A stretch of 64,000 nucleotides of DNA from positions 90,520,001-90,584,000 of the forward strand of contig CM097886.1 of NCBI GenBank assembly GCA_044892525.1, written 5' to 3'. Both the position numbers and the translations under genes were made by a program. The notes under the pieces are model-generated. The model saw only the letters and a program-made list of their open reading frames with translations, ran no database searches and was not told where the DNA came from. This DNA is from Schmidtea polychroa. Its lineage: Eukaryota. Positions 1 to 64,000 of this stretch are shown here, piece after piece. Positions within the stretch are counted from its first letter, which is position 1, and each line of letters starts with the position of its first letter.

Positions 1-129
1 GCACAATTTTCAAGAACACTTTTAACCTTTCGCGCTGGGATAAGTCTTCCAATTGGAGACCTTCTTCTTGGTACGTCATGGATCAATTTATTATTGGTTC
101 GAACTAAATTTTTATTTCCTTTGAATTAC

Positions 130-800
130 TGTTAGGTTCGTTTAGTTTCAATTAGACTATTCAGACTCCAATTAGTTTAAATTATGTGCGTAAAGTTAAT
201 ACGATAAATAAGTGAAGATACACTTTGTTACTAGCAGAAGTACTGATGATCGGTTAGTCAAACCGTCCTGAAGATGTATTACTAAGAGTCAAGGCTGGTC
301 CTAATATTCACCAACAGCCTGACAAAGGTGAAAAGTAGAAGGTGAGGGTAGTTCCCGAAAATTTACCGCTTTAGTATTGCCCAGAAAATGGACAATACTT
401 TTCCTAAATATGTGTTAGCTTTATAAATTATAACCCAGAACAACACCGTATCAAAAAGTGAATACTGATTAATTAAAATAACTAAGTAAAAATAAAAGTT
501 GTCGGACCTGCTTGGCTATTTTAAATTCCAAAATTAACAAATTCTGATGGTAAAGCTTCCAACTTAGCAAATACCTAAAATCAATATTTATTATATTAGC
601 TAGTCTTCTTCCTGGTGCTATCTGATTTGCTTAAGTAATTTCTCTGTCCACTGTAACTATTTTGGTTTTGATCGATATATTTGTTGTCCCTTGTTATTGA
701 AATTTTAGTAGTCTTTATATAAAATAAAAATGAGTCTATCTAAAAATAGTAATTATTAATTACTATAAATATACATAAAATACTTTGTTAACAATATTGT
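130..800 (-). mobile_element. Diverged LTR of the same family as the 14-kb Gypsy element (solo/partial)
   Basis: Starts TGTTAGGTTCG at 130 like the LTR at 30943; shared blocks in the same order (GACTCCAA, CGGTT-N5-AACCG, GTATTACTAAGA.TCAAGGCTGG.CCTAA, CCAACAGCC.GA.A.AGGTGAA). Right boundary approximate. Confidence 0.7.
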
Positions 801-832
801 TTGGTTTTATGATACTAAAAAGTCGACCGTTG

Positions 833-1700
833 GTTACTCTGACTCCACGTGTCCTAAAATTGATAAACACAAACTCCCAACGTATATTTGTTTATAGCAA
901 ATTTACAATTCTCAATAAATGATAACTTTTTGTTAACCACGATTTTGCTCGCAATTTCTGATCGAACTTCGCCCTAAAACGTTTCGACCTTGTGCGATTT
1001 AAAAATAAGTTTCACCTTTTTATTTGATTCCGCTCTCTAATCCGAACTCCTTTAATTCTCCTTTTCTAACTCTTCAGTTCCTCTTATAATTCCCCTTTAG
1101 TTCTTAGCTTTCTTCCTCAAACTCCTATTGCAAGTTTCTTCTTCCCTACCTGAGGCTACTGCCGATTATCTGAATTTGGTGTTCCCTTATATACTCCCAT
1201 AATCGTTGTAATTGCTCCGTTTTTGACTTAATTGGTTTTGACTTCCTTAGTTATTGTTCTCTAATTAGTTATTTCTGTTGGCCTTCTTTTGACCTGTTTT
1301 GACCCCTTCTTTTGTTTGCCCTCATTTATCCGACTGTTTAGATAATTGCCCTCTAAATTCCCAGTTTGTTTATTCTTCAAAATTGCCGCGCTTGGGTTTT
1401 CCATTAGCCAATTAATAAATTAATTAATATTTTGTGTTTTTTCATATTTGCCTTTCTAAACATTTTCTAACTATTTCTTGCTCACTGTCTTCTTCATTAT
1501 TCCCTTATATACACCTCTCCCGTTTTCCAGCTTTAATTTCGATAATATTTCACTTTATTCCACTTCTTCAGATTTGCGCATTTTTCCATTTTGTGTCTGA
1601 TTGTACTCTTTTATAGTTCTGTTTTTGCAATATCTTTCCTTGCCATTGCTATTCTGCTTGACCGCCATTCTCTTTCGTTCAATTTAGGATTTCTTTTAAC
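833..1700 (-). mobile_element. LTR-like element, second family (reverse orientation)
   Basis: Reverse complement ends ACACG-TGGAGTCAGAGTAAC as at 46390-46411; also shares TATATAAGGG and GAA.GGCGGTCAA with 45500-46411. Left end firm, right end approximate. Confidence 0.4.
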
Positions 1701-3837
1701 TCGAAACTATTCAATTTAATATAATTTACTTTTACAACCTCAACAATATTCACATTTAATTTTTAAATATGGTAAATTTTAATTACTATTTATATTTAAT
1801 TTCTACATTATTTCTAAAATAATATTTTTAACTTCATGTGTGTTTCCTACCTCATCTTGGACCCCAGCATTACTTTTAAACTTCTTTAGAATTGTCTTAA
1901 ATGATCTGTCGATTTTACTGACTCGTCTTTTCTTTTTATATTGTTCCCATAATTGCATTCGTTTTTCATTTAAATTAGTTTAATAGCGGGTGACTCTTGA
2001 GGTTATCAATTTTGTTTAAATCTACCGGATTTTATTTAGTAACTAATTTATTGTGAATTTGATGATCTCATGGCTTTCACATAACCCAAAGTCGGATTCC
2101 TTTTTATCTCGGGTTTCCCTTTATTCCCCAATTTTCTTAGCTCTGATTTAATAATTTTGTTGACAACCCGGGGTTTCAATTTGTCTCATCATTTTGCATC
2201 CACCCATACAAGGCTCCCTCACAAAATATTTATTTTACATTAGTTTATGTACTTTAATTAATTTTTTGCATTTGATTTTTTTTATTGATTTTAACTTAAT
2301 TTTTGTCTTGGCCTTGTTAGGTCAAACCCCAACAGTATGATAATCCACAAATTTGCCCCCCCCCCCCTCTAGAAGAATAGTTAATTAAATAGTTAATTAA
2401 ATAAACATAATAACCAAGTCATTATTACGAAAATATTTAATGTGATTAGACTAGTTAAATAAATAAACTTTTAGTAATGACGTAATTTGTGTACACTAAA
2501 GTGACTTCATATGCTGAATTTTGAAATTAAATTATAGTTTGATATTTATAGTCACTGTTACAAAATTATCATACCGGAACCCTGTTTACTAAAATGCTCA
2601 TTTGTCTCTTCACGAATGCACGAATGTCAAAAATTTCTTTGTCCTTCTTTCTCGCTCACACTGACCTCCTTTGACTATTCTAAAACTTATTGCTCTTCAA
2701 TGCAATATACTTTAATCTGAACATTTCTCATTATTTAATATAAATTACAATATAATGTTTTTCATAAGCATAATGTTTTCATAAAAACTTATTATAGGGG
2801 TAATATTAGTTGTGCTCTAAAATATATTTATTTTGAAAACTAAAAATTCTAAGTTGTGCTCTAAAAGGATTTAAAAGATCACATAATTATTTTAATAGAG
2901 CTGTTGTTTAAAATGAGCTATAATTGTAATTAGCTGAGATCCTAAAATAGATAATCGAAAGCTTAAATAAATTAAATGGAATCTTAAAATCATTAATCAT
3001 AATCCTAAATTAATTTTTTAATATATTTTATAGCTCACTTTTATTTATTTAAGATCACAGGTAATATAAGTGCAAGAAAAATATTCATTAGAGCACATTT
3101 AATAGCCACTCCTTATTATATTGTCATTTATAAGATGTATACTTTACAATTATTATTTAAAAATTATAAATATAATTTATATTGTTATATTGCAATCAAA
3201 ATGAATAAATAATTAATTTTAATAATTACCTAGAAAATGATGACAAATTGATATTAAAGATAAAAAAAATTATAATAAAATATTGTCGAAAATAAAACAT
3301 TAAAAATTATTCAATTATAACAAACAATGTAGTAGAGAGTGAGGCGGAATGGCGTTCCGGTTGCGATTTTCATTTTTTATTTATTTCATTAATTTATTAT
3401 AATAATTTACTATAATTTGTTAACGACATTCATACTTTCATTAAACAACTAATTAGTTATTAAAGACACAAAATAAAACAAATTAAAATAAACACAACCG
3501 ACAGAGGCCCCAAATTTCGGATAATAATCACAATTAATTCAAATTCATATTAACTGAAAAACCAAAACATATACCAAAATATATCAAGGGTCAGTTTAAA
3601 CAAATATATAAATAATAAATCATTTCACTACAGACAAACAAACATAATAACGAGTGACCAGTGGAGATAACACTTACAGTTACTTGATAATAAATTTGAT
3701 TAACAAACGTCAATTTATTTGCAATTTCTACTGTCATAAAATTTACAATTCTAACAAAATATAAACACAAATATAAATTTATTAAAATAAAGAAAATGTT
3801 TATAATTCATATGGTGAAAAAAGAAAAAATTTCAACC

Positions 3838-4074
3838 TCAATTTAGACGGCGTTTTCTCTTTGGTCCACGAATTTTAAAAACCACATTAATACTAATCCA
3901 CATGATGACCAGAAGTATATAAGACACCACCAAAGACAGAACAATGTGCTGCCACATCCTGAAAGGTTCTACATCAAAAACGACATATCTCTCCCGCTCT
4001 TGCATTGCTTCATCATACGTTATAGCGTTGATTATAGAAATGAAAAAGCAAAAAATTATAACAAACAGAATCAT
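3838..4074 (-). CDS. Small secreted/single-pass membrane protein, family member 1 (78 aa)
   Basis: ATG at 4074 (MILFVIIF...); hydrophobic N-terminus, TYDEA, YVVFD..F...H, ~28-aa hydrophobic helix, N..FKIRG + basic tail; aligns with four other ORFs in the window. Confidence 0.8.
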   Translation of the reverse strand: MILFVIIFCFFISIINAITYDEAMQERERYVVFDVEPFRMWQHIVLSLVVSYILLVIMWISINVVFKIRGPKRKRRLN

Positions 4075-4360
4075 TTTTTTTGCACTTACAAGCTCAAATA
4101 ATAAACCGAACAATTAAAACAAATTACTATATGGTGTGGGTCAAATCTTCTTATTTGCTGCTTTTTCAAGATTAATTTGCACACAATTTACGTTAAACAA
4201 TCACGACATTTTGACCAATTACTTTTACTAAAAACACTTATTATATTTGTTTTTCAATTCACAATGAAACATAGAACAAAAATTTATTCATTAAAACAAC
4301 AATAATAATAATAATAATTCTATGGAATACGAAATATATTTACATGGCTAATTAGTCAGT

Positions 4361-4603
4361 CTAGCTAACGTAGCTCCTTGTTCTCTTCTTCCGTTTTCTG
4401 CCGAAAAGCTTGAATATTAAATTGACACTGCAAAATATTGATATCAAAATGGCATAGGTCGTTGCTAAAGCACAAAACAGATGGGCTAAACCATTGAACG
4501 ACGAAGTGTCAAATCTAATTATTGAAGAGTCTTTCTCTCCATCTTGATAAGTGAAAGAAGAAATTCCATGGAATACCGTCAAAAGTAAGAATAATTTTAA
4601 CAT
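4361..4603 (-). CDS. Small secreted/single-pass membrane protein, family member 2 (80 aa)
   Basis: ATG at 4603 (MLKLFLLL...); same motif series (IRFD..SF...H..ALA..Y.IL...SVNLIFKL.G.KRKKR); tandem with member 1. Confidence 0.8.
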   Translation of the reverse strand: MLKLFLLLTVFHGISSFTYQDGEKDSSIIRFDTSSFNGLAHLFCALATTYAILISIFCSVNLIFKLFGRKRKKRTRSYVS

Positions 4604-4966
4604 TTGAAATTGAAATTTACAAATACGCACATTTCTCCTTTGGTCCGTTTAAATAGAATATTATAAACACCACCTAATGGCTTATAAACACACGTTTGGA
4701 CTTACCGAATGGCTTGACTGTGTTTTCAGTCTTACCTTTGGACTTTTAAAACCCAGTTCTTTCATAATCATGATTTTATCTACAAATATACCGTTAAAAT
4801 TAGTTTTATCAATAATTTTTCACATAAAACTTTTTCAACTTTTTATAGAATAGATTGTAAATTTCATCTGAAATGAAAACAATTTTAAATTGAAAATTAA
4901 TTATTGATATAATAATTTAAAAAAAAGATAAAAATAATAATAATAATGATAATAAAAAATTGAATT

Positions 4967-5601
4967 CAGTGAAACCACCTTATAAAGGACACCCACTAAA
5001 AAGTAGACTTTTCTTAAAGGTACAAAAAAATGAAAATGAGTCTCATTTGTGTTTTTAAGGGGTATTGACTATTTATACAAGGTACATCACTTTAAAGTAC
5101 ACAATTTTATTTATATAATTTAAAAATAACTCAATAGAAAGAATATCAATATACTTATTTTAAATATCTTATATTTTTTATAATCTTTAAAATTCTATTT
5201 AGTGGTTTATTAGTGAAATATATTTATAATATTATTAAAAGGTTAAATATTATTAACAATTAAGTTGTTATTTATGCTAAAACGAAGGGATTAATTGAAG
5301 AAGAGCTTCACTTATTGCAGTTTAATGAGAAAGTAAGAAAAGTGCAAAAGAAAAACAAAAAGCAAACAAAAGTTGATGAATTCTTAATTAAAAATAATTG
5401 TAGTATCCTTTATATTTAATTTTTATATCTCCTTTCATGACAAACAATTATTTGCTAGAATTTTAAACTTTACGACATTTACCCTCAATATTTATTGAAT
5501 ATGGTGTATCAAACTTTTTTATTTTTTAATAATTTTATTATAATTACCCCCGAAGAAGAATTGTTTGCAAATAGGGTGTACTTTATATGGAGATTTTACT
5601 G
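4967..5601 (+). mobile_element. Non-autonomous pogo/Tigger-like DNA transposon
   Basis: Imperfect ~30-bp TIRs CAGTGAAACCACCTTATAAAGGACACCC / CAGTAAAATCTCCATATAAAGTACACCC, TA at right flank; internal remnant ...KKNKKQTKVDEFLIKK* resembling pogo transposase C-termini. Confidence 0.65.
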
Positions 5602-5624
5602 TAGTAATTTATTTATTAAAATAT

Positions 5625-5697
5625 GACTATGAATCAGTAAACATATTGATGCTTTTTTTGATATTCACGAATTTTCGGCACTGCCTTTTTCAAGTGA
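5625..5697 (+). repeat. Dispersed ~72-bp motif, copy 1
   Basis: GACTATGAATCAGTA...GATATTCACGAATTTTCGGCACTGCCTTTTTTCAAGTGA; recurs at 7043, 14768, 27961. Confidence 0.85.
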
Positions 5698-7042
5698 TTT
5701 TAATCAATTTTTTTACTACTTTACTTTACTAGTTAATTTTTTAATAAATACGCTGTGAATTGAAAAGAAATCAGTGGTGAAAATTGAAACAAGTTTTTAT
5801 ATTCGAATAATAGTAATTTTATTGTAATTTCAGAAACACATTGAAAATGAAGCCTAAAAAAATTTTGGTATAAAAAAATTTGTTTAAAAATTTTTAAAAA
5901 AATATTTACTCTAGATTTCTGCTTTGATCTCTAAAATTGTAATTATAATTAAAATTATAAAACTTTAGCTTATATTTCCAAAAACAAGAAAAAGAAATTT
6001 TTAAAAATAACATAAAAATTTACATTTAGCTATCAAATTATTATCCAATCAAAAGGCAAATAATTCAGATAATAGAACATATTGAAGAAGGCCATTTCCT
6101 AGTGTAAAATTCTCATTTTTTGAAAACCCAGTGAATAGAAAATAAAAACATTTGAAACGTAATCAACATATAAACGAAACGAAAATATATTTGCGAAAGT
6201 GCCTGTGTTTAACTCAGCTAATAGTTATAAATGGACTTTTTTCAACCTAGGCAAAAGCATAACATATAAACCACAAAAGATTCATATTCTTTGAAGACAT
6301 CGAGGACTTTATGTAATTTTATTCTAAATTTCAGGCATAGCCGTTTTGAACTACCTATAAATACAAAACTCAAATTCTACATGTTGGAGGTCAAGTATGT
6401 TAATATACAATACAATTTCACGGTATTTAACTTCTTTTATCTTCATTATAAATGTCCATGACATTGAGACTTCCCTAGAAATTATTAATTAGTTAATTAA
6501 AAATGTTTATAATTGAAGAATTCAATTTTTGTATTTTGTTATAATCACTTGCTACGCTACTTGACAATGTTAAAGTTTTCAAACAAAAGTTATTATTTGT
6601 AAAAATCTAATAGAAAAAGAAAACTTTCCTCTCCCTTCAAAATGCAGAATATGTTCAACAAATAAAGTTGTTATAAACAAATTTCAAATTGATATCGTGT
6701 GGCGCGTAGTACAAAACAATTTATACTCGCTACCTGGAAAAATTTAATTAAGTTAAAATAATCAACGCGATTAAATAAATTAATTAACAATTTAATTAAA
6801 CGTTACGTAAATGTAGTTGTTGATTGATGTCGTTTGTTGAATTTCTTATTTATACATTACAACATTGAAAGAATTTCCTCAGGAGATTTTTTTAAATAAA
6901 ATTAATGAGAAGAGAAATATTTTTTTGAATTAATAGCATTTAGAGTATTTAGAATTTTTCATTATGGATATTTCTAAATACAAAAAGGTAGTGTTATTAG
7001 AACTTTTTTCCCAATTTCACCACTGATTATTTTTTCCATTGA

Positions 7043-7135
7043 ATTTATTAAAAAGAGAGCTTGAATACTATTAATCAGTAATATATCGATGTTTTTTGAT
7101 ACTCACGAATTTTCGGCACTGCCTTTTTCAAGTGA
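7043..7135 (+). repeat. Dispersed ~72-95-bp motif, copy 2
   Basis: Same core; shares extended left part ATTTATTAAAAAGAGAGCTTGAA with copy 3. Confidence 0.85.
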
Positions 7136-7438
7136 AGGTAGTGAAGGCACCAAATGTTTCTTATAAATTGTTTGTTTTAATTGATTCGGGGATTTTGAAG
7201 ACATTTATTGTAAAAGATTATTTCACATTGCAAATTTCAATGTTCATAATTTACCAACTGATTTATATTCTTCTCTTTAAGATTTTCATTTGCATAATTT
7301 TATATCAAAATACAAAATTTTACCATTATCAATTAATAAAATTATAAATTCAAATTCGGTTCCATTTCGAATTAATTTGGTAAATAACTTCTATTATATA
7401 ATTCAGCGTTCAGAGCTCACATTGTCACTAATACCAAC

Positions 7439-7690
7439 ATGTTGTTTCTTGCTATTTTTAAATGGATAATTCTTTTTCAAACCATGGTAGTGGTGAAGTG
7501 TATTACCCTTGATACAGCTTTGAAGGAACCAGATATTTATATCAAATATGATCAAACGAATTTTAGGATTTGGTTCCATATTGGTATATCCTTGGCCATA
7601 TGCTATGCGATTTTAGGGACAATATGGAGTCTCATCAATTTAATATTTAAAATCCGAGAATTGAAAAAAGTTGGAACTGAATTAGATTGA
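7439..7690 (+). CDS. Small secreted/single-pass membrane protein, family member 3 (83 aa)
   Basis: YIKYDQTNFRIWFHIGISLAICYAILGTIWSLINLIFKIR matches family consensus; intronless ATG-to-stop ORF. Confidence 0.8.
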   Translation: MLFLAIFKWIILFQTMVVVKCITLDTALKEPDIYIKYDQTNFRIWFHIGISLAICYAILGTIWSLINLIFKIRELKKVGTELD

Positions 7691-9298
7691 TGTTAATATG
7701 TGAAAATTATTTGTTCATAAATATTTAAATGCTTTGCTTAATTTTATGCTAATTTGCTTATATTTTAATAGTTCTTACTTGTGAATTATTTTAATTTTTA
7801 AAATGTTTAATTTTCAAAATCTTCAGAACATCGAACTAAAATTACACATAAAATTAATTGTTTATCTGATTTTAATTGTTTTTTTAATAGAAATGTTTCT
7901 ATGAATAGTTAAATTTAGAATTTGTTTTAAAGTATATATTTACTTAATTACATTTATGCAAAAATTTAAATTCGTATTAGAATATAAAGTTAACTTAAAT
8001 AAATTAAGTTAAAGTTAAAAATAATCATTACGTTTTGAAAAATAAGAAGAAATAAAACAAAATTTAAAAAAATTGATTAATTAATCAATCAATGAATATT
8101 AATTTTATTTTTTTCTCCTTATATAGTTATTTTCTAGTGATTTCTCGACGAAAAATTAAACATTTTCAACAGCAAGAGGCCAAATACCTTACCAGTTTCT
8201 TTAAGTCTCTTTGCTCAATTTTCAATGAATCAATCCAAATTTTTCATATTGTTTTTTATACAATTAATTTTTTTGTTATTTTTAATTGAATTTAACATCG
8301 GCGCTAGCACAAAAATTAATAAGAAATATTTTTTAAAAAACTAAAAAATTGATTAAATAACAAAAATATTACGATTTCTTCAATTTCGTATAAAATGGAT
8401 TTTATATTTCAGAATAATTATTTTTTAATTTTTATAAAGTTGGTTATACAGCCTCTAAAATTCTAATCATAATTCTGTAAACCAAAATATCTCACCTGAA
8501 AGGTCTTAGAAAATAATTAAAATTTTGAAGGTGTCTTTTGAATTAATTGAAAATAAAAACTTATCCAGGTTGGTAAACTCAGTAAATAGAATCTGTAAAA
8601 TGATACTTCATTCATCACCTTTCCGAACGGTAATATAATCGTCTTCCTATACAATGAACCTATTTTTGAAGTATAAGACGTCATTCGATATTATTATCTA
8701 TTCATATACATACACTACACTAATTCTTAGCTAACCCTTACCTGACTAATGTAATCATCGTTTCTATTATACAAAATACTATTAGCATAATTAATAATGC
8801 GTGCGCATTCTTTTACGGGTTTATGAGGGGCATTCGTTTCTTGCACAAGGCTTCCTTGTTCTATCTCATTCGAGACTTAATGTGTAGGAAATAGGTTTCA
8901 TTTTTCTCGACACCAGCGTATTTTTTCAATGAGCTGTAGTAGCAGTAAAGCAGTTCAAAGTAAAAAAGCTACCACGAAATTAGATTCTAAACCAAGGATG
9001 TTTAACCTGCGTCCCGCACATAGATTGACAAATATAAATCATTCCAATGTTGATGTTGTGTTTCATAATTTTTCTAATCCTAATGCAAGATTATAATATT
9101 ATATACAACAATCCCTCGCTTAACGTGTAGTGCCTCTGACTAGCACTTTTATCTATTTAATAATTGAACTAAAAATATATTATTAAATTAATTAAATTAA
9201 AATAAAAAATTAAAAACGATTGTTTAAATAATCCTTTACTTTTCACTTTTTTCGAAAATCATCATCAAATTCAATTTAAAAAATCATCAAATTCAAAC

Positions 9299-9730
9299 AT
9301 GTCTAACGAAGTCACTGAAGTTGTCACTGAAGTCGAACAAACTGAAGAAGTTGAAGAATCATCAAATCGAGTCAAAATCAATAGATCAAATATGCCAGAA
9401 ATGCAGGAAACAGAAACCTTTGTCTTTTTAACAATGATATCTCTGATGATGGTCAAGACCTTCAACAATGTTAACTACAATTAATTCTTTGTTCAAATTA
9501 ATTTTATGTCCCTACAATAGGTGTCCGAAGTAACAAAGGTAAATGTTCTTCTTTCTTTAAAAACAGTAAAAGTTACATGTATAATTGTCCTTAAGACTTT
9601 TATTAAGACATTTTCATTTATTAAATTTATATATAATATATTAAAAATGTTCAATTATTATGTTGCTATATTTTTCTTTTTCCACCAATCTCCCAAACCC
9701 AAAAACCAAACTTTAATTAATAAGAAAACG
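9299..9730 (+). CDS. Possible small spliced gene with acidic N-terminus; faint resemblance to dynein light chain LC8-like proteins
   Basis: ATG ORF 9299-9484 with coding-like composition (MSNEVTEVVTEVEQTEEVEESSNRVKINRSNMPEMQE), GT...AG candidate intron ending 9519, then ...TCIIVLKTF. Similarity to LC8 (IKNADMSEEMQ, WHCIVGRNF) is weak; exon structure uncertain. Confidence 0.25.
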
Positions 9731-11069
9731 CGCAACATTATTACACAACGTTATATTACACAGTTTGCATCTTGCTTTGCTGTTGAATTTTTCATTTCCA
9801 ATATAGCTTTCGCTGACCTAAGTATATATTTTTCGCCAATCTGCATTGTAACTGCACTTCCTTCTCTTTGTTGTGGAACCACCTTCTACCTCACTCATTT
9901 CTTAGCTAGAATTACTTTAAATTAATTTAAAATTATTTGGCTATTAAAGTTATACAGACCCTAGTTGATTGATATAAAAAAACAAATTTAATATTTAATT
10001 TTTCACTTAATAATTCAAACTTTAAATACTTCAAACTTTAGATTAATTTATCACTTTACTACACCAGCAGTAGTCTAATATTTTGCATTTACTATAAAAC
10101 TACAATTTTTATAAAATAAAATTTTCCATTTTGAATTTCAAATTTTTCAAAGCGTTAGGAGAAATTAACCGGATACCTGGCAACCGTGACAGTGACAAGT
10201 GTAATTGTGATTAAAATTGAAGAAAGTGTTTTGTGTTGGGTTTTGCTTATTCGATTGCAATAATAAAGGACACGAGGAGGCAGAAACTAACCGAGTTGTT
10301 AAATAAAAACCCAACAAATACAATAAACCGAATAAATCAAAAATAGGTCAAATTTTAGGTAAAAACATTAAAATTTAAGCTCTAAATAGATAATTATTTT
10401 TAGGATAAAAACTAATTTTTAATAAAAAGAAAACTATAGAAAACAAATCACATGTTAATAAAGAGCCCTATAAAAGAAATATAAAAATCTGAAAATTGTG
10501 TTACTCAATAAAATAATGACACACGAAAAATTTAGTATATAAGATCGCTCCTGATTGAACAGAAACACTTCTACTCGTAATTGTGAAATACACACTTGAT
10601 AAAGGTTGTGCGGAAATATCGTGTATCGTATACATTGTCTTCCAAATATTATTATTTAAAATTATTGAATATTAATTTTAGGTATTTTATTCTGTTTATA
10701 GAGAATAACAATATCCTTTGTTTAGGATTTTATGAAATGAAGCTATGCATGAGCAATATGAACAGAAATTTCCAGTTTAAAATAATTTATGATAATTGTT
10801 TGCTTACGATAACATGAACTTCAAGTAAATAATTATATTGACCTACCATGAATGGTTAACCCGCAACAATGGTGGCTAGAAAGTTGAAAGCATAAATTGT
10901 CCATGGAGTGATTTAGAGCTCCAATGTTGTAAGAATATGAATATTTTAATCTTAATGAAGAGCTTTGCCCTGGAAAATATCCATTGCAAGTGGATTTTTT
11001 GGAAGAGGGAAAAATCGAGCATAGATGTTTACGATATAATATCCTATCTGAATTGTCCATTGATCGTCC

Positions 11070-11320
11070 GTAAATAGATGTGTGGACTCCAGGCCAACAG
11101 GAATCCTCAACTCTAATTTTTTTTGGACGAATAGGTGTGTACCTTTTTAGGGAGCCCCTACACTTTTTTGACAACTCCCTATAAGAATTTTATGAATTTG
11201 TTTTAATCGGTGATTACATAATTTTTTACAATTTGTCTTATTCGACGATTATATAATATTTTAATTTTTGTTTTAATCTTCAATTATGCAATATTAAAAA
11301 ATTAATCGCAAATTACGTCA
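11070..11320. repeat. Unassigned dispersed repeat, homologous to 52415-52630
   Basis: Shared GATGTGTGGACTCCA, TTTTTGG.CGAATA, CTTTTTAGG.GA.CCC, TTGTTTTAATC.GTGATTACATAAT, ATTATG.AATATTAAAAAATTA. Confidence 0.7.
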
Positions 11321-11364
11321 TCAATTTTAATTTTTCACCTTGAAAAGATTCCATTAGAAAGTTA

Positions 11365-11795
11365 CGATTGTTTGGATATGCTTGTCATATAATGAAATCA
11401 ATAACAGTTATATCTGTCGGATTTGTGAAAATAACGATATATTGAACATTCAAGTTACGTGTCCTGTGACTCCCACCCTGATAAAACAGATTTTGAGCTA
11501 TAAAAATAACTGTTACACCTTGATATTGGGCTATTTTTGTAAATAAATTATTAAAATCTTTTTCTTTGTTAGATTCTTGATATAAATCATCAATAATAAT
11601 TGCATCGACCAGTTTCTATCAAATCCTTTTATTATTGTCATTTTTTATTTACAAATTTTTTTTGTGTTGAACCATTTTCGTCATCAGCACCCCTACGCCA
11701 ATGAATTTTATTGAATTTTGACTTGAACATTTTTGATTGTAATAATTTACAAATAAATAAAGTTTTGCCACTACCACTTGGACCTACAATTATTT
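11365..11795 (-). pseudogene. Decayed Polinton/Maverick-type packaging ATPase (A32/FtsK-HerA family)
   Basis: Manual minus-strand translation: IIVGPSGSGKTLF (Walker A), AIIIDDLYQE (Walker B), LFTKIAQYQGVTVIFIAQNLFYQGGSHRTRNLNVQYIVIFTNP, QAYP; one frameshift and stops, so absent from the ORF track. Confidence 0.85.
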
Positions 11796-13032
11796 AATTC
11801 CTAATATAGTTTATGGTTACCAGTGACTTATTATTATGTTTGTCGCCTTAGTTATACATCTCAGGAGTATTAACACTTTAGGAATAAAATATTATTTTAC
11901 TATTACTAATACATCGTCTTTTAAAGACGGTCAACCATCATTATTATTACTATTAATATTTTACTCCATTATAGATGTTTTTTGCGATTAATACCTTCAT
12001 TACAGGTATTTAATCACACTAGTTATTATTATTTTAATAAGTTATAAAGATTATGTGGTTTTCAACATCATTGGTATTTCGTTCCAGTGTCATTACAGCT
12101 ATATTAAAATTAACTTATAAAAATGATTGCGCCTAGGTTGGGATTATGGCCATCACGACCGAGTATCGAGGTGGTGAGGTAATCATTTACTATCATTGGA
12201 TATAAATTATGATAAATTACTTAAAATATGAAAACATTATTTCTCCAACAATTTATAGTGGTTTCAAATGACACGTTCTGATTTTACCATAGTGACCACA
12301 CTAGGATGATTGTTGAGTAACAGTCATATATAAACTAGTAAACTTAAATTGGAAATTGTCAACTTGGTCAAAGAGCTAAGGAGATCCAATCAGATTAATT
12401 CTAATCGGTAAACTCCGAAATTGAATCAGATTTATTTATTAATCGATTGAAGTTGTAGATTTATTTGTTGAATATATTTGTTCTCATTGAAGTCATGAAA
12501 TGCGGAGCCACGGGAGATTATTACCTTACCATAATTAATTAATTTATAATTAATTAATTTATTGCACACAACACAATAGTAAGCCTAAGAAACATTTCCT
12601 GGGGAAATTAGTTGATAATTTCAATTTTTTTCCCTTTTCAAGTCCATAATAAAAACAAATCATATTTATAACATTTATGGTCTTCTTAAAGGTTAAGATT
12701 TGGAATTTGTAATTATTATTTTACACCAATCAATCAATATTGTTAATAATTTTTTTCACTCAAGTAAATAAATCAAGATCTCGAACTCAATAAAACATCA
12801 CAAAGTTCTTATTTTGAAATAAATCTGTCAGACATTTGTTTGAATTGAATTTGATACAGATCTATATAGAATTTGTACCAAATCGACATCGAATGAAACA
12901 GCAATGCAATAATTTCCATATCGACCAATCAAAATCCCCGCACACCGGCAAATCTCATTTCATAGAGTTATTCCAAATCATTCTATAAATATAAGATCGC
13001 TACAAGTTTTACAAGTGATTATTAATTCAAAA

Positions 13033-13281
13033 ATGCCGACTAGATTAACATTGATTTTGGTTTTCGGTATTTTATATTTTGTGTCAACGGCAAAATCTTT
13101 GACATTGGAAGAAGCAAATAAATCACCAGAAAGATTTATTAAATACGATCGATCGACATTCAAAATTTGGTTCCATATTCTTTTATCTCTCCTCATATGC
13201 TACTCGATTTTAGTGGGAATTTGGGTCAGTGTCAATACTATTTTCAAATTGCGGGGATCGAAGAAATCGCGGCGAATGTGA
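13033..13281 (+). CDS. Small secreted/single-pass membrane protein, family member 4 (82 aa)
   Basis: ATG at 13033 (MPTRLTLIL...); TLEEA..PERFIKYDRSTFKIWFHILLSLLICYSILVGIWVSVNTIFKLRGSKKSRR. Confidence 0.8.
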   Translation: MPTRLTLILVFGILYFVSTAKSLTLEEANKSPERFIKYDRSTFKIWFHILLSLLICYSILVGIWVSVNTIFKLRGSKKSRRM

Positions 13282-13439
13282 CCAATGAGCTTTTAGTATT
13301 TAATCCTTAACGACTGTGTTTATTATTATTATTATCATTATTATTATTAATGTTATTATCGTTATTTGAATTGTTTTTAGAGTTATAATTGTCAAAAATA
13401 TGTTATTTAAATGCATTAAGTTTATTTAATTATTTATTA

Positions 13440-14495
13440 TTCTAATAGAAAATTGCCAACTAAATCAAAATATAACATTGCTATATATTTTGACCGTTTA
13501 ACAGACTGTCATGCTAGGAATCGTATTAATAATAAATAAATGAAAATAAGAATATCCAAACAAATTAACAAATAATAATTATAATCAAATTGTATCAAAT
13601 TAAAAAATATTTTAGTAAAATTTTAAAAATTAATATTTTAAATTTTAAAAAAAATCGATCTAAACACATTGATCAAAAATATGTGTTGGTATTACCTTAT
13701 TCTGAAGGTTTCAGAGAATTCAAACATAAAACCCTTAAACATGTAGATAAGACTATATTTATGATTGTTTCAACCTCTTGCAAAGTTGATAGCATGTTAA
13801 CTAATAAGTTTCCAACTCCAATTGGTCTGTGTTCAGAACTCGTGGATCAATTTTTATGCAATTGGTGTAATGCCCCATACATTGGCGAGACTATCCGTTA
13901 TTTCTGCACTCGAGTTCCTGACCATTGCCGATGGAAGGGATTAACCAAAATTAGTTATCATTTTAGGAAGTGTACCAAAAATAAAATAAGTATTTCTGAT
14001 TTTAAGATCATGTAGAGTAATTACTGGGAACGAGTAACGTACAAGGCTTTGCTAATTAGATCTTTAAATCCTATAACTAATATTCAAAGTGCGCAGTCTA
14101 CAGGGATTTCGAAAGTATTTAAATAATTTAACTTGTACATTTAATATTTGGGATGGTGTTGTTGTTTGTTAAATTTTTTGTATGAAAACAACTTTTAATT
14201 TTAAATTAAATTTAGTTTTTATAATAATTTAAAATATTTTTTTTGTATGACGATGTTAACAATTTTGTGATTGTTTTTTTAAATTAAAATAATATTTTTA
14301 TGATTTTTTAAAATTTTATTAAAATACTTTTTAGTTTGAAACAATTTGATTATGATTATTATTTGTTAATTTGTTTGAATATTCTTTTCTTCATTTAGTT
14401 GTGATTAATACGATTCCTAGCCCGAAGAAGACTGTTAAACGGTCGAAATATATAGCAAAATATATAATATACTTAGTTGCCGATTTTCTATTATA
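13440..14495 (+). mobile_element. 5'-truncated Penelope-like element (GIY-YIG remnant) with inverted pLTR arms
   Basis: ORF remnant LVDQFLCNWCNAPYIGETIR...R..DH, then ALLIRSLNP.TNIQ; ~90-bp inverted repeat at 13440-13530 and 14403-14495. Confidence 0.8.
14417..14456 (+). ncRNA. Minimal hammerhead ribozyme motif in PLE pseudo-LTR
   Basis: CCGAAGA-A-GACTGT/TAA/ACGGTC-GAAA-TATATA-GC: C(C)GANGA core, 6-bp stem II, GAAA, palindromic ATATAT stem III; only 2 bp of stem I remain. Confidence 0.6.
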
Positions 14496-14767
14496 AAAAC
14501 TTTTCCTTATTTTTTGATTATTTATTATTTTAATTATATTATAATTTTGTTGTCAAAACTATTGTTATAGATTTTCTTAAATATTTTCCAACTGATGACA
14601 ATTTGGAAGGTATTTTTCGGTAAGTTTTTGACCCAGATATTGGTGGCATCAAGGTTTATTAAACTGCTTTGCTCCCGAGCGTTATGAAGCTTCATTACCC
14701 ACTGTCTATATGAACAAAGGACAATCTAAAAATAACAAAACATAATTATGTAATAATTATTATAATT

Positions 14768-14861
14768 ATTTATTAAAAAGAGAGCTTGAAGACTATAAAT
14801 CAGTATTATATCGATGTTTTTTGATACTCACGAATTTTCGGCACTGACTTTATTCAAGTGA
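14768..14861 (+). repeat. Dispersed ~72-95-bp motif, copy 3
   Basis: Same core as copies 1, 2, 4. Confidence 0.85.
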
Positions 14862-15418
14862 ATTTTTTCAAGAAAATATCAAAATAAATCTTTTATTGAC
14901 TTAACAAATTCTTCAACATCTTCACCAATTAAGTACATTTTTGGTTAAGGAATAATCTGCAACAATAAATAAATTAATTAATATATTTTTAAAAAGAATA
15001 TTAGTTAATGGATATATTTTTTTGTACAGATTATTTAATTATTTATTTAATTATTAATTTATTTATTTATTTATGTACCCCATGGAAGTTTACTATAGTC
15101 AGTTTTTCTTTTTAAGTAATTAAATAAAAAAATATTTTAAATTACAAAGTTCAATTAATTTAGGTCAATAAGATAGAAACTTAAAATCATAGATATCCCA
15201 ACTCCAGTATTAAGGTGAGCCAGTGGTGCCATGTAAAAAGGCGCAAATTTCAAGATGGAGTGATTTTTCGTATTACTCCAAAAATTTATTTACTTATAGT
15301 TTAAAAATTTATGTTTTCAAAATTTATATCATCACCTCTGCTTTTAACGAAATTATTTGCATCTATTCAAAAAGTTTTAATATATTATATACATTTTAAT
15401 AAACTATATCCTCTAAAC

Positions 15419-16052
15419 CATTGGTTCCCAAACTTATTTGATCTACCGCCCCCTTTTCCACAAAAAATATTAATCAGCGCCCCTGGATTTTTTTCAATTT
15501 GAATAGCATTTAAGTAGAAATATAAATAGTTACCTATTCTAAAAGAATCTGATTGATCAGAAAAGGAAAGTGATTCCCAGATGGGGAATAATTAACAAAT
15601 TTGGAAAGTGATGATCAAGATAGGTAATGATGGTACTAATAAGGAAGTTAGTGATTAGTGAAAAAGGAGGTTATATAAAATATAAATATCTCTTTCGACG
15701 CTCAATCGTATTGCGCAAGTTAGGACAAGTATCAATGAACCAGCCGATTGCTACCGGATTGCTCCAATAGCGTTATTTAACAGAAACTTGGTACAACTTG
15801 ATTGCGTACGGCGTGCGGGCTATCCTACTAAATCTATGTTAAGTAATTTAAGTTTTTATTCCATCATTCAGGGTAGAAATATAAACAATTATTCGTTATT
15901 GTGTAGTAGGTAGGTTTAAACTTTAGTGAAATTTAAAATATAAAGTAAATGAAATTACAAATCTACCATTGCCCTCTTAACCCACGTCAACGCCCCCCTC
16001 TAGGTCTCAAACACCCACAAGGGGGCGTTATCGCCCACTTTGAGAAAGACTG
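15419..16052. mobile_element. Non-autonomous hAT (Charlie-like) element
   Basis: Ends CATTGGTTCCCAAAC ... CACTTTGAGAAAGACTG; 8-bp flanks CTCTAAAC / CTCTAAAT (7/8). Confidence 0.75.
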
Positions 16053-16347
16053 CTCTAAATATATTCCACTTGACAATATTTTTTCAACACACTATCAGAA
16101 TTAAACGCTACATTTTACAAAATAAGACACATTGTGAATGTAGTTCACTTTGTTACATCCATTAACCTTTTTGGTAAAATTCATTGTTTCAAAATGTGTT
16201 GGACATAAATTAAAATCAAATTTGCCTCACTCGAAATGTAAAAATTATTTTAAAAATATCTTTTATCTCTTTCACCATTTATCTGAATTCAATTTCAATT
16301 GCCGAAAATTTGCATTAAATATAAAACAAAATATTAATCTATTATCC

Positions 16348-16679
16348 CAGTGATGCCCACAATATTTCCAACAAGTGTCAATTTAAAAATTCAAATTTTT
16401 TATTAAAATCATTCATTAATATTATTGGCTAATTTTTCAAAATCAATTGGATCATCATTCATCGCTCTTTTAAGTTGAATATTTAAATTTGAATTTAATA
16501 ATCGATTCCTGTGTTTATTTTTAATTATTTTCAAAGCTGATATCTTTCGATTGTAGATTAATAATAAACAATAATTATTGATTTCAAGGTTAGGGTAATT
16601 GTTTCGAAAACTTTAATAAATATAGAAGTTAAGAGTGTCAATAGAAAGCCTAAAGCGTGCTACACTTTGGGGACCACTG
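16348..16679. mobile_element. hAT MITE
   Basis: Ends CAGTGATGCCCAC ... CTTTGGGGACCACTG; 8-bp flanks TATTATCC / TATTATAC (7/8). Confidence 0.7.
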
Positions 16680-17433
16680 TATTATACGCAAAGAAATTAA
16701 ATATTAAAGTATTGAAATTTCAATTTATAACTTTTTAATTTCTTAAAATTAAAGTTGCTAATAATAGAAAATTAATATTTTCGATATGGTTAAACACATC
16801 GGTTTAATTAAATAATAATAGTCTAGAATTCTACATTTAAGATAAACATAAAATTCATTTGCATAATGTTCATAAGCTTAAGTTGAGTAAAAATTAATGA
16901 AATACAATGACAGTGAACCCACATAGACAAGATAATAACTGAATATACAAATTTCTCAAATGATAAACTGCTTTTATTGAAAGTTTTAAGTAGTGAAAAA
17001 TAAATTAAACTTTAACTAAAAGGTTCATTAATTTTAAAAATTAAATCGCCCACAGTCCCCTTCAATGAGGAAGTGAGTCCCAACACTTTTTGAATTGGGT
17101 TGTTCCACATGTTCAACACGATTTCCTAATTTCAAAAAAATATGATAAAACTTTGTACAAAAGTATAAAGTGATGATTCCTGGGAAGCAGCATTAATTTA
17201 ATGTTAAACAATTAAATTATTTTATTTTTTTGATATATTCTTTGCAGCAAAGGGCTTAAATTATCATTTAATTTTTAACTTTGTACAAATCTGTTAATAG
17301 AATCCACAAATGCAAATGATAAAATTATATAATATATCTACAGATAGGAGATGAGTGGCTTACATTTTTTGTACAATTTTTTCATTTAGTATCAATCTCA
17401 TTATCTTTTACTTACATACCATATAGAGTATTC

Positions 17434-17830
17434 TTAGTGATTCGAGTGAACAGAAGAAAGAAAATGCATTGGAACTTTAATTTCAATCAAATCATCTACA
17501 GAAAACTGTATTCCAATAACTGAATCGTTGAATAATTGTTCATAATCCAAATCTCCAACCGAAACTTTATTTTCCAACTCCAAAATCTGAATAGGCGATC
17601 CAGTTGCAGCACATAGCCAATATATGTTGGGCGAAAAGATAAATTTTTTAATAATATCACACATTTCTAACGCGCATAAATGTCGTCCTTCAGATAAATT
17701 AAAGTTCCGTCCCATGATCCAGGCCATGCAAATTGACCATCATTTGACATAACAACATCACTTTCAAAGTTATCCCACATAATCATAGATTTATCCCTTG
17801 ATGCAGAAATAAGAAATAAATAAATTAGCA
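17434..17830 (-). pseudogene. RACK1: Internally deleted RACK1 (GNB2L1) WD40 copy
   Basis: [34 protein letters not shown] and [10 protein letters not shown]...DII..F.FSPNIYWLCAATG match RACK1 WD1, WD2 and WD5/6; intervening repeats missing and frame broken. Confidence 0.85.
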
Positions 17831-18689
17831 TTGTAAGTTATCATTAGTTCTCTGATCATTAATTTTCGTTTTAGTAAAACTTTTCTCACCATTTCCTTTT
17901 AACCAATCGGGCCACATTTGCCTTGGACTACGTTGTACGTTATTTTTGGACAAGCATTGATTGCTGTCATGTCCCATTCTTTGGATATTATCACACTGAA
18001 TCGGAATTGGGCTTCTTTCACCAATATTAGATACTAGGAAAGGTATTGATTATTTGAAGAAAGTTCAAGAGTTCATTAAATTCTAAAATGGAAATGTTTT
18101 TGAAATGAAGAAAAGGTTATTTTCTGTCACAATTGATGGGGCTTCGTCGCTGCTTTTAGTTTTTATGGCGTCATTGTAAATAACATGTAAAAACACAATT
18201 TGGAATAATGTATTAGTGGTTGTTCATAGTGTTTTTTATTTCTTCACATTTCTCCATAGTTTTGAAGCATCCAATTTCCAGGAAAAGTCAAGGTTTTGTT
18301 GTACACTAATTTCAGTAAAAATGACTCTCTCGACGAATTCCACGAGCATGACAAACACGAGACCTTTTCCTTGGATTGGTTGCTTTTCGGTTGGAAATAA
18401 TCTTGGAAACATTCATAAAATAAGTTGGATGTGTATTGCCGATGTATTGCAGGGATAATGAAACAATATCAAGCACGTCAATAAAATAATTAAATGTTCT
18501 TAATTATATATGGTTTCATTTTATTTACACGTGTCTCATTTCCTGCAAACATTTTATGATTTCTTCCAAATTACAAATATAAATTTGATAATAGATTTGC
18601 AATTCTCTATTTAAGAAATATCGGATTATCCCATATGTATAATTAGTTTATTTTTATTTTATGTTATCTAAAATAGAAGTAATGTGACC

Positions 18690-19619
18690 CAGGGACGTAG
18701 CTAAGAGGGCATAGGTGCATTAAATTATAAATTATCAAAAATAAATTAAGATTGAAGTATTTTAATTAAACCTTTATTTTGGTTTTGTTGTGAGAATTGT
18801 ATCAAAATAAAAAAACTAAAGAAAAAGAAACGAAGAACTTCAAAATTTTAATAACCTAATTGATTTCTATCAAAAAGATATTGATTGTAACAAACTCTTG
18901 AATGAGTTTAAACTGTGATTCAACAAATTTGAAGAAATTAAAATCAAACCGACTACTGCTGTAGATAGAAAAGCAATTTGTGATCCAATTTTTTATAAAA
19001 ATATTTATATTCTCACAATATTTGCTACTTTGCCGGTATGAACTTGTACAGCAGAGCGTTCTCTTCATCACTTAAATACCTGAAGTCATATTTAAGAAAT
19101 GCCATGGATAAAAAAAAGTTAAACGGTTTGGCTTTGTTATATATTCATCAAGGCATTAAAATAAGTCCAGATGAAATACTTTCTGAATTAATGAAGGGAC
19201 AAAGACGGATTAATATTATATTTCAATATATTCTTTGTAATATGCATTGTTAATAATTAAAAATAAATTTGTTAACCCTTTGAGGGCGACGGGCTCAACA
19301 TTTTTTATTCCCCCAAAGGTGGAATTTTGCCATTAAAAATGAATTTTCCCTAAATTGACGTATAATTAAAAATGTGACTATTTTGACAACTATTACAAGC
19401 TGTAGAATATATTGGCGCAAACTAGAAGTTTTTGGCATTTAGTGGACTAGAGTCGAATTTCGCCCTCAAGACCAAAATAAAGTTGTGCGACTGTAGTCGC
19501 ATGGCGGCCTCAAAAGGTTAATTATCTTAGAATATTTTTTTCTATTTTTCCGTGTCAACTTTTAACATTGCTCGATGAATTGCAGTAATTAATAATTTTG
19601 CCCCCCAGGTGAAATCCTG
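18690..19619 (+). mobile_element. Decayed hAT element with C-terminal dimerisation-domain remnant
   Basis: IFATLPV.TCTAERS.SSLKYLKSYLRNAM...LNGLALLYIH (hAT dimerisation motif); ends CAGGGACGTAGC ... GAAATCCTG; flanks ATGTGACC / GTGTGACC (7/8). Confidence 0.8.
19276..19517 (+). mobile_element. piggyBac-type MITE (242 bp), nested in the hAT element
   Basis: TTAA on both sides; termini CCCTTTGAGG ... CCTCAAAAGG; near-identical copy at 48812-49051. Confidence 0.9.
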
Positions 19620-20030
19620 GTGTGACCCACCTTGCAAATAATTTTGTCAGAAAAATGAGTCATCTTAAAGAACAATAATCTCTCACACTCTCATCGATGA
19701 GATTTTTAAAATTAATCAAAATAATTATTTGTACGCACGTTGAAAGATAAAAACGATATAAGACATTCTGGTTGGATAAATATATCTCATTGGTTGTCAT
19801 GGCAACCATAAGATAATAAAACAGGTCGAACATAAATATTACGTAACTAACACATATAAATCCATCGCATAATGACATATCAAATTGCTTCATTGACTGA
19901 CAAATAAAAAACCACAGAAAATCGATTAATTCGAAAAAATAATAACAATAAATATTGTCAATTTATCAAACAAACAAATATTTTTATTGATTACATAAAT
20001 GCGAAAAAAATCTCCAGCTTTGGTGACAAA

Positions 20031-23000
20031 TCATACACATTTCTTCTCGATGCAAGACTTTCCGAATTCTTTGTATTCCTGTTTTGAGGTCCACATCTGC
20101 TGGAATGTTCCCTGAAGGTTTGTTGTCAAATGTTCACATGAAATATCCCATTCAAATATAATACCAATGATCCCATAACAGAGCCACCGATCCAACTGGA
20201 ATAGCGACGCTCAGCGGATATATTGACGAAATTAACTTTCAATCTCATCGACTGAGGAGTTTTATTATTCAAATCTTTCTGTAATCTTTCCGGGAATCCA
20301 AATAAAAGACTGTTTCCACCGACAATTAGCACATTATTGTAAAGATTCTTGGTCAAATGGAATTAAGAATGATTTAAAACCAAAAGAAGAATGAACTACC
20401 GATCTGACATCCATATCACACATACTAATACTGCTAGATACGATGTGGCTCATTGACAACATGGAATTACCCATTGACTCCTAATTATGTAATTATTTAT
20501 TGCAAATGATTCTCAACAATGATTTACTGGTAATATTGACGGATCAAATAACGCTTCTGGAATCTGAAATCTCTCATGACCAACATCAATACTGTAGCCA
20601 TTAGGAAAGTCATAGGATACAGTGGGTAAATTATCAGCTTGACTAAGAATAGAACATTTTTTTAAAAAAGAAGAAAGCTACAATATTAAACTACGTTTCA
20701 TTGTACTTGTCATCAGCTACTTGATAAACGGAAGCTGCAAAATCTTGCATTAAAGACTGAAAAGAGAAAGATCTTTATATAAAAACTGAAAGATTCTGCT
20801 CATATAAAATAAAGAATTAAAAATTTTTCCTATAGATTTATATTTTCATTTTATCTTTGTGAAGTTCCTAGATCCACTCCAAATGCTTATTTCCTTATTC
20901 TTTAATCTATCTATATATTTTCTCTATGTAATATATTGTAATTTTGAATTATTAATTTCCTTCAATCAATAAAAATAATATTAATAAATAAATCGATTCA
21001 TAAATTATCAAATTATACTTGATGAAATTAAATATCTATTTTTGATTTTAAATTTTTAATACTTTATTTTATATAATTAATTTTCAATCATAAATTACAA
21101 GAACAAATTAGGAGCAGGAAAACGCAAAGAAAAAATTGATTTGAAAGAAAAAGAAATAAGAATTAAAGAAACCTAAATATTTATAGAGAGCACAAGAAAT
21201 GCTAAATCAACTTTAACAAATTCTGGTGACAATTCCAGAGAAAATAATTAACAGCAAGTTCAAGTTACCCATCAACCAGAAGAAAATACATTTGCAGTCA
21301 TAAATGAAGATCAGAAAATCAAATGACTTCGTGACACATATAAATTGATTCTTATGATGTAAGTGTAATTGAAACGGAATATTGTACATCAAGTGAAGAA
21401 TGCAATACACTTAGGTTCATAAATGCACCCCAGCGTATTTCCTAACGACATTCATGGATATAAATTTCCAATTAATTTACTTAAAATAACTTTTTTTTGA
21501 ATTTTCTAGTTTGGAGCGCTAGTAAGTACGCATCGATTTGCTTTTCTTATAGACATTTAAATAAAATTTCTACTTGTCACAAATTGAATTTATCTTCGAA
21601 ATCTGAATATTCAACAGAAATGGGAAAAAATTATTCGAAAAAAATTCCAGAACATCATAACAGAGTTAACCACAAATTAATTATATGGATTGACAGAATT
21701 TAGAGAAAATATTTTCCAAGACAATTGTAAATTCGTTTCTTCAGGAACACGGATGGTCACAAATATTATATATAACTTTGGGCGTGAGTAAATGTATATA
21801 AAGGTAAAAAAACATCTGATAAGTGATTGCAGAATTTTAGAATTAAGACTATTTATTAAAGTCACTAGGACACGGTATTAAAAAAATATTTGGATAATGT
21901 AAAAGCTCAAAAACACTGCAAAATCTTAAAATCGATCCAAACATAAATTTGAGAGGTAAAAGGCGTAAATTTAGGACAATATTCTCAGATGAAATTGGCG
22001 ATGACTATTAAGATACAGTTTTTTTTAAGTTAAACTTGGTGATATCAAGGTCTTAATGAAATATGTTGTTCATTCGGATTTCTGTGGAATTACCTAGAAA
22101 TTTATGTTGACCATTTAATACAAAATGGTAATAGTTTATATAATGAATATACTTCAGCAATCACCAAAGAAATTTCAGATGAAATCGTTACCGTGACTCA
22201 AGAGATCATTTAGCATAATTGCAACAGTGAAAAATATATTGAGATCTAATTTTTAGATTCACTTTCAAATAGATTTTGAAGTAGGTTGATGTGAGCTCAC
22301 TGAGTTATCGCGCATCTACATGGGCGATAATATATGAATCAATTTATGTTATATTTCTTGCAAGATTATTATTAAAGTTATATATATATATTTAACTACT
22401 TTTTATTTTCTAACTAAAGTGAGGTCACTTTTAATCGCAATCTTTACTATAAAAATTTACCAATATTGATTTTATAGTACATTAATGTGCAAAAAGTCCA
22501 ATTTTATGTTTTTAGATTTTTAAATTTTTTTAATTTAATTATAACAAAAATATTCGATAAAGTGTTTGATTTTTATGTTATTTATTATATATTGATTTTT
22601 GAGTGCTGTTTGCAATTTAACTATAATAAGACACTTTTTATTTATATAACTAAAGCAAGAACACTTTTAGTCCCAATGTGCACACTGTACTATAAAAAGT
22701 GATAATTTTGATTTTATAGTGCATAATTATGCAATTTTTATGTTTTTGTTTCATCGCACTATAATGTAAAGGCTTGAGATTTTTGAAAATGTCTTTTGGC
22801 AAAAAAATAGAATTTTGAGATTGATGTTTTTTGACCACTTTTTCGTATCTCGTTGAGATTCGGGTGGTGAAAATGTTCTAATTTAATTATAGCAAAAATA
22901 TTCGATTAAGCTTTTGATTTTTATGTTATGTGTTATATATAGATTTTTGAGTGCAGTGTGCAATTTGACTATAGTCAGAGACACTTTTAGTCCCAATGTG

Positions 23001-25480
23001 CGCTCTGAATTATAATGTGCTAATATTGATTTTATAGTGCAAATTTGTGCAGAAAGTGCAATTTTTATGTTTGAGATTTTGAAAATGTCTTTCGGCAAAA
23101 ATAGATTTTTGATAAACGATTAAGCATTTGTTTTTTAGATCGTTTTAAAGCCAATCAGATACTTGTCTAGTATAGGGGAGTGATATCACAAAAATGATTA
23201 TATTTCTAAATAATAGCATCCTAACTAGTAGGCCTATATTAATGCCATCTCATTCAGACTGTTAGCTTTGATTTGACAGCCTTTGAAAGTCAATAATTGC
23301 AAAAAGATTATTTTTGCGAGGGAAAACCATCACATAAGTCGAAGACAATTTGAAGAAATATTACATGAACTCTGCTGCTTCCATTTTATGGTCCGTCGAT
23401 GTGATCGAAACAGCACAAAATACATTTCGCACTCAACAGAAATGGTCAACAAAATCCATGACAGTGTTGGTGGATTGCAGAGTAAATGTTAAATAAATTG
23501 TTCAGGTGGTAAATATCTCGGGTAGACGCGTACGGAACGTCCTACACCAACTACTTCCAGCGTATCAGTGCAATCGAATATCGTTTTTGTGGAGATTCAT
23601 GATTGCTGATGGATGGAAATAATGGAACAATCAAAGGTATCATATTGATCGACTAATTGCAAAAAGGAAAAAATGAACACATTAGAGTATTATGTTACAA
23701 TTTTAAACCAATTAAATTATGAATTGATGATTGGTAGTCTAGAACATAGCCACGCATTCATGCGCTTTTGTGACGAAATTGATTGATTTGTGCTACGAAT
23801 TATTGTCAAAACCCCCTTATTTGACGGCTTCCTATGGCACTGCTCTCTCTTCCCAAATATGAAAAAAATGGCTGGCTGGGAGGAAATTTTCATCATTTAA
23901 AAATGTCATAGCAGTTTTAATTGGTACTGAGCAGAGAGCATGAGGAAGAGTCACTCGTGTTTGATAAGGCACGGTGATAAATTTAACAAATTAGCATCCT
24001 AATTGCCCATCTTCGTCAAGTTCCTAGATCCACCTGATTTCCTTAATCTCCAATCTATCTATATATTTTCTCTAGGTAATATATTGTAATTTTGAATTAT
24101 TAATTTCCTTCAATCAATAAAAATAATATTAATTATTAAATCGATTGCTAAATTATCAAATTATAATTGTTAATAGAATTAAAATTAATTCTGACCATGG
24201 GAATAATAAATATAATAATAAATCAGATATAATAAATCTTTTAATTACATTTTAACTATTCTCGTTTCTTTTACAAACCTTAATAATAATTTATATAGAA
24301 AAATAAGTTTATTTTCATTTGTATCCATTTATATTACTGATTATTTTTACTCAGTAATTATTTTTATAAATTATTAATATTAATGAAGTTGCAAATACTC
24401 ACTTTAACCATATAGCGATTAAATGAATCGGTAACTTGTGGCAAATTCGGTTTCATCGTCCATCTAGGCTTTTCTCCCGATTTAACAAACTCCTTAATTG
24501 GTTGTCAATACTTCACTCGAATCACGGTGAAAAAACAATTCTACTTTACTGGCAACTTTGTAAATTGGGACCGGCTCTATTTTTTGAGCTTCGAGATACT
24601 TTTGTGTTTGTCTAACTATAAAATCCCCGGCTAAAGGAGATCGCATAATTCCTTGTGTCAATACGTGACCATCATAGACTGGCACAGTGGAAGTATATGT
24701 GGATCCACTATCTATAACGAGCCCGGTTGCACGTCCATTAGAAAAGCAACTTAGAACGGCATTTTTTGCAACAAATGCAGCTGGAACCTATTTAAATGAA
24801 AAATCAATTTTATTATAACCATTTTAATAATAGCTCGGATTGGATATCATATAATTATACATTTTTATTATGTTTAGATGAATAAAAATAAATGATTAAT
24901 TCCAACAATTGAATGAATTGAAAAGATTTTTAAGACAACTAATTATTACATCAAATTTTTCAAATAATATCTCAGCAAGTTTCTCCCGTTTGGCTTTAGT
25001 ATTCCAAGCCGGTTCGGAAAATAAAATCGGATGGCAAGTGGTTTCATAAGGAGTTAAGTTTCTCAGCATATGCTCAACAATTTTTTCAAACAAATCCCAA
25101 TCATCAACTAAATAATTAAGTTACTTTAAGTAATTGTTGATTAGCTTACTCATGCAATCTTTCATTAATGGTAGCAGTTCTTTGCCCCGAACTGGAAATG
25201 TGACATTATTACCAACAACATATCTCTTCGATTTGGATTCATCTAATACTTCAATGACACCAGCTACACTAGGGATATCTAACTGGATTTTAATTTTGAA
25301 TTATTTTATTTTTAGCGAAATTTAGTACTTTTGGTAAATCTTCACCGGCGAACCCTCCTCTCAGTGAATATGATCCGAAATCAAATACAAGAGCTCCGAC
25401 TTCATCTATTATATAAATAACGATTAATATATTTAATTGAATAGAAAATAATAACCTCCTCCATGCATTGCTCCACTCAT
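20031..25480 (-). CDS. ACTL6A: Actin-like protein 6 / BAF53 / Arp4 (SWI/SNF, INO80, NuA4 subunit), about 11 exons
   Basis: Spliced translation [34 protein letters not shown] ... [27 protein letters not shown] ... [22 protein letters not shown] ... [37 protein letters not shown]; GT-AG introns mostly ~43-110 nt, one of 3.65 kb (20757-24402). Confidence 0.95.
20862..21017 (+). repeat. ~150-bp direct repeat, copy A (copy B at 24018-24165), in the large ACTL6 intron
   Basis: AAGTTCCTAGATCCAC...AATCTATCTATATATTTTCTCTA.GTAATATATTGTAATTTTGAATTATTAATTTCCTTCAATCAATAAAAATAATATTAAT present in both. Confidence 0.9.
22430..23115 (+). repeat. Imperfect internal duplication (~350-bp period)
   Basis: AAAATATTCGAT.AAG..TTTGATTTTTATGTTAT...GATTTTTGAGTGC, ACACTTTTAGTCCCAATGTGC and TTTTGAAAATGTCTTT.GGCAAAAA each occur twice. 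Confidence 0.7.
23230..24016 (+). mobile_element. Decayed mariner transposase
   Basis: Fragments [15 protein letters not shown] (N-terminal HTH region) and PY...LAP...[20 protein letters not shown] (YSPDL region) with stops/frameshifts; boundaries approximate. Confidence 0.7.
24018..24165 (+). repeat. ~150-bp direct repeat, copy B
   Basis: See copy A at 20862-21017. Confidence 0.9.
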
Positions 25481-26100
25481 TATTTAATTTTTAAATATAA
25501 CCAAAATAAATTTAAATTGAATAAAACAAACAACCAAATAAATAATTCATAATTTCAAAGAAAAATTTAAAGAATATCATTACCAGAGTAGTATTTTTAT
25601 ATTAATTTCAAATTTAGTAATTTCTCAATTTTTATTTAGTCTGTAATTTTTTTAATGTGATGTTCACTATCACCTTTATTAACTTGTGTAAAAATTTTAC
25701 GGTTTGTAATTAAAATAATATTTATAAGTATTCGAACATTCCAAAATATCACAATTCCATATTATCTTGTAATGTTAAAAAATTTTTAAGACTTAAATTT
25801 ATAATTATGTGTTTTATTATTTAGGTCGTTTAAATCGTTAATATATAGAAATATATTAATTATATATCAAAATTATATTTTTAACATGTGACTTTTCTAA
25901 GCAACTAACTTAACTATTTAATTAAGTCAATAAAAATAATTTGAATAAAATATATATTTAATATTACATAAATCGACGTATTAATAAAATTAATTTAATA
26001 AATTATAACACTATATACATTTTTATCTAAAAAATCTAATTAAATCTAAACTTAATGTGTTTTTTGATGAAATCCTATTTTTCTGACAATTGAAAATCTT

Positions 26101-26349
26101 CTAATCATAGGTTCTGGAAATCCTTTTCTGTCCATGTAGTTTGAAAACCAAGTTTATCATAGACCAAAGAAGTATTAAAATGCTATATGAAAGTAATAAG
26201 GCCAATCCGACATGTAGAAAAGTATTGAAAGTAGAATCATCATAACGAATATATCTATGCCGATCTTTCTGAGCCTCCTCGTAAATCACACTGTACACGG
26301 AATGTATACAAATAATAAACAATATTGTAGATTTGAAAAAAACACCCAT
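26101..26349 (-). CDS. Small secreted/single-pass membrane protein, family member 5 (82 aa)
   Basis: IYEEAQKDRHRYIRYDDSTFNTFLHVGLALLLSYSILILLWSMINLVFKLHGQKR matches family consensus. Confidence 0.8.
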   Translation of the reverse strand: MGVFFKSTILFIICIHSVYSVIYEEAQKDRHRYIRYDDSTFNTFLHVGLALLLSYSILILLWSMINLVFKLHGQKRISRTYD

Positions 26350-27960
26350 TATACAAATTCCTTATTGATAAATAAAATGTCAAAATGAAATATAATAATA
26401 ATTATGAATTAATGAAACAATTTCCCATAAATCATTCTCTATCCCCAGCCAATCAGATTTGACTATTTGGGATAGATAATATTACAATATTGATTTTTTT
26501 CAAGGAAAAATATTACTCTACTCATTAAATCCCGTTGCTATAAATACATCAAATAATTAATTTTTTTTTATTAACTAATTTTATTAATTAATTTTCTAGT
26601 ATTTTATTCTAATAATTTATTTGTTTATTGATTGATTTTCTATTAATTAATTTTTTATTTATTAAAAAAGTTTGACTAATTTAAATTGCTGTGTGTTGGG
26701 TTTTCAATTTCATTCCACAGAAAACCTCTTACATCTTTTGTGGTTGTCTAGATTGGTGTAAAATGGGATTTGAGTGCACAGAAATCTGTGTGCAAAATAA
26801 TCTTAAGCGCAATTTAACAAAATTCAAAAAATAATATTTGAAGGGAGAAAAATTAATTGAAATTGGAAAAGTTAGTATATTTCGGAGGAGACGAAGGTGA
26901 GTCGATGGTAAATGATAGCATAAATACGAATATGGTAATTGAAAACCGATTTGAGGCTGGAAAAGTTAGTAAGGAAATACAAGCTTTGATAAATTGCACT
27001 CGAAGATTCTGCCAAATCCGTTCGCAAAGATACCTTAACTTGGATTGAAGTGTCTTTTAGATTATCATTACAAATCCATCTTGAATTAGAACTTCGATTT
27101 TGTTTATGAGCGTTTATGACATCTTTTTAATAATCAATTTTAAATACTTTTCTGATTCATCAACCTGTTCAGTCATAAATTGATATTTTTTAATTAGTAA
27201 ATCTTCAGTCTCTTCTATTTCAGAAAATACAGTTTCAAGTGCAATTTATTTAGGTTTTACTGGGCTATTACCTTAAATGTCATCATTAGTTCGAATTTCA
27301 TCATCTTCACTGTCTGAGTATTCAATTAAATCTTTCAGGTCAATATTTATTTCATTGTTATCGTTTTCCAATTCTAATTGTTGTGATTCTTCACATTTTA
27401 CAATTAAATCCCGTAAATAAGCTTCATATTTGATCATATAATCATTATAATCTGCAAGAGATTACATAAAACAATTTTCGGTGTCATCGAATAACTAATT
27501 CCAACGAATAAAAAACTATTATTCACTACAATTTGAATTTACAATAAATCCACTTTAAAGAAACAAAATCCTGAAACGAAAATAAAAATAAATTACTCCA
27601 GAAAAATCGAACCAATCTCGAGAACCTCACGATGGTGTTCGGACTCAGCACCCCAACCAGCTAAAACCTAAGCAACGTGCACACAGGTGCGACAACAACT
27701 AACGGAACCAAACAAACTTATTAATTGACGAATTGTAAAAAAATTAATTAAATTAGGATGAGGCAAATAAAGTCGCGGCTCTTTGTTGGAAAATAATTCA
27801 ATTGGAGATTGTGGCGTGGAGAGTTCCCTATTTAAAGAAACTGTAAATTCATTCAAGTCTTCATTCTAGGCTAAATCAAGTTAATGATTAATCAAAGTGA
27901 AGGTAAAGTTTTCTAAAAGTCAAGTCATATTCGTTTAAATATTATATATTACTAATAATT

Positions 27961-28032
27961 GACTATGAATCAGTAGATATATCGATGTTTTTTTGATATT
28001 CAAGAATTTTCAGCACAGCCTTTTTCAAGTGA
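27961..28032 (+). repeat. Dispersed ~72-bp motif, copy 4
   Basis: Same core, slightly more diverged; ~120 bp beyond the Helitron helicase stop. Confidence 0.85.
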
Positions 28033-28149
28033 TTTTCATTTTTTTAATTCAATTTACATTGTGTCATTTTTATTGAATCATTTCATTATTTCATTTTAAT
28101 ATGAATATTCATTTTAATATGGAAAACATTTCAAAGTATTATTTTAATT

Positions 28150-30339
28150 CTATTTATTTATTCGAGTGCTTGTGGATACACGATATTTTTTTCCGTTTGG
28201 TGCGTACACGAATAAATCAGAAGGTTTTTCGACGCCTGAGCTGGCCACATACAGTTGTCCACGTGAGAAGAACGGATTCTTCAAATCTAGTCTACACACT
28301 TGCAGCGATTGTCCTTGTGTTTTGTTGATGGTCATTGCAAAAACAATTTGCACCAGAAACTGTAAACTTTTGAATTCAAATTGTGTATCTGTTAGCATCA
28401 TTGGAACAAGTGGAAACAGTACATCTTCCCCCTTGAATTTTCTATTTAAAATTGTAGCTTCCATGACACTGTTCATCATCTTTTTCACCAAATGTCCTGT
28501 ACCGTAGAAAAGTCGTGGTGGATTGATATTTCGTAGAAGAATGATAGGCACGTCAATTTTCAATGTTAAAGTGTGCGGTGGTATACCTGGCAAATCGGTT
28601 AATTCAAGAATTCTGTTAGGTTATTGACAACTTCGTCTTAATTCATCACATTATCGATGGACTTATACGATGGACTCATAGCACGTGCATTGAGCATTGA
28701 TGATTTTTATAATTGCGCGCAATATTTGGAGAAAATCTTTCTAATCAATTCGTCTTTGGTTGATATCATCTTAAAAAATTTTGTTGGTAATGTAATACAT
28801 TGTGTAGATTCTTCAATTGCCATCTTCCTTTTTCACAATATCCAGCAATGATTTTACGAAACGTTCGGCGGATGCATCATTTTGTAGTTGAACATGCATA
28901 TTGGTTTTCAAAGTAAATTTTACATGTCATTATAGAACTGATGATTTGAGATAAGCATTAAGTTCATCAACCAGTGTTGAACGTTCTATAACAAGCAGAG
29001 TTTGTAAAAAATCACCAGACAATAAAATGATTGCTCCACTGAAGGGCTGTCCATTTTCACTCAAATCTTACAGCTTACGATTGAGCGCTTTTTGTGAGCC
29101 ATTATGTATTTATTTATTGCATTTTAGCGTCTTAGTGGTTTGCAAATTCAACGGCAATTTCATTGCTGAATGCACTGTTCGACCACCATCCAAAAGTGTT
29201 GCCGCAATTCCAGATGATGCAATTGCCAGTGCAATTTTATTCCGTGATCACGTGGTTGTTAAAATGATTCAAACGAGAAAAGTTTTACCGTACTTCCGTG
29301 CGCATCTATGAATTACAATCCGCCACTTTGATTTGTAATTGCTTGTATCTTATACAATGCGTTGTTCTGGAAATAATTTCGGAAGATTCTTTTCAACAAA
29401 TGTACCCAAATCGACGATATCGAAGTGTATTTCACGTTGCAAATCACGATAATAAGCGTCATTTGCCGATCAATTCGGTGCATACATTCCCAACCGTATT
29501 AATTCTTTGTTAATGATTGCCAAACATATATCCTCGATCGAAACCAACGCCTCTTTATACAAGTTTGGTGTGAATTGCATTTCCGGATTCCGATACTCGA
29601 AAACGACGTAGGATGTCTTTACTTATGTAATCTTTGTATTTTTCCCAAAGATCTTTCGGATTGTATTGTAAACCCGTTGTCAATATTATCGCAAATAGCG
29701 TGCGTATTTGCTATTGTTGATCAGTGTTGGATGCATCAGCGAGTGCTGTGTCCCTATGGGAAACGTTTTCAAGAATATTTCATTCTTGACAAACTTCTCG
29801 ATAAGTCACACATACTTCACCATTTACTGTTATCAGTTTATCAGCATTTCGGTCCACGTACGTTAACTAACAATAATCGCAAGTAAAAACATTCTTGATT
29901 GTTTGAATAAACTGTATACAGACGGCCTAAGGAGTCGGAAAAATATAAATTCGGATGTTCATCAACTGCTTTTCCCCGTTTATGACGTTAAAACCTTTTC
30001 GGTGATGCTGAAATTTTTTAACAACGTCCTAGATAAATTCAAAAAATTCTCCAAATTTATTTTATTGGAACCACTGATTTCTTTGCAAACCGGTGAAAGT
30101 TGATCAACGTTGTCGATTCAATATCAATACTAATCATAAAATTTTAATTTTTAATGGCACTTATTGGTGATATTTGAATACCTTTACTTATAAACGAGGG
30201 CCCTGGAGGTTGATATTTAAAAGGTTTGTATGCCAGAAACCTTCACGGGAGTGTACTCAACAACTTCCCAGAGTTTCGTGGTGATCGGATAAATGGTGTA
30301 GTAATGCATAAAGGACAAACAGGCAGCAGATAATATAGA
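28150..30339 (-). mobile_element. Decayed, internally deleted Helitron (PIF1 helicase part of RepHel)
   Basis: G.PPH.L.LK...PIILLRNINPPRL, FAMTINKTQGQSL, FSRGQLYVA, NIVYPQALE*; upstream fragments DA.G..GKTF, IALAIASSGIAATLLDGGRTVHS, RLYTV...QECFYLRLLLVNVRGP; candidate A|TC 5' end at 30339. Confidence 0.9.
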
Positions 30340-30942
30340 TTGGTTAATTCATGACACCTCTTATATACCTTTATAAATCCTAATTAATCTACATTATTTT
30401 TTATACATCCCCAACATATTTAATCAGGGCTAGTATGAGGCGGGTTCAATACTTGAATATCACGCAGGCGGATCCCTGAAAAATCACTGAAGGCGGCCAA
30501 ATTTGACTTAAACTTTTTATTCTCATTGCAATTTCAATGTATTCAATATTTAGAGTATTAAAAACTATATTTATTAAAAAATAGTTAAGCAGGCGGAAAA
30601 CTTGACTGAAATTTCTTATTTTTTATTTCAATTTCAATTTCCATTTGCAATTTTCATTCTAGCTTAATAATGTGTTGTTGGGCTAGAAGCCAATCTTGAA
30701 TTTTTTATATATCGTTGTTACTTTTCTTGTTTTAATCCCATGAGTAATGATGTAATCGAGATGGCCACACTGCATAGAAAATGCAAGCAGAAACTTAATA
30801 CTCTAGAAACACCAAATTAAAAAAACTAAAAAACAAAACAAAAATCATTATCAACCGCAAGCAGTTGCACAAGAGACATATTTTAAAAAGCATAAAAACT
30901 ACAAAAATCGTCGAAAAAGACACATACAGATACTAACTTATT

Positions 30943-32022
30943 TGTTAGGTTCGATGGGTAAGTATTCGAACTAACACAAAAACGTTTAATCGGACTCCAA
31001 ATAACTTAAAATGCGCGTAGGTAAATAAATAAGAAATATGTTTTAAATATTTATTAGCAATAAAAAGTTAGTTACATGATAATTAATATAAAACACGCTG
31101 CTTTCTAAAAGTACAGAAAACGGTTATTTAAACCGCCCTAAAGAGTATTACTAAGAATCAAGGCTGGCCCTAAATGCGCCAACAGCCCGATATAGGTGAA
31201 CGGAAAAGAGATAGGGAAGTTTACCAAATGTTACGCGATGGAGTCAACCCAGAAATTGGTTAACCCTTTTTCAAAAAATATTAGCAACGAAACAACACAA
31301 AAATACGTGCTGACGTTACTGTTTCCCTTGTTTAAATTTTATTTAATCAAATAGATTTTTATATAGATATTTTTATTTATAATTATTTAGATAAGAATAA
31401 TAAATACTAACTAATATAATTTCCTGCTTATTTAAATTTCTCGCGGAAAATAGCTAAAACCACAGACTGGTTGTTGAATTAACTTCTAATAATATTCTTC
31501 CTTTGATTTAAATATCTCCAAAGAATATTATAATTTTGAATAAAGAATATTCCAAAATCAGAATTACAAAAATTAATTTTTCGATCGATTATTATTTAGG
31601 GTGAAAATTCCGTCTACTGTTAAATTCCTAGTTAGACTGCAAAATAAATGTCAACTGACGTGAATTGCTTTCAAATCAAATTGATTTCTTCTTTTCTAAT
31701 TTTAACTACTGCGGCTATGTTTCTTTCTGGTCTACTTACCTCAAATTCGTCCTTCAGCTCACATTTTCTACTGGTATTTATACCATTTTATTTATTTAAA
31801 TCTATTAATAGTAATTATTTAATTACTATTTTTATTATATATTTTTATACAAATACTATTTTTATTACAAATCTATTTTTAGTAATTATTTATTACTATT
31901 TATATTTTTAGTTCCAATTTTAGTAATTTTTTAAATACTATTTATATTATAATTCTAATTTTAGTAATTAATTATTATTTAATTTCAAAACATTTAATTC
32001 CGGTTCCTACTGAACCCCAACA
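30943..32022 (-). repeat. 3' LTR (1080 bp)
   Basis: Direct repeat of 43885-44963; by eye 4 substitutions + one 1-bp indel. Confidence 0.97.
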
Positions 32023-32035
32023 TGTCTTCCCCCTA
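32023..32035 (-). promoter_or_regulatory. Polypurine tract
   Basis: Minus strand TAGGGGGAAGACA immediately before TGTTGGGG start of the 3' LTR. Confidence 0.85.
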
Positions 32036-32081
32036 ACAAGATTTTCGTCCCGAAAATTAAAGCGGTAAAGACAAGACAATT

Positions 32082-32230
32082 NNNNNNNNNNNNNNNNNNN
32101 NNNNNNNNNNNNNNNNNNNNNNNNNNNNNNNNNNNNNNNNNNNNNNNNNNNNNNNNNNNNNNNNNNNNNNNNNNNNNNNNNNNNNNNNNNNNNNNNNNNN
32201 NNNNNNNNNNNNNNNNNNNNNNNNNNNNNN
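32082..32230. other. Assembly gap (N run) in the 3' UTR of the Gypsy element
   Basis: 149 N. Confidence 1.
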
Positions 32231-32414
32231 AAAATAATCAAAGATTGTTCATGAAGGAAATGTCAAAATCAATACCAAAATCAAATTAATCAAATATTGT
32301 TCATAAAGTAAATGTCTGTCGATTTGAATAACTGGATTGGATTGAATTGTCGAAGGTGCTGGGATTGAGGACGTATAGCAAATTGCTAGGTCCATTGAAC
32401 ACATAGCCGAATTG

Positions 32415-34481
32415 CTAGTATTTTCTCCTTTTCATGACCTTGGCACTTTCGTTACGGATCCTTTGTTCTACTATGTCTGGTCTGTAACTGATCACCAAAG
32501 TCTCCCGTGTACTTACCTCTTTGTACACAATTGAGGAGATGATGTACGAGCCCTCATTAGCCTCCAATACTCCGTAATCGGGGAAATTGGATACGGCTAC
32601 TTCATGGATTGGGCCTCCGTCGTATTCCTTGATACGCGGTTTCCATTTGCTGTCGGGTCTCTGCCACCAACTAGGATCTTCCCTGTCGAGATCTTTCCGT
32701 ATTTTGATTGAGTTGCCCCTTCCGACGAACTCGCCTTCCTTCACGATAATAGGCTCTCCTGCAATTGTGGGTTCTTTCTTTGTTGCCAATATCTTGGTCA
32801 ATGCAGGATCTGGTGGCTGATAGTGGGTTTCTAAGAGATCGTCATCCTCATCCTTGATGGATATCCTAGGCATTTTCTTTTTTGTACTCTTAGGAATCTC
32901 CTTTTTCCTTTTCGTAGAGGTAGGGACATTTTTCTCCTTGTCCTCTTTCTGGGTGGGTTTCTCCGTTGTTTTCTTTTTAAATTTTAAATCATGTAGCTTA
33001 AGTAGTGGTGCTACGGCTTGGGGTAATGCTCCTCCTTCTGCTCCTTGTTTGGGTTCACTCAACGGGGCTAATGCTTTCAAGATCTTGGTGACCCGTTCAA
33101 CTAACTTTTCTGCTGGCGGTGGTTTTTCTGTTTCCATTTTAGTCGAATTCACCACTCTACCGTCATTGGTAAGGTTGACTTGGAGGCAGTTATCGTCTGC
33201 ACTCTCACAAGTGGCATAGTCGTCTTCTTCAGCAATTGAAATGGCTGGCGGCGACAAGGAATCTTCTTCCACTATTTTCAGCAACTTCGACCTAGGGATA
33301 TCTTCTTTTACATAGCTCTCCATAGCTAGAGGTTTCTGCATGCTTGAGGTACCAGGTTCCATCTGCTTTATTTGTGAAGACACCACCTCCTTCCGGGTGT
33401 CTGGTGAAATGTCATCAACCCAGATATCTCGTAAATTGTCGAAAATCTCCGTTTGAAGGTCCGAGAAGTGATGTGCCTCTTTACCGGTGACTGCCTTTGC
33501 CAAATATGCCAAACGGTAATACCCGTTGCATTTCTTTAGGTCCATACTTTCGAGGCATTTAGCTGCGCCTAACTCACGGATTCCGAGTGCGCGCTGCATT
33601 GGGAATCTGATTACTTCTAATAGGTCCTTTACTAGCAACCCCACGATGATTTTCCCATCGCAGATTTTTCTAATTCTTTCGGCACAGTCTTCTCCGTCGA
33701 ACTGTCCGGTTATTTCTCTCTCGGTCATACCATGCGCATGCGATTGGTAGTGTTTGACCTGTGCTCTGGGGGTAACTCTAGTGTTGAGTATCAGATCGCC
33801 ATTGAAATGTGAGATTGAGATGGCCACAATTGCCGGTTTCTAGAATTGTCGTAGTGTAGCGTAGTGAGCTGCTACGAAAATGGTGAGGTTATCCTCTTGT
33901 CTAGGGTCCAAGCGCTGTCTAACGAAAGACTTAAACGTTTTAATGTCGTTATCATTGACATTATATGTCCAATTTGGGTCATTAACCCATCTCGTTTGTG
34001 TTTCTCTGTGAGGTTCCAGAATTTCCATTGCTATGATGGTATCTATTCCTTCACATAACAGTGAGATGTTCTTTTCCCTTCCATCCCCGTTTTCAATTTC
34101 CAGGGTTGTATGCTTTTGCAGCAAAATGGGGTTTGTGGCACCAGAAACATAAACCGTAAATGGTTTGTTAATGGCGTGTATCCACAGGTGGTTGGTCAGA
34201 CTATGTCTGCCAAACTCAGGCATGACCTCGGTAAGCCTAATACAGCCGTTATGCTTGCCCGGGATTCTTGAAATAATCATTTGACGCTTTGGGGCCTCGT
34301 CAAATTTGAAATTATTGGGTATGCCTGAGCAATGTCCGTAAAACCAGTGCCTTTGTCCTTTTCTGCTTTGCTCCATTACCTGCTTCTCCAGGTTTTTATA
34401 AATAAGTTTTTCCTTTAGTAAGGTCGTAGCACATATAATGCTATGTCTTCCTTGGTATTGGGATATTGGATGGCTCTGCAT
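32415..34481 (-). CDS. Accessory ORF (one frame, single in-frame TAG at 33842-33840): putative AlkB/2OG-fold-like domain + DEDD exonuclease-like domain + charged tail
   Basis: ORFs 33840-34499 and 32415-33827 are in the same frame. AISISHFNGDLILNTRVTP...VKHY.S.AHG.T...KI.DGKIIVG....DL.V...IR matches REX1/REX4/ISG20-type exonucleases but ExoI acids are missing (IFVAAHYA). AlkB-like call is weaker. ATG at 34481 follows a TTTCAG acceptor. Confidence 0.6.
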
Positions 34482-34679
34482 TCCTGAAATAAAAATCATT
34501 AACCATAATATCAGATATACTGATATGTCATATTAGGCTAAAAAGATATGCATGAGTCTTATTATAAAAGATCTACATATGCTGAATTTTAATGCTACCT
34601 GGAGCTCTACGTAAATATAGATTTTAAGATATATATAAATATTTATATATGATTTTTCCCTCGGGGGAGTCTGTAATTG

Positions 34680-35596
34680 TCATAATTGCGACATCAGTAC
34701 TCCATCGTAAGCCCTTATGGCTTGTCTAAAATATAGCTTGGTCCAAATACCCATAGCTATCAGTGTAGTTATTAGCGATAGTACGGCCGATACCGTAATC
34801 CATACCCCTATGGGTATTTTCAGAATATATCCTACATTAAAGTTTGTGATGGCATTACAATCACAACAGTTTGTCAGGTTTGGGGTCGTTGGACAAGATA
34901 TTTGTTTGATAGGTGGCAACTGTCTAAGATGTTGCCACATTGCGGGATGTATTACCATGTTTTCCCTGACTACTTTTGGTGGTATCTTCGTTATAACTGG
35001 CTGTTTAAGAGGTAATATCTCCTCGAATACCTCGAACCACCTATCGTCCTGCCGTTTCCTCGGACTATAGTATATAACTAGAACCGAGTAATCTACGGAC
35101 TGATTTAGATACATTTCTTGGGAGGGTTCTGGTCTAACCATAATGTTTCTCTCGTGGTTGGTCCGTCTAGAATACTGACTTTCATCTTCTCCTCCCTGCT
35201 AATTTCTTGACTAAACTTTACTTTATTCTTTTCGTAGGATATCGATATGCGATTTGTGAAATCCGCCGTCCTCAGGATCCAATTTGATACGTGATAGGTA
35301 TACCAACCACTCTGATATAACCTTGATGCTGCGATATGCAGTTTATAATCCGTCTCGGCTTTTAAATCATATAAATCCCACTCTTTTTCTTCTGAATTGA
35401 GTTGGCGGATCCGCAAGTATTTGTTGTAAAAATGTAAATTGAATTTTGTAGCATTATCGCACGTTGTGAGTATGCTAATTCCGTGATACGTTCTTATGAA
35501 ATGCAAATGTTCCACTTGCATCGCCATAGGCTGAAAATATGCCTTTTTATCCCTTTTTGCCATCGCCAAAGTCATCATACAGCTTATTATCAACAA
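34680..35596 (-). CDS. Accessory type I membrane protein with fibronectin-III-like segments (frameshifted in this copy)
   Basis: Hydrophobic N-terminus LIISCMMTLAMA, FN3-like WDLYDLKAETDYKLHIAA, second ..YL.Q.VDYSVLV.Y, Cys cluster SCPTTPNLTNCCDC, TM IPIGVWITVSAVLSLITTLIAMGIW, short tail; frame changes near 35200-35140. Confidence 0.55.
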
Positions 35597-36935
35597 ATCT
35601 CAATGGGTATCGGTGTTCTTGTGCTTCTTCGGTAATGTTTGGTTTCACCTGTTTCTCTGGTGCTTTTACTTTTGAATTTCCAGAGGTTCCTTTTGTTGGG
35701 ATTTCGCACTTTTTACACCGATTAGCATGTACCATTATTGGTTCTGCTTTTCTGTTGGCTACGAGTTGTAATATGAGATTTGTATCTGTGGTTCTCAATA
35801 CCTCATATGGCCCTTTGAAGTTCCGCATGAGTTTTGGTGATAAGCCTTTCTTGTTATAATGACTTTCTAACATCACCTGGTCTCCAACCAATATGCCATG
35901 ATCCTTGGCTTTTCGGTCGTGATAATCTTTTGATGCTTCCTGATTATATTTTATACTGAGCCCTGCTCTGGCCCATGCTACCTGCATTCTTTCCCTCATT
36001 TCCATTAGATAATCTTCTTGATCTAAATACTGTGTTGCTTTAGGGAAAAACAACAGGTCTACTGGCATTTTATTTTGCCTCAGATACATAAGATAAAATG
36101 GTGTTTCACCTGTTCCTTCGTGCACCGCATTTCTGTATGCAAATAAACAAGATGGAATGTGGATGTCCCAATCCGTTTGCCCTGAATTTATATATGATGC
36201 TAACATATTAGCTAATGTTCCATTAAATCGTTCTACTAGCCCATCCGTCGGTGGGTGATATGGGGAAGTGTTCAACTTTAGAACTCCGAAATAATCATTT
36301 ATTCCTTTGAGCAAATTACTCATGAAATCAGCTCCCCGATCCGTTAATAGCTTTGTAGGTACTCCATACCTAAAGACAATTTGTTCCACGAAAATTCTAG
36401 CTATCGTATCAGCTTTGTGATTAGGCATCGGGTAGGCTTCTGGCCACTTAGTCAGATAGTCGCAGAACACTAATATATACTTGTTTCCGCTATTAGATTC
36501 TTTGAAGGGCCCCAACACGTCCATTGCCGTCATTTCCATAGGTGTAGATGGTACTGGCATCGGCTTCATTGGTACGTGTGGTTTCTTTCCGGTATTTCTT
36601 CTGGTGATACAGATCTTACACGTCTGACACCAGGTTTTAACATCTTGTTTCATGCCGGGCCAAAAGTATTTTTGTTTTAACCTCGACAATGTTTTTCTGG
36701 ATGACAGGTGGCCTCCTAAGACCCCATCGTGATACTGCAACATGAGTGCTTCACGGTATTTCTTAGGAACCATTATAACAATATCTCTTACATCTGAATA
36801 TTTAACTAGTCCCTCTTCCAGTACAAATTTGTCTTTATTCTTTTCCCAATATTTCGTGAATTCTGTGGGCACGTATTTTGCTTCTAAGGCTTGACGAATA
36901 ACATTTATTTCTTCGTCAGATTTTTGTGCCTCCAT
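35547..36935 (-). CDS. Integrase (HHCC, DDE core, GPY/F)
   Basis: HDGVLGGH...CQTC, MDVLGP, LTDRGADF, GLVERFNGTL, KGPYEV; in frame with pol across one TGA. Confidence 0.95.
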   Translation of the reverse strand: MEAQKSDEEINVIRQALEAKYVPTEFTKYWEKNKDKFVLEEGLVKYSDVRDIVIMVPKKYREALMLQYHDGVLGGHLSSRKTLSRLKQKYFWPGMKQDVKTWCQTCKICITRRNTGKKPHVPMKPMPVPSTPMEMTAMDVLGPFKESNSGNKYILVFCDYLTKWPEAYPMPNHKADTIARIFVEQIVFRYGVPTKLLTDRGADFMSNLLKGINDYFGVLKLNTSPYHPPTDGLVERFNGTLANMLASYINSGQTDWDIHIPSCLFAYRNAVHEGTGETPFYLMYLRQNKMPVDLLFFPKATQYLDQEDYLMEMRERMQVAWARAGLSIKYNQEASKDYHDRKAKDHGILVGDQVMLESHYNKKGLSPKLMRNFKGPYEVLRTTDTNLILQLVANRKAEPIMVHANRCKKCEIPTKGTSGNSKVKAPEKQVKPNITEEAQEHRYPLRFVDNKLYDDFGDGKKG

Positions 36936-36947
36936 TAAATCAGCTAG

Positions 36948-39308
36948 TCAGTTGGCTTCTCGAGTCAGTGTGAAGATAGTCCCTTCTAAACGTCCTTCCT
37001 TCACATCTTCTGCTTCTTCTTCCTGGTCCATTCTTGATAAAGCATCTGCATTACCATTGTGATCTCCTTTTCTGTAATGGATTTCTATGTCATATGGCTG
37101 TAAAATTAGTGCCCATCTGACTAGTTTTGATGTATCCATTGTGTGTTTTGTCAGCCACTGTAATGGTCTATGATCGGTGTACACTATGATTTTTCGACCC
37201 CATAGATAAATCCTAAACTGGGTTATAGCATATACAATTGCTAAAGCCTCTAGTTCTATCACTGCGTAGTTTCTCTCGTGTGGTTTTAACCATCTGCTAG
37301 CGTATGCAATTGCATACTCATCTCCTAGGTCATCTCTCTGACCTAGCACAGCACCTATGCCCCGAGTGCTGGCATCTGTCATAATCAAAAATTGTCTCTC
37401 AAAGTCTGGAAATCGCAATATAGGTGGCTTGACGAGCTTTTCCTTGAGCATATCAAATGCTTCCTGCTGTTCTGTTCCCCACACAAATTTGAGGTTTTTG
37501 CCTTCTAACTGCGTGAGTGGAAAGGCTATAACCGAGAAGTTTCTAATGAACTTTCTATAGTATCCGACTAGGCCTAAAAACCCTTTGATATGTTTAACGG
37601 TTTTAGGCTCGGGGAAATTCTTTACCTTTTCGACATTAGCCGGATCTGGTTTAACCCCATCTCGAGAGATGATATGACCAACATATACTACTTCTGGTTC
37701 GGCCCATTTACATTTGGTTGGTTTCACTTTCATGTTTGCGTTGATCAACCTCTTGAATACATCTTCTAAATGTTCCAAGTGTTTTTCCAAATTTGGCGAG
37801 AATACTATGACGTCGTCAATGTATACCATCGCGTGATGCACATCCATGAGCATCAAATTCATTGCTCTTTGAAATGTGGCTGGAGCTCCTGTGAGTCCAA
37901 ATGGCATTACGTTATATTCGTAATGACCCATACTCGTAGAAAACGCTGTTATTGGTATAGTCTCATCTTTTAGCTTAATTTGATAAAATCCCTTTTGGGG
38001 GTCCATTACTGAGAAGAACCTAGCGTTTCTCATGCGTCCATAGATATAATCTAACAATGGCAATGGATGGCTACTTTTGCATGTTGCTTCGTTAACCATG
38101 TGATAGTCGTTACATAATCGTACTGATCCATCCTTCTTGGCTACCACTATCATTGGCGATTGATATGGTGATTTACTATGCCTGATTATGCCATGTTTTA
38201 ACATCAATTTCACCTGTTTATCTACTGATTCCTCCAGACTGAATGGGATACGGTATGGTTTCAACTTTATAGTTTTTGTATTGGTGAGAACAATCTCATG
38301 TTCTAACAGGTTTGTTTTTCCCAGATCGTATTCATGTTTCGTGAATACCTGGTCGTATTTCCTTAATAGCATATTTACTTGGATGTTTTCCTTTCTGGTT
38401 AGTACTTTGCTGTTTGCTGTAGGTGCATCGTAGTACTCAATGTCTGGATCCCTTTCTTCTGCCTTTACGGTGAGTATCGACCCTTCTCCCGTGGCTTGTG
38501 GCTCGTTTTGTTTCCAGATTCTGCCCACTCTGGTATCTGGATATAAGTAAAGTGGTTTAATGTCCAGATTGGCTACTCTGATTGGTATTCTGCCATTGAC
38601 TATTAAACCTACGCTATGCGTAACTGGTAAATTGTATTTCTCCGAAAATCTTTCGTCCGGTTCGAATACAACTTCACCTTCCCAATTATTGCTTGTAGTT
38701 ACAAAGCATACCGTTTCTGCTCTGGGTGGTATGATAGTTGTATGATCTATATAAGCTGTATCATCGTTGTAAATTTTTCTCTTTTTACCTCGTGCTCGGA
38801 TTAACAATCCAGATGCACAATCGAATACTACCCCTCGTAGTCTTTTTAGGATGTCCATACCCAATAGTGATTCGGCTGGGAGACTTCTCATCACTATGAT
38901 GTCGTGGTGGAGCTCTTGGTCACATAGCTTAATCTGGCATGATAATGATCCTATTACATTTAATGAGGATCCGTTTGCTCCTGTTAATTTTACCCCTGCC
39001 GGTTTTAGCGACTGCAGTTCATGATGGTTTAACAATTTAGCTTCAATTATGGTACCATCTGCTCCTGAGTCTATCACCGCATTAACTGTATGTCGGTTCA
39101 CTCTTATTTTTATCATTGGCTTTTTATCCAAGTTCACTGGGTTATTGACCATCAAGATAGTATCGTGCGAGATACCGATTGTATTGGCTCTCGTTTGTTC
39201 TGCTTCCAGTAATTCAGGATCACTCAGTTGAGGATTATACTCTTTAAATTTAGCTTTAATTGACTCTAACGCTTCCTTTGGATAGTGCACTTTAGGTAAT
39301 TCTGGCAA
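36948..39308 (-). CDS. pol: Pol: aspartic protease, reverse transcriptase, RNase H
   Basis: VIDSGAD; YQSPMIVV.KKDGSVRLCNDY, MPFGL, YIDDVIVFS; TDASTRGIGAVL, ELEALAIV, YTDHRPL, NADALSR. First ATG at 39152. Confidence 0.97.
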   Translation of the reverse strand: MPELPKVHYPKEALESIKAKFKEYNPQLSDPELLEAEQTRANTIGISHDTILMVNNPVNLDKKPMIKIRVNRHTVNAVIDSGADGTIIEAKLLNHHELQSLKPAGVKLTGANGSSLNVIGSLSCQIKLCDQELHHDIIVMRSLPAESLLGMDILKRLRGVVFDCASGLLIRARGKKRKIYNDDTAYIDHTTIIPPRAETVCFVTTSNNWEGEVVFEPDERFSEKYNLPVTHSVGLIVNGRIPIRVANLDIKPLYLYPDTRVGRIWKQNEPQATGEGSILTVKAEERDPDIEYYDAPTANSKVLTRKENIQVNMLLRKYDQVFTKHEYDLGKTNLLEHEIVLTNTKTIKLKPYRIPFSLEESVDKQVKLMLKHGIIRHSKSPYQSPMIVVAKKDGSVRLCNDYHMVNEATCKSSHPLPLLDYIYGRMRNARFFSVMDPQKGFYQIKLKDETIPITAFSTSMGHYEYNVMPFGLTGAPATFQRAMNLMLMDVHHAMVYIDDVIVFSPNLEKHLEHLEDVFKRLINANMKVKPTKCKWAEPEVVYVGHIISRDGVKPDPANVEKVKNFPEPKTVKHIKGFLGLVGYYRKFIRNFSVIAFPLTQLEGKNLKFVWGTEQQEAFDMLKEKLVKPPILRFPDFERQFLIMTDASTRGIGAVLGQRDDLGDEYAIAYASRWLKPHERNYAVIELEALAIVYAITQFRIYLWGRKIIVYTDHRPLQWLTKHTMDTSKLVRWALILQPYDIEIHYRKGDHNGNADALSRMDQEEEAEDVKEGRLEGTIFTLTREAN

Positions 39309-39351
39309 TGTTGAACATTATTAAAAAAAACAGATTATTAAATATGGTATC

Positions 39352-40835
39352 TTAGCCGATTTTCCATTGGTGTCGTCCTGTTCTGAGTGTTGTTTCCCTT
39401 GCATGTTCCCGCCCCTCGTTTGGTGCGGATGGTAAACTCCTCAAAGTTGGCAATTGTACATATCTTGGACTTCTCTTGAATCTGGGTGACTTTATGTCGA
39501 ATTTTTGGTCGGAACTGTCATATTCTCCTTCTGAGGACTGTTTTCTCACGTAGATTTCCTTTGATTGGTCATATGGAGGGAGATATTCCTTAAATCTCGA
39601 TTTTCTTTGTTGCTGAATCGGTTTTTTGTTGTAGTTCTGTTTTCGTGATTGATTTGATCTTGAAGATGTTTCACGAGAGCCTCCATTACCTCCTCCCTTT
39701 GAATTGTTATCGTCCCGATAACTCGAATACTCCTCCATTTCTGTTCCAATTACTTTATGTTTGACCAAATATTTCTGTCTAATTTCTTTAATTTTTTTTC
39801 TGTGATGTTTGAATAATGCAAACTCTGCACACATAGGACATAATCCTAATAGCAGTTTCCATGACCATCCCCCAATTTTGAATATGCTATATGTTGACAT
39901 CAGTTGTGTAATTATCAGCTTTAAAATTACAAATATTGCGTAGATTCCTGAACATCCGGCGACGAAAATACCAAAATTGGTAAATCGTCCCCATATTTTC
40001 ATCATTACGTTCTTTGCTGCTTCTTTATAGTGTTCCGGTCCAAATAATAGATTGTAATCTGGTCGTATTAAGCTATCATGATAAATTGTTCTTATAATTT
40101 CCGTGATACCTCTGTCTCTGATTTGTGGGAATAGCAATGTCCTTCTTGCTTCCTCGATATCGTCGGGAGTGTAAATCCCTCCTTTTACTAATTCGTCTAA
40201 TGACTTGAATTCCAGATTATCCTTTAATTTAGTTACTTCCAAGGTCTCTACCCGTTGTGTAGATGGTTTTCTTTCCGGCAAAGATATCCACATGTCATTT
40301 ATTTTATATAACGGTGATATTGCCGGGTTGCATATGGCTGGTTGAGGTTTAGCGTTTTCCTCAAGTAACTTTCTGGTTACTGGCATCACAAATCTCAATT
40401 TTCCTTGGTAAGACACTGGCAGTTCTAGAGTGCATTGATTAAATCTGGCTAATTGTACTTCCACTGGTTTACACTCATAGCTATATATAGCTTCTCCCAT
40501 GATTCTGCCAAACATTCCCTCTTCCAATAACATTGGAGTAACCAGCTCTGGGTTAACGATAGATATTGCTAATCTATTTCGGACTATTTCACGATTTAGC
40601 TTGCAATCGTTTGCAGATCATGATATAAATAATCTACTTTATTATTTATATAATTCGTGATTTTGATATCCTTTACATGTAGGACCTTGGAATTTCGAAT
40701 ATATTCTCTTGACAGGAAGATTCCTTTGTATTTCGTCTCGTATACTCTTTTCCCACATTTAGTCTTTTTATCTTTTCGGACAAATCGAATTGCTTCTGTC
40801 TTGTCTTCCGATATCAACACTAGAGGTGTGTTTTG
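39352..40835 (-). CDS. env: env-like chuvirus-type (class III) glycoprotein, N-terminally truncated, one frameshift near 40605
   Basis: TPLVLISED...CGKRVYETKY.GIFL...YINNK.DYLY, then DCKLNREI...GEAIY...C.PVEV......C..ELPV.Y....F..P.TR.L...C...Y.I...W...GIYT..D....R..L.FP, and W..F..FG...AG..GIY....LI.......GWSW.LL; pattern typical of Jingchuvirales-like G proteins. Confidence 0.85.
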
Positions 40836-43785
40836 GAATCGTTTCCTTTTCCCAAAATTTGTTTACGGTCATCCATACCTCCAGGTAATAATCTACCATT
40901 TCGACTATTTGATCGATTTCTCGTTCTATAAGCCTTTTATCATCCCCTACCCGGGCTAGGGCATTTTGAATTAACAATGATAGTGATGTTACCACTTTCC
41001 CTCTTGTTAATCCTTGCTGTACGAAGGCTTCTATGGCATCCTGAATATCTCTAGTTGATACATCTTTGGATACTCTTTCCATTGTCTTCTTGACCTCTTT
41101 CGTTATTTTCTTTACTTCGATCCCCTTGATTTTTGGAATTCTCCATTCGGGCCTGATAATCCCGATCATTTGTTGTATACGTTGCCACAATAACGACCTC
41201 TCTGACGTTGTCTCATCTTCCACCTGGTCGTCCATTTCTTGAGCTATCCCTGTTAATGTTTTTAACTGAATTTTCCGAATCGTTTCCGGATTTAACTGCT
41301 CCTTGGGTGGAGGTTTCATTTGATCCTTTCTAGGACGTCCTCGTCCGTCTTTTTTCACTTTCTCCGGGGGTTTTTCAGCCTCCGGATTTGTTATAGCTTG
41401 TGACGTAGTAGCTTCTACGTTTGTTTCTCCTGGATTTAATCTGACGTACTCTGAGAAGTAATCTTCCTCGTCAATATCCACCATTTGACAGGGATTAATT
41501 TCCTCTAGTCTTATTTCCTCGATCTCTTCCGCAATTTCGTTTGCTATATCTGGCAGTCTCATTAATGACCACTGGGACTCTGGTGGAGTTACTGGGATGA
41601 TCATTACCGTGGTTGTTGCCAGCGGTAGACAACCCACATCCACTAGATATTCATCATCATCCACTTGCCTACCATGGACCATTGTCAGGAATATACCTGT
41701 AGTTTGATCGGTGGCAATCACATCTCTCCTTAATATTTTGACTTTGATATAACAATTATAAATCATTGTTAATTGTTCTTTTCCCATCATTCGCACGTCT
41801 AGATTAATGTTGCCTTGTCTATCAGGCTGACTTCGGATAGCTTTCCCATTTTTCCTCATCAGCGCTTCAATTTGCGTCTGGAATGGGCTTGTTTCCTTTA
41901 CCACTGGTAGTATAAGTGGAATTATTGCTTCCAACAAATCTACTGGTATTCGTAATACTAACATCCAGTCAAGTATTTTCTTTATAGTTTCTCCATCTCG
42001 TGGAGATTTCTGCAATTCCAACCCTAGTCGCTGGGTTAATTGTTGAGTTTCTTCCAATCTCTCTATTTCCATCTGAGTAATCAAGAATACGCTATCTTGA
42101 TCCATTACTGCCACTGGCTTCTGTGCTCTCTTTGCTGTGAGCTTCGTCACTCTACCTGGGAGTATCCCGTTTTGTAGAAGTGTTTGATTTGCTTCTAGTT
42201 TTGTTCCACATAAGTATAAGTCATATCCTTGATGCTTAATACTTGTCAATGTTTCCGTTAATTTATCGGCTCGACTTCTTACATTTATATCGAGATTATA
42301 CTCTTTATCCTGTGGTAGCTTTATATTGAGCTGAGCATCTTGGAGATCCCACTCATGTTCCATGAGTTTTCCTAATTTCCTTAGGATTTTGTACGTGTCA
42401 TTATGATACTTTGGATCATCTTCGACCTGCGATATCAGTTTTACTACTGTATCGATTTCGTGAATTTTAATTTCTGCTTCTCCCAATTTTTCCAATTGTC
42501 TGGCCAGCTTCTGCTGGTACTCATATCTGGAATCCACCAGTTTTAAACATTTTGTTAGGGTATCTGACCCTTCTATTACCTTTGCTTTCCCTGGTAAGGT
42601 TCTATCGAACTCGCTTAGTATGGTGGCCATACTAGGTTCATCATCGGAACTCTCCTCTGATTCCGTTTCCTGAAGGTCCTCTCTAACGGAGTCCTTTTTT
42701 CTGAGAAATTCATCTCTTCCAACTTCTACCATGAAGATGGTGCCTTCTTGGTCGGTCAATCTAGCCAACCTATTCTTTTCCTCCTGGATTTCCATTTCCA
42801 GTTGTTGCAGATAAGTTAACCCTTGATCCTGGTTAACCATAAAAGTCGTCTTAGGCTTGTTCACATTACATCCACTCTGATTCTGAGGACATGACCTCAT
42901 CATATGTCCGAATTTCCCACATCCGTGACATTTTATCTTTCCTGATGAATTTACATCATCTCTTTTAATCGTACTAAAATTATTGCTGTTCTGAGGACTT
43001 CTAGTCTTGTAGACCGCAGCAACATGTCCCTTACGTTTACATTTTTCGCATTGCAAATTCTGTACTCTACAGTTTTCCGCACCGTGGTTATTCCGTCCAC
43101 ATTTGGTACATTGTATACTTTTGCGATTGCCCATAATTTTCCTACTGGTACAATCTTTCGCTATATGCCCTTTTCTATGGCAATTGAAACACTCTACCGG
43201 TGTTCTTTCACTGTTTACTAGGAACATGGTTGACTTTTCCAAGCTGCTTTCAATTACGACAGCTTTCCGTGTTAATTCGTCAAAATCATCACTAGTATAT
43301 AATATTAGGGCGTTCCTCATTGTAGGAGTAAGTCCTGCCCATAACTGATCCTTAACTAACAATTCTGTTGGCTTTGCCCATGTGGTTTTTGGACCAAATG
43401 CTCTTTCGGCAATTAATGATAGCTGGTGTGCAAATTCCTCCACATGTTCATTGGCATTCGGTTTTCGATGGTAAAATTGTTGTCTAAATATTCTTCCCGC
43501 ATCTCCGGGCAATATTCGAGCAGTCATTTGTTCTCTCATTTCGGCCCATGTTTTCGGTGCTTGAGCAACTGGTAATGCCATTATGTCATTATATTTTTCT
43601 CTTGCCAGCCCCTTCAGATATATGGGTAACCTTTGTATCATGATATTATCTGGATAGGCATATGCTTTGGCCATCTGATAATATTCAGACATAAACTCTG
43701 GGAATTCTCCCGGATCACCACTGAATGCCTTTACGGGCAGAGCGGGATATCTGGCAAATGCATTTACATTAGCTTCCTCTGCCAT
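40768..43785 (-). CDS. gag: Gag polyprotein, 1005 aa, with long C-terminal extension
   Basis: FSGDP.EF.EF...Y, capsid-like region, Zn knuckles CFNCHRKGHIAKDC, CTKCGRNNHGAENC, CEKCKRKGHVAAVY (degenerate), CHGCGKFGHMMRSC; later Ubl-like segment and GRGRPRK. Confidence 0.93.
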   Translation of the reverse strand: MAEEANVNAFARYPALPVKAFSGDPGEFPEFMSEYYQMAKAYAYPDNIMIQRLPIYLKGLAREKYNDIMALPVAQAPKTWAEMREQMTARILPGDAGRIFRQQFYHRKPNANEHVEEFAHQLSLIAERAFGPKTTWAKPTELLVKDQLWAGLTPTMRNALILYTSDDFDELTRKAVVIESSLEKSTMFLVNSERTPVECFNCHRKGHIAKDCTSRKIMGNRKSIQCTKCGRNNHGAENCRVQNLQCEKCKRKGHVAAVYKTRSPQNSNNFSTIKRDDVNSSGKIKCHGCGKFGHMMRSCPQNQSGCNVNKPKTTFMVNQDQGLTYLQQLEMEIQEEKNRLARLTDQEGTIFMVEVGRDEFLRKKDSVREDLQETESEESSDDEPSMATILSEFDRTLPGKAKVIEGSDTLTKCLKLVDSRYEYQQKLARQLEKLGEAEIKIHEIDTVVKLISQVEDDPKYHNDTYKILRKLGKLMEHEWDLQDAQLNIKLPQDKEYNLDINVRSRADKLTETLTSIKHQGYDLYLCGTKLEANQTLLQNGILPGRVTKLTAKRAQKPVAVMDQDSVFLITQMEIERLEETQQLTQRLGLELQKSPRDGETIKKILDWMLVLRIPVDLLEAIIPLILPVVKETSPFQTQIEALMRKNGKAIRSQPDRQGNINLDVRMMGKEQLTMIYNCYIKVKILRRDVIATDQTTGIFLTMVHGRQVDDDEYLVDVGCLPLATTTVMIIPVTPPESQWSLMRLPDIANEIAEEIEEIRLEEINPCQMVDIDEEDYFSEYVRLNPGETNVEATTSQAITNPEAEKPPEKVKKDGRGRPRKDQMKPPPKEQLNPETIRKIQLKTLTGIAQEMDDQVEDETTSERSLLWQRIQQMIGIIRPEWRIPKIKGIEVKKITKEVKKTMERVSKDVSTRDIQDAIEAFVQQGLTRGKVVTSLSLLIQNALARVGDDKRLIEREIDQIVEMVDYYLEVWMTVNKFWEKETIPKHTSSVDIGRQDRSNSICPKR

Positions 43786-43863
43786 TTGATTATCCAGTTT
43801 TACTCTGGCTCTAGTTCCTAACGCTATTTTGTTTTATTTCAATTTCTACCCGCTGATAATTTT

Positions 43864-43881
43864 ATCACGTCGGGCTCACCA
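43864..43881 (-). promoter_or_regulatory. Primer-binding site complementary to tRNA-Trp 3' end
   Basis: TGGTGAGCCCGACGTGAT, 3 nt inside the 5' LTR; its complement ATCACGTCGGGCTCACCA matches the animal tRNA-Trp 3' end (ATCACGTCGGGGTCACCA) at 17/18. Confidence 0.9.
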
Positions 43882-43884
43882 AAA

Positions 43885-44963
43885 TGTTAGGTTCGATGGG
43901 TAAGTATTCGAACTAACACAAAAACGTTTAATCGGACTCCAAATAACTTAAAATGCGCGTAGGTAAATAAATAAGAAATATGTTTTAAATATTTATTAGC
44001 AATAAAAAGTTAGTTACATGATAATTAATATAAAACACGCTGCTTTCTAAAAGTACAGAAAACGGTTATTCAAACTGCCCTAAAGAGTATTACTAAGAAT
44101 CAAGGCTGGCCCTAAATGCGCCAACAGCCCGATATAGGTGAACGGAAAAGAGATAGGGAAGTTTACCAAATGTTACGCGATGGAGTCAACCCAGAAATTG
44201 GTTAACCCTTTTTCAAAAAATATTAGCAACGAAACAACACAAAAATACGTGCTGACGTTACTGTTTCCCTTGTTTAAATTTTATTTAATCAAATAGATTT
44301 TTATATAGATATTTTTATTTATAATTATTTAGATAAGAATAATAAATACTAACTAATATAATTTCCTGCTTATTTAAATTTCTCGCGGAAAATAGCTAAA
44401 ACCACAGACTGGTTGTTGAATTAACTTCTAATAATATTCTTCCTTTGATTTAAATATCTCCAAAGAATATTATAATTTTGAATAAAGAATATTCCAAAAT
44501 CAGAATTACAAAAATTAATTTTTCGATCGATTATTATTTAGGATGAAAATTCCGTCTACTGTTAAATTCCTAGTTAGACTGCAAAATAAATGTCAACTGA
44601 CGTGAATTGCTTTCAAATCAAATTGATTTCTTCTTTTCTAATTTTAACTACTGCGGCTATGTTTCTTTCTGGTCTACTTACCTCAAATTCGTCCTTCAGC
44701 TCACATTTTCTACTGGTATTTATACCATTTTATTTATTTAAATCTATTAATAGTAATTATTTAATTACTATTTTTATTATATATTTTTATACAAATACTA
44801 TTTTTATTACAAATCTATTTTTAGTAATTATTTATTACTATTTATATTTTAGTTCCAATTTTAGTAATTTTTTAAATACTATTTATATTATAATTCTAAT
44901 TTTAGTAATTAATTATTATTTAATTTCAAAACCTTTAATTCCGGTTCCTACTGAACCCCAACA
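43885..44963 (-). repeat. 5' LTR (1079 bp)
   Basis: Direct repeat of 30943-32022, adjacent to PBS. Confidence 0.97.
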
Positions 44964-45499
44964 TATTCATAGAATAAGAATAGTAAGAAAAAGGCGATCC
45001 TTCGATCAATCAGAGAGAAAGAAAAAGTAAAATTAAAATAAAAACTGAAAAGTTAAATAAAATAAAGATATCGACCAATTAAAATGATTGAAATTTCAGA
45101 TGAAAAAATAGAAAAATAAATTCGATCTGAAACACACACACTCGATCCTGATTGGTCGAAAGCATGCAGTAACCACTTTACCCACTTGTTGCTTAAAAAT
45201 CTTTACTTATCATTAAACACTTTGGAACATTACGTACCTTCATTACTATTCAGCAAGCATCATTTTTCATTTGAATTCATATGCGACTAAATTATTTCCG
45301 TTATCATTTGGAAGAATTTTTCGACTACACCATCTATCCATTCAGAAACTTTTCTTTAAATTTTGGAAGAACTTCATTAGTACATATTTTCACTCCGGGA
45401 CAATCTGACCATTTTGTTGAAGATACCTAAATAACAATTTATAAAGAAATAAATAAAATTACCTGGTGGAAGATCGCCATGACAAACGGGACGATCTAT

Positions 45500-46411
45500 T
45501 TGAACTCAGAAAAGAAAACGGAAGTAAAAAGAAATTAAAGATGAATTAAAGGAAAAGGAAATAAAAGGAATCAAACAGGAAAATAAAAACCAAGTACTAA
45601 TTAATTAGTACAAAAAGGAAAAGGAATTTTGAAATCGGGGAAAAAGGAAAACAACAATATCCTTATCTCGACAGCCTACCAGTGATAACAGAATTGATGG
45701 TAGAAGGCGGTCAAACAAAAAAGGGAAAAAGGGAAAATAACTTGACAGCTGTCAGAGATAAAAATGGGACAGTCGGGGAAAGCAGGAGATGGAAAATGAA
45801 AAAACACTTGATTATCTAAAGTGCCACAAGAGAAGCGAACTATATAAGGGAAAACTGGTGGACATGAAATTAGAATAAAATTAGAGAGCAAATTTAGAAC
45901 GAAATTTGATACAAAAGTGACGCGAAATTGAGACAATTTGGAAGACGATTTGAGAGACGATTTGAGAGACGATTTGAGAGATAAGATTATTGGAGAAAAT
46001 TAGACAACGTTGGACGAAACGATGTTGGACAAACGATTGTGAAAAATAATTGTAAAGGAAATAATTGTGGAATAAAATTATTGAAGAGTTGAAGAAAAGA
46101 ATTAGTTGAAAAATAAAACAAGAAGAAGTTATTTGATTATTTGAATAAACTTGTGGAGAAGGTCAAAGAAAACAACCAGCTCAAAGTCCCAGTTGATAAA
46201 CCAATCGGTAATTTGTGATCTTTTAATACGGTGTCATACACAAGTGCTATTCCTCACCGAGTGTTGTAATAAGCATTGTATAGTCACCAAGCAGAGTGTT
46301 GAATTTATTGTCAGTGTGAAGTGAAAGTTTATTTGTGATTATCAATAAAGATTTCTGTTGTCAAGTGTTATTTGTGAATCGTATAAAGACACGCTTGGAG
46401 TCAGAGTAACA
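45500..46411 (+). mobile_element. Probable solo LTR, second family
   Basis: TATATAAGGG at ~45840, AATAAA at ~46345, ends GGAGTCAGAGTAACA; similar to 833-1700 (reverse); no PBS after it; left end approximate. Confidence 0.45.
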
Positions 46412-46649
46412 TTTAAAATTATCACCAACTCAATAACCCAACAATTTTTGGGAAAATCAATCTTAACTATATATCGTTAATTTTTATTCATTGGTTTTCA
46501 TGTATCATTCACTTATATTCACATTTTATCACTAATTTCTTTTTGTTTGTAATATCATTAAAATATTTTTAGTCCGAAGTGTTGTTTCTCGGTAGGTGAG
46601 TGTAATGATAATATAAAATGTCTCGGGTAATAGCTTAGGAAACACTTTA

Positions 46650-47900
46650 GACACTTCTAGATATTGTAATCAGTAGCCAAAGGCGGAATGAAGAGACAGG
46701 CATCAGAATTGCTTCTACATGAAGGGGTGGAAGAGAAGATACGAGCTGCTTTCTTACTGGACCGTTCACAAAATATGCTCACCAGCAGTGGGTCGACATC
46801 GCCGAGTGCTCTCTAAAAGGTTCTCGTCGCGGTCGCAACTGGAAGGTATTTTACTAATATTAGGATAATTTAGCATGAAAACCAAACTGTATTCAAGAAG
46901 AAATATAATAGTCACACACAATGTAATTGATAAACTTTTACAAACTACATCCACCATTGATCGAAATCCGAGGTAGCGGTATAGACATAAGTGTGAGTAG
47001 TAGTCGATAGATTCCTCTGAAAATCAGACATCCTTCTCTTTATACCTATTAAACGTCATCACAGCAAGCTGGATCATTCCCTGGCAGCATCACACATATG
47101 CATGTTTTAACGGACAACTCAGGAGTCCACTAGACGCAAAACATAGAGGATAAATTTTTTCTTTGACGTTTTTTCTTATTTGTTAATTTACAGAAAACAA
47201 TGACGAATTTTGTCAAAAAGTAAAAGCCGGACTTCGATCGCGCCGACAAGATTACCCAGATTGCACTCATGCTAGAGGAGAATCGGCTTCTTTGCGCAAA
47301 GATAGATCATCTGGAGGGCACGTTGTGGTCGTCCCTCTAGATGAAAGAAAAGATCCAGCAGCTTCATAGGGTTTAGCACTCCCGAGTCAGTCTCATCACC
47401 GAGAATCGAGCGCAAAGGCCACTGGTACAAGAACAATCACAGGCCACAAAAACAAACAAGCCACTTGGGTATGGGGCTACAAAGCCGTGATCGCAGATAT
47501 TATCATCCCGGCACATAACCTTCCGTCGGATCTTCAGCTCATCGTCTACAGTCCGTCCATCTTCAGTCTAGGCAAACCAATCAGTAGTCGCGCCGGTAGT
47601 GGATCTCTGTGCACCTACTCCCGTGCCAGTAGTCGCCAAACCAAGGAGGAGAAACCTTTCCAAAGCCGAGCGAAATACAAAGAAAAATCCCCGGAAAGTC
47701 GCGTTCTGGCCCAATTACACCAAGCTATCGACCCTCCCGAGTTCAATATCGAAATGCCCGAGGAGGGCTACTTGCTGCGAGCTGGCGAAAACGAGTTCAA
47801 ACTCTATGCGTTGCTCACCGACATCTAGCGAAACGACTGGTGAGACCTGGTTTTATCGGAATCATTGGCTATCGGAATCAAACTTTGTACATAACATAAT
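46650..47900 (+). pseudogene. GC-richer decayed coding sequence, probably from a mobile element (unassigned)
   Basis: Composition shift; broken coiled-coil-like frame LMLEENRLLCAKIDHLEGTL and ORF 47487-47828; no diagnostic motif recognised. Confidence 0.3.
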
Positions 47901-48518
47901 TTTTGCTAATGTTCCTTTTGTGCTTTTTATTTTTTGCTCAATAATGAATTTGTTCGCTATGTTTTGTATTTGTCCTGAGTTAGTATAATATGGGATAATT
48001 CTGTGAACGTAAGGAAGCGGTACATAGTTCACTGAAGTAGAAGTAATCGAAAGTCGGAAGCAGGAGGATATGGCTAGGGGAACTAACAACTCTTAGGCGT
48101 AAATCCTTTTATGACTTTTTATGAAGTCACAAAGCCTCTCTCTCATTTTCTCTCAGTTTATCAAATAGTTTAACTCTCATTTAACGTTTCTTTATTTTTG
48201 TCTACTTTTTAAAAATAAATGTCTTATTTAAATGAAATTTCAAAAAAGAAAACCAAAAGCTCCTGGCCAACTGAATCATTTCGTTATTCCGAAATAATTG
48301 AATGCAATTTAATTTTACATAAATTTACCAACGCAGAATGTAAAAATTATTTTTTGGTCCTTGGAGTTAGGACTGCTCGATGCTGATGGCTGTAACAGAA
48401 TCCATAACATTTGTTAGGTTCTTATTTTAGCACTTGCACATCGCCATCAATAAATAATTTTAAATGAATTATTAATTAATTATTAATGATGAAAATTAAA
48501 TTAATTTTTATTATAAAT

Positions 48519-48690
48519 NNNNNNNNNNNNNNNNNNNNNNNNNNNNNNNNNNNNNNNNNNNNNNNNNNNNNNNNNNNNNNNNNNNNNNNNNNNNNNNNNN
48601 NNNNNNNNNNNNNNNNNNNNNNNNNNNNNNNNNNNNNNNNNNNNNNNNNNNNNNNNNNNNNNNNNNNNNNNNNNNNNNNNNNNNNNNNNN
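48519..48690. other. Assembly gap (N run)
   Basis: 172 N. Confidence 1.
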
Positions 48691-48748
48691 NAACTAACTT
48701 ATTAATTATTTAATGTAACAACAATCGATACATAAAATATACAAAAAA

Positions 48749-49650
48749 TTATTTAAAAACATTCAAAACACAAGTATTCACTGCATTTTGCACATTAATT
48801 TTCGGATTTAACCCTTTGAGGGCGACGGGCTCAACATTTTTATTCCCCCAAAGGTGCAATTTTGCCATAAAAATGAATTTCTCCTAAATTGACGTATAAT
48901 TAAAAATATGGCTATTTTGACAACTATTACAAGCTGTAGAATATATTGGTGCAAACTAGAAGTTTTTGGCATTTAGTGGACTAGAGTCGAATTTCGCCCT
49001 CAAGCCCAAAATAAAGTTGTGCGACTGTAGTCGCACGGTGTCCTCAAAGAGTTAATGACTTTATCAATAACGCCTCACAAATTACACGTTCCCAATAATT
49101 ATCGAAATTTTTTAACAAAATCTTAAAATCAGACATACCTATTTTACTCTTACAGCCCTTTTTGTGCTCACCAATATGGGTCAAAGCCTTCGGTCTATAA
49201 TGCTCTCGAGCTCGAATACAGAGATGACGGGAAGTCTCTCCAATGTATGTGGCATTACACCCATTACATGTAAACTGATAAACGAGATCGGAACACAATT
49301 CAACCGGAGTTTTAAACTTATTAATAAACATATTGCGTACTTTACATGAATTTGACACTATCCTATAGTTCAAATTTCCTAACTTCTTCCTTATCTTCCC
49401 TTTATAATCCATAAAACCTTCTGATTTTTTTAAATTAAAAATTTAAAAAATAATATATTATTTTAATTCTAATTTTTATAATTTTTAAAAGAATGAAATT
49501 TTTTTATTTAAAAATTTTTTATATAATTAATAATTAATACAATTAATAAAATAGTTTAAAAATCCTTAATTTCTATAGTTATTATATCCTACCTTATAAT
49601 GACAAGAAAACAGTCGAAATATATCGTGAAACGAATGTTTGATTGGCGCT
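48749..49650 (-). mobile_element. 5'-truncated Penelope-like element (GIY-YIG), interrupted by a piggyBac MITE
   Basis: LVYQFTCNGCNATYIGETSRHL..R.REH; removing the MITE restores KSLNPKINVQNAVNTCVLNVFK* (stop 48749); inverted pLTR-like segment GTCGAAATATAT at ~49600-49650. Confidence 0.85.
48812..49051 (+). mobile_element. piggyBac-type MITE (240 bp)
   Basis: TTAA at 48808-11 and 49052-55; near-identical to 19276-19517. Confidence 0.92.
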
Positions 49651-50223
49651 TTCTTATAATAAAAATAAAATAGTCAATATTGCATCGTTTCGAAATTTCA
49701 ACGCTTTTAAAAATACACCAATTTGTTTTATATTAAAGTGTTTTTCTTTTTTTTGTGTAAAATACCTATCTTCAATATTCACATGATTTCTCATACAAAA
49801 TGTTAATTCACTTTGCATTGTTTCAGCACCATTCAAGGTCAAATCGAGATTATTGATTTCCACGAATATTGATTTTTTAAAATTTTAATTGATTTAAAAG
49901 TGCAATTATTGATTTTTAAGTTAATATAATAATTTCCATTTCTATTTTAGTTTTTAATTTTACATTTATTTTTATACATCTAATTTTTTTTTCTACAAAT
50001 TTTACTCATTTTTGAATACTTAACAATTATCACAATAGAGAACGATTTCGTATTAAATTGAAAAAGCACCTCATTTACAATTAGAGGTGAGAGAGAGAGA
50101 ATAAATATTAATTATCAAATATAAAAGAAGGAATAAATTCAGCAATGTTATTAATTGAATTCAATTAAAATCCAAGGGATTGTAAAGGAAATATTATCCA
50201 ATTGTACACAGTATTCACAGGAT

Positions 50224-52273
50224 TTACAGAATATTATGGTTATCTATTGTCGACTGTTCACAAAACTTTAACCACTGGAAATAGAGAAATAGAGAAAGTT
50301 CTTCTTTATTTGAGATGGAATATTCTGGAGAATAATAATTAACTCTGAATGGATTATATTTCTCAATGGAGCTGATTGGCTTACAATATTGTGTGCAGCT
50401 AGTAATATTCTGTGTGTTTGTGATGGATAAATTTGATTGGTTAATAAAGGTTTTGACTATAAATTCATCATTTTGCTGCTGTTGGTGGTGATGGTGATGG
50501 TGATGGTGATTATTGGCATTGGAATCGGATAATTCTGAGAACGATAATCGTGGAGATTTGTCAATGAAATGATTGGTTGATAATGATTTGGCAGCGTTGG
50601 AAACGGATTTATTATTATTGTTTTGCTTGTTTAGATCCGATTCATTGATGAAATTGAATTTGAATAGAGATAAATCTAAATGCCTAGAAACGCAACTTGG
50701 GGAACTAGATTTCCTATGAATTCGATCTGGCACATTTGGCGTTGGATTTGGTTGGAATTTTGTGCTTTCTGTGACTGTTGAGTGATTTTCCTTTACAAAT
50801 CCAATCGATTCATTCTGGGTTGCTTGAATTTCATTGTTCAACTGTTCCATTTGGTCTTTATCGATCGAATCATAACGTTCGATTTCATGGAATCCGCTAT
50901 CGGTGCTCGATGTTCTCGTGTTCTCTTTTGATTCGTCGGGAATCGATGAGATTTCTGAGATGGGAATTTCGTTTCCAGTATTTCTGGTAGAATTCTCTAT
51001 GGTGTTATTATCGAGTTTCAGTTTCCCGTCTAATGCTGAGGCGGCAAGGGAACTCGTCTGGGCGTTGTCAGTAGCATCTAATGTTGAGGCGGCAAGGGAA
51101 CTAATTTGGGCGTTGTCAGTAGGATCTAATGCTGAGGCGGCATGGGAACTAATCTGGGTGTTGTCAGTAAGATCTAATGCCGAGACGGCAAGGGAACTCA
51201 TCTGGGCGTTGTCAGTGGCATCTAATACTGAGGAGGCAAGGAAACTCATATGGGCGTTGTCAGTAAGATCTAATGCCGAGGCGGCAAGGGAACTCGTCTG
51301 GGCGTTGTCAGTAGCATCTAATGCTGAGGCGGCAAGGGAACTAATCTGGGCGTTGTCAGTAGCATCTAATGCTGAGGCGGCAAGGGAACTAATCTGGGCG
51401 TTGTCAGTAGCATCTAATACTGATGTGGCATGGGAACTAATCTGGGCGTTGTCAGTAGCATCTAATGCTGAGGCGGCGTGGGAACTAATTTGGGCGTTGT
51501 CAGTAGGATCTAATGCTGAGGCGGCATGGGAACTAATCTGGGTGTTGTCAGTAAGATCTAATGCCGAGACGGCAAGGGAACTCATCTGGGCGTTGTCAGT
51601 GGCATCTAATACTGAGGAGGCAAGGAAACTCATCTGGGCGTTGTCAGTAAGATCTAATGCCGAGGTGGCAAGGGAACTAATCTGAGCGTTGTCAGTAGCA
51701 TCTAATGCTGTAGAATGAAAAAATGAACCCAACGAAGAATCTTCATCAAAGGCATTTTGCTTTACAGAATAGGGCGTCGAGTCAAGGACATTTAATATTG
51801 TCAAAGATTGAGTGGTTAAAATTTCTTCTTTTAAGGTATTTACATCTATATTTAATAGGTTGTCAATAATTTGGGTGTCTTGGGAGATAATCTGTCGATT
51901 ATTGGAAAGGGAGCAATGTGACAGCTCGGTTATTATTGTGCTGTTTTTAGGGGGAACATTTTTGTGAGGTTTTATACTGTTAGTTACTGCTAGGGTCGGT
52001 GGAATTTGGGTTAGTTTCGGAGGTAAATTATTTTTCACGGAATCGATTTTATGTCGTTTGGATTTTTTGGATTTTTTACGTTTTTTATATGATTTTTTGC
52101 TAATTTCATTTAGAACTTCTTTTTCCGATTTTTCCCCATTGATAAACTCTGTCAATAGATCTATTGGAAGGTTGGATAATATTTCAGGGGATAATGTGGA
52201 GAGATCGATTGGCACTATGTTCGAGCCTTTCGATGTTATTTGACAGGTTTGATTGGCATCATATTGTGATTCC
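50224..52273 (-). CDS. Large last exon of a low-complexity protein with 16-aa tandem repeats and His/Gln runs
   Basis: Frame open from a TTATTAG acceptor near 52273 to stop at 50224; Lys-rich NLS-like stretch, 14 repeats of LDATDNAQISSLAASA, poly-H/Q. No domain recognised; upstream exons not found. Confidence 0.65.
51029..51710 (-). repeat. 48-bp coding minisatellite, ~14 units with higher-order duplication
   Basis: Unit GCATCTAATGCTGAGGCGGCAAGGGAACTAATCTGGGCGTTGTCAGTA; variant units 2-5 recur as units 10-13. Confidence 0.95.
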
Positions 52274-52414
52274 TAATAAGTTTGGGGAAAAATAACTTTA
52301 AAAGTAGTTTATTTAAATTTTTAAAAGAAAACTAAAATATGAAATAAATATCAGAAATATGAAAAATAGGAAAACGACTTTCTATTAGACTGTCCGAGCG
52401 CAACGATTACTTGA

Positions 52415-52630
52415 AAAATGGATGTGTGGACTCCACCCCAATAGAGATCTTCGACTCTCACAAACTATTTTTGGTCGAATATGGGGATATCTTTTTAGGT
52501 GACCCCTCTTTTTTTGACTATCCCCATAAAAAAAATTAATTTTGTTTTAATCAGTGATTACATAATACTTGTAGCCTTGTGTAATCGCCGATTATGTAAT
52601 ATTAAAAAATTATCATTAATTACACAATAT
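52415..52630. repeat. Unassigned dispersed repeat, homologous to 11070-11320
   Basis: See 11070-11320. Confidence 0.7.
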
Positions 52631-52699
52631 TCGAATTTGTTAAATTACTGATTACATCATCAGTTATATTTTTTATAAAAATTTCAAAGACACTTGCTT

Positions 52700-52857
52700 G
52701 ATATAATATTATATCATATAATATTATATATCATATTATATCATGTTAAGCTATATCATATTATGTTATATCATATTATGTCATGTAGTATTATGTCATC
52801 TTATGTTGTGTCATTTTGTGTTATATCATGTTATGTTATATAATTTTATGTTATATT
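52700..52857 (+). repeat. Degenerate (TATCATGTTATGTTA)n satellite, left part
   Basis: Same orientation and unit as 56352-56604. Confidence 0.85.
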
Positions 52858-55800
52858 AGTAGGTAATTAGTAGCCACCTGCGGCACGACCATCTGTTACT
52901 GGGGGGGGATGTTGTTAAAGTAAATTTTTTTTGCTTTTTGGTTACGTAACTGCTGCAGAGGGCAACACTTATTTTTTCTGTGATTTTTAATAGAAAACAA
53001 GGCCATATAGAAAAAGCCTGGATTTTCTGGTTATAATGAAGGGGTCACCTTGGTCCTTGGATTTTCAATACAAAATCTGACTATCACTAAAAAAGCATAG
53101 ATTTTTCTAAGTAAATTAAGGTGGGTCTCCTTGATCCTGAGATTTTCAATACAAAATCCGATTCTCGTTAAAAAAGCATGGATAAGCAAGTATAATTTGG
53201 GTGGGTCTCTTTGGTCCTGGGATTTTCAATACAAATATCAGTCTACACTAAAAAAGCATGGTAAATTTTAAAATTAAAGTAAATTAAGGTCTAAATTTTT
53301 AAATTAAAGTAATCAATGGGCTCAGACAAGTAAAGTAAATTATGGTTAAATTTTTTAATTAAGTAATCAATGGTCTAAAATTTAAAATTAAAGTTAAGTA
53401 AGTAAATTAAAGTAATAATTTTAAATCAAAAGTGAATAACCACAAAATTTTTGATAAATGAAATTTTTAATGGAAATTTTTATGAAATAATAATAATAGT
53501 AATAATAATAATAATAGTAATAACAATAGTAATAATAATAATAATAAAACAATAAAATAATAATTTAAGCCTTTTGCAGCAAATAATGTATTTAATGAAA
53601 AGATTTTCTACTATAAGATAGTCCTTGTCAATCTCCTAAAATTTAGCAATGTTCTTCCCAAAAATACCTTTCAATCTTTCTTTTATTTCCTTTCTCTTAG
53701 TTCTCATTGGTTGTAAATATAATGAATTTTTTTATTAAAAACTTTTAAAATTTTACTGAAAATTAAAAATAAAATAAAATAAAATAAATACCATTTAAAA
53801 TTCCAAAATGGCACAAACTAAAAATTTAAAAATTTTTTTATACAGCTTCTATAATTAGCTTCTAGAAGCCTAATAAAATATTTCAAAATATTCTAAATAA
53901 AGCCTCCAATAACTACTTATATATGCTATTTAAATATTTCAATAAATTTGTCAATTTTGATTTTCAAATCCTATTTCTTAAAATTTTCTATATTATTCTA
54001 ATTATTACTTTTTAATTTATTATATATTTTTTTTAATTTCTTTATATATTGTCAGTTATTCTCAAGGTCAATGACAACAGATCAAATTCATGATTTCATT
54101 GATTTCTTTAGTGTTGATCTTTGGCTGTCTGTTTATGATGAGAATTGCTTCTTTGAATTTGACATTTTTCTTTTGGATATTTCCATTAGCTATGATTTCT
54201 ATTGAAATATTTTTTCTTTCCTCTGTTGGCTGACACTGCCGGAGATGTCTGCCCAATGAGGATGTTCCACCAGGATCTAGATGTTCTTTAACTCTTTGGT
54301 GCAAGGTCTTGAGTGTACTTCCAATGTAGATTTCATTGCATACATTGCACGTGATGCAATAGACGATGTTTTTTCTAAAGCACATATCTTTCGGTGTCTG
54401 GCAGTTTTTCATTGTGCAATTGTTTTCTCTATTTATGTTGCCTGCCAGAGCTCTTCTCAATGTCCAAGATTTATGTGCTATCCGAATTGGAAGACCGGTA
54501 CGTTTAAGTTCTTTCAGGATCTTGAAGTCGAGTATGTCACTGATGAATGGGATGTTCAGATAGAATTATTTCTTATTCTTTTGTGTTAATTCCCTAGATC
54601 TTCTTGGGGTAGAATTCATTCTTTCAATGTCCTCGCCTTGGTATCCGTTTCGGTGTAGGATTTTATTGAAATTTGATTGTTCTTTAAAGTTTTCGTTTTT
54701 TTCCGTGCATCGATTGGCTATTCTTCGTTTCTCGTTTCTTATGACATGTAATTTCTGTAAGTATGGAAGCGCTGATCTTTGGTGCATAAATATTTCTTTG
54801 CGAGCTGGTTTTCTGTAGAACCCGAATGTTGGAGTATTTGCTTCTATTTTATTTCTCAAATCCAATTAATTGAGGGATCCATCTTCTTCCGGATATTCGA
54901 TTTCGAACTTAATATCTCGGTGAGCCGCATTGAATGTATGAAATATTTCCTCCTCTTCTTTTCTGCTTTTGGTCATGATGAATATATCATCTACATATCT
55001 TGCATAGAAACCGATGGGTTGTATGGTCCTCAGTGTCTGTCGTTCGAGGTTATCAATAAAGATGATTGCTAGCAGTCCTGATATGCAAGAACCCATATAT
55101 AGACCTTTAACTTGTTTATAGATATTTTGCTCAAAGGTAAAATAGGTGTTCTCGGGGATAAGAGTAAGTAGTTTTGTGATATTCTCGATATTCATTTCCT
55201 TTATTAACAAGTTGCTTTCTCTTAATTTCTTTTATAAACATTGAATAGCTTCTTTGAATAAGAAAGGAAAAAAATATTTCAATAGAAATCATAGCTAATG
55301 GAAATATCCAAAAGAAAAATGTCAAATTCAAAGAAGCAATTCTCATCATAAACAGACAGCCAAAGATCAACACTAAAGAAATCAATGAAATCATGAATTT
55401 GATCTGTTGTCATTGACCTTGAGAATAACTGACAATATATAAAGAAATTAAAAAAAATATATAATAAATTAAAAAGTAATAATTAGAATAATATAGAAAA
55501 TTTTAAGAAATAGGATTTGAAAATCAAAATTGACAAATTTATTGAAATATTTAAATAGCATATATAAGTAGTTATTGGAGGCTTTATTTAGAATATTTTG
55601 AAATATTTTATTAGGCTTCTAGAAGCTAATTATAGAAGCTGTATAAAAAAATTTTTAAATTTTTAGTTTGTGCCATTTTGGAATTTTAAATGGTATTTAT
55701 TTTATTTTATTTTATTTTTAATTTTCAGTAAAATTTTAAAAGTTTTTAATAAAAAAATTCATTATATTTACAACCAATGAGAATTAAGAGAAAGGAAATA

Positions 55801-56351
55801 AAAGAAAGACTGAAAGGTATTTTTGGGAAGAACATTGCTAAATTTTAGGAGATTGACAAGGACTATCTTATAGTCGAATTTTTTTTCATTAAATACATTA
55901 TTTGCAGCAAAAGGCCTAAATTATCAATAATAATGATAATAATATTTCAACCAAATACTTAAACACATAAAAATTAACTAAACATATAAAAAGAACAAGA
56001 CAAAAGTAAAGATATAAAATTTATTCAATAATAATCTTCATCATCTGATAACATGACATCGTCTGTCTATAAGTTCATCAATTTCTAATTGCACATTTTC
56101 TTCATTCTTTTTTTGGTCATTATTTTTAATCCTTAATTTACCATGCTTTTTTAGTGAAGACCCCCTTTTTGTATTGTAATTCGAAGGTTCCATGGAGACC
56201 CTCTCACTATAGTCAGAAAAATCCTTGCTTGTTTCTATATGATCTTTTTTTTCTATTGAAAATCGCAGAAAAAATAAGTATAGCCCACTGCAGCAGTTAC
56301 ATAACCAAAAAGCAAAAAAATCCGCCTGCAGTTGGCTACTAACTACCTACT
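52858..56351. mobile_element. Non-autonomous long-TIR element with AG termini (possibly Polinton-derived)
   Basis: TIRs AGTAGGTA.TTAGTAGCCA... (52858-~53120 vs ~56125-56351, diverged); ~60-bp subterminal tandem repeats at 53040-53260; flanks TATATT / TATATC. Confidence 0.7.
53561..55924 (-). mobile_element. Penelope-like element (RT + GIY-YIG, frameshifted) with ~660-bp inverted arms
   Basis: RT: TYFTFEQNIYKQVKGLYMGSCIS, YARYVDDIFI; FYRKP; GIY-YIG: IVYCITCNVCNEIYIGST...RVKEH; arms 53561-54220 and 55262-55924 nearly identical; degenerate hammerhead TGACAAG-GACTAT/CTT/ATAGTC-GAA at ~55853-55880. Confidence 0.9.
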
Positions 56352-56604
56352 TATATCATTTTGTGTTATATCATGTTATGTCATCTTATGTTATGTTCTT
56401 GCATTATTCTGTTTGTTCATGTTATGTTATATTATGTTATGTTATATCATGTTATGTTATATCATGTTATGTTATATCATGTTATGTTATATCATGTTAT
56501 GTTATATCATGTTATGTTATATCATGTTATGTTATATCATGTTATGTTATATCATGTTATGTTATATCATGTTATGTTATATCATGTTATGTTATATCAT
56601 GTTA
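56352..56604 (+). repeat. (TATCATGTTATGTTA)n 15-bp satellite
   Basis: About 11-12 perfect units from ~56430. Confidence 0.97.
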
Positions 56605-58424
56605 ACAAAAGATTACAGAATGATCCCCAACAAATATATGGTCAACATCTATGTAGAGAAAAGATGAATATGTTCCTTATTTGAAAATGCTTTTATTTTT
56701 TTTTTATATGTGAAATTGAATTTGGAGCAGGGCAGGGAATTTAATTGTAAATAAATTAAATGAAAATATGTAATTAGGGAAACAAATAATTATTCTTTTT
56801 ATCATATAATGATATATTTATAAAAGTGCGAATATAAAAATATGCATTAAAAATTGTTGGCTAGAATAGAGATTGTTTGTGTAAAAACAGAGCATTAAGT
56901 CGAGTGGAACACAAAACACATTGAAAACCTCAAGTAAACACCTAATTATTGTGAGAACAAAAATAAAATATCAAAATAATAGCAAACGCAAGAAGTGCAA
57001 CAAGAAGAATAATACAAACATAACAGAAAGAAATTACAAGGTCAAAAAACAAATTCAAAAGAAAAGACCATAAAAAGAATAAAAGATAAAATTAGAACAT
57101 TTCACAAAAAGAATTGAAAATAGGAAAATATTTTTCATATTAAGTTAAATTGTTAAAAAGAGAATAAAAATATATGAAAACTCGCGAAATTTATTAAAGA
57201 GTCGCGGAAAGGAAAATTAAATAAATTATGAATTCAGGAAAATAAATCAGAGTTCACATATCATAAACCGCTGCAGCTAGATAGTTGATGCCAAAGCTGA
57301 AAACTAAAGAGATTTTTTCGATCCATCGATATAAAGTACAACATTTTGTCGTTACAAATGCCGTATAGTTTTATTTTGCCTGCCTATTGTCAATTATTTG
57401 AATGGAGGAATGTTTATGAAAGCATTTAATTCACTGCCATTAACATATAAAATTGTTTGGGTTAGTGCAAAAACCAAAAAAAAATCATATATAAAAGGAA
57501 AGCATAACGAATAATGGTAAAATCAATAAAAGTGCAAAATTAATTAAAATTTACTAAAAATCAAAAATAAATATCGGGTATGATTGAACGCCAAATTGAT
57601 AGACAAGTTCAGAAATTATAATGAAAATTTTATGAGGTGTTCACAGGCAAAGTTAATGCGAAAAAACAAAGTAATTAAAAATTAATTAATCGGTAATGGA
57701 AAGCCCGGTACGCAGTGAGACCGAGCAATAAGATGAAAGAGGAAATATTTTGAGCCCTGATCAAGAGTAAACAAAATTAAAAAACCCTTAAATATTGACT
57801 TAGGATTCCCGGGGAAATAATTAAGTGCAATTTTCTAGCATCTGAAGAATGGTAACATATGAATCATTGAAGTCAATATGGGGAAAATACGAGCTTTTGT
57901 ATACCCTTAATTTAAATTATCCCAAACTTTATTTCAAATACGGAGCTCCAATAGTATTGCTATACAATATTAAAACATCAAAAGCGGCAAACTCTTTTTA
58001 TATTTTATATTGTAACAATTAATATTATGCTAATTATAAATAACGTGAAAAATGGAAATTAGTAATTTATTAAAATATTAATTAATTAGAAAAATATGAC
58101 CGTTACATGTACTAGTTAATTAATTAATTAAAGAAATGTGACGTCACGATTTAAAAACACTGTCACTTAAAGTAATCAGGAAATCATGATCAACCAATCA
58201 TAAATCTATATCATTAATCCAATAAAAATAAATATAGGAAATTGACCAATCGAAATTATGCCCCTATATTTAACCTGTCCTGCTCATACAATAATTAAAG
58301 TGGAAGATTTTATCAATTATTTAAATTATAAACAATTGTAGAAATTACTTGGCTGACTTTTCTTGGATTTATATTTTTATTTGGATCTTTGATTTTATCA
58401 GCTAAATTTAATCTTAATCGCACT

Positions 58425-58958
58425 CTAACAGAAGAAAATATCGAAAAAACCTGTTTGTAATCGTTTCAATTTCTCATTAATGCAATATTGATTAACTTCA
58501 TCAATGCTTTGAAATTCTCTGATAGGTTTTTGAGGAAGTATTTGAAATCTATTGACAATTGGCAATTCATAAGTTAATGGAAAATTTAAACTCTTGAAAT
58601 CAGTTTTATCAACAATCCCCGAATCGAAATAGGAATCAAATTCAGACTCAGATACAGATTCTTCTTCAAAATCGCTTATCGATTCATCATAACAAAGATA
58701 ATTATTCATTGGAATTGTTTTACAATTACTTTCATCACCTGTTTGACAATCGACATCTAATTCGTTTGGAATAGTTTGTGAAAAATTATTTAATTGTCTC
58801 ACTGAAATGATTTTCAATGGATTTGGGTCTAGAATATTGTCTCCAAGTGAAAATTTTTTATTGAAACAATCATCATCACTAGATAATTCAGATGACGTAA
58901 TTGAGTCATTATTATCAGATAACAAAATTTCATAATCGAAATTTATCTTACAAACCAT
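58425..58958 (-). CDS. Acidic Ser/Asp/Glu-rich protein or exon, unknown function
   Basis: 177-aa ATG ORF in very AT-rich DNA with coding-like composition; possible GT donor near 58450. Confidence 0.5.
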   Translation of the reverse strand: MVCKINFDYEILLSDNNDSITSSELSSDDDCFNKKFSLGDNILDPNPLKIISVRQLNNFSQTIPNELDVDCQTGDESNCKTIPMNNYLCYDESISDFEEESVSESEFDSYFDSGIVDKTDFKSLNFPLTYELPIVNRFQILPQKPIREFQSIDEVNQYCINEKLKRLQTGFFDIFFC

Positions 58959-59598
58959 TTTGGCGTGAATGAGATCAAAATTTGTATTTCTTTATTTAAA
59001 AAATTCAAATTCTTATTTTATATAACATTCTTATTCTGTTACTACAGCATTGGATCGTTTAAAACATAAATTAATTAAATTTTATTTCATAATACGAATT
59101 TATAAATAAAATGTTTACAATTTCAGAATAAATTTTTTCTTTTTTTTAATTTTTATACAATTTTTTCTGTAAAAATATGTATTAATATAAATTAATTAAT
59201 CTTACCAATAGATCAAAGTAATTTATAAATGAGACTTGATTTAAATTTTTGATTTCTAATGTGACAAAATGACAGGCTAGTTTTGAGCTCATTTGGCACT
59301 CCAAAAACTTGATACCCTTTAGGATCGAAACCAGGTTTTGTAAAGAAACCCTATAATCTTATTACTGGGTGCGCCTGGGCTCTATGAGTTTGGCTTCTAT
59401 GCTTGTTCTGGTTACTGAGATGGCATCGAAATGACGAAAATTCAATTATTAGCGAAAATTATCCTTTGATTCTAAGCGTGAATAAATTTAGCCATCACAA
59501 AAATCACCAATATCACTCAAAAACTCAGGTACTGAAGTAGAAAATCCAATCCAAAATCAAAATAGGAAAGCGAAAACCGGCTTTGTGTGAGGGTTGTA

Positions 59599-59812
59599 AG
59601 TAGTGGATGTATGGCCTTCACGCCACCACCCTACCCCTCCTAATCCATCTAAAAAACCCTTAATATTTAAACATTTTCATCTTTTTAACCCTTTATTTTT
59701 ACATCTTTTATTCATAAAAACCCCTAATTTACCAAGCCACTAGCCATATGACACCATCTGATAGGACACTGAGGAAATAGGTTAACGGCGTGAAGGCCAT
59801 ACATCCACTACT
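59599..59812. repeat. Perfect 26-bp inverted repeat starting AGTAGT (Polinton-type terminus)
   Basis: AGTAGTGGATGTATGGCCTTCACGCC at 59599-59624, exact reverse complement at 59787-59812; 83 bp upstream of the ZnF/pPolB ORF. Confidence 0.9.
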
Positions 59813-59894
59813 ATGAAAAATATAAAATTTTTAAATCTTAAAAACTAGCAAGCCGCGCAGTTTGTATACCCAATAAAAAATTTTTTTTTTAAAA

Positions 59895-60494
59895 ATGAAT
59901 TGCGGTATATGCAATAAAAATTTTAAAAATAGAGCAGCATTAATATCACACCAAAAATCTAAAGAGCATTTATTAAAGACGGTTGGACTAAATGATTCAA
60001 ACTCAAAACTTTGTCTTAAATGTAAACAAAGATATTTACTTTTAGGATATGATAAACATTTTAAAAACTGTATTGGGATTAAAAGAAATAAAAAAAAATT
60101 TGAATGTCCTATATGTAGATCAAAATTCACCACAGAATCTTATTATTTAAAACATTTAAAAGAATGTGCTATTGTTAAAAGAGATCCTGGAGACTCTGAA
60201 GAAGAAGATATAAAACTTAGAGAAGAAGAAGAATATGAAGAAGAAAAAGAAAAATATAATTGGGATAACTTTAACCATGTAGATAAATTTGAACAAACAT
60301 TTATATCCTCTTCATCTTTAGAGTATATAAATAAAAATAAAAAAAACATAAAAAAATCAATGGAAGATGCTATAAAAAAATTTGGTAAATCAAGATTTAA
60401 TATTATTAAATATAAAATTAGAATCCATTCAAGATATTGGAGAGGAGAAGATGCAACAGCTTTATATTCAGGAATTATCACCCCAACAAAATAG
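59895..60494 (+). CDS. C2H2 zinc-finger N-terminal region of a Polinton-type pPolB gene
   Basis: CGICNKNFKNRAALISHQKSKEH, CLKCKQRY....YDKHFKNC, CPICRSKFTTESYYLKHLKEC; abuts the PolB fragment out of frame. Confidence 0.7.
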   Translation: MNCGICNKNFKNRAALISHQKSKEHLLKTVGLNDSNSKLCLKCKQRYLLLGYDKHFKNCIGIKRNKKKFECPICRSKFTTESYYLKHLKECAIVKRDPGDSEEEDIKLREEEEYEEEKEKYNWDNFNHVDKFEQTFISSSSLEYINKNKKNIKKSMEDAIKKFGKSRFNIIKYKIRIHSRYWRGEDATALYSGIITPTK

Positions 60495-61752
60495 ACCTAC
60501 ATCCGTAAAACTTTTATGTGATCAAACTGATAAAACTTGGTATCTTTGTCATTATCGACTGTTACAATTTTATCTTTCTCATGGAATGAAAATAAAAAAT
60601 ATACATTCTATAATAAAGTTTTCCCAACTTCCATTTATGAAAACCTTTATAGAGGGAAATATTAAATCTAGGAATGAAGCAAAAAGAAATGGAAACGCTT
60701 TCCTCGATATGATTTATAAACTTTTAAATAATTCAGTCTTTGGAAAGACAATGGAAAATGTTGACAAATATACTCGTGTAGAATTATTGACAAATAGTTC
60801 AAAGGATTTTGCAAGGTATAATCGAATGCTTTCAAAACCTACATTTAAAAATGCAGAAGTATTCTCCAAGAACCTTGTAGCCGTTGAACTAAAAAATAGT
60901 GAAAAGACTTATAACAAACCAATCTTTATAGGTTTTACCATTTTAGAATTATCAAAACTTCAAATGTATGAAACCTATTATGATATTCTACTACCACATT
61001 TTAAAAATAGAATATCTATGCATGCAATGGATACCGACAGTATGTTTTTAAAAATATATACTAAAAACTTAAAAGAGGAAATATCTGAAAATGAAATCCT
61101 AAGGAATTTAATAAATTCATCTGGAGAATTATTCACCTTTAAAGATGCAAAACCAAATACTCCAATAATTGATGCTGTATTTATTAGAGCCAAACAATAT
61201 TCACTAGAAATGATTGAAGCCCCAAAGACTGAAACCCATTCAATTAAAATCATGGATCAAACATTTGATATACCAGTATTAATACCTTCAAAACTTAAAA
61301 CATCTAAAGATAATAAAAATAAAGGTATACAGAAATCAGTTTCTAGAACTATACCCCATCAAGACTATAAGGATATTCTAAATAAAAATCAACCAGATAA
61401 ACTAGTTCAAGTTCATCAACTTAAATCTGAAAAGCATAACATGTATTTAGAAGAATCAAATAAAATATCATTATCAAATTATGATGATAAGAGGTATATT
61501 TTATCAGATTTAAAAAAGACACTTCCAATTGGAAATGATATGATTCCACATATAAAAAATTTAAAGAATCAGATTTCAGATCTTCAACTTTATCAACTTC
61601 GAATACTTTATCCTGAAAGCCGAAATGACTATTTGGAATTAGATCTAGAACAAAATCCTATAAACCTAAATGATTACATCTTAGACGTTAAAACAATATC
61701 ATCTTCAGTCATCCATGATGGAAACTCATTCTTAATGCTTAAAAATGACTGA
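60382..61752 (+). CDS. Protein-primed family B DNA polymerase, C-terminal half (Polinton/Maverick/adintovirus type); homology starts ~60470
   Basis: KLL.D..DK..Y..HYR.LQ.Y...G.K...IH..I.F.Q, YKLLNNSVFGKTMENV, NKPIFIGFTILELSKL.MY, MDTDS, RAKQYS, KGI, LSNYDDKRYIL; exonuclease region absent. Confidence 0.92.
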   Translation: MVNQDLILLNIKLESIQDIGEEKMQQLYIQELSPQQNRPTSVKLLCDQTDKTWYLCHYRLLQFYLSHGMKIKNIHSIIKFSQLPFMKTFIEGNIKSRNEAKRNGNAFLDMIYKLLNNSVFGKTMENVDKYTRVELLTNSSKDFARYNRMLSKPTFKNAEVFSKNLVAVELKNSEKTYNKPIFIGFTILELSKLQMYETYYDILLPHFKNRISMHAMDTDSMFLKIYTKNLKEEISENEILRNLINSSGELFTFKDAKPNTPIIDAVFIRAKQYSLEMIEAPKTETHSIKIMDQTFDIPVLIPSKLKTSKDNKNKGIQKSVSRTIPHQDYKDILNKNQPDKLVQVHQLKSEKHNMYLEESNKISLSNYDDKRYILSDLKKTLPIGNDMIPHIKNLKNQISDLQLYQLRILYPESRNDYLELDLEQNPINLNDYILDVKTISSSVIHDGNSFLMLKND

Positions 61753-62148
61753 AATATTTGAAAACTTAAAGTCTTTAACAGATGGTAAAATACTTTTATC
61801 CAAAACATTTTTGAATGATATTATTAAAGCTTTGAATAGACCATCTATTTCAATAATAAAAACTTTTTCTTTTATAGTTTTAGCATCTTTTGTACTTGCT
61901 TTTTTACATTCTCTTGTTCTACCTTGGCTAAAGTCTTTCTGGACTTCGTTCAACTGTTGTTTTAGACAATCTCTTTCAATCTCGATATCATTTATAATCC
62001 AAAGTAATACAGGCTCTCGAATGGCAAGTTGCACAGCGAGCAAGGCTTTATCCTCTGAAGATTTCTCATTATATTCTTTTAATGCAAGACTTGATTCCTT
62101 TTTAATAATAGGATTACTGTTTATCAAGTTTAAAACACGTTCATTCAT
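61732..62148 (-). CDS. Polinton-associated hypothetical protein (coiled-coil), convergent with pPolB
   Basis: 138-aa ATG ORF in a tightly packed same-strand gene run. Confidence 0.5.
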   Translation of the reverse strand: MNERVLNLINSNPIIKKESSLALKEYNEKSSEDKALLAVQLAIREPVLLWIINDIEIERDCLKQQLNEVQKDFSQGRTRECKKASTKDAKTIKEKVFIIEIDGLFKALIISFKNVLDKSILPSVKDFKFSNISVIFKH

Positions 62149-62293
62149 TTATTAAAGCTTTTAAATATGATACTGGTTGCATCTAAAATATCTTCAACAT
62201 CTTCAGTCGTAGAGACTTCGGGTAAAGGTCCTGAGGCTAAAGGATCTTTTCTTTTATATTTCTTAGACTTGATGCATTTATGATTTTTTTCAA

Positions 62294-62560
62294 CTACATT
62301 ACTTGAACAATCATTACAATAAACACCCTCTTCATTTTAGTTGTATGCCTATAAGGAGAATCAATTCCTAAATCTTTTCTAATTCTTCTCATTGTAGAAT
62401 CTGAAGTACCAATCATTTTACAAATTTGAGTTTGAGAAAAAGTAGGGTTTTCACTCTTTATTCTAGCAAATTCAAAAGCCTTCTCTTCTTGTTGAATCTT
62501 ATTTAATATTAAAGGATCAATTATTGAAAGCTGTTCAATTTTTTTTATAAAGACATCCAT
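62294..62560 (-). CDS. Small helix-turn-helix protein
   Basis: NPTFSQTQICKMIGTSDSTMRRIRKDLGI fits an HTH pattern. Confidence 0.65.
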   Translation of the reverse strand: MDVFIKKIEQLSIIDPLILNKIQQEEKAFEFARIKSENPTFSQTQICKMIGTSDSTMRRIRKDLGIDSPYRHTTKMKRVFIVMIVQVM

Positions 62561-62562
62561 TT

Positions 62563-62790
62563 TTATATGTTTAATTTCTTAATCAGTTGAGGAAATAAAG
62601 CAAAATAATATTCTCCTCTTATTATTTGGTCTCGGGGAGATAAAGATTGAAATTTAGTTATTTTATTTAAATAATCACAGTCATTATTTCCTACAAGATA
62701 AAAGATGTAACACTTTTCACCTATTCTAATTTTATCCTCTAATGATAAACTTCTAAAATCATTCAACCTAGATTTCATTATTTCTTCCAT
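62563..62790 (-). CDS. Polinton-associated hypothetical protein (75 aa)
   Basis: ATG ORF ending 3 nt before the HTH gene; internal repeat of I.IGE.CY / IIRGEYY. Confidence 0.55.
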   Translation of the reverse strand: MEEIMKSRLNDFRSLSLEDKIRIGEKCYIFYLVGNNDCDYLNKITKFQSLSPRDQIIRGEYYFALFPQLIKKLNI

Positions 62791-62824
62791 TTTTAAATTA
62801 AAAATTATATAGTCTTACGAAGTC

Positions 62825-63388
62825 TTACGACGAAGTCTTTAACCATTTCTCTCGTTGTATTTTTTTAGAATATTCATTATTTTTAACCTTTGTAGTTTTC
62901 AACTTTATAACTTCATTTTTAATATCCCTTATTATTTGATTTGATTTCATTATTTCTTCATCTGTTAGGATTCCATCTTCCAAAGCTTTCAATTGAAATA
63001 AAAATAATTTTGATATTCCCAAGTCTATTGTCAGACAAACTTCACGATATAAACTTTTCTTTTTTGAAGTATAAGATAAAGAAAGTATTTCAGTCAAGAA
63101 AGAATCTGCAACAGAAATACTTCCAAGTATTACGGGTGCAAGAGTAACAACTGGTAAAGTTATAGGTAAAACAATTGTAAGTATTGCAGATGTAAATCCT
63201 AAGGAGTAACCTATAATCTTTAAAGCTGTATTCCCATTATTCCATCTTTTTTTAATTTTTTTATAATGCTTCAGTAAGTCTTGTAAATGTAAAGTTTCTG
63301 ATTTAAATTCTTTCACTCTCATGACTTCAAGTTCTGTAGGAGCTGATGGAATCTTTGGATATTGTACTTCTCGACTTCGTACTTCCAT
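62825..63388 (-). CDS. Polinton-associated membrane protein
   Basis: Basic segment, hydrophobic hairpin (IIGYSLGFTSAILTIVLPITLPVVTLAPVILGSISV), then KALEDGILTDEEI. Confidence 0.65.
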   Translation of the reverse strand: MEVRSREVQYPKIPSAPTELEVMRVKEFKSETLHLQDLLKHYKKIKKRWNNGNTALKIIGYSLGFTSAILTIVLPITLPVVTLAPVILGSISVADSFLTEILSLSYTSKKKSLYREVCLTIDLGISKLFLFQLKALEDGILTDEEIMKSNQIIRDIKNEVIKLKTTKVKNNEYSKKIQREKWLKTSS

Positions 63389-63536
63389 TTTAATAATTAA
63401 AAAAATAAGACTTTATTATCTGGTACCAACACTCGAATATCATAAGAAGCTCTTTTTGAGAGAATGTCTTTATACAATTCTATCAACGCATTACGAACTT
63501 CATCAACATCAACCTTTTTTTCATAAAATATTAAAT

Positions 63537-63992
63537 TTATATATTGTACAAGTGTGCTTTTAAAAATAATATTCTTACTTTTAATTTATGTGTTTTATGT
63601 GAATCAGTTTTATCATGCCAATGTCCGTGTGGTAAATCATAACCAGTTATTATAACATCACCCTTTTCAAACTTACTATTATAATCACATTTCACAAACC
63701 ATTTCATTGTTTCGCCATCATCATTAAATAAAAAGAAATAAGGATCAATAATCTTTACAACCATAAAACAAGACCATTCTTTACTATTTGTTGTTATTAA
63801 AGTTGGTTCTATAAAATGTTTATATCTATTGGGTAATAATGTATTATTCTGTTCTAATTCAGCAGCTCTTTTTCTAATAGTGTGTGTGGTGTTAATGTGT
63901 GTTGTATGAGACTCTAATTTAACAAGTCTTACATTAAATGATGTAATCATGTCATTTATTATATTATATATTGTATTAAATTTAGTATTCAT
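63537..63992 (-). CDS. Polinton-associated hypothetical protein (151 aa, possible OB-like C-terminal part)
   Basis: ATG ORF; beta-rich C-terminus with FEKGDVIIITGY; element probably continues beyond the window. Confidence 0.5.
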   Translation of the reverse strand: MNTKFNTIYNIINDMITSFNVRLVKLESHTTHINTTHTIRKRAAELEQNNTLLPNRYKHFIEPTLITTNSKEWSCFMVVKIIDPYFFLFNDDGETMKWFVKCDYNSKFEKGDVIITGYDLPHGHWHDKTDSHKTHKLKVRILFLKAHLYNI

Positions 63993-64000
63993 AATTTGTT

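Follow-up and report, generated by a model that had tools for sequence, protein, structure and literature searches.

Five predicted type I single-pass microprotein genes in Schmidtea polychroa, members of an apparently flatworm-specific and undescribed family

The window analysed here (the whole stretch of 64,000 nucleotides, positions 90,520,001 to 90,584,000 of Schmidtea polychroa contig CM097886.1) contains five microprotein ORFs of 78-83 aa, counted from the ATG, that are spread over 22 kb. An initial annotation had reported five such ORFs on both strands, and all of them are present. They are listed below with the E-values of two HMMs, the second of which (external-only) was built from the proteins of other species alone, without any window protein, and is thus an independent test.

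3838..4074, (-) strand: copy 1, 78 aa, uninterrupted coding sequence; window HMM E 9e-39, external-only HMM E 4e-23
4361..4603, (-) strand: copy 2, 80 aa, intact; window HMM E 1e-32, external-only HMM E 7e-20
7439..7690, (+) strand: copy 3, 83 aa; window HMM E 2e-35, external-only HMM E 2e-22
13033..13281, (+) strand: copy 4, 82 aa; window HMM E 5e-38, external-only HMM E 4e-27
26101..26349, (-) strand: copy 5, 82 aa; window HMM E 2e-38, external-only HMM E 2e-25

The length of these ORFs is by itself weak evidence, since 11 ATG-ORFs in bases 1-32000 of the window reach 78 aa or more; judged from the sequence comparisons, it is homology and not length that lifts the five above chance. The external-only HMM recovers them at E-values of about 1e-18 to 1e-27, and the best non-family piece in the window scores E 0.24. 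A six-frame HMM scan of the window returns exactly the five copies, and no fragments or pseudogenes of the family.

The coding sequences of all five copies are open and uninterrupted. The contrast with an intron-rich neighbour to which the initial annotation drew attention is real, because the adjacent actin-family gene on the (-) strand is split into exons, with at least three separate exon ORFs within 20126-25093. Copy 5 lies just upstream of this gene and on the same strand. Copy 1 sits 286 bp downstream of copy 2, also on the same strand as its neighbour. Co-transcription of this pair was considered but not adopted; the spacer between the two includes a hexamer like a poly(A) signal, but in such AT-rich DNA this says little. 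The coding G+C content of the copies (31-35 %) is above the local level of 24-28 %. Rfam and tRNA scans found no RNA genes in the window.

The five copies are 31-53 % identical to one another in pairwise comparisons of their mature parts, and 10 columns are invariant among them, including the His, the Tyr, the Asn and the Phe-Lys pair that closes the membrane segment. Copy 2 is the most divergent. The nearest relative of copy 3 in the window is copy 4, with 53 % identity in the mature part and, at the DNA level, 73 % identity over just 100 nt. Copy 5 has an orthologue in another species (L001), to which it is 77 % identical in nucleotide sequence over 153 nt and 73 % identical in amino acid sequence over the mature part (pN 0.23, pS 0.77). 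Taken over the comparisons pN is 0.23-0.51, far below a pS of 0.58-0.93; saturation at synonymous sites, with replacement differences no higher than this, argues for purifying selection, as had been proposed from the conserved reading frames. The five ORFs are real genes.

Transposable elements are abundant in the window, and an ORF at 13590-14015, about 300 bp downstream of copy 4, resembles the GIY-YIG (Penelope-like) ORFs found elsewhere in it. Such surroundings, together with the frequency of ORFs of this length, would suit a reading in which the five ORFs are non-functional, either arising by chance or carried as passengers or remnants of mobile elements; location inside a mobile element was also the alternative that the initial annotation had itself raised. 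When the 1.5-kb flanks of the copies were compared by blastn, however, no similarity was found beyond low-complexity matches, and no repeat is common to copy 4 and the other copies, so that the five are not mobile-element cargo. With broken copies absent from the window, pN far below pS and homologues in at least 13 flatworm genera at E-values down to 1e-27, the non-functional reading has scarcely any probability left and is effectively refuted.

All five products carry a cleavable signal peptide, ahead of a mature chain of about 60 residues. The mature chain begins with an acidic segment of about 24 residues, outside the cell or lumenal, the first half of which forms a short helix; there follows a transmembrane helix whose core is flanked by His at its outer end and by Lys at its inner end, and then a strongly basic cytoplasmic tail of about 10 residues. 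The hydrophobic core between the His and the Lys is 23 residues long in all five copies. In copy 1 the signal peptide takes up about 17 residues, and the acidic ectodomain, the 23 hydrophobic residues with His and Lys at either end, and the basic tail come after it. The initial description of single-pass proteins with a signal peptide agrees with the residues at the cleavage site, the asymmetry of charge and the predicted helices. At the cleavage site, 35 of 37 sequences have A, G, S, C or T at position -1, and 36 of 37 have a small or aliphatic residue (V, A, T, I, C or G) at position -3. The mean net charge is -2.1 for the ectodomain and +4.6 for the tail, and a cleavable signal peptide with one transmembrane helix, oriented N-out/C-in by the positive-inside rule, corresponds to type I single-pass topology. 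The AlphaFold2 model of copy 5 (pLDDT 87) has helices at residues 2-16, 23-33 and 43-73, of which the last is one long helix with pLDDT 93-97. Foldseek returned no matches to this model in the PDB, as is expected of a single helix.

An exhaustive profile search with no restriction on length found 46 relatives at E <1e-3, 12 of them at E <1e-10. Every relative that carries a name is from a flatworm, and both free-living and parasitic species are represented, the genera being Macrostomum, Schistosoma, Fasciola, Clonorchis, Paragonimus, Taenia, Hydatigera, Mesocestoides, Rodentolepis, Spirometra, Dibothriocephalus, Protopolystoma and Cichlidogyrus. True homologues at E-values of 1e-5 to 1e-16 include Macrostomum PAA72310.1, Schistosoma CAH8513218.1, Fasciola THD21102.1, Clonorchis GAA55276.1 and Taenia solium KAL5960645.1. 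These database entries have the length and layout of the window copies, but their annotation goes no further than hypothetical or unnamed, apart from some to which automatic naming has given stray labels that contradict one another ('Epithelial membrane protein 1', 'Protein S-acyltransferase', 'Cytochrome d ubiquinol oxidase subunit II' and 'G_PROTEIN_RECEP_F1_2 domain-containing'), and no family has been defined from them. A word-indexed protein search with a 37-sequence profile gave six matches, all of them to family members already known, and none of the five window products is present in a collection of 5.8 billion proteins. Literature searches by topic, UniProt accession, stray name, and run or sample accession found nothing relevant to the family. 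From these searches the family appears to be flatworm-specific, undescribed and unnamed. The earlier suggestion that it is lineage-specific thus holds if the lineage is taken to be the whole phylum Platyhelminthes, but not in the sense of a family specific to this genome. Paralogues are present elsewhere, with two in tandem in Spirometra, two in Fasciola, at least three in Macrostomum and at least four in Mesocestoides. Since free-living flatworms (Macrostomum and the species of the window) hold several copies, a general role in host interaction, which had been among the initial proposals, is unlikely.

Conserved columns were counted over the family alignment, which has up to 37 members, and are given here in copy-5 numbering. 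Conservation peaks at the start of the mature chain (T22 in 32/36, E25 in 29/36), in the juxtamembrane segment (Y36 in 28/37, D37 in 26/37, F41 in 27/37, N42 in 26/37) and in the outer-leaflet half of the helix, where the conserved set consists of the His, a small residue four positions on, the Tyr and one invariant Leu. The corresponding helix counts are 30/37 for H46, 31/37 for Y55 and 37/37 for L58, with G73 (29/37) farther along the helix and R79 (26/35) in the tail. The initial annotation regarded a membrane His and a membrane Asn as invariant. Both are so among the five copies, and the His is widely kept in the family, but the Asn is retained just in the subset of members that resemble the window copies (9/37), and the two positions are at the ends of the hydrophobic core and not in its middle. 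A single conserved stripe along the helix was considered and dropped, since the moment is not significant (1599 of 5000 shuffles reach the observed value). Conservation on all sides of the outer half, with no one-sided moment, fits a helix that is buried in a complex; the pattern would also fit a homo-oligomer.

A homo-oligomer could take the form of a small pore, a viroporin- or holin-like channel for cations or protons lined by the His and other polar residues. One helix does bear the His, Ser/Thr and Tyr, and in the window-like subset the Asn, and there are noise-level matches to a Vpu transmembrane peptide (E ~1) and, for one relative, to a phage holin model (E 0.012). These matches are at chance level, however; the His is at the outer boundary of the core, where it and the Lys bracket the 23 hydrophobic residues, the polar and conserved positions are not gathered on a single helical face, and the element with the strongest conservation is outside the membrane. 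We regard such a pore as quite improbable.

The initial annotation did not recognise the family, and the searches of Pfam, of solved structures and their folds, and of the literature likewise gave no match to it. The Pfam scans covered the five copies, the 37 members, 10 further relatives and 11 mature parts; the sub-threshold matches that they gave (DHHC, HemY_N, holins, TMIE and Ac45-VOA1_TM) are mutually inconsistent and were rejected as transmembrane-helix noise. Searches of PDB sequences with three profiles (A1, A2 and A3) gave no accepted relative. A helix of a soluble phosphodiesterase, with a local motif likeness at E 0.02-0.5, was set aside as a chance match, as were the Vpu peptides and V-ATPase c' (E 4-6). 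Across Pfam, the PDB and Foldseek there is no sequence or fold tie to any known auxiliary subunit.

A faint likeness to the membrane segment of ATP6AP2, offered initially as a lead, does not survive these searches. Renin_r gave no match at E-values up to 10 with 25 sequences, and is absent from the nine families matched by the mature parts and from the 25 commonest of the 48 families matched in the 37-member scan; no ATP6AP1 or ATP6AP2 chain in the PDB was matched at E up to 10 by profiles A1, A2 and A3. The large N-terminal ectodomain characteristic of ATP6AP2 is missing, each ORF opening with a signal peptide of its own and the mature ectodomain having only about 24 residues, and the any-length search found no relatives with a long ectodomain. 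What the two have in common is layout, by which alone human and insect ATP6AP2 were compared: the C-terminal membrane fragment of ATP6AP2 is of similar size and also has a short outside piece, one helix and a short basic tail, whereas the microproteins lack the large ectodomain and have multiple paralogues. The Ac45/Voa1 transmembrane domain is likewise a single helix followed by basic residues, and Ac45-VOA1_TM (PF20520) was matched by copy 1 alone at best (12 bits, E 0.18), far under the 25-bit cut-off; the match comes from one of about 48 sequences and the family profiles give it no support.

These likenesses bear on the proposal that the family is a housekeeping component or assembly factor of the secretory-pathway or endomembrane machinery, such as a V-ATPase accessory protein of the ATP6AP2 or Ac45-Voa1 type or a subunit of an ER complex, which in flatworms would have changed too far to be recognised. 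The maintenance of the family throughout the phylum under purifying selection agrees with this, and the Arg-rich tail could allow ER retrieval, but core subunits are rarely kept as five paralogues at such low identity. Given also the failure of Renin_r to appear in the tables shown and of the solved chains to match, we consider a housekeeping role of this kind unlikely.

Two families of known auxiliary subunits have a similar architecture. TMIE, an auxiliary subunit of TMC mechanotransduction channels, begins with a signal-like N-terminal segment, followed by a short stretch outside the membrane, one helix and a polybasic tail; the best match to TMIE (PF16038) is by the mature part of copy 1 (13.4 bits, E 0.069, below the cut-off of 27 bits), but it is the only one among about 48 scanned sequences and no solved TMIE chain was matched. 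The FXYD proteins, regulators of the Na,K-ATPase, are alike in layout only, being type I single-pass proteins of similar size with a signal peptide, a short ectodomain, an acidic/aromatic juxtamembrane motif with Tyr-Asp, one helix and a basic cytoplasmic tail, and with several diverged paralogues per genome. Very divergent but true homology to FXYD would draw on this common plan, on the Tyr-Asp pair with an aromatic residue ahead of it (Y or F in 32/37), and on a partly conserved helix Gly (23/37). There is no detectable sequence relationship, however, with no match to FXYD (PF02038, ATP1G1_PLM_MAT8) in the Pfam tables shown and none to a solved FXYD chain at E up to 10. A strict F-X-Y-D motif is absent, as Ile (28/37) is found two positions before the Tyr and the aromatic residue three before it, and the Asp is farther from the helix than in FXYD. 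FXYD proteins are not known outside the vertebrates, and the microprotein family is confined to flatworms. Homology with FXYD thus seems very improbable.

The reading that we prefer, tentatively and at somewhat less than an even chance, is that the five ORFs encode type I single-pass microproteins that act as auxiliary subunits of a multi-pass membrane complex, since a chain of this kind is too small to act alone. Of the roles proposed initially, regulation of channels or pumps would be the most plausible. The juxtamembrane segment and the outer half of the helix would pack against a multi-pass protein, for example an ion pump, channel or transporter, and the tail, rich in Arg, would set the topology and may double as a signal for ER retention, hidden once the complex has assembled. 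The five old and diverged paralogues would be tissue- or partner-specific versions, such as are known for subunits of the FXYD, KCNE and TMIE types in other animals, and the recurrent multiplication of paralogues across flatworms supports an auxiliary role. As a counterpoint, we note that many single-pass proteins ordinarily have a basic tail and a His at the membrane interface. It is possible, if doubtful, that these are flatworm-only auxiliary subunits tuning a conserved ion pump or channel, an independently arisen counterpart of FXYD, KCNE and TMIE that is specialized into five paralogues here, and occurs in all the major groups of parasitic flatworms but not in their hosts.

For now, the finding is a sound but unexceptional instance of a microprotein family restricted to one lineage. 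Transcript-like contigs of 1.6-1.9 kb, near-identical among six runs and each with the family ORF alone, do no more than hint at expression in relatives. Annotation regularly overlooks small membrane proteins or gives them wrong names, and defining the family would correct annotation in many flatworm genomes. It would also add a conserved, phylum-restricted membrane component to the few features that planarians, flukes and tapeworms have in common and vertebrates lack; if this is a pump or channel subunit, it would bear on flatworm membrane physiology and would give a conserved machine a surface that is specific to the parasites.

The five intronless ORFs of about 80 residues that the initial annotation described are present in the ORF listing of the window, at 3838-4074 (-), 4361-4603 (-), 7439-7690 (+), 13033-13281 (+) and 26101-26349 (-) (copies 1 to 5). 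From the ATG they encode 78, 80, 83, 82 and 82 residues, which align end to end with ten invariant columns. Length alone is unconvincing, since the first 32 kb contains 11 ATG-initiated ORFs of at least 78 aa, and homology is the evidence that counts. An HMM built from the window copies and run over all six frames of the 64 kb scores the five at E-values of 1e-32 to 9e-39 and finds no further copies or decayed fragments there, the next-best piece having an E-value of 0.35. Because this HMM was trained on the copies themselves, the scan was repeated with one built only from other species' proteins, with which the five reach 4e-27 to 7e-20, against 0.24 for the highest-scoring unrelated piece. 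These are very probably real membrane-protein genes.

The initial annotation also claimed selection and proposed a dN/dS check; Nei-Gojobori counts bear this out, with pN of 0.23-0.51 against a saturated pS of 0.58-0.93 per site, a saturation that precludes an exact dN/dS. Over 153 nt, copy 5 is 77 % identical at the nucleotide level to its orthologue on a contig of another species (L001), and this pair has pN 0.23 and pS 0.77. The reading frame is kept open in all five copies within DNA of 24-28 % G+C, and the copies themselves, at 31-35 %, lie above that background. These data indicate purifying selection on the five copies, and we give almost no credence to the alternative that they are non-functional ORFs.

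Transposable elements abound in the window, whose other features are as follows.

13590-14015 (+), ORF resembling the GIY-YIG ORFs of the window by eye only, with no Pfam match
20126-25093 (-), actin-family (actin-related protein-like) gene in several exons, three of which contain ORFs aligning with Pfam Actin at 322-384, 158-204 and 76-128
28150-28593 (-), fragment of a Pif1-type helicase of the Helitron-like kind
about 30943-44964 (-), LTR retrotransposon-like element; direct repeats 30943-32023+ and 43885-44964+, 99 % identical
32415-43785, long ORFs between these repeats: gag, protease-RT, integrase and other types
49044-49412 (-), 54068-54460 (-) and 54866-55210 (-), Penelope-like reverse-transcriptase / GIY-YIG endonuclease pieces
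50224-52215 (-), 663-aa ORF with a His/Gln run and no Pfam match; about 39 % G+C in AT-rich surroundings
51029-51710, Ser/Ala/Asp-rich tandem repeats in the 663-aa ORF, about 14 units of 48 nt (16 aa)
56351-56604, 15-nt unit repeated about 17 times; the 111-aa ORF of pentapeptide repeats that it creates is an artefact
59895-61752 (+), ORF for a type B DNA polymerase of the protein-primed class (Pfam DNA_pol_B_2), with a C2H2 zinc-finger ORF ahead of it

The polymerase ORF and the zinc-finger ORF before it suggest a Polinton/Maverick-like remnant. HMM noise scores are identical on opposite strands at about 53.7-54.1 and 55.4-55.8 kb, which suggests an inverted duplication. The LTR element has a G+C content of about 39-40 %, against a background of 26-28 %, and a gap of Ns (32082-32230) adjoins one of its repeats on the inner side. 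Copy 5 lies directly upstream of the actin-family gene on the same strand, and the division of that gene into several exons agrees with the earlier description of an intron-rich neighbour. None of the transposable elements is associated with a copy; the one exception is the GIY-YIG-resembling ORF, some 300 bp downstream from copy 4. Nor do the copies lie inside a mobile element, a possibility raised at the outset: in blastn comparisons of each copy with 1.5 kb on either side, no flanking sequence is shared. The closest DNA match is between copies 3 and 4 (73 % over 100 nt) and the coding regions otherwise barely match, so the duplications are old.

An exhaustive profile search covering every protein of any length matched 46 cluster representatives at E<1e-3, 12 of them at E<1e-10. 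Taxonomic names were checked for thirty of the 46, and every named relative among these belongs to the Platyhelminthes, as the initial annotation's view of a lineage-specific family would have it; the remaining matches are contigs from read archives and metagenomes. Relatives occur in Macrostomum lignano (at least three genes), seven species of Schistosoma, Paragonimus, Fasciola hepatica and F. gigantica (two genes each), Clonorchis, Rodentolepis, Mesocestoides (at least four genes), Taenia, Hydatigera, Spirometra, Dibothriocephalus, Protopolystoma and Cichlidogyrus. As far as named matches go, the family is restricted to flatworms. The five copies are 31-53 % identical to one another and about 40-46 % identical to members from other flatworms, a similar distance. 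Two Spirometra copies lie 8.6 kb apart on one strand, and thus local duplication recurs. Introns do not interrupt the coding sequence in Macrostomum or Spirometra, and a single short one splits it in Schistosoma rodhaini; some relatives, such as the 182-aa P0017, carry a long low-complexity cytoplasmic extension. The relatives are annotated as hypothetical or unnamed, bar a few mutually contradictory automatic names (epithelial membrane protein 1, S-acyltransferase, cytochrome d oxidase subunit II, GPCR-domain protein), most likely spurious matches to a hydrophobic helix. The products of copies 1 to 5 are absent from a collection of 5.8 billion proteins and so have apparently never been called as genes.

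We found no description of the family in the literature, and the earlier failure to recognize it was well founded: neither full-length nor mature sequences match Pfam at the curated threshold, three family profiles retrieve no relevant PDB chain at E up to 10, and Foldseek gives no matches. The faint likeness to ATP6AP2 noted initially is not supported: the family fails the ATP6AP2 membership tests run, and none of the three profiles retrieves a solved ATP6AP2 chain at E up to 10. Ac45/Voa1 and TMIE match at only 12 and 13.4 bits, respectively, and each fails its membership test. FXYD gives no match and fails the tests run; that these short single-pass proteins are very divergent FXYD members is most improbable. 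Profile positions 34-62, spanning the juxtamembrane and outer-helix motif, repeatedly match PDB chains 5vyd_A and 7d7p_A locally (E-value 0.02-0.5), but the match is to a 28-residue motif in a helix of the soluble catalytic domain of a phosphodiesterase, and we judge it a coincidence between a soluble and a membrane protein. The sequence family is undescribed, its structural kind ordinary.

The copies belong to a conserved, selected family of type I single-pass microproteins, whose anatomy we describe from the 37-sequence alignment in copy 5 numbering. Residues 1-20 form a hydrophobic signal peptide, with a small or aliphatic residue at -3 of the cleavage site in 36/37 sequences and A, G, S, C or T at -1 in 35/37. 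The mature N-terminus is strongly conserved (Thr22 32/36, Glu25 29/36, Ala26 26/36, Pro30 23/34), and is followed by a juxtamembrane segment (aromatic residue 33 32/37, Ile34 28/37, Tyr36 28/37, Asp37 26/37, Phe41 27/37, Asn42 26/37), the transmembrane helix (His46 30/37, otherwise Asn, Asp or Gln; Ala/Ser50 36/37; Tyr55 31/37; Leu58 37/37) and, beyond it, Lys/Arg70 (28/37), Gly73 (29/37) and an Arg-rich tail (Arg79 26/35). The His and Asn reported as invariant membrane residues are both among the ten invariant columns of the window copies, but only the His is widely kept across the family, the Asn persisting in 9/37, and both sit at the ends of the hydrophobic core. In all five copies the stretch between His and Lys counts exactly 23 core residues, which puts the His at the outer interface of the membrane; the Asn precedes the Lys by four residues, close to the inner interface. 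Mean net charges of -2.1 for the ectodomain and +4.6 for the tail fit an N-out/C-in topology. An AlphaFold2 model made with the family alignment (pLDDT 87) has helices at 2-16, 23-33 and 43-73, with 34-42 extended.

Conservation extends throughout the outer half of the helix, and no one-sided conserved face was found (a moment as large as that observed arises in 1599 of 5000 shuffles); assembly into a homo-oligomeric pore seems quite unlikely. Conservation in this short chain is strongest at the start of the mature protein, next to the membrane and in the outer half of the single helix, and for this reason we tentatively propose, at somewhat less than even confidence, that the protein belongs, as an auxiliary subunit, to a multi-pass membrane complex. 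A chain of about 60 residues would be unlikely to act alone, the diverged paralogues could each be specific to a tissue or a partner, and the Arg-rich tail may help to set the topology or to retain the protein in the ER. A housekeeping subunit of the endomembrane system is an unlikely alternative reading of this flatworm family. Since free-living flatworms also carry several copies, a role specific to host interaction, as suggested initially, is unlikely. The initial observation is confirmed, and its interpretation is supported in part. The relevance is mainly to flatworm genome annotation, and also to a phylum-restricted membrane component common to parasitic groups.

A subfamily typified by the 71-aa P0036 has no conserved mature N-terminal motif. 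It is represented on six near-identical read-archive contigs (L006-L011; six runs, SRR14765262-73) of 1.6-1.9 kb and about 50 % G+C, with the ORF near the 5' end and no second convincing ORF. These contigs look like mRNA with a long 3' UTR, and they may come from an organism beyond the flatworm groups sampled.

Follow-up and report, generated by a model that had tools for sequence, protein, structure and literature searches.

A 64,000-nucleotide stretch of the Schmidtea polychroa genome (the window) contains a decayed copy of a multi-copy, env-bearing Ty3/gypsy LTR retroelement with a Burro-like layout, whose accessory gene (ORF3) joins a predicted double-stranded beta-helix domain to a DEDDh exonuclease domain of ISG20/REX4-type origin. 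Loss of the catalytic residues is heritable and not private to the window copy, and both domains remain under strong purifying selection after it. ORF3 is conserved in nine element families (A-I) of the genome: the full nuclease motif set has been kept in five (E-I, the live clade) and lost in four (A-D, the dead clade), and the window copy belongs to family A.

The retroelement and its ORF3 families

The features of the window copy, all on the minus strand, are as follows.

43885..44963, minus: 5' LTR (TGT...ACA), from its TG...CA ends and LTR comparison
40768..43833, minus: gag with CCHC knuckles and a long extension, continuing into the env remnant (Pfam zf-CCHC, E 3e-8; Retrotrans_gag weak)
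39331..40835, minus: env remnant, Monjiviricetes-type fusion glycoprotein (PF24664, E 2e-50)
35598..39317, minus: pol (protease, RT, RNase H, integrase; Pfam), interrupted by stops in the window copy
34680..35596, minus: polyprotein C-terminal tail after integrase, frameshifted twice in the window copy, ending in TGA then CAATTA
34674..34682, minus: pol stop TGA with CAATTA (L038:5233-5241 in a sister locus)
34482..34679, minus: 198-nt spacer, conserved as nucleotides, with a TATATA box-like motif, a hairpin (34509-34525), and TTAAT, T tract and AG (AG at 34484-34485)
32415..34481, minus: ORF3, accessory gene, from the conserved ATG (frame and sister-copy alignment)
34011..34481, minus: N-terminal domain of ORF3, predicted double-stranded beta-helix (cupin/2OG-oxygenase fold) with no HxD...H triad (structure model and structure comparison)
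33411..33893, minus: ISG20/REX4-type DEDDh pseudo-exonuclease (ExoI 33878-33861; private TAG 33842-33840; ExoII 33641-33621; 24-nt deletion near 33450)
32847..33410, minus: low-complexity linker, acidic then lysine-rich, varying between families
32418..32846, minus: conserved C-terminal domain, in the dead clade only
30943..32022, minus: 3' LTR, from LTR comparison

The element is about 14-15 kb in size, and the window copy, with one deletion in env, is 14.0 kb. Its LTRs are 4 substitutions and 1 indel apart, and a 4-bp target-site duplication (TATT) lies at either flank. A primer-binding site that starts with TGG (43867-43884) adjoins the 5' LTR and resembles the complement of the 3' end of a tRNA-Trp. 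Pfam domains occur in the order gag, Monjiviricetes fusion glycoprotein, protease, RT, RNase H and integrase, and env lies in frame between gag and pol, within a single polyprotein, in four sister frames (L043, L046, L109 and L110). In the window copy this arrangement is broken: by comparison with a natural frame of a sister copy, env is frameshifted and has lost about 285 codons from the N-terminal half. The tail that follows integrase, also present in L043, L046 and L094-L104 and in both clades, contains a hydrophobic segment, a beta-rich region that is fibronectin-III-like by eye, and a transmembrane-like segment; a Pfam scan of this tail returned no match, and it is possibly a second surface protein. 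At one locus (L039:1242-5678), a deletion removes integrase and joins RT-RNase H in frame to the spacer and ORF3.

ORF3 lies after the end of pol and before the 3' LTR. An earlier note, made from the sequence alone, had described a single reading frame (34499-32415) broken by one TAG. The frame, the TAG (33842-33840) and all of the motifs quoted from it (QMIISRIPGKHNGCIRLTEVMPEFG, FTVYVSG, ILLQKHTTLEIENG and IFVAAHYA) are present on the minus strand, but the start codon that is conserved among copies, an ATG at 34481, lies six codons further on, and position 34499 sits within an acceptor-like T tract. The frame is not a product of chance, since at least 39 other copies of the window's family were found at 92-95% DNA identity (40 of 203 candidates were scored, one of them the window itself). 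Family A was aligned in 38 rows, consisting of the window and 37 of the 39 other listed copies, with two partial copies left out; ORF3 is uninterrupted in 13 of these 37 sister copies. The position of the TAG is occupied by a sense codon in 37 of the 38 rows, and since the TAG is thus private to the window copy, its use as a programmed internal readthrough site is ruled out. A 24-nt deletion over the ExoIII helix, near 33450, is likewise found in the window only (1 of 38 rows), and the window copy has a second stop upstream of ORF3 (34533-34535). Small indels private to single copies are very numerous in these young copies (L001-L037), both in the integrase tail and in ORF3.

Families B (50% identity), C (39%) and D (40%) were found by protein searches of the genome, E and F as the ORF3 of elements with the same layout among multi-copy genome matches to Pfam RNase_T, and G, H and I by starting from E and F. 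An RT tree of 7 rows, from which B, D and H were left out as no RT sequence was taken for them, splits the dead families (A, C) from the live ones (E, F, G, I) at 100/100. ORF3 has also given rise to a satellite, in tandem arrays (G000:C3:106.49-106.52 Mb and 107.05-107.22 Mb; over 60 units listed) whose unit of 2.87-2.88 kb holds a family-C ORF3 fragment with one stop.

Two other features were noted elsewhere in the window. One is a 682-aa open frame (50224-52272, minus strand) with a 48-bp tandem repeat array (50885-51808). The other is a pair of 656-bp inverted repeats (53560-55924), 99% complementary and 1053 nt apart, which are nested in weaker inverted repeats (52926-56320) and are likely a foldback or MITE-type element.

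The two enzyme-like domains of ORF3

The nuclease half was linked to its cellular relatives through the live clade. By itself, the window clade matches ISG20L2 weakly (E 0.05-0.07). The ORF3 of family A matches that of family F (BLASTP E 4e-19 over 200 aa; profile-profile 99%), family F in turn matches ISG20L2 (E 2.6e-7) and ISG20 (E 3.3e-6), and a joint profile of the two clades matches ISG20L2 at E 3.4e-14. Pfam RNase_T is passed by five of the nine family representatives, which are the live clade by motif, and homology to ISG20/REX4-type DEDDh proteins covers the whole domain. This bridge, together with the motif losses in A-D, bears out the earlier note's reading of a REX4/ISG20-type DEDDh exonuclease with a disabled active site, and argues for an ISG20/REX4-type origin of the nuclease half. 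The structure model of the domain was too poor for use (pLDDT 39; Foldseek with this model gave no match at E<=0.001), so that retention of the nuclease fold is judged from sequence only.

In families E-I, the ExoI D-x-E, the Glu at ExoII and the ExoIII H-x4-D are all intact. Families A-D (4 of 4) have neither of the ExoI acids, nor the ExoII acid, nor the ExoIII His, and keep the last (ExoIII) acid. Their ExoI acid positions are A/S and H/G, and their ExoII acid position is hydrophobic, with an Asp one position earlier. None of the 38 family-A rows has D or E at the two ExoI sites, so the sister copies share this loss with the window copy, in which the ExoIII motif has been deleted besides. 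The loss is presumably derived, because the cellular relatives and the sister clade are intact. The segment after ExoI, which in DEDDh enzymes lies near the substrate, is among the best conserved parts of the dead domain.

The dead clade's C-terminal domain had no match in Pfam or PDB and no profile match to the C-terminus of the live clade. A GCN5 match to the C-terminus (E 0.14) was not reproduced by profile; the C-terminus is chromodomain-like by eye only. Pfam searches with the halves of the window ORF3 and with families A-D returned nothing meaningful, a ToxA_N row (E 0.14) and HHH_3 (1 of 8 members) being treated as chance. No relatives of ORF3 were found in a set of 5.8 billion proteins, at lengths of 185-1229 aa, or in one metagenome scan.

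For the N-terminal domain, a model of moderate confidence built on an 8-sequence alignment (ten-residue blocks of pLDDT 60-87 over residues 71-150; 47 for the whole model) predicts an eight-strand double-stranded beta-helix core. Its closest structural matches are ALKBH6 (Z 10.4, rmsd 3.7, 141 aligned) and an algal prolyl 4-hydroxylase (Z 10.2, rmsd 3.5, 145 aligned), followed by ALKBH7 (Z 9.8), pirin (9.4) and the N-terminal domain of vaccinia C16 (8.6); 50 chains were matched at Z>=8, nearly all of them 2OG oxygenases and cupins. Foldseek with the same model placed PHD2 first (E 4e-4), with ALKBH8 at 1e-3. The viral fold matches include poxvirus proteins, which are among the top ones, and plant-virus replicases. 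With the register taken from secondary structure, the HxD...H triad is absent in all nine families; at the strand II position there is no His in 11 of 11 rows, and at the expected distal His there is K/R. All 11 rows, across the nine families, share three residues: an acid in strand II, a His in strand III and a Glu in strand VIII.

Thus, the earlier proposal of a double-stranded beta-helix without an iron triad agrees with the predicted model (Z about 10) and with the alignment, but its tentative assignment to AlkB was too specific, because the AlkB, prolyl hydroxylase and cupin structures are tied (ALKBH6, prolyl 4-hydroxylase and pirin lie within 1 Z unit) and the profile test gave no AlkB signal. 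In that test, barrel alignments were compared with 27 AlkB, 27 P4H-type and 21 Cupin_3 sequences, giving P of 0.29-0.66, 0.12-0.35 and 0.001-0.15, respectively, with the best control at 0.041; the Cupin_3 values of 0.001-0.004 came from the live-clade and joint alignments and are better than those of the controls, whereas neither AlkB nor P4H gave a signal. In Pfam, the live-clade barrel gave weak cupin and DUF7881_N rows only. AlkB proteins have an R-x5-R motif on the last strand; families A-D lack it, and in the live clade a single terminal Arg is possibly equivalent to the second Arg. The N-terminal domains of the two clades align collinearly but weakly (P 0.002, probability 14%), and the fusion of barrel and nuclease is therefore probably, not certainly, ancestral to both.

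Selection on ORF3 and its expression

Over 78 non-independent pairs of the 13 uninterrupted family-A copies, which were picked for their open frame, pN/pS is 0.073 in the N-terminal and 0.151 in the nuclease-like domain. When only variants common to at least 3 of the 38 rows are counted, pN/pS is 0.06 for the N-terminal, 0.11 for the nuclease-like and 0.12 for the C-terminal domain, and 0.18 for the integrase tail; for variants private to single rows it is 0.34-0.44. Between families C and D, dN/dS is 0.042 and 0.029. Neutral decay is ruled out by values so far below 1, and retention by selection, which the earlier note had supposed, is upheld at pN/pS of 0.07-0.15 where decay would have given values near 1. 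Purifying selection acts on live and dead clades alike, and both have recently been amplified. It means that the protein matters to the element, and is not proof that its partner is RNA.

The spacer between pol and ORF3 is constrained as nucleotides and not as protein. In the 13 family-A copies its pS is 0.0003 versus a pN of 0.022, and third-position identity between families A and B is 68% in the spacer versus 39% in ORF3. TTAAT (or a close variant), a T tract and an AG located 2-4 nt before the conserved ATG were found in 60 of 60 readable loci of families A-D. An acceptor-like rule, set after the sites had been seen, is passed by all four families of the dead clade and by one of the five of the live clade, and by 24 of 1649 background ATGs (1.5%); families G and I have the AG with too few T for the rule. 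A hairpin (TATCA...TGATA) precedes the acceptor-like site in A-D, with a loop that differs between A/B and C/D; at the window locus (34509-34525) and in L038, L046 and L057 it lies 25-33 nt before the end of the stretch near the acceptor. A GATTGG (reverse CCAAT-like) motif in live-clade spacers (L074, L081, L082, L094, L098 and L100) and longer GC-rich hairpins in the spacers of G, H and I were noted by eye, and are possibly parts of an internal promoter.

The 66 codons of the spacer are open and in frame with ORF3 in families A and B, the other frames holding 2-10 stops. ORF3 of family C is in another frame. In family D, all three frames of the spacer are closed at 4 of 5 readable loci (of 7 in total), the fifth having a rearranged flank. 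Because of the acceptor-like site, the nucleotide constraint on the spacer, the other frame in C and the closed frames in D, ORF3 is most likely translated from its own ATG, on an mRNA that is subgenomic and probably spliced; flatworms trans-splice leaders. Among the sequencing runs listed as containing the element there is no RNA run. Contigs of four runs cover the element, and the lack of an acceptor joint among the 15 listed of 81 says nothing either way. In families A and B only, the pol stop TGA is followed by CAATTA (32 of 37 family-A loci by pattern match, and family B). CARYYA is a stop-codon readthrough signal, and TGA CAA TTA presumably fits this leaky-stop context. Since the spacer of these two families is also open in frame, a membrane-anchored form of ORF3 may additionally arise when the pol stop is read through; such readthrough is not general, given the other frame in C and the closed spacer in D.

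Relation to known systems and possible function

The pieces of this gene and its element are known separately: an exonuclease as ORF3 of LTR elements, AlkB in a gypsy element, a DEDDh nuclease in a transposon, an in-frame env, and a dead PHD2-like domain in a virus. Burro (GYPSM1) elements, which are giant gypsy-like LTR elements of planarians, share with the window element a CCHC gag, an env related to mononegavirus fusion glycoproteins and in frame between gag and pol, and accessory ORFs (PMC6431247). Unlike Burro, which is over 30 kb, the window element is about 14-15 kb, and its Pfam scan gave no MATH, BIR, BCL2, ankyrin or dUTPase; the available part of the Burro description lists no exonuclease or beta-helix ORF3 (PMC6431247). 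The Vesta and Juno LTR elements of bdelloid rotifers likewise carry a 3'-5' exonuclease as ORF3, with a DEED motif as in the live clade, but theirs is an intact RNase D-like DEDDy enzyme, whereas the window clade is ISG20/REX4-like DEDDh, and the excerpted account reports no beta-helix domain and describes lineages without env (PMC5408684). The rotifer precedent named in the earlier note for DEDD genes in LTR elements therefore stands, though for an intact enzyme of another subfamily; the nematode precedent named beside it was not met in the literature examined (PMC5408684 in part). KolobokD, as far as the consulted portion of its description goes, also carries a DEDDh nuclease, but is a DNA transposon whose nuclease is nearer to exuperantia/TREX/ERI1 than to ISG20 (PMC9587614). 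The cellular proteins ISG20, ISG20L2, REX4 and SDN1 match ORF3 collinearly over their full length and are active enzymes, whereas the window clade is without three of the four acids and the His.

As for the barrel, a gypsy element of Phalaenopsis has an accessory ORF of the 2OG-oxygenase fold that was proposed to counter host RNA control; in the sections of that report available, it is recent, clearly AlkB and catalytically active (PMC9289625). The barrel of ORF3, by contrast, is remote, has no iron ligands, cannot be assigned to AlkB and is joined to a nuclease domain. The N-terminal domain of vaccinia C16/C4 has a PHD2-like fold without cofactor ligands, as does the predicted barrel, but belongs to a DNA virus and is joined to a second domain that binds Ku, by the part of the account at hand (PMC9674614); no sequence link to ORF3 was found. 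In the literature and protein searches, an ISG20-type ORF3, its fusion to a beta-helix and a live/dead clade pair were not found; supplements and Repbase lay outside their scope, and an annotation may exist. The live/dead pair of accessory nucleases within one retroelement lineage is a variant on known accessory nucleases.

The reading that we prefer, with belief and doubt about evenly divided, is that the ORF3 product is a putative RNA-binding adaptor that does not cut and that protects the element's RNA against turnover or silencing by the host. The ancestral protein would have trimmed RNA 3' ends. The dead form, having presumably kept the substrate-binding surface and gained the new C-terminal domain, would for that reason cap the ends of RNA or sit on them, or act as a competitor of host nucleases, instead of cutting. 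Dead DEDD proteins with retained RNA binding include Maelstrom and EXD1 of the piRNA pathway (PMC5408684), and planarian gypsy elements are described as main targets of nuclear PIWI silencing that are derepressed without SMEDWI-2 (PMC8532177), both by the excerpted accounts; neither precedent nor result shows what the ORF3 protein does. Clearly less probable is a decoy that binds proteins and not RNA, in which the dead barrel and dead nuclease would mimic host enzymes of the prolyl hydroxylase/AlkB and REX4/ISG20L2 types and titrate their partners, by analogy with vaccinia C16 and PHD2. The rank of PHD2 in Foldseek, the Z of C16-N and the poxvirus proteins among the top viral matches are consistent with it, as are, from the available parts of both sources, the cleft that C16-N keeps without cofactor ligands while binding PHD2 (PMC9674614) and the other host-regulator domains of Burro elements (PMC6431247). 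Against it, fold likeness shows no function, and the live clade shows that the module arose around a nuclease. Conservation of the segment after ExoI, on the substrate side of DEDDh enzymes, also speaks against the decoy.

Two further readings are less probable than the decoy. It is quite unlikely that ORF3 assists the virus-like particle as a structural or replication factor (in packaging of RNA, handling of the primer or import into the nucleus), some of it being produced in A and B as a membrane-anchored extension when the pol stop is read through: the TGA CAA TTA context, the open in-frame spacer of these families and the fact that the sole indel common to several family-A copies is of 3 nt are in its favour, but the spacer is not protein-like by its pS and third-position identities, and families C and D do not allow readthrough as a general route. 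That both domains are active with rewired chemistry, their conserved alternative residues forming new catalytic or ligand sites, is very improbable. The invariant strand II acid, strand III His and strand VIII Glu of the barrel would suit it, as would the ExoIII acid and the Asp before ExoII in the dead nuclease; however, the kept barrel residues could equally be structural salt bridges, and two-metal DEDD catalysis requires the ExoI acids, which have been replaced in four families.

In a fuller scenario, which is unlikely as a whole, an endogenous retrovirus-like lineage of animals would have captured an ISG20-type exonuclease and a beta-helix domain, and in one branch the pair would then have become a pseudo-enzyme that suppresses piRNA/siRNA silencing and is expressed from a subgenomic mRNA of its own, possibly one with a trans-spliced leader. 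If this were true, the two branches in one genome would show a switch from degrading RNA to masking it. Little is known in animals of accessory genes by which retroelements counteract host RNA control, and with one captured nuclease present in both live and dead form in a single genome, the use of a dead nuclease to a retroelement becomes directly testable.

Follow-up and report, generated by a model that had tools for sequence, protein, structure and literature searches.

The nematode NERVs of Sacco et al. 2022 are said to carry a continuous gag-env-pro-pol ORF together with extra ORFs, and we know of no post-integrase FN3 membrane protein in them. In planarians, the giant gypsy-like Burro/GYPSM1 elements encode a single polyprotein that includes Gag and domains like ubiquitin and BCL2, and their env, of a mononegavirus-like type, sits in frame between gag and pol (Arkhipova & Yushenova 2019, PMC6431247); the available text on Burro describes no membrane protein after the integrase, though a Burro-like copy analyzed here has one. 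Platyhelminthes errantiviruses with a GAG-ENV-POL order and an HSV/gB-type env, among them 6 planarian elements, were described by Chary & Hayashi (PMC13524379). Chromodomains alone are discussed C-terminal to the integrase in the available text of that paper; its main text does not mention fibronectin, exonuclease, accessory, or polyprotein, and its supplements contain no fibronectin or FN3. Bdelloid rotifer LTR elements bear extra ORF3s, including TM and DEDDy exonuclease types (Rodriguez et al. 2017, PMC5408684), and the available portion of PMC11410931 holds nothing on a post-integrase membrane protein. Across the literature text at hand, figures aside, neither a post-integrase FN3 membrane protein nor a PDZ-type tail is described for such elements.

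We analyzed a stretch of 64,000 nucleotides of the Schmidtea polychroa genome (hereafter the window) and identified on its minus strand a 14-kb Ty3/Gypsy (Metaviridae) LTR element, here termed family A, with the order gag, env, and then PR-RT-RH-IN. Paired LTRs, a TSD, a PBS, and the PR-RT-RH-IN order are all present and place the element in Ty3/Gypsy. Its main features are as follows.

43885..44963, minus strand: 5' LTR, with TG..CA ends, a 4-bp target-site duplication, and 4 mismatches in 1080 aligned bases against the 3' LTR
43864..43881, minus strand: primer-binding site, which we take to be tRNA-Trp-like
40768..43785, minus strand: Gag, carrying zinc knuckles (zf-CCHC and Retrotrans_gag matches) and, by eye, a pair of ubiquitin-like repeats plus a Bcl-2-like domain
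39352..40862, minus strand: class III (Monjiviricetes/gB-type) env (PF24664, E 2e-50)
35547..39317, minus strand: Pol, PR-RT-RH-IN, with an in-frame stop at 36948-36950 in the window copy
30943..32022, minus strand: 3' LTR, pairing with the 5' LTR

The class III env lies in frame between gag and pol and forms a single open frame in sister copies; the window env is devoid of the signal and N-terminal part, both of which are present in sister copies. The ubiquitin-like and Bcl-2-like domains of family A had no Pfam match and were recognized by their motifs, by eye alone, and in a related family, B, the corresponding Pfam matches (ubiquitin, E 2e-4; Bcl-2, E 0.004) were both below the curated cut-offs. 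The two ubiquitin-like repeats and the Bcl-2-like domain adjoin the env signal peptide upstream (window 40843-42219; L058:4502-7555), and this signal peptide could act as a tail anchor. The polyprotein order and env position of family A are those of Burro/GYPSM1 as given in the available text (PMC6431247), but family A is 14 kb long and without ankyrin repeats after the integrase. Gene order and env class are also shared with the Platyhelminthes errantiviruses, as far as their description is available; by eye, the family-B env matches Smed_errantivirus_2, and the family-A env resembles Smed_errantivirus_4 (PMC13524379). Elsewhere in the window we observed a long inverted repeat of 656 nt and 99% identity with short tandem arrays at its flanks (52659-56654), possibly a foldback or TIR element, a tandem array with a 48-nt unit (50885-51808), an exon of an actin-related protein (PF00022; 24494-24787), and, by eye, a PIF1/Helitron-like helicase fragment (28150-28620).

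An earlier note on this DNA had claimed a second membrane protein directly after the integrase, assembled from two overlapping frames with a signal-like N-terminus, an FN3-type motif, a second similar unit, a Cys cluster, a TM helix, and a short tail. All of these parts are present in the minus-strand frames 35599-35105 and 35198-34680.

35598..35612, minus strand: integrase-end RYPLR(S) motif, followed in frame by the signal peptide in sisters
35558..35596, minus strand: predicted internal signal peptide, h/c region; in sisters its hydropathy peaks at 1.74
35261..35512, minus strand: FN3-like domain 1, from the host FN3 profile score and alignment with family-B domain 2, which folds as FN3; FN3-type motif at 35374-35333
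35013..35260, minus strand: FN3/Ig-like domain 2, split in the window copy by a private frameshifting deletion near 35126
34818..35012, minus strand: Pro-rich stalk, with the Cys cluster (34857-34895) and one N-glycan sequon
34743..34817, minus strand: predicted transmembrane helix (hydropathy 2.0; a long helix in the family-B model)
34680..34742, minus strand: cytoplasmic tail with C-terminal S-Q-L (class I PDZ-binding type), then TGA-CAA-TTA

We compared this segment with 19 sister copies, the best of at least 40 other genomic matches in a DNA search. The frame break, which had been placed near 35200, lies near 35126 by this comparison and is private to the window copy, being absent in 19/19 sisters. 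In 18 of the 19, the integrase frame continues into the signal peptide (the RYPLR motif was not found in L014), and signal to TM is one open frame in 15, of which 5 are near-identical duplicates. A deletion near 35597 is likewise private, with 18/19 sisters differing there alike and L018 having its own nearby deletion, and it is because of this second lesion that the segment looks like a separate ORF. Further, 4 matches lay in stop-free frames of 3366-3369 aa (protein search, among the 150 scored of 277 candidates), and one sister copy had gag-env-pol open across 2542 aa. Since sisters run from integrase to TM in one frame, the segment is the C-terminal part of a single Gag-Env-Pol polyprotein of ~3,370 aa, and its split into two frames reflects damage specific to the window copy. 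The second membrane protein is thus real and conserved, as had been proposed, only not as an ORF of its own. Two unrelated membrane proteins do flank pol, the PF24664 class III fusogen upstream and the FN3-TM segment downstream. The window copy is broken in env, pol, the membrane protein, and ORF5 (the ORF downstream of the segment), so the FN3-TM protein is not expected from it. Long frames were also kept open by internal deletion in 5 copies (L054, L055, L007, L019, and L031), with env joined directly to the FN3-TM segment in L054.

By hydropathy and sequon scan, the segment has the layout of a type I membrane glycoprotein, with a signal, sequons, a single TM, and a short tail, and there is no Met ahead of the hydrophobic core of the signal. 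At the hydropathy cut of 1.6, the family-C post-integrase signal, the env signal, and the Burro TM scored below, and two stretches in the Gag region passed; with the env signal under the cut and Gag stretches over it, the membrane topology is a tentative prediction.

Weaker matches and an env profile identified 4 further families in the same genome, A', B, C, and D. The A' ectodomain is ~41% identical to that of A, against 84-86% for the integrase, and the integrases of B, C, and D are 64-68% identical to that of A. Each of the 4 has the RYPLRS motif and a hydrophobic signal-like stretch with no Met upstream, then a beta-rich ectodomain that leads into a TM and a tail. The ectodomain comprises two units in A and A' and three in B, C, and D, and hhalign places the A ectodomain on the two C-terminal units of B/C/D (E 9.7e-5, probability 58%, 132 columns); pairwise BLAST of the A and B ectodomains was not significant (E 0.16). 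The Cys cluster is confined to A and A', which are 45% identical and also have 3 sequons at matching positions. The comparison shows a post-integrase membrane protein conserved in five families, and the expectation that the segment would be kept as an ORF elsewhere holds both for the 15/19 open sisters and for the homologs in A', B, C, and D.

Within A, pairwise dN/dS of the segment was 0.14 and 0.22, as compared with 0.05 for the integrase; between families it was 0.29 (C vs D) and 0.22 (B vs C, with dS close to saturation). Computed from changes common to at least 2 copies among 13 indel-free A copies, with small counts, dN/dS was 0.05 in domain 1, 0.23 in domain 2, 0.14 in the stalk, and 0.0 in the TM plus tail. 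These substitution patterns show purifying selection on the membrane protein, and its divergence parallels that of the element families. A recently transduced, functionless fragment of a host gene could explain why family-A domain 1 weakly resembles host FN3 domains; with dN/dS well below 1, the segment present in five divergent families, and no donor found among the host FN3 loci described below, we regard this explanation as highly implausible.

The FN3 fold is best seen in family B. In a model built from a 7-row alignment, two 7-strand sandwiches occupy approximately residues 98-272, followed by the TM helix, and the first domain has no resolved fold; pLDDT was 66-87 in the sandwich blocks, with one block at 55. 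Foldseek against the PDB returned 210 matches at E <=0.001 with tandem FN3 arrays on top (CD45, E 1.6e-6), and VIA matched the FN3 of CD45 (Z 9.0, rmsd 1.8 over 73 residues) and fibronectin (Z 9.3), level with the top row, a bacterial Ig-like domain (Z 9.4). Herpesvirus gC models appeared in the viral fold list (E 8e-5) as a generic fold match. Modeled from its single sequence, the family-A ectodomain came out all-beta, with a pLDDT of 48.5 and a best Z of 6.7 in the fold search. A profile built from 28 host FN3 domains gave family-A domain 1 a score of 10.3 bits, higher than 50/50 shuffles; none of A', B, C, D, and Burro beat shuffles, and Pfam fn3 (PF00041) had no match above the cut-off in A, A', B, C, or D. 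ESM Atlas leads were FN3-type membrane proteins (A, 0.92/0.91, recognition 2292; B, 0.87). The modeling provides good support for an FN3 fold in the family-B ectodomain, predicted as tandem sandwiches. The family-A model itself is poor, so the call for family A derives from homology to B, by which its ectodomain is predicted to be FN3-like. In this form, the FN3-like ectodomain of the earlier note is borne out.

Its proposal of a captured host receptor or adhesion fragment fared less well. Neither a donor nor outside homologs were found, and the divergence of the segment is in step with the families. The family-A protein had no match among 627 candidates of near length, among 1.84 billion representatives, or among PDB sequences, and alignment A2 against proteins of 708-2020 aa, a range that full polyproteins exceed, gave 0/3957; the searched libraries also returned no copies of the element itself, which makes these empty results a poor guide to distribution. 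Among 143 host FN3 matches, the 30 best included no donor, with a best E of 0.085 over 855 segments. Genome-wide protein searches were dominated by element copies. Recent capture of a recognizable host receptor fragment is therefore unsupported, and old capture of a host FN3 gene is the likely ultimate source.

Two-glycoprotein viruses are well known, with attachment and fusion proteins in paramyxoviruses and gC/gD beside gB in herpesviruses. We consider the chances even that the segment is a predicted type I glycoprotein with FN3-type domains serving, next to the class III fusogen, as the second envelope protein. By analogy, it would resemble these viruses in having a separate surface glycoprotein beside the fusogen and a C-terminal PDZ-type motif, but there is no sequence homology, and here both glycoproteins would come from one retroelement polyprotein. 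This polyprotein would thread the ER membrane twice, with signal peptidase cutting behind each of the two signals, that of env and the post-integrase one, to give Gag-Ubl-Bcl2, Env-Pol, and FN3-TM products. Because both glycoproteins would be cut from one doubly threaded chain, they would be made together and in equal amounts, with Pol held between the two anchors on the cytosolic face. The FN3 ectodomain would then accompany Env to the membrane used for budding and act in attachment or as a partner of Env.

When the two family-A ectodomains, of Env and of the FN3 protein, were co-folded, the score was 0.44 (best control, 0.00), with at least 65% of contacts agreeing between runs and a partner pLDDT of at least 68; the mark applied is reached by 51/78 solved and 2/108 mismatched microbial pairs and by 39/65 solved eukaryotic pairs without a like complex and 2/126 unrelated ones, and at scores <=0.60 there are only 5 solved pairs vs all 4 passing mismatches. 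The model thus weakly supports a contact between the FN3 ectodomain and Env. Such a contact, like the receptor-like FN3 fold, would also be compatible with a decoy receptor or superinfection exclusion, in which the protein binds incoming Env or blocks its receptor in element-expressing cells. We consider this role very unlikely, as a blocker equimolar with Env and sharing its membrane would be apt to inhibit the fusogen of the element itself, and the 30 best host FN3 matches included no host receptor donor.

A free C-terminal S/T-x-V/I/L is a class I PDZ-binding motif, and the rabies G tail offers a viral PDZ-binding C-terminus. The C-termini of the segment, SQL, TTL, TRL, TWV, TFV, and TLV, have the form S/T-x-V/L in 6/6 families, with T-L-V in the Burro-like giant, against a background of 2.5% by composition or up to 3.9% in arbitrary frames (178/4605 or 35/935), and the six do not count as six independent draws because the families fall into three related groups. 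The conserved tail therefore conforms in sequence to a class I PDZ-binding-type motif and is putatively one. In family B (L034), a PPxY-type motif, presumably late-domain-like, stands directly before the terminal ETRL.

The Burro-like element has an integrase 52-53% identical to that of family A. After the integrase and ankyrin repeats, it encodes a signal and an ectodomain rich in Cys and Thr, followed by a weak TM and a tail; homology of this ectodomain to those of families A-D was not detected (hhalign, 0.2%). Besides this membrane protein, the Burro-like giant has a further, separate ORF with a signal peptide, a Cys-rich region, and a TM (both within L064:5892-7334; L065:3466-4488), as well as TRAF-like and BIR-RING ORFs.

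Under the second-glycoprotein reading, the PDZ-type tail would bring the FN3-TM protein to polarized membranes or junctions, as sites of particle budding or of passage from cell to cell. A tail motif kept in 6 families while ectodomains diverge or get replaced would also suit a cell-surface accessory protein outside particles, whose tail and FN3 ectodomain remodel junctions, adhesion, or signaling of the producing cell, and the elements do carry other host-modulating domains (Bcl-2-like, ubiquitin-like, and exonuclease; compare the available text of PMC6431247). This alternative appears rather unlikely given that being made in the same polyprotein as Env ties the protein to equal amounts and a common route, and that the co-fold model leans slightly toward contact with Env.

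Downstream of the tail, families A and A' have an open spacer leading into ORF5.

34482..34679, minus strand: candidate readthrough spacer of 66 codons, in frame with ORF5, with one stop in the window copy
32415..34481, minus strand: ORF5, with an N-terminal domain, an ISG20/REXO4-type DEDDh exonuclease fold, and a low-complexity tail; in-frame stop at 33840-33842 in the window copy

In both families TGA-CAA-TTA, which we take to be a readthrough-type stop context, precedes an open spacer of 65-66 codons with two hydrophobic stretches (window 34482-34682; L036:2683-2880; L028:2733-2933). The spacer is open and in frame in 21 of the 26 copies examined, compared with 0.3% of shuffles, although these copies are related and the independent evidence is A vs A' together with a 3-nt length difference between A subfamilies. 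We found no conserved RNA structure 3' of the TGA in 3 sequences. On this pattern, programmed UGA readthrough into ORF5 is a candidate in A and A', with splicing as an alternative because an acceptor-like sequence precedes the ORF5 ATG. Contigs of a sequencing run, guessed to be RNA, cover the membrane-protein region, and one contig of depth 3 lacks 230 nt, bounded by GT..AG, within the FN3-TM frame (L036:2039-2270); these contigs count neither for nor against expression. Among the contig matches listed from this presumed RNA run, there was no joint or loose end at the signal-peptide or ORF5 acceptor, and nothing supported a spliced mRNA that would give the membrane protein its own start codon.

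The exonuclease fold of ORF5 spans approximately 33408-33887, with 27% identity to the family-D exonuclease (E 3e-24), and the family-C ORF5 domain matches ISG20L2 and ISG20. Catalytic motifs are visible in C and D (L031:5768-7225; L051:4775-6247) and mostly lost in A and A', whose ORF5 is, judged by these residues, likely a pseudo-nuclease; no exonuclease ORF was seen in the stretches of family B that were read. Bdelloid rotifer elements, in the available description, likewise have extra TM and DEDD-type exonuclease ORFs, but their ORF3s are alternative types with no second membrane protein beside env, and DEDDy there stands against the ISG20-like DEDDh of ORF5 (PMC5408684).

The in-frame fusion of integrase to the segment, and the TGA-CAA-TTA context with its open 65-66-codon spacer in A and A', would also fit a membrane anchor or assembly aid, in which the signal stub would hold integrase and Pol at the membrane, UGA readthrough in A/A' would do likewise for ORF5, and the ectodomain would have a structural role or chaperone the folding of Env. 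Double stops follow the tail in C and D, however, no long ORF was seen downstream in the stretches of B that were read, and two to three selected FN3 domains with sequons exceed the needs of an anchor, which makes this role improbable. The second-glycoprotein reading can be extended, tentatively and at less than even chances, to a two-glycoprotein entry system, in which a class III fusogen and an FN3 attachment or trigger protein would both be cut by signal peptidase from one membrane-threaded polyprotein, the PDZ tail would direct junctional budding or cell-to-cell spread, and leaky termination at UGA would, in one lineage, append a protein of exonuclease fold to the glycoprotein.

The element class is known, from Burro and the planarian GAG-ENV-POL errantiviruses, and a conserved post-integrase membrane protein has not, to our knowledge, been described for it. 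Env-bearing LTR elements are generally treated as one-surface-protein systems, and a second conserved glycoprotein equimolar with Env would make the element surface resemble that of complex viruses. Our findings suggest that published POL annotations of such elements may include an overlooked lumenal protein. The membrane protein is a candidate determinant of cell tropism for very abundant planarian mobile elements, including Burro, and bears on the movement of retroelements between somatic and stem cells in a tractable animal.

Follow-up and report, generated by a model that had tools for sequence, protein, structure and literature searches.

Organization of the element

The window, by which we mean the whole 64-kb stretch of Schmidtea polychroa DNA that was analysed, contains a Ty3/Gypsy element of about 14 kb on the minus strand (44963..30943), and all parts of the element described below lie on that strand. 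The 5' LTR (about 1.08 kb, 43885..44963) and the 3' LTR (30943..32022) begin with TG, end with CA, and are 99.5% identical, with 4 mismatches and 1 gap over 1081 columns. A 4-bp TSD was found at both flanks (44964..44967 on the 5' side and 30939..30942 on the 3' side), together with an 18-nt PBS (43864..43881) and a polypurine tract (PPT, 32026..32034). The PBS is perfectly complementary to the 3' termini of host tRNA genes, with 821 matches for the pattern in the genome and 0 for the control, and ARAGORN identified the matching genes as tRNA-Trp(CCA). A tandem array of tRNA-Trp genes with 284-bp spacing lies on contig C4, and other tRNA arrays are present in the genome. The 3' untranslated part of the element includes a stretch of N. 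Some contigs join the flanks 30886-30942 and 44964-45800 and skip about 14.07 kb, so that the element appears to be nested within another repeat.

Between the LTRs, Gag comprises a capsid and four zinc-knuckle positions (42880..43785, Pfam zf-CCHC), with three complete CCHC knuckles in the window copy and four in the sister copy L002. It is extended by two ubiquitin-like (UBL) modules (41575..42345) and followed, immediately before env, by a BCL-2-like helical module (40840..41230), both recognized by profile matches. Next come the remnant of a class III (chuvirus/gB-type) env (39352..40834; Pfam PF24664, sister comparison, and fold), the aspartic protease (PR, 38840..39110, Pfam) with a DSG motif near 39070, and a PR-RT spacer module (38493..38780) homologous to that of a Burro-like element (E 1e-19). 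RT, with YIDD near 37820, and RNase H of Ty3/Gypsy type (37090..38336, Pfam) are followed by integrase (IN) with H2C2, core, and SH3-like parts (35780..36947, Pfam). Downstream of integrase lie a tail with a second signal-like segment, a possibly FN3-like ectodomain, and a TM (34680..35620), and then ORF2 (32415..34680), which may have an ISG20/REX4-like DEDDh fold without the first acidic motif.

Pfam placed the aspartyl protease, RVT_1, and RT_RNaseH at 39317-36948 and Integrase_H2C2 and rve at 36947-35547; protease, RT, and integrase families of BEL/Pao type were not among the Pfam matches. The best PDB match of the RT was Ty3 RT (E 3e-81). The PR-RT spacer module gave no dUTPase match. The PR-RT-RH-IN order, the Ty3-like RT, the TG...CA LTRs, the PBS, the PPT, and the short TSD identify the element as Ty3/Gypsy (Metaviridae). 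These results bear out the initial annotation, which had described a Ty3/Gypsy backbone with gag, env, and pol in that order inside matched LTRs with TSD, PBS, and PPT. It had given the range as 36948..43785; gag, env, PR, and RT do lie there, whereas integrase lies outside and the element continues to 30943.

The window copy and its family in the genome

In the window copy, Pfam PF24664 (Monjiviricetes_fusion) was split over two frames, with one piece at 40862-40596 (model 251-324, E 9e-5) and the other at 40617-39352 (model 336-612, E 2e-50). The frameshift lies near 40610, in agreement with the earlier placement near 40605, and the loss of the N-terminal part of env noticed at the same time was also confirmed, since all 12 sister copies examined carried 854-863 extra bases at about 40830. 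The roughly 0.86 kb missing from the window copy corresponds to the internal signal sequence and the N-terminal half of env, and the remnant keeps the C-terminal half of the ectodomain, the TM near 39975-39900, and the cytosolic tail. Among the best 40 of 233 candidates, the deletion junction was whole in the window copy only. Further breaks were found near 39330, 36950, 35600, 35120, and 33840: a premature stop near 36950 cuts integrase from RT, frameshifts near 35600 and 35120 break the post-integrase tail, and ORF2 is split near 33840. In this state, the window copy is unable to make env or pol. In 7 of 10 sister copies a gap already distinguishes the two LTRs, so the damage can be explained sufficiently by decay after insertion, and the window copy was probably damaged after it had inserted. 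We rejected its membership in a deleted, non-autonomous subfamily: the junction is private, and its listed indels are absent from three copies chosen for their closer LTRs, as far as these copies cover them.

We then turned to the sister copies. Gag, env, PR, RT, and IN formed one open frame in 7 of 12 copies, which had been picked for high score or long frames, so that the intact form expected elsewhere in the genome does exist. Because the frame is open across position 39352 in these copies, the stop that ends env there in the window copy is damage, and env is not the separate ORF (40835-39352) for which it had been taken. The single gag-env-pol frame reaches about 3,370 aa in some copies; 5 of 99 env matches lay within frames of 3361-3369 aa, one of them with an internal stop. 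A single frame implies equal amounts of Gag, Env, and Pol, which is unusual for retroelements.

A search with the C-terminal half of env gave 102 matches, the best 99 of 2300 candidates being scored, and the RT search gave 78 matches at 88% identity or above, beyond which a second family appeared at 72%. When the lists for RT, env-N, and env-C were combined, with three short second pieces from the env-C list left out, the window's family amounted to at least 135 loci. An env match was present within 5 kb upstream of 62 of the 78 family RT matches and downstream of one. We inspected 9 of the 16 RT matches lacking an upstream env: eight keep env or env-tail remnants before PR/RT, one has lost env along with PR, and a clean gag-to-PR junction was found in none of the nine. 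The order gag-env-pol was the same in all 12 sisters, in three further families, and in public polyproteins, and a contig from an independent run spans the passage from the env tail to PR (X5 record 15, 38821-39957).

The LTR pairs of sister copies were 98.6-99.8% identical (n = 10), indicating that the insertions of this family are recent, and a 4-bp TSD was present in nine of these ten copies, the remaining one being unreadable. The LTRs of the window copy were only 68-80% identical to those of its sisters (L001-L022), compared with 92-95% for the coding regions; judged from their sequences, the LTRs of the family appear to turn over fast, with AT-rich internal repeats. In the second GAG-ENV-POL family (72% RT identity), which has frames of 3516 aa, many copies had identical scores, indicating that this family is very young; three of its copies lie about 14.2 kb apart on contig C2. 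At L026:6166-10000, the 3' end of a family B element is followed immediately by a copy from yet another family with env, likely a nested insertion.

The envelope glycoprotein and its relatives

As the window copy is without the N-terminal half of env, we modelled the fold from the natural ectodomain of a sister copy with a 95-sequence alignment. The model reached a pLDDT of 91.4 and a pTM of 0.72 and contained a 48-residue central helix; folding from the single sequence gave a pLDDT of only 29. Foldseek returned herpes gB as the top match in the PDB (E 7e-15, TMq about 0.43) and chu-like glycoproteins as the top matches in BFVD (E 1e-37, TMq up to 0.75, 19-21% identity), the latter not being independent of the alignment, which itself contained chu-like glycoproteins. 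In sequence searches, env alone had no match in the PDB (phmmer), the env profile reached gB only at E 0.011, and a word-index search gave 2 matches only. The predicted structure identifies env as a class III fusogen of the chuvirus/gB type, in line with the chuvirus-like class III glycoprotein originally proposed.

The ectodomain of the sister copy comprises 543 residues with 14 cysteines and is placed between a signal/TM segment and a TM. No canonical furin site was found in it, and there was just one N-glycan sequon. Only one strongly hydrophobic segment was found at the C-terminus of env, so the TM hairpin described earlier is not supported. In the window's family (family A), in family C, and in the public relatives P0005 and P0008, hydrophobic segments occur at the env start, at the env end, after IN, and at the C-terminus; the env-start segment of family B falls below the hydrophobicity threshold. 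Within family A, pN/pS was 0.06 for env, 0.03 for RT, and 0.16 for the Gag extension, values that were pooled against one reference copy and in which shared changes are counted repeatedly. These ratios point to purifying selection on env across the whole ectodomain, nearly as strong as that on RT. Between families A and B, synonymous sites were saturated and no dN/dS was obtained.

The env of the window's family was 63%, 44%, and 42% identical to sister-family envs, and its nearest public relatives were long polyproteins with env ahead of protease and RT. In the env tree, for which we took 50 of the 118 usable sequences (every one of the 15 polyproteins, the first 32 of the remainder in id order, and some hand-picked ones), the 15 polyprotein envs and 3 fragments formed one clade with a support of 0.996, apart from stand-alone G. 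The RT tree, which had one outgroup and no named references, joined families A, B, and C at 100 and united them with the Burro-like element at 98; in the env tree, too, the window's family and the Burro-like element share a clade. Both trees recovered (A,B),C and the same outermost pair, and differed in weakly supported middle branches. Six of the public relatives (P0004-P0007, P0010, and P0015) seem to have two aspartic-protease-like domains after env. The gag-side/env/pol polyprotein P0008 is annotated as a Flavobacteriaceae MAG protein and is probably animal DNA in a bacterial bin.

Burro / GYPSM1 are giant planarian Gypsy elements of more than 30 kb (Arkhipova & Yushenova 2019, PMC6431247, citing Jurka 2007 and Grohme 2018). 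The env of Burro lies in frame between gag and pol, which was called the first such case, and it matches mononegavirus fusion glycoproteins; the order is Gag, ubiquitin-like, BCL-2, env, PR, dUTPase-like, RT, RH, and IN (PMC6431247). In the same genome as the window, we found a Burro-like element with MATH, ankyrin, and BIR domains (Pfam, run on one of two BIR-tagged copies). Both BIR-tagged copies have the order gag-UBL-BCL2-env-PR-x-RT-IN, and the element is 36% identical to the window's family in env and 47% in RT. The window's family resembles Burro in having one polyprotein with 3-4 knuckles, UBL, a BCL-2-like module, an in-frame env, PR, a spacer, RT, RH, and IN, but it measures only about 14-15 kb, with 1.1-kb LTRs, compared with more than 30 kb for Burro. 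Furthermore, MATH, ankyrin, and BIR domains were not found in it by Pfam, and its post-IN tail and ORF2 had no detectable match in two Burro-like copies. The window's family is a compact relative of Burro and not Burro proper.

GAG-ENV-POL elements with a gB-type env have been catalogued in Nematoda, Bryozoa, and Platyhelminthes (Chary & Hayashi, eLife, PMC13524379), with nine flatworm elements listed and chuvirus-like glycoproteins noted beside gypsy pol. Like Smed_errantivirus_1-6 of that catalogue, the window's family is multicopy and has a Ty3/gypsy pol and an HSV/gB-type ENV between gag and pol. In env domain I-II, 114 of the first 180 positions were identical to Smed_errantivirus_4 (63%, ungapped, counted by hand), and the cysteines of these positions line up by eye; sister family C differed from Smed_errantivirus_2 at 6 of 251 env positions (about 98% identity, also a hand count). 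The window's family is none of the six, the closest being 63% identical, and it has a tRNA-Trp PBS, whereas the tRNA type is given as 'none' for all six (PMC13524379 supplement). Its env position, the gB-like class III fold of the sister copy, and its homology to flatworm members make it a GAG-ENV-POL errantivirus of the HSV/gB type. The initial annotation had regarded the position of env between gag and pol as non-canonical and the element as a candidate new lineage. That position is already in print for Burro (PMC6431247) and for GAG-ENV-POL errantiviruses (PMC13524379), and the element is homologous to Smed_errantivirus_2/4 and to the Burro-like element. The window's family is an uncatalogued family in the known planarian GAG-ENV-POL lineage, which includes the giant Burro. 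What the analysis adds is this family itself, the assignment of its tRNA-Trp primer, the purifying selection on env, and the link between giant Burro elements and flatworm errantiviruses of 14-15 kb.

The elements named NERV reportedly have a continuous gag-env-pro-pol ORF with an RNA-virus-like glycoprotein and are said to form a monophyletic clade restricted to nematodes. The flipped ENV/POL order of NERV (Sacco et al. 2022, J Gen Virol, as cited in PMC13524379) is common to the window's family, and the host phylum is different. BEL/Pao elements with a chuvirus-like glycoprotein (Dezordi 2020, as cited in PMC13524379) share the glycoprotein family PF24664 with it, and the public protein P0082 has DUF5641 followed by G. 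However, they belong to another retroelement superfamily with env 3' of pol, and P0082 falls in the stand-alone G clade.

How env came to lie between gag and pol admits of other explanations. If the arrangement were a misassembly, or a viral gene secondarily inserted in one copy, a private junction spanned by no listed independent contig would be expected, and the junction at about 40830 is of this kind. The shared order in sisters, further families, and public polyproteins, the reading of env in frame with both neighbours, and the lack of a clean gag-to-PR junction in the 9 copies checked leave this explanation a negligible probability. It is refuted for the architecture, and the private deletion is read from the assembly only; as the initial annotation had assumed, env is an integral part, carried by the sisters and joined to PR on the spanning contig. 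A fresh and independent capture of env from Jingchuvirales by the window's family, which had been suggested at first, is also highly improbable. The closest predicted viral structures are those of chu-like glycoproteins, and GAG-ENV-POL elements are not monophyletic across phyla (PMC13524379), which points to more than one origin among animals. Nevertheless, env is far closer to sister-family envs than to chu-like G, it is 36% identical to the Burro-like env, and the polyprotein envs stand together apart from stand-alone G. This clade and the agreement of the env and RT trees indicate that env was inherited along the lineage and not captured by the window's family.

Accessory modules and the proposed role of env

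A profile of 6 homologous stretches from three families matched ubiquitin/ISG15 (single-domain match, E 1e-7), and a profile of the BCL-2-like module from 4 family members matched BCL2A1 (E 2e-4), BOK, and BCL-xL. Taken alone, the UBL stretches of the window matched nothing relevant and its BCL-2-like stretch had no match, because they are too diverged. Past IN, the frame runs on through the second signal-like segment and some 250 residues to a TM; this holds for families A, B, and C as well as for P0005 and P0008, and homology of this tail was detectable among A, B, and, weakly, C. The ESM Atlas gave an FN3 score of 0.91 with a recognition of 2259, below the tool's mark, and Pfam and the PDB gave no match; an FN3-like tail is a weak lead. 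Of all parts of the element, only this membrane protein downstream of integrase might come as a surprise to specialists.

ORF2 spans 761 codons from stop to stop in 7 of 10 sisters and is conserved between families A and B (36% over 440 residues). It resembled RNase_T in the Atlas (0.78) and ISG20L2 in the PDB (E 0.093), and Pfam gave no exonuclease match; its likeness to ISG20L2/RNase T exonucleases is likewise a weak lead. Since the first acidic motif is missing by eye, ORF2 is likely a pseudo-nuclease. Searches with the ORF2 core and with the tail alignment gave no matches, both being weak negatives. Rotifer LTR elements bear DEDDy exonuclease ORFs (PMC5408684), which are a precedent in kind for ORF2. 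Neither the post-IN tail nor the ORF2 pseudo-nuclease was found in print when PMC6431247 and PMC13524379 were searched, and the figures, Repbase, and Grohme 2018 may cover them; the words ubiquitin, BCL, fibronectin, exonuclease, and polyprotein do not occur in the main text of PMC13524379. In addition, a short hydrophobic motif recurs at domain borders in L002 and L023 (after the capsid, after the knuckles, and before PR, RT, and IN). Its pattern was drawn from family A and the shuffle test is biased, and the recurrence suggests candidate protease sites.

We are highly confident that the window element is a decayed member of a Ty3/Gypsy family that was active recently and belongs to the GAG-ENV-POL (Burro-related) lineage of planarians. 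Functional copies of this family would make a membrane-threaded polyprotein. Observed here are the architecture with its single frame, the class of the fold, the match to the tRNA primer, the TSD, the purifying selection, and the recent insertion; the topology of the polyprotein, its cleavage, the formation of particles, and spread between cells are inferred. Gag, the two ubiquitin-like modules, and the BCL-2-like module would form a cytosolic N-terminal part, and an internal signal sequence, which could also serve the BCL-2-like module as its tail anchor, would lead the gB/chuvirus-type fusogen into the ER lumen. The env TM would return the chain to the cytosol for PR, RT, RH, and IN, after which a second signal sequence, a small lumenal ectodomain, and a TM would follow. 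Signal peptidase and the protease of the element would free the parts, Gag would package the RNA, and tRNA-Trp would prime reverse transcription. Most likely, env would allow particles to bud and to fuse with adjacent cells, and integration with a 4-bp TSD would follow.

Spread from cell to cell in enveloped particles is probably what env has been kept for, and we consider it the most likely reason because the whole ectodomain appears to be under selection. The main competing explanation is that env serves inside the cell, in ER anchoring or assembly or in intracisternal particles, and that the family spreads within a cell only. A membrane-threaded polyprotein needs a signal and a TM for its topology, a furin site is lacking, and a high copy number is possible without infection, all of which would suit such a role. 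However, selection covers the whole 543-residue, 14-cysteine class III ectodomain, beyond the needs of an anchor, and we judge the intracellular role unlikely, at about one chance in four. Attachment proteins act as partners of herpes gB. An elaboration of the preferred cell-to-cell spread, which we regard as doubtful and less probable still, is a two-component entry in which the gB-type fusogen would work with the post-IN protein as a fast-evolving type I FN3-like receptor-binding protein, and in which a tail-anchored BCL-2-like module, UBL, and the ISG20-like pseudo-nuclease would be host countermeasures; the lineage would then be retrovirus-like and complex, and would spread from cell to cell. 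PMC13524379 leaves open whether errantiviruses of the gB type pass between cells in animals other than insects. If env is fusogenic, the several very young families in this one genome would allow a test of cell-to-cell movement.

Other elements were also observed in the window. A fragment of a protein-primed DNA polymerase B (PF03175, E 2e-8) with neighbouring ORFs at 59877-63412 is likely a decayed Polinton-like element. At 53560-55924, inverted repeats of 656 nt (99%) surround RT-like and GIY-YIG-like pieces that look Penelope-like by eye. A 682-aa frame on the minus strand at 50224-52272 contains a 48-bp (16-residue) tandem repeat, over which both strands are open, and had no convincing Pfam match. 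Finally, a helicase-like fragment on the minus strand at 28150-28620 resembles the Helitron/PIF1 helicase by eye.
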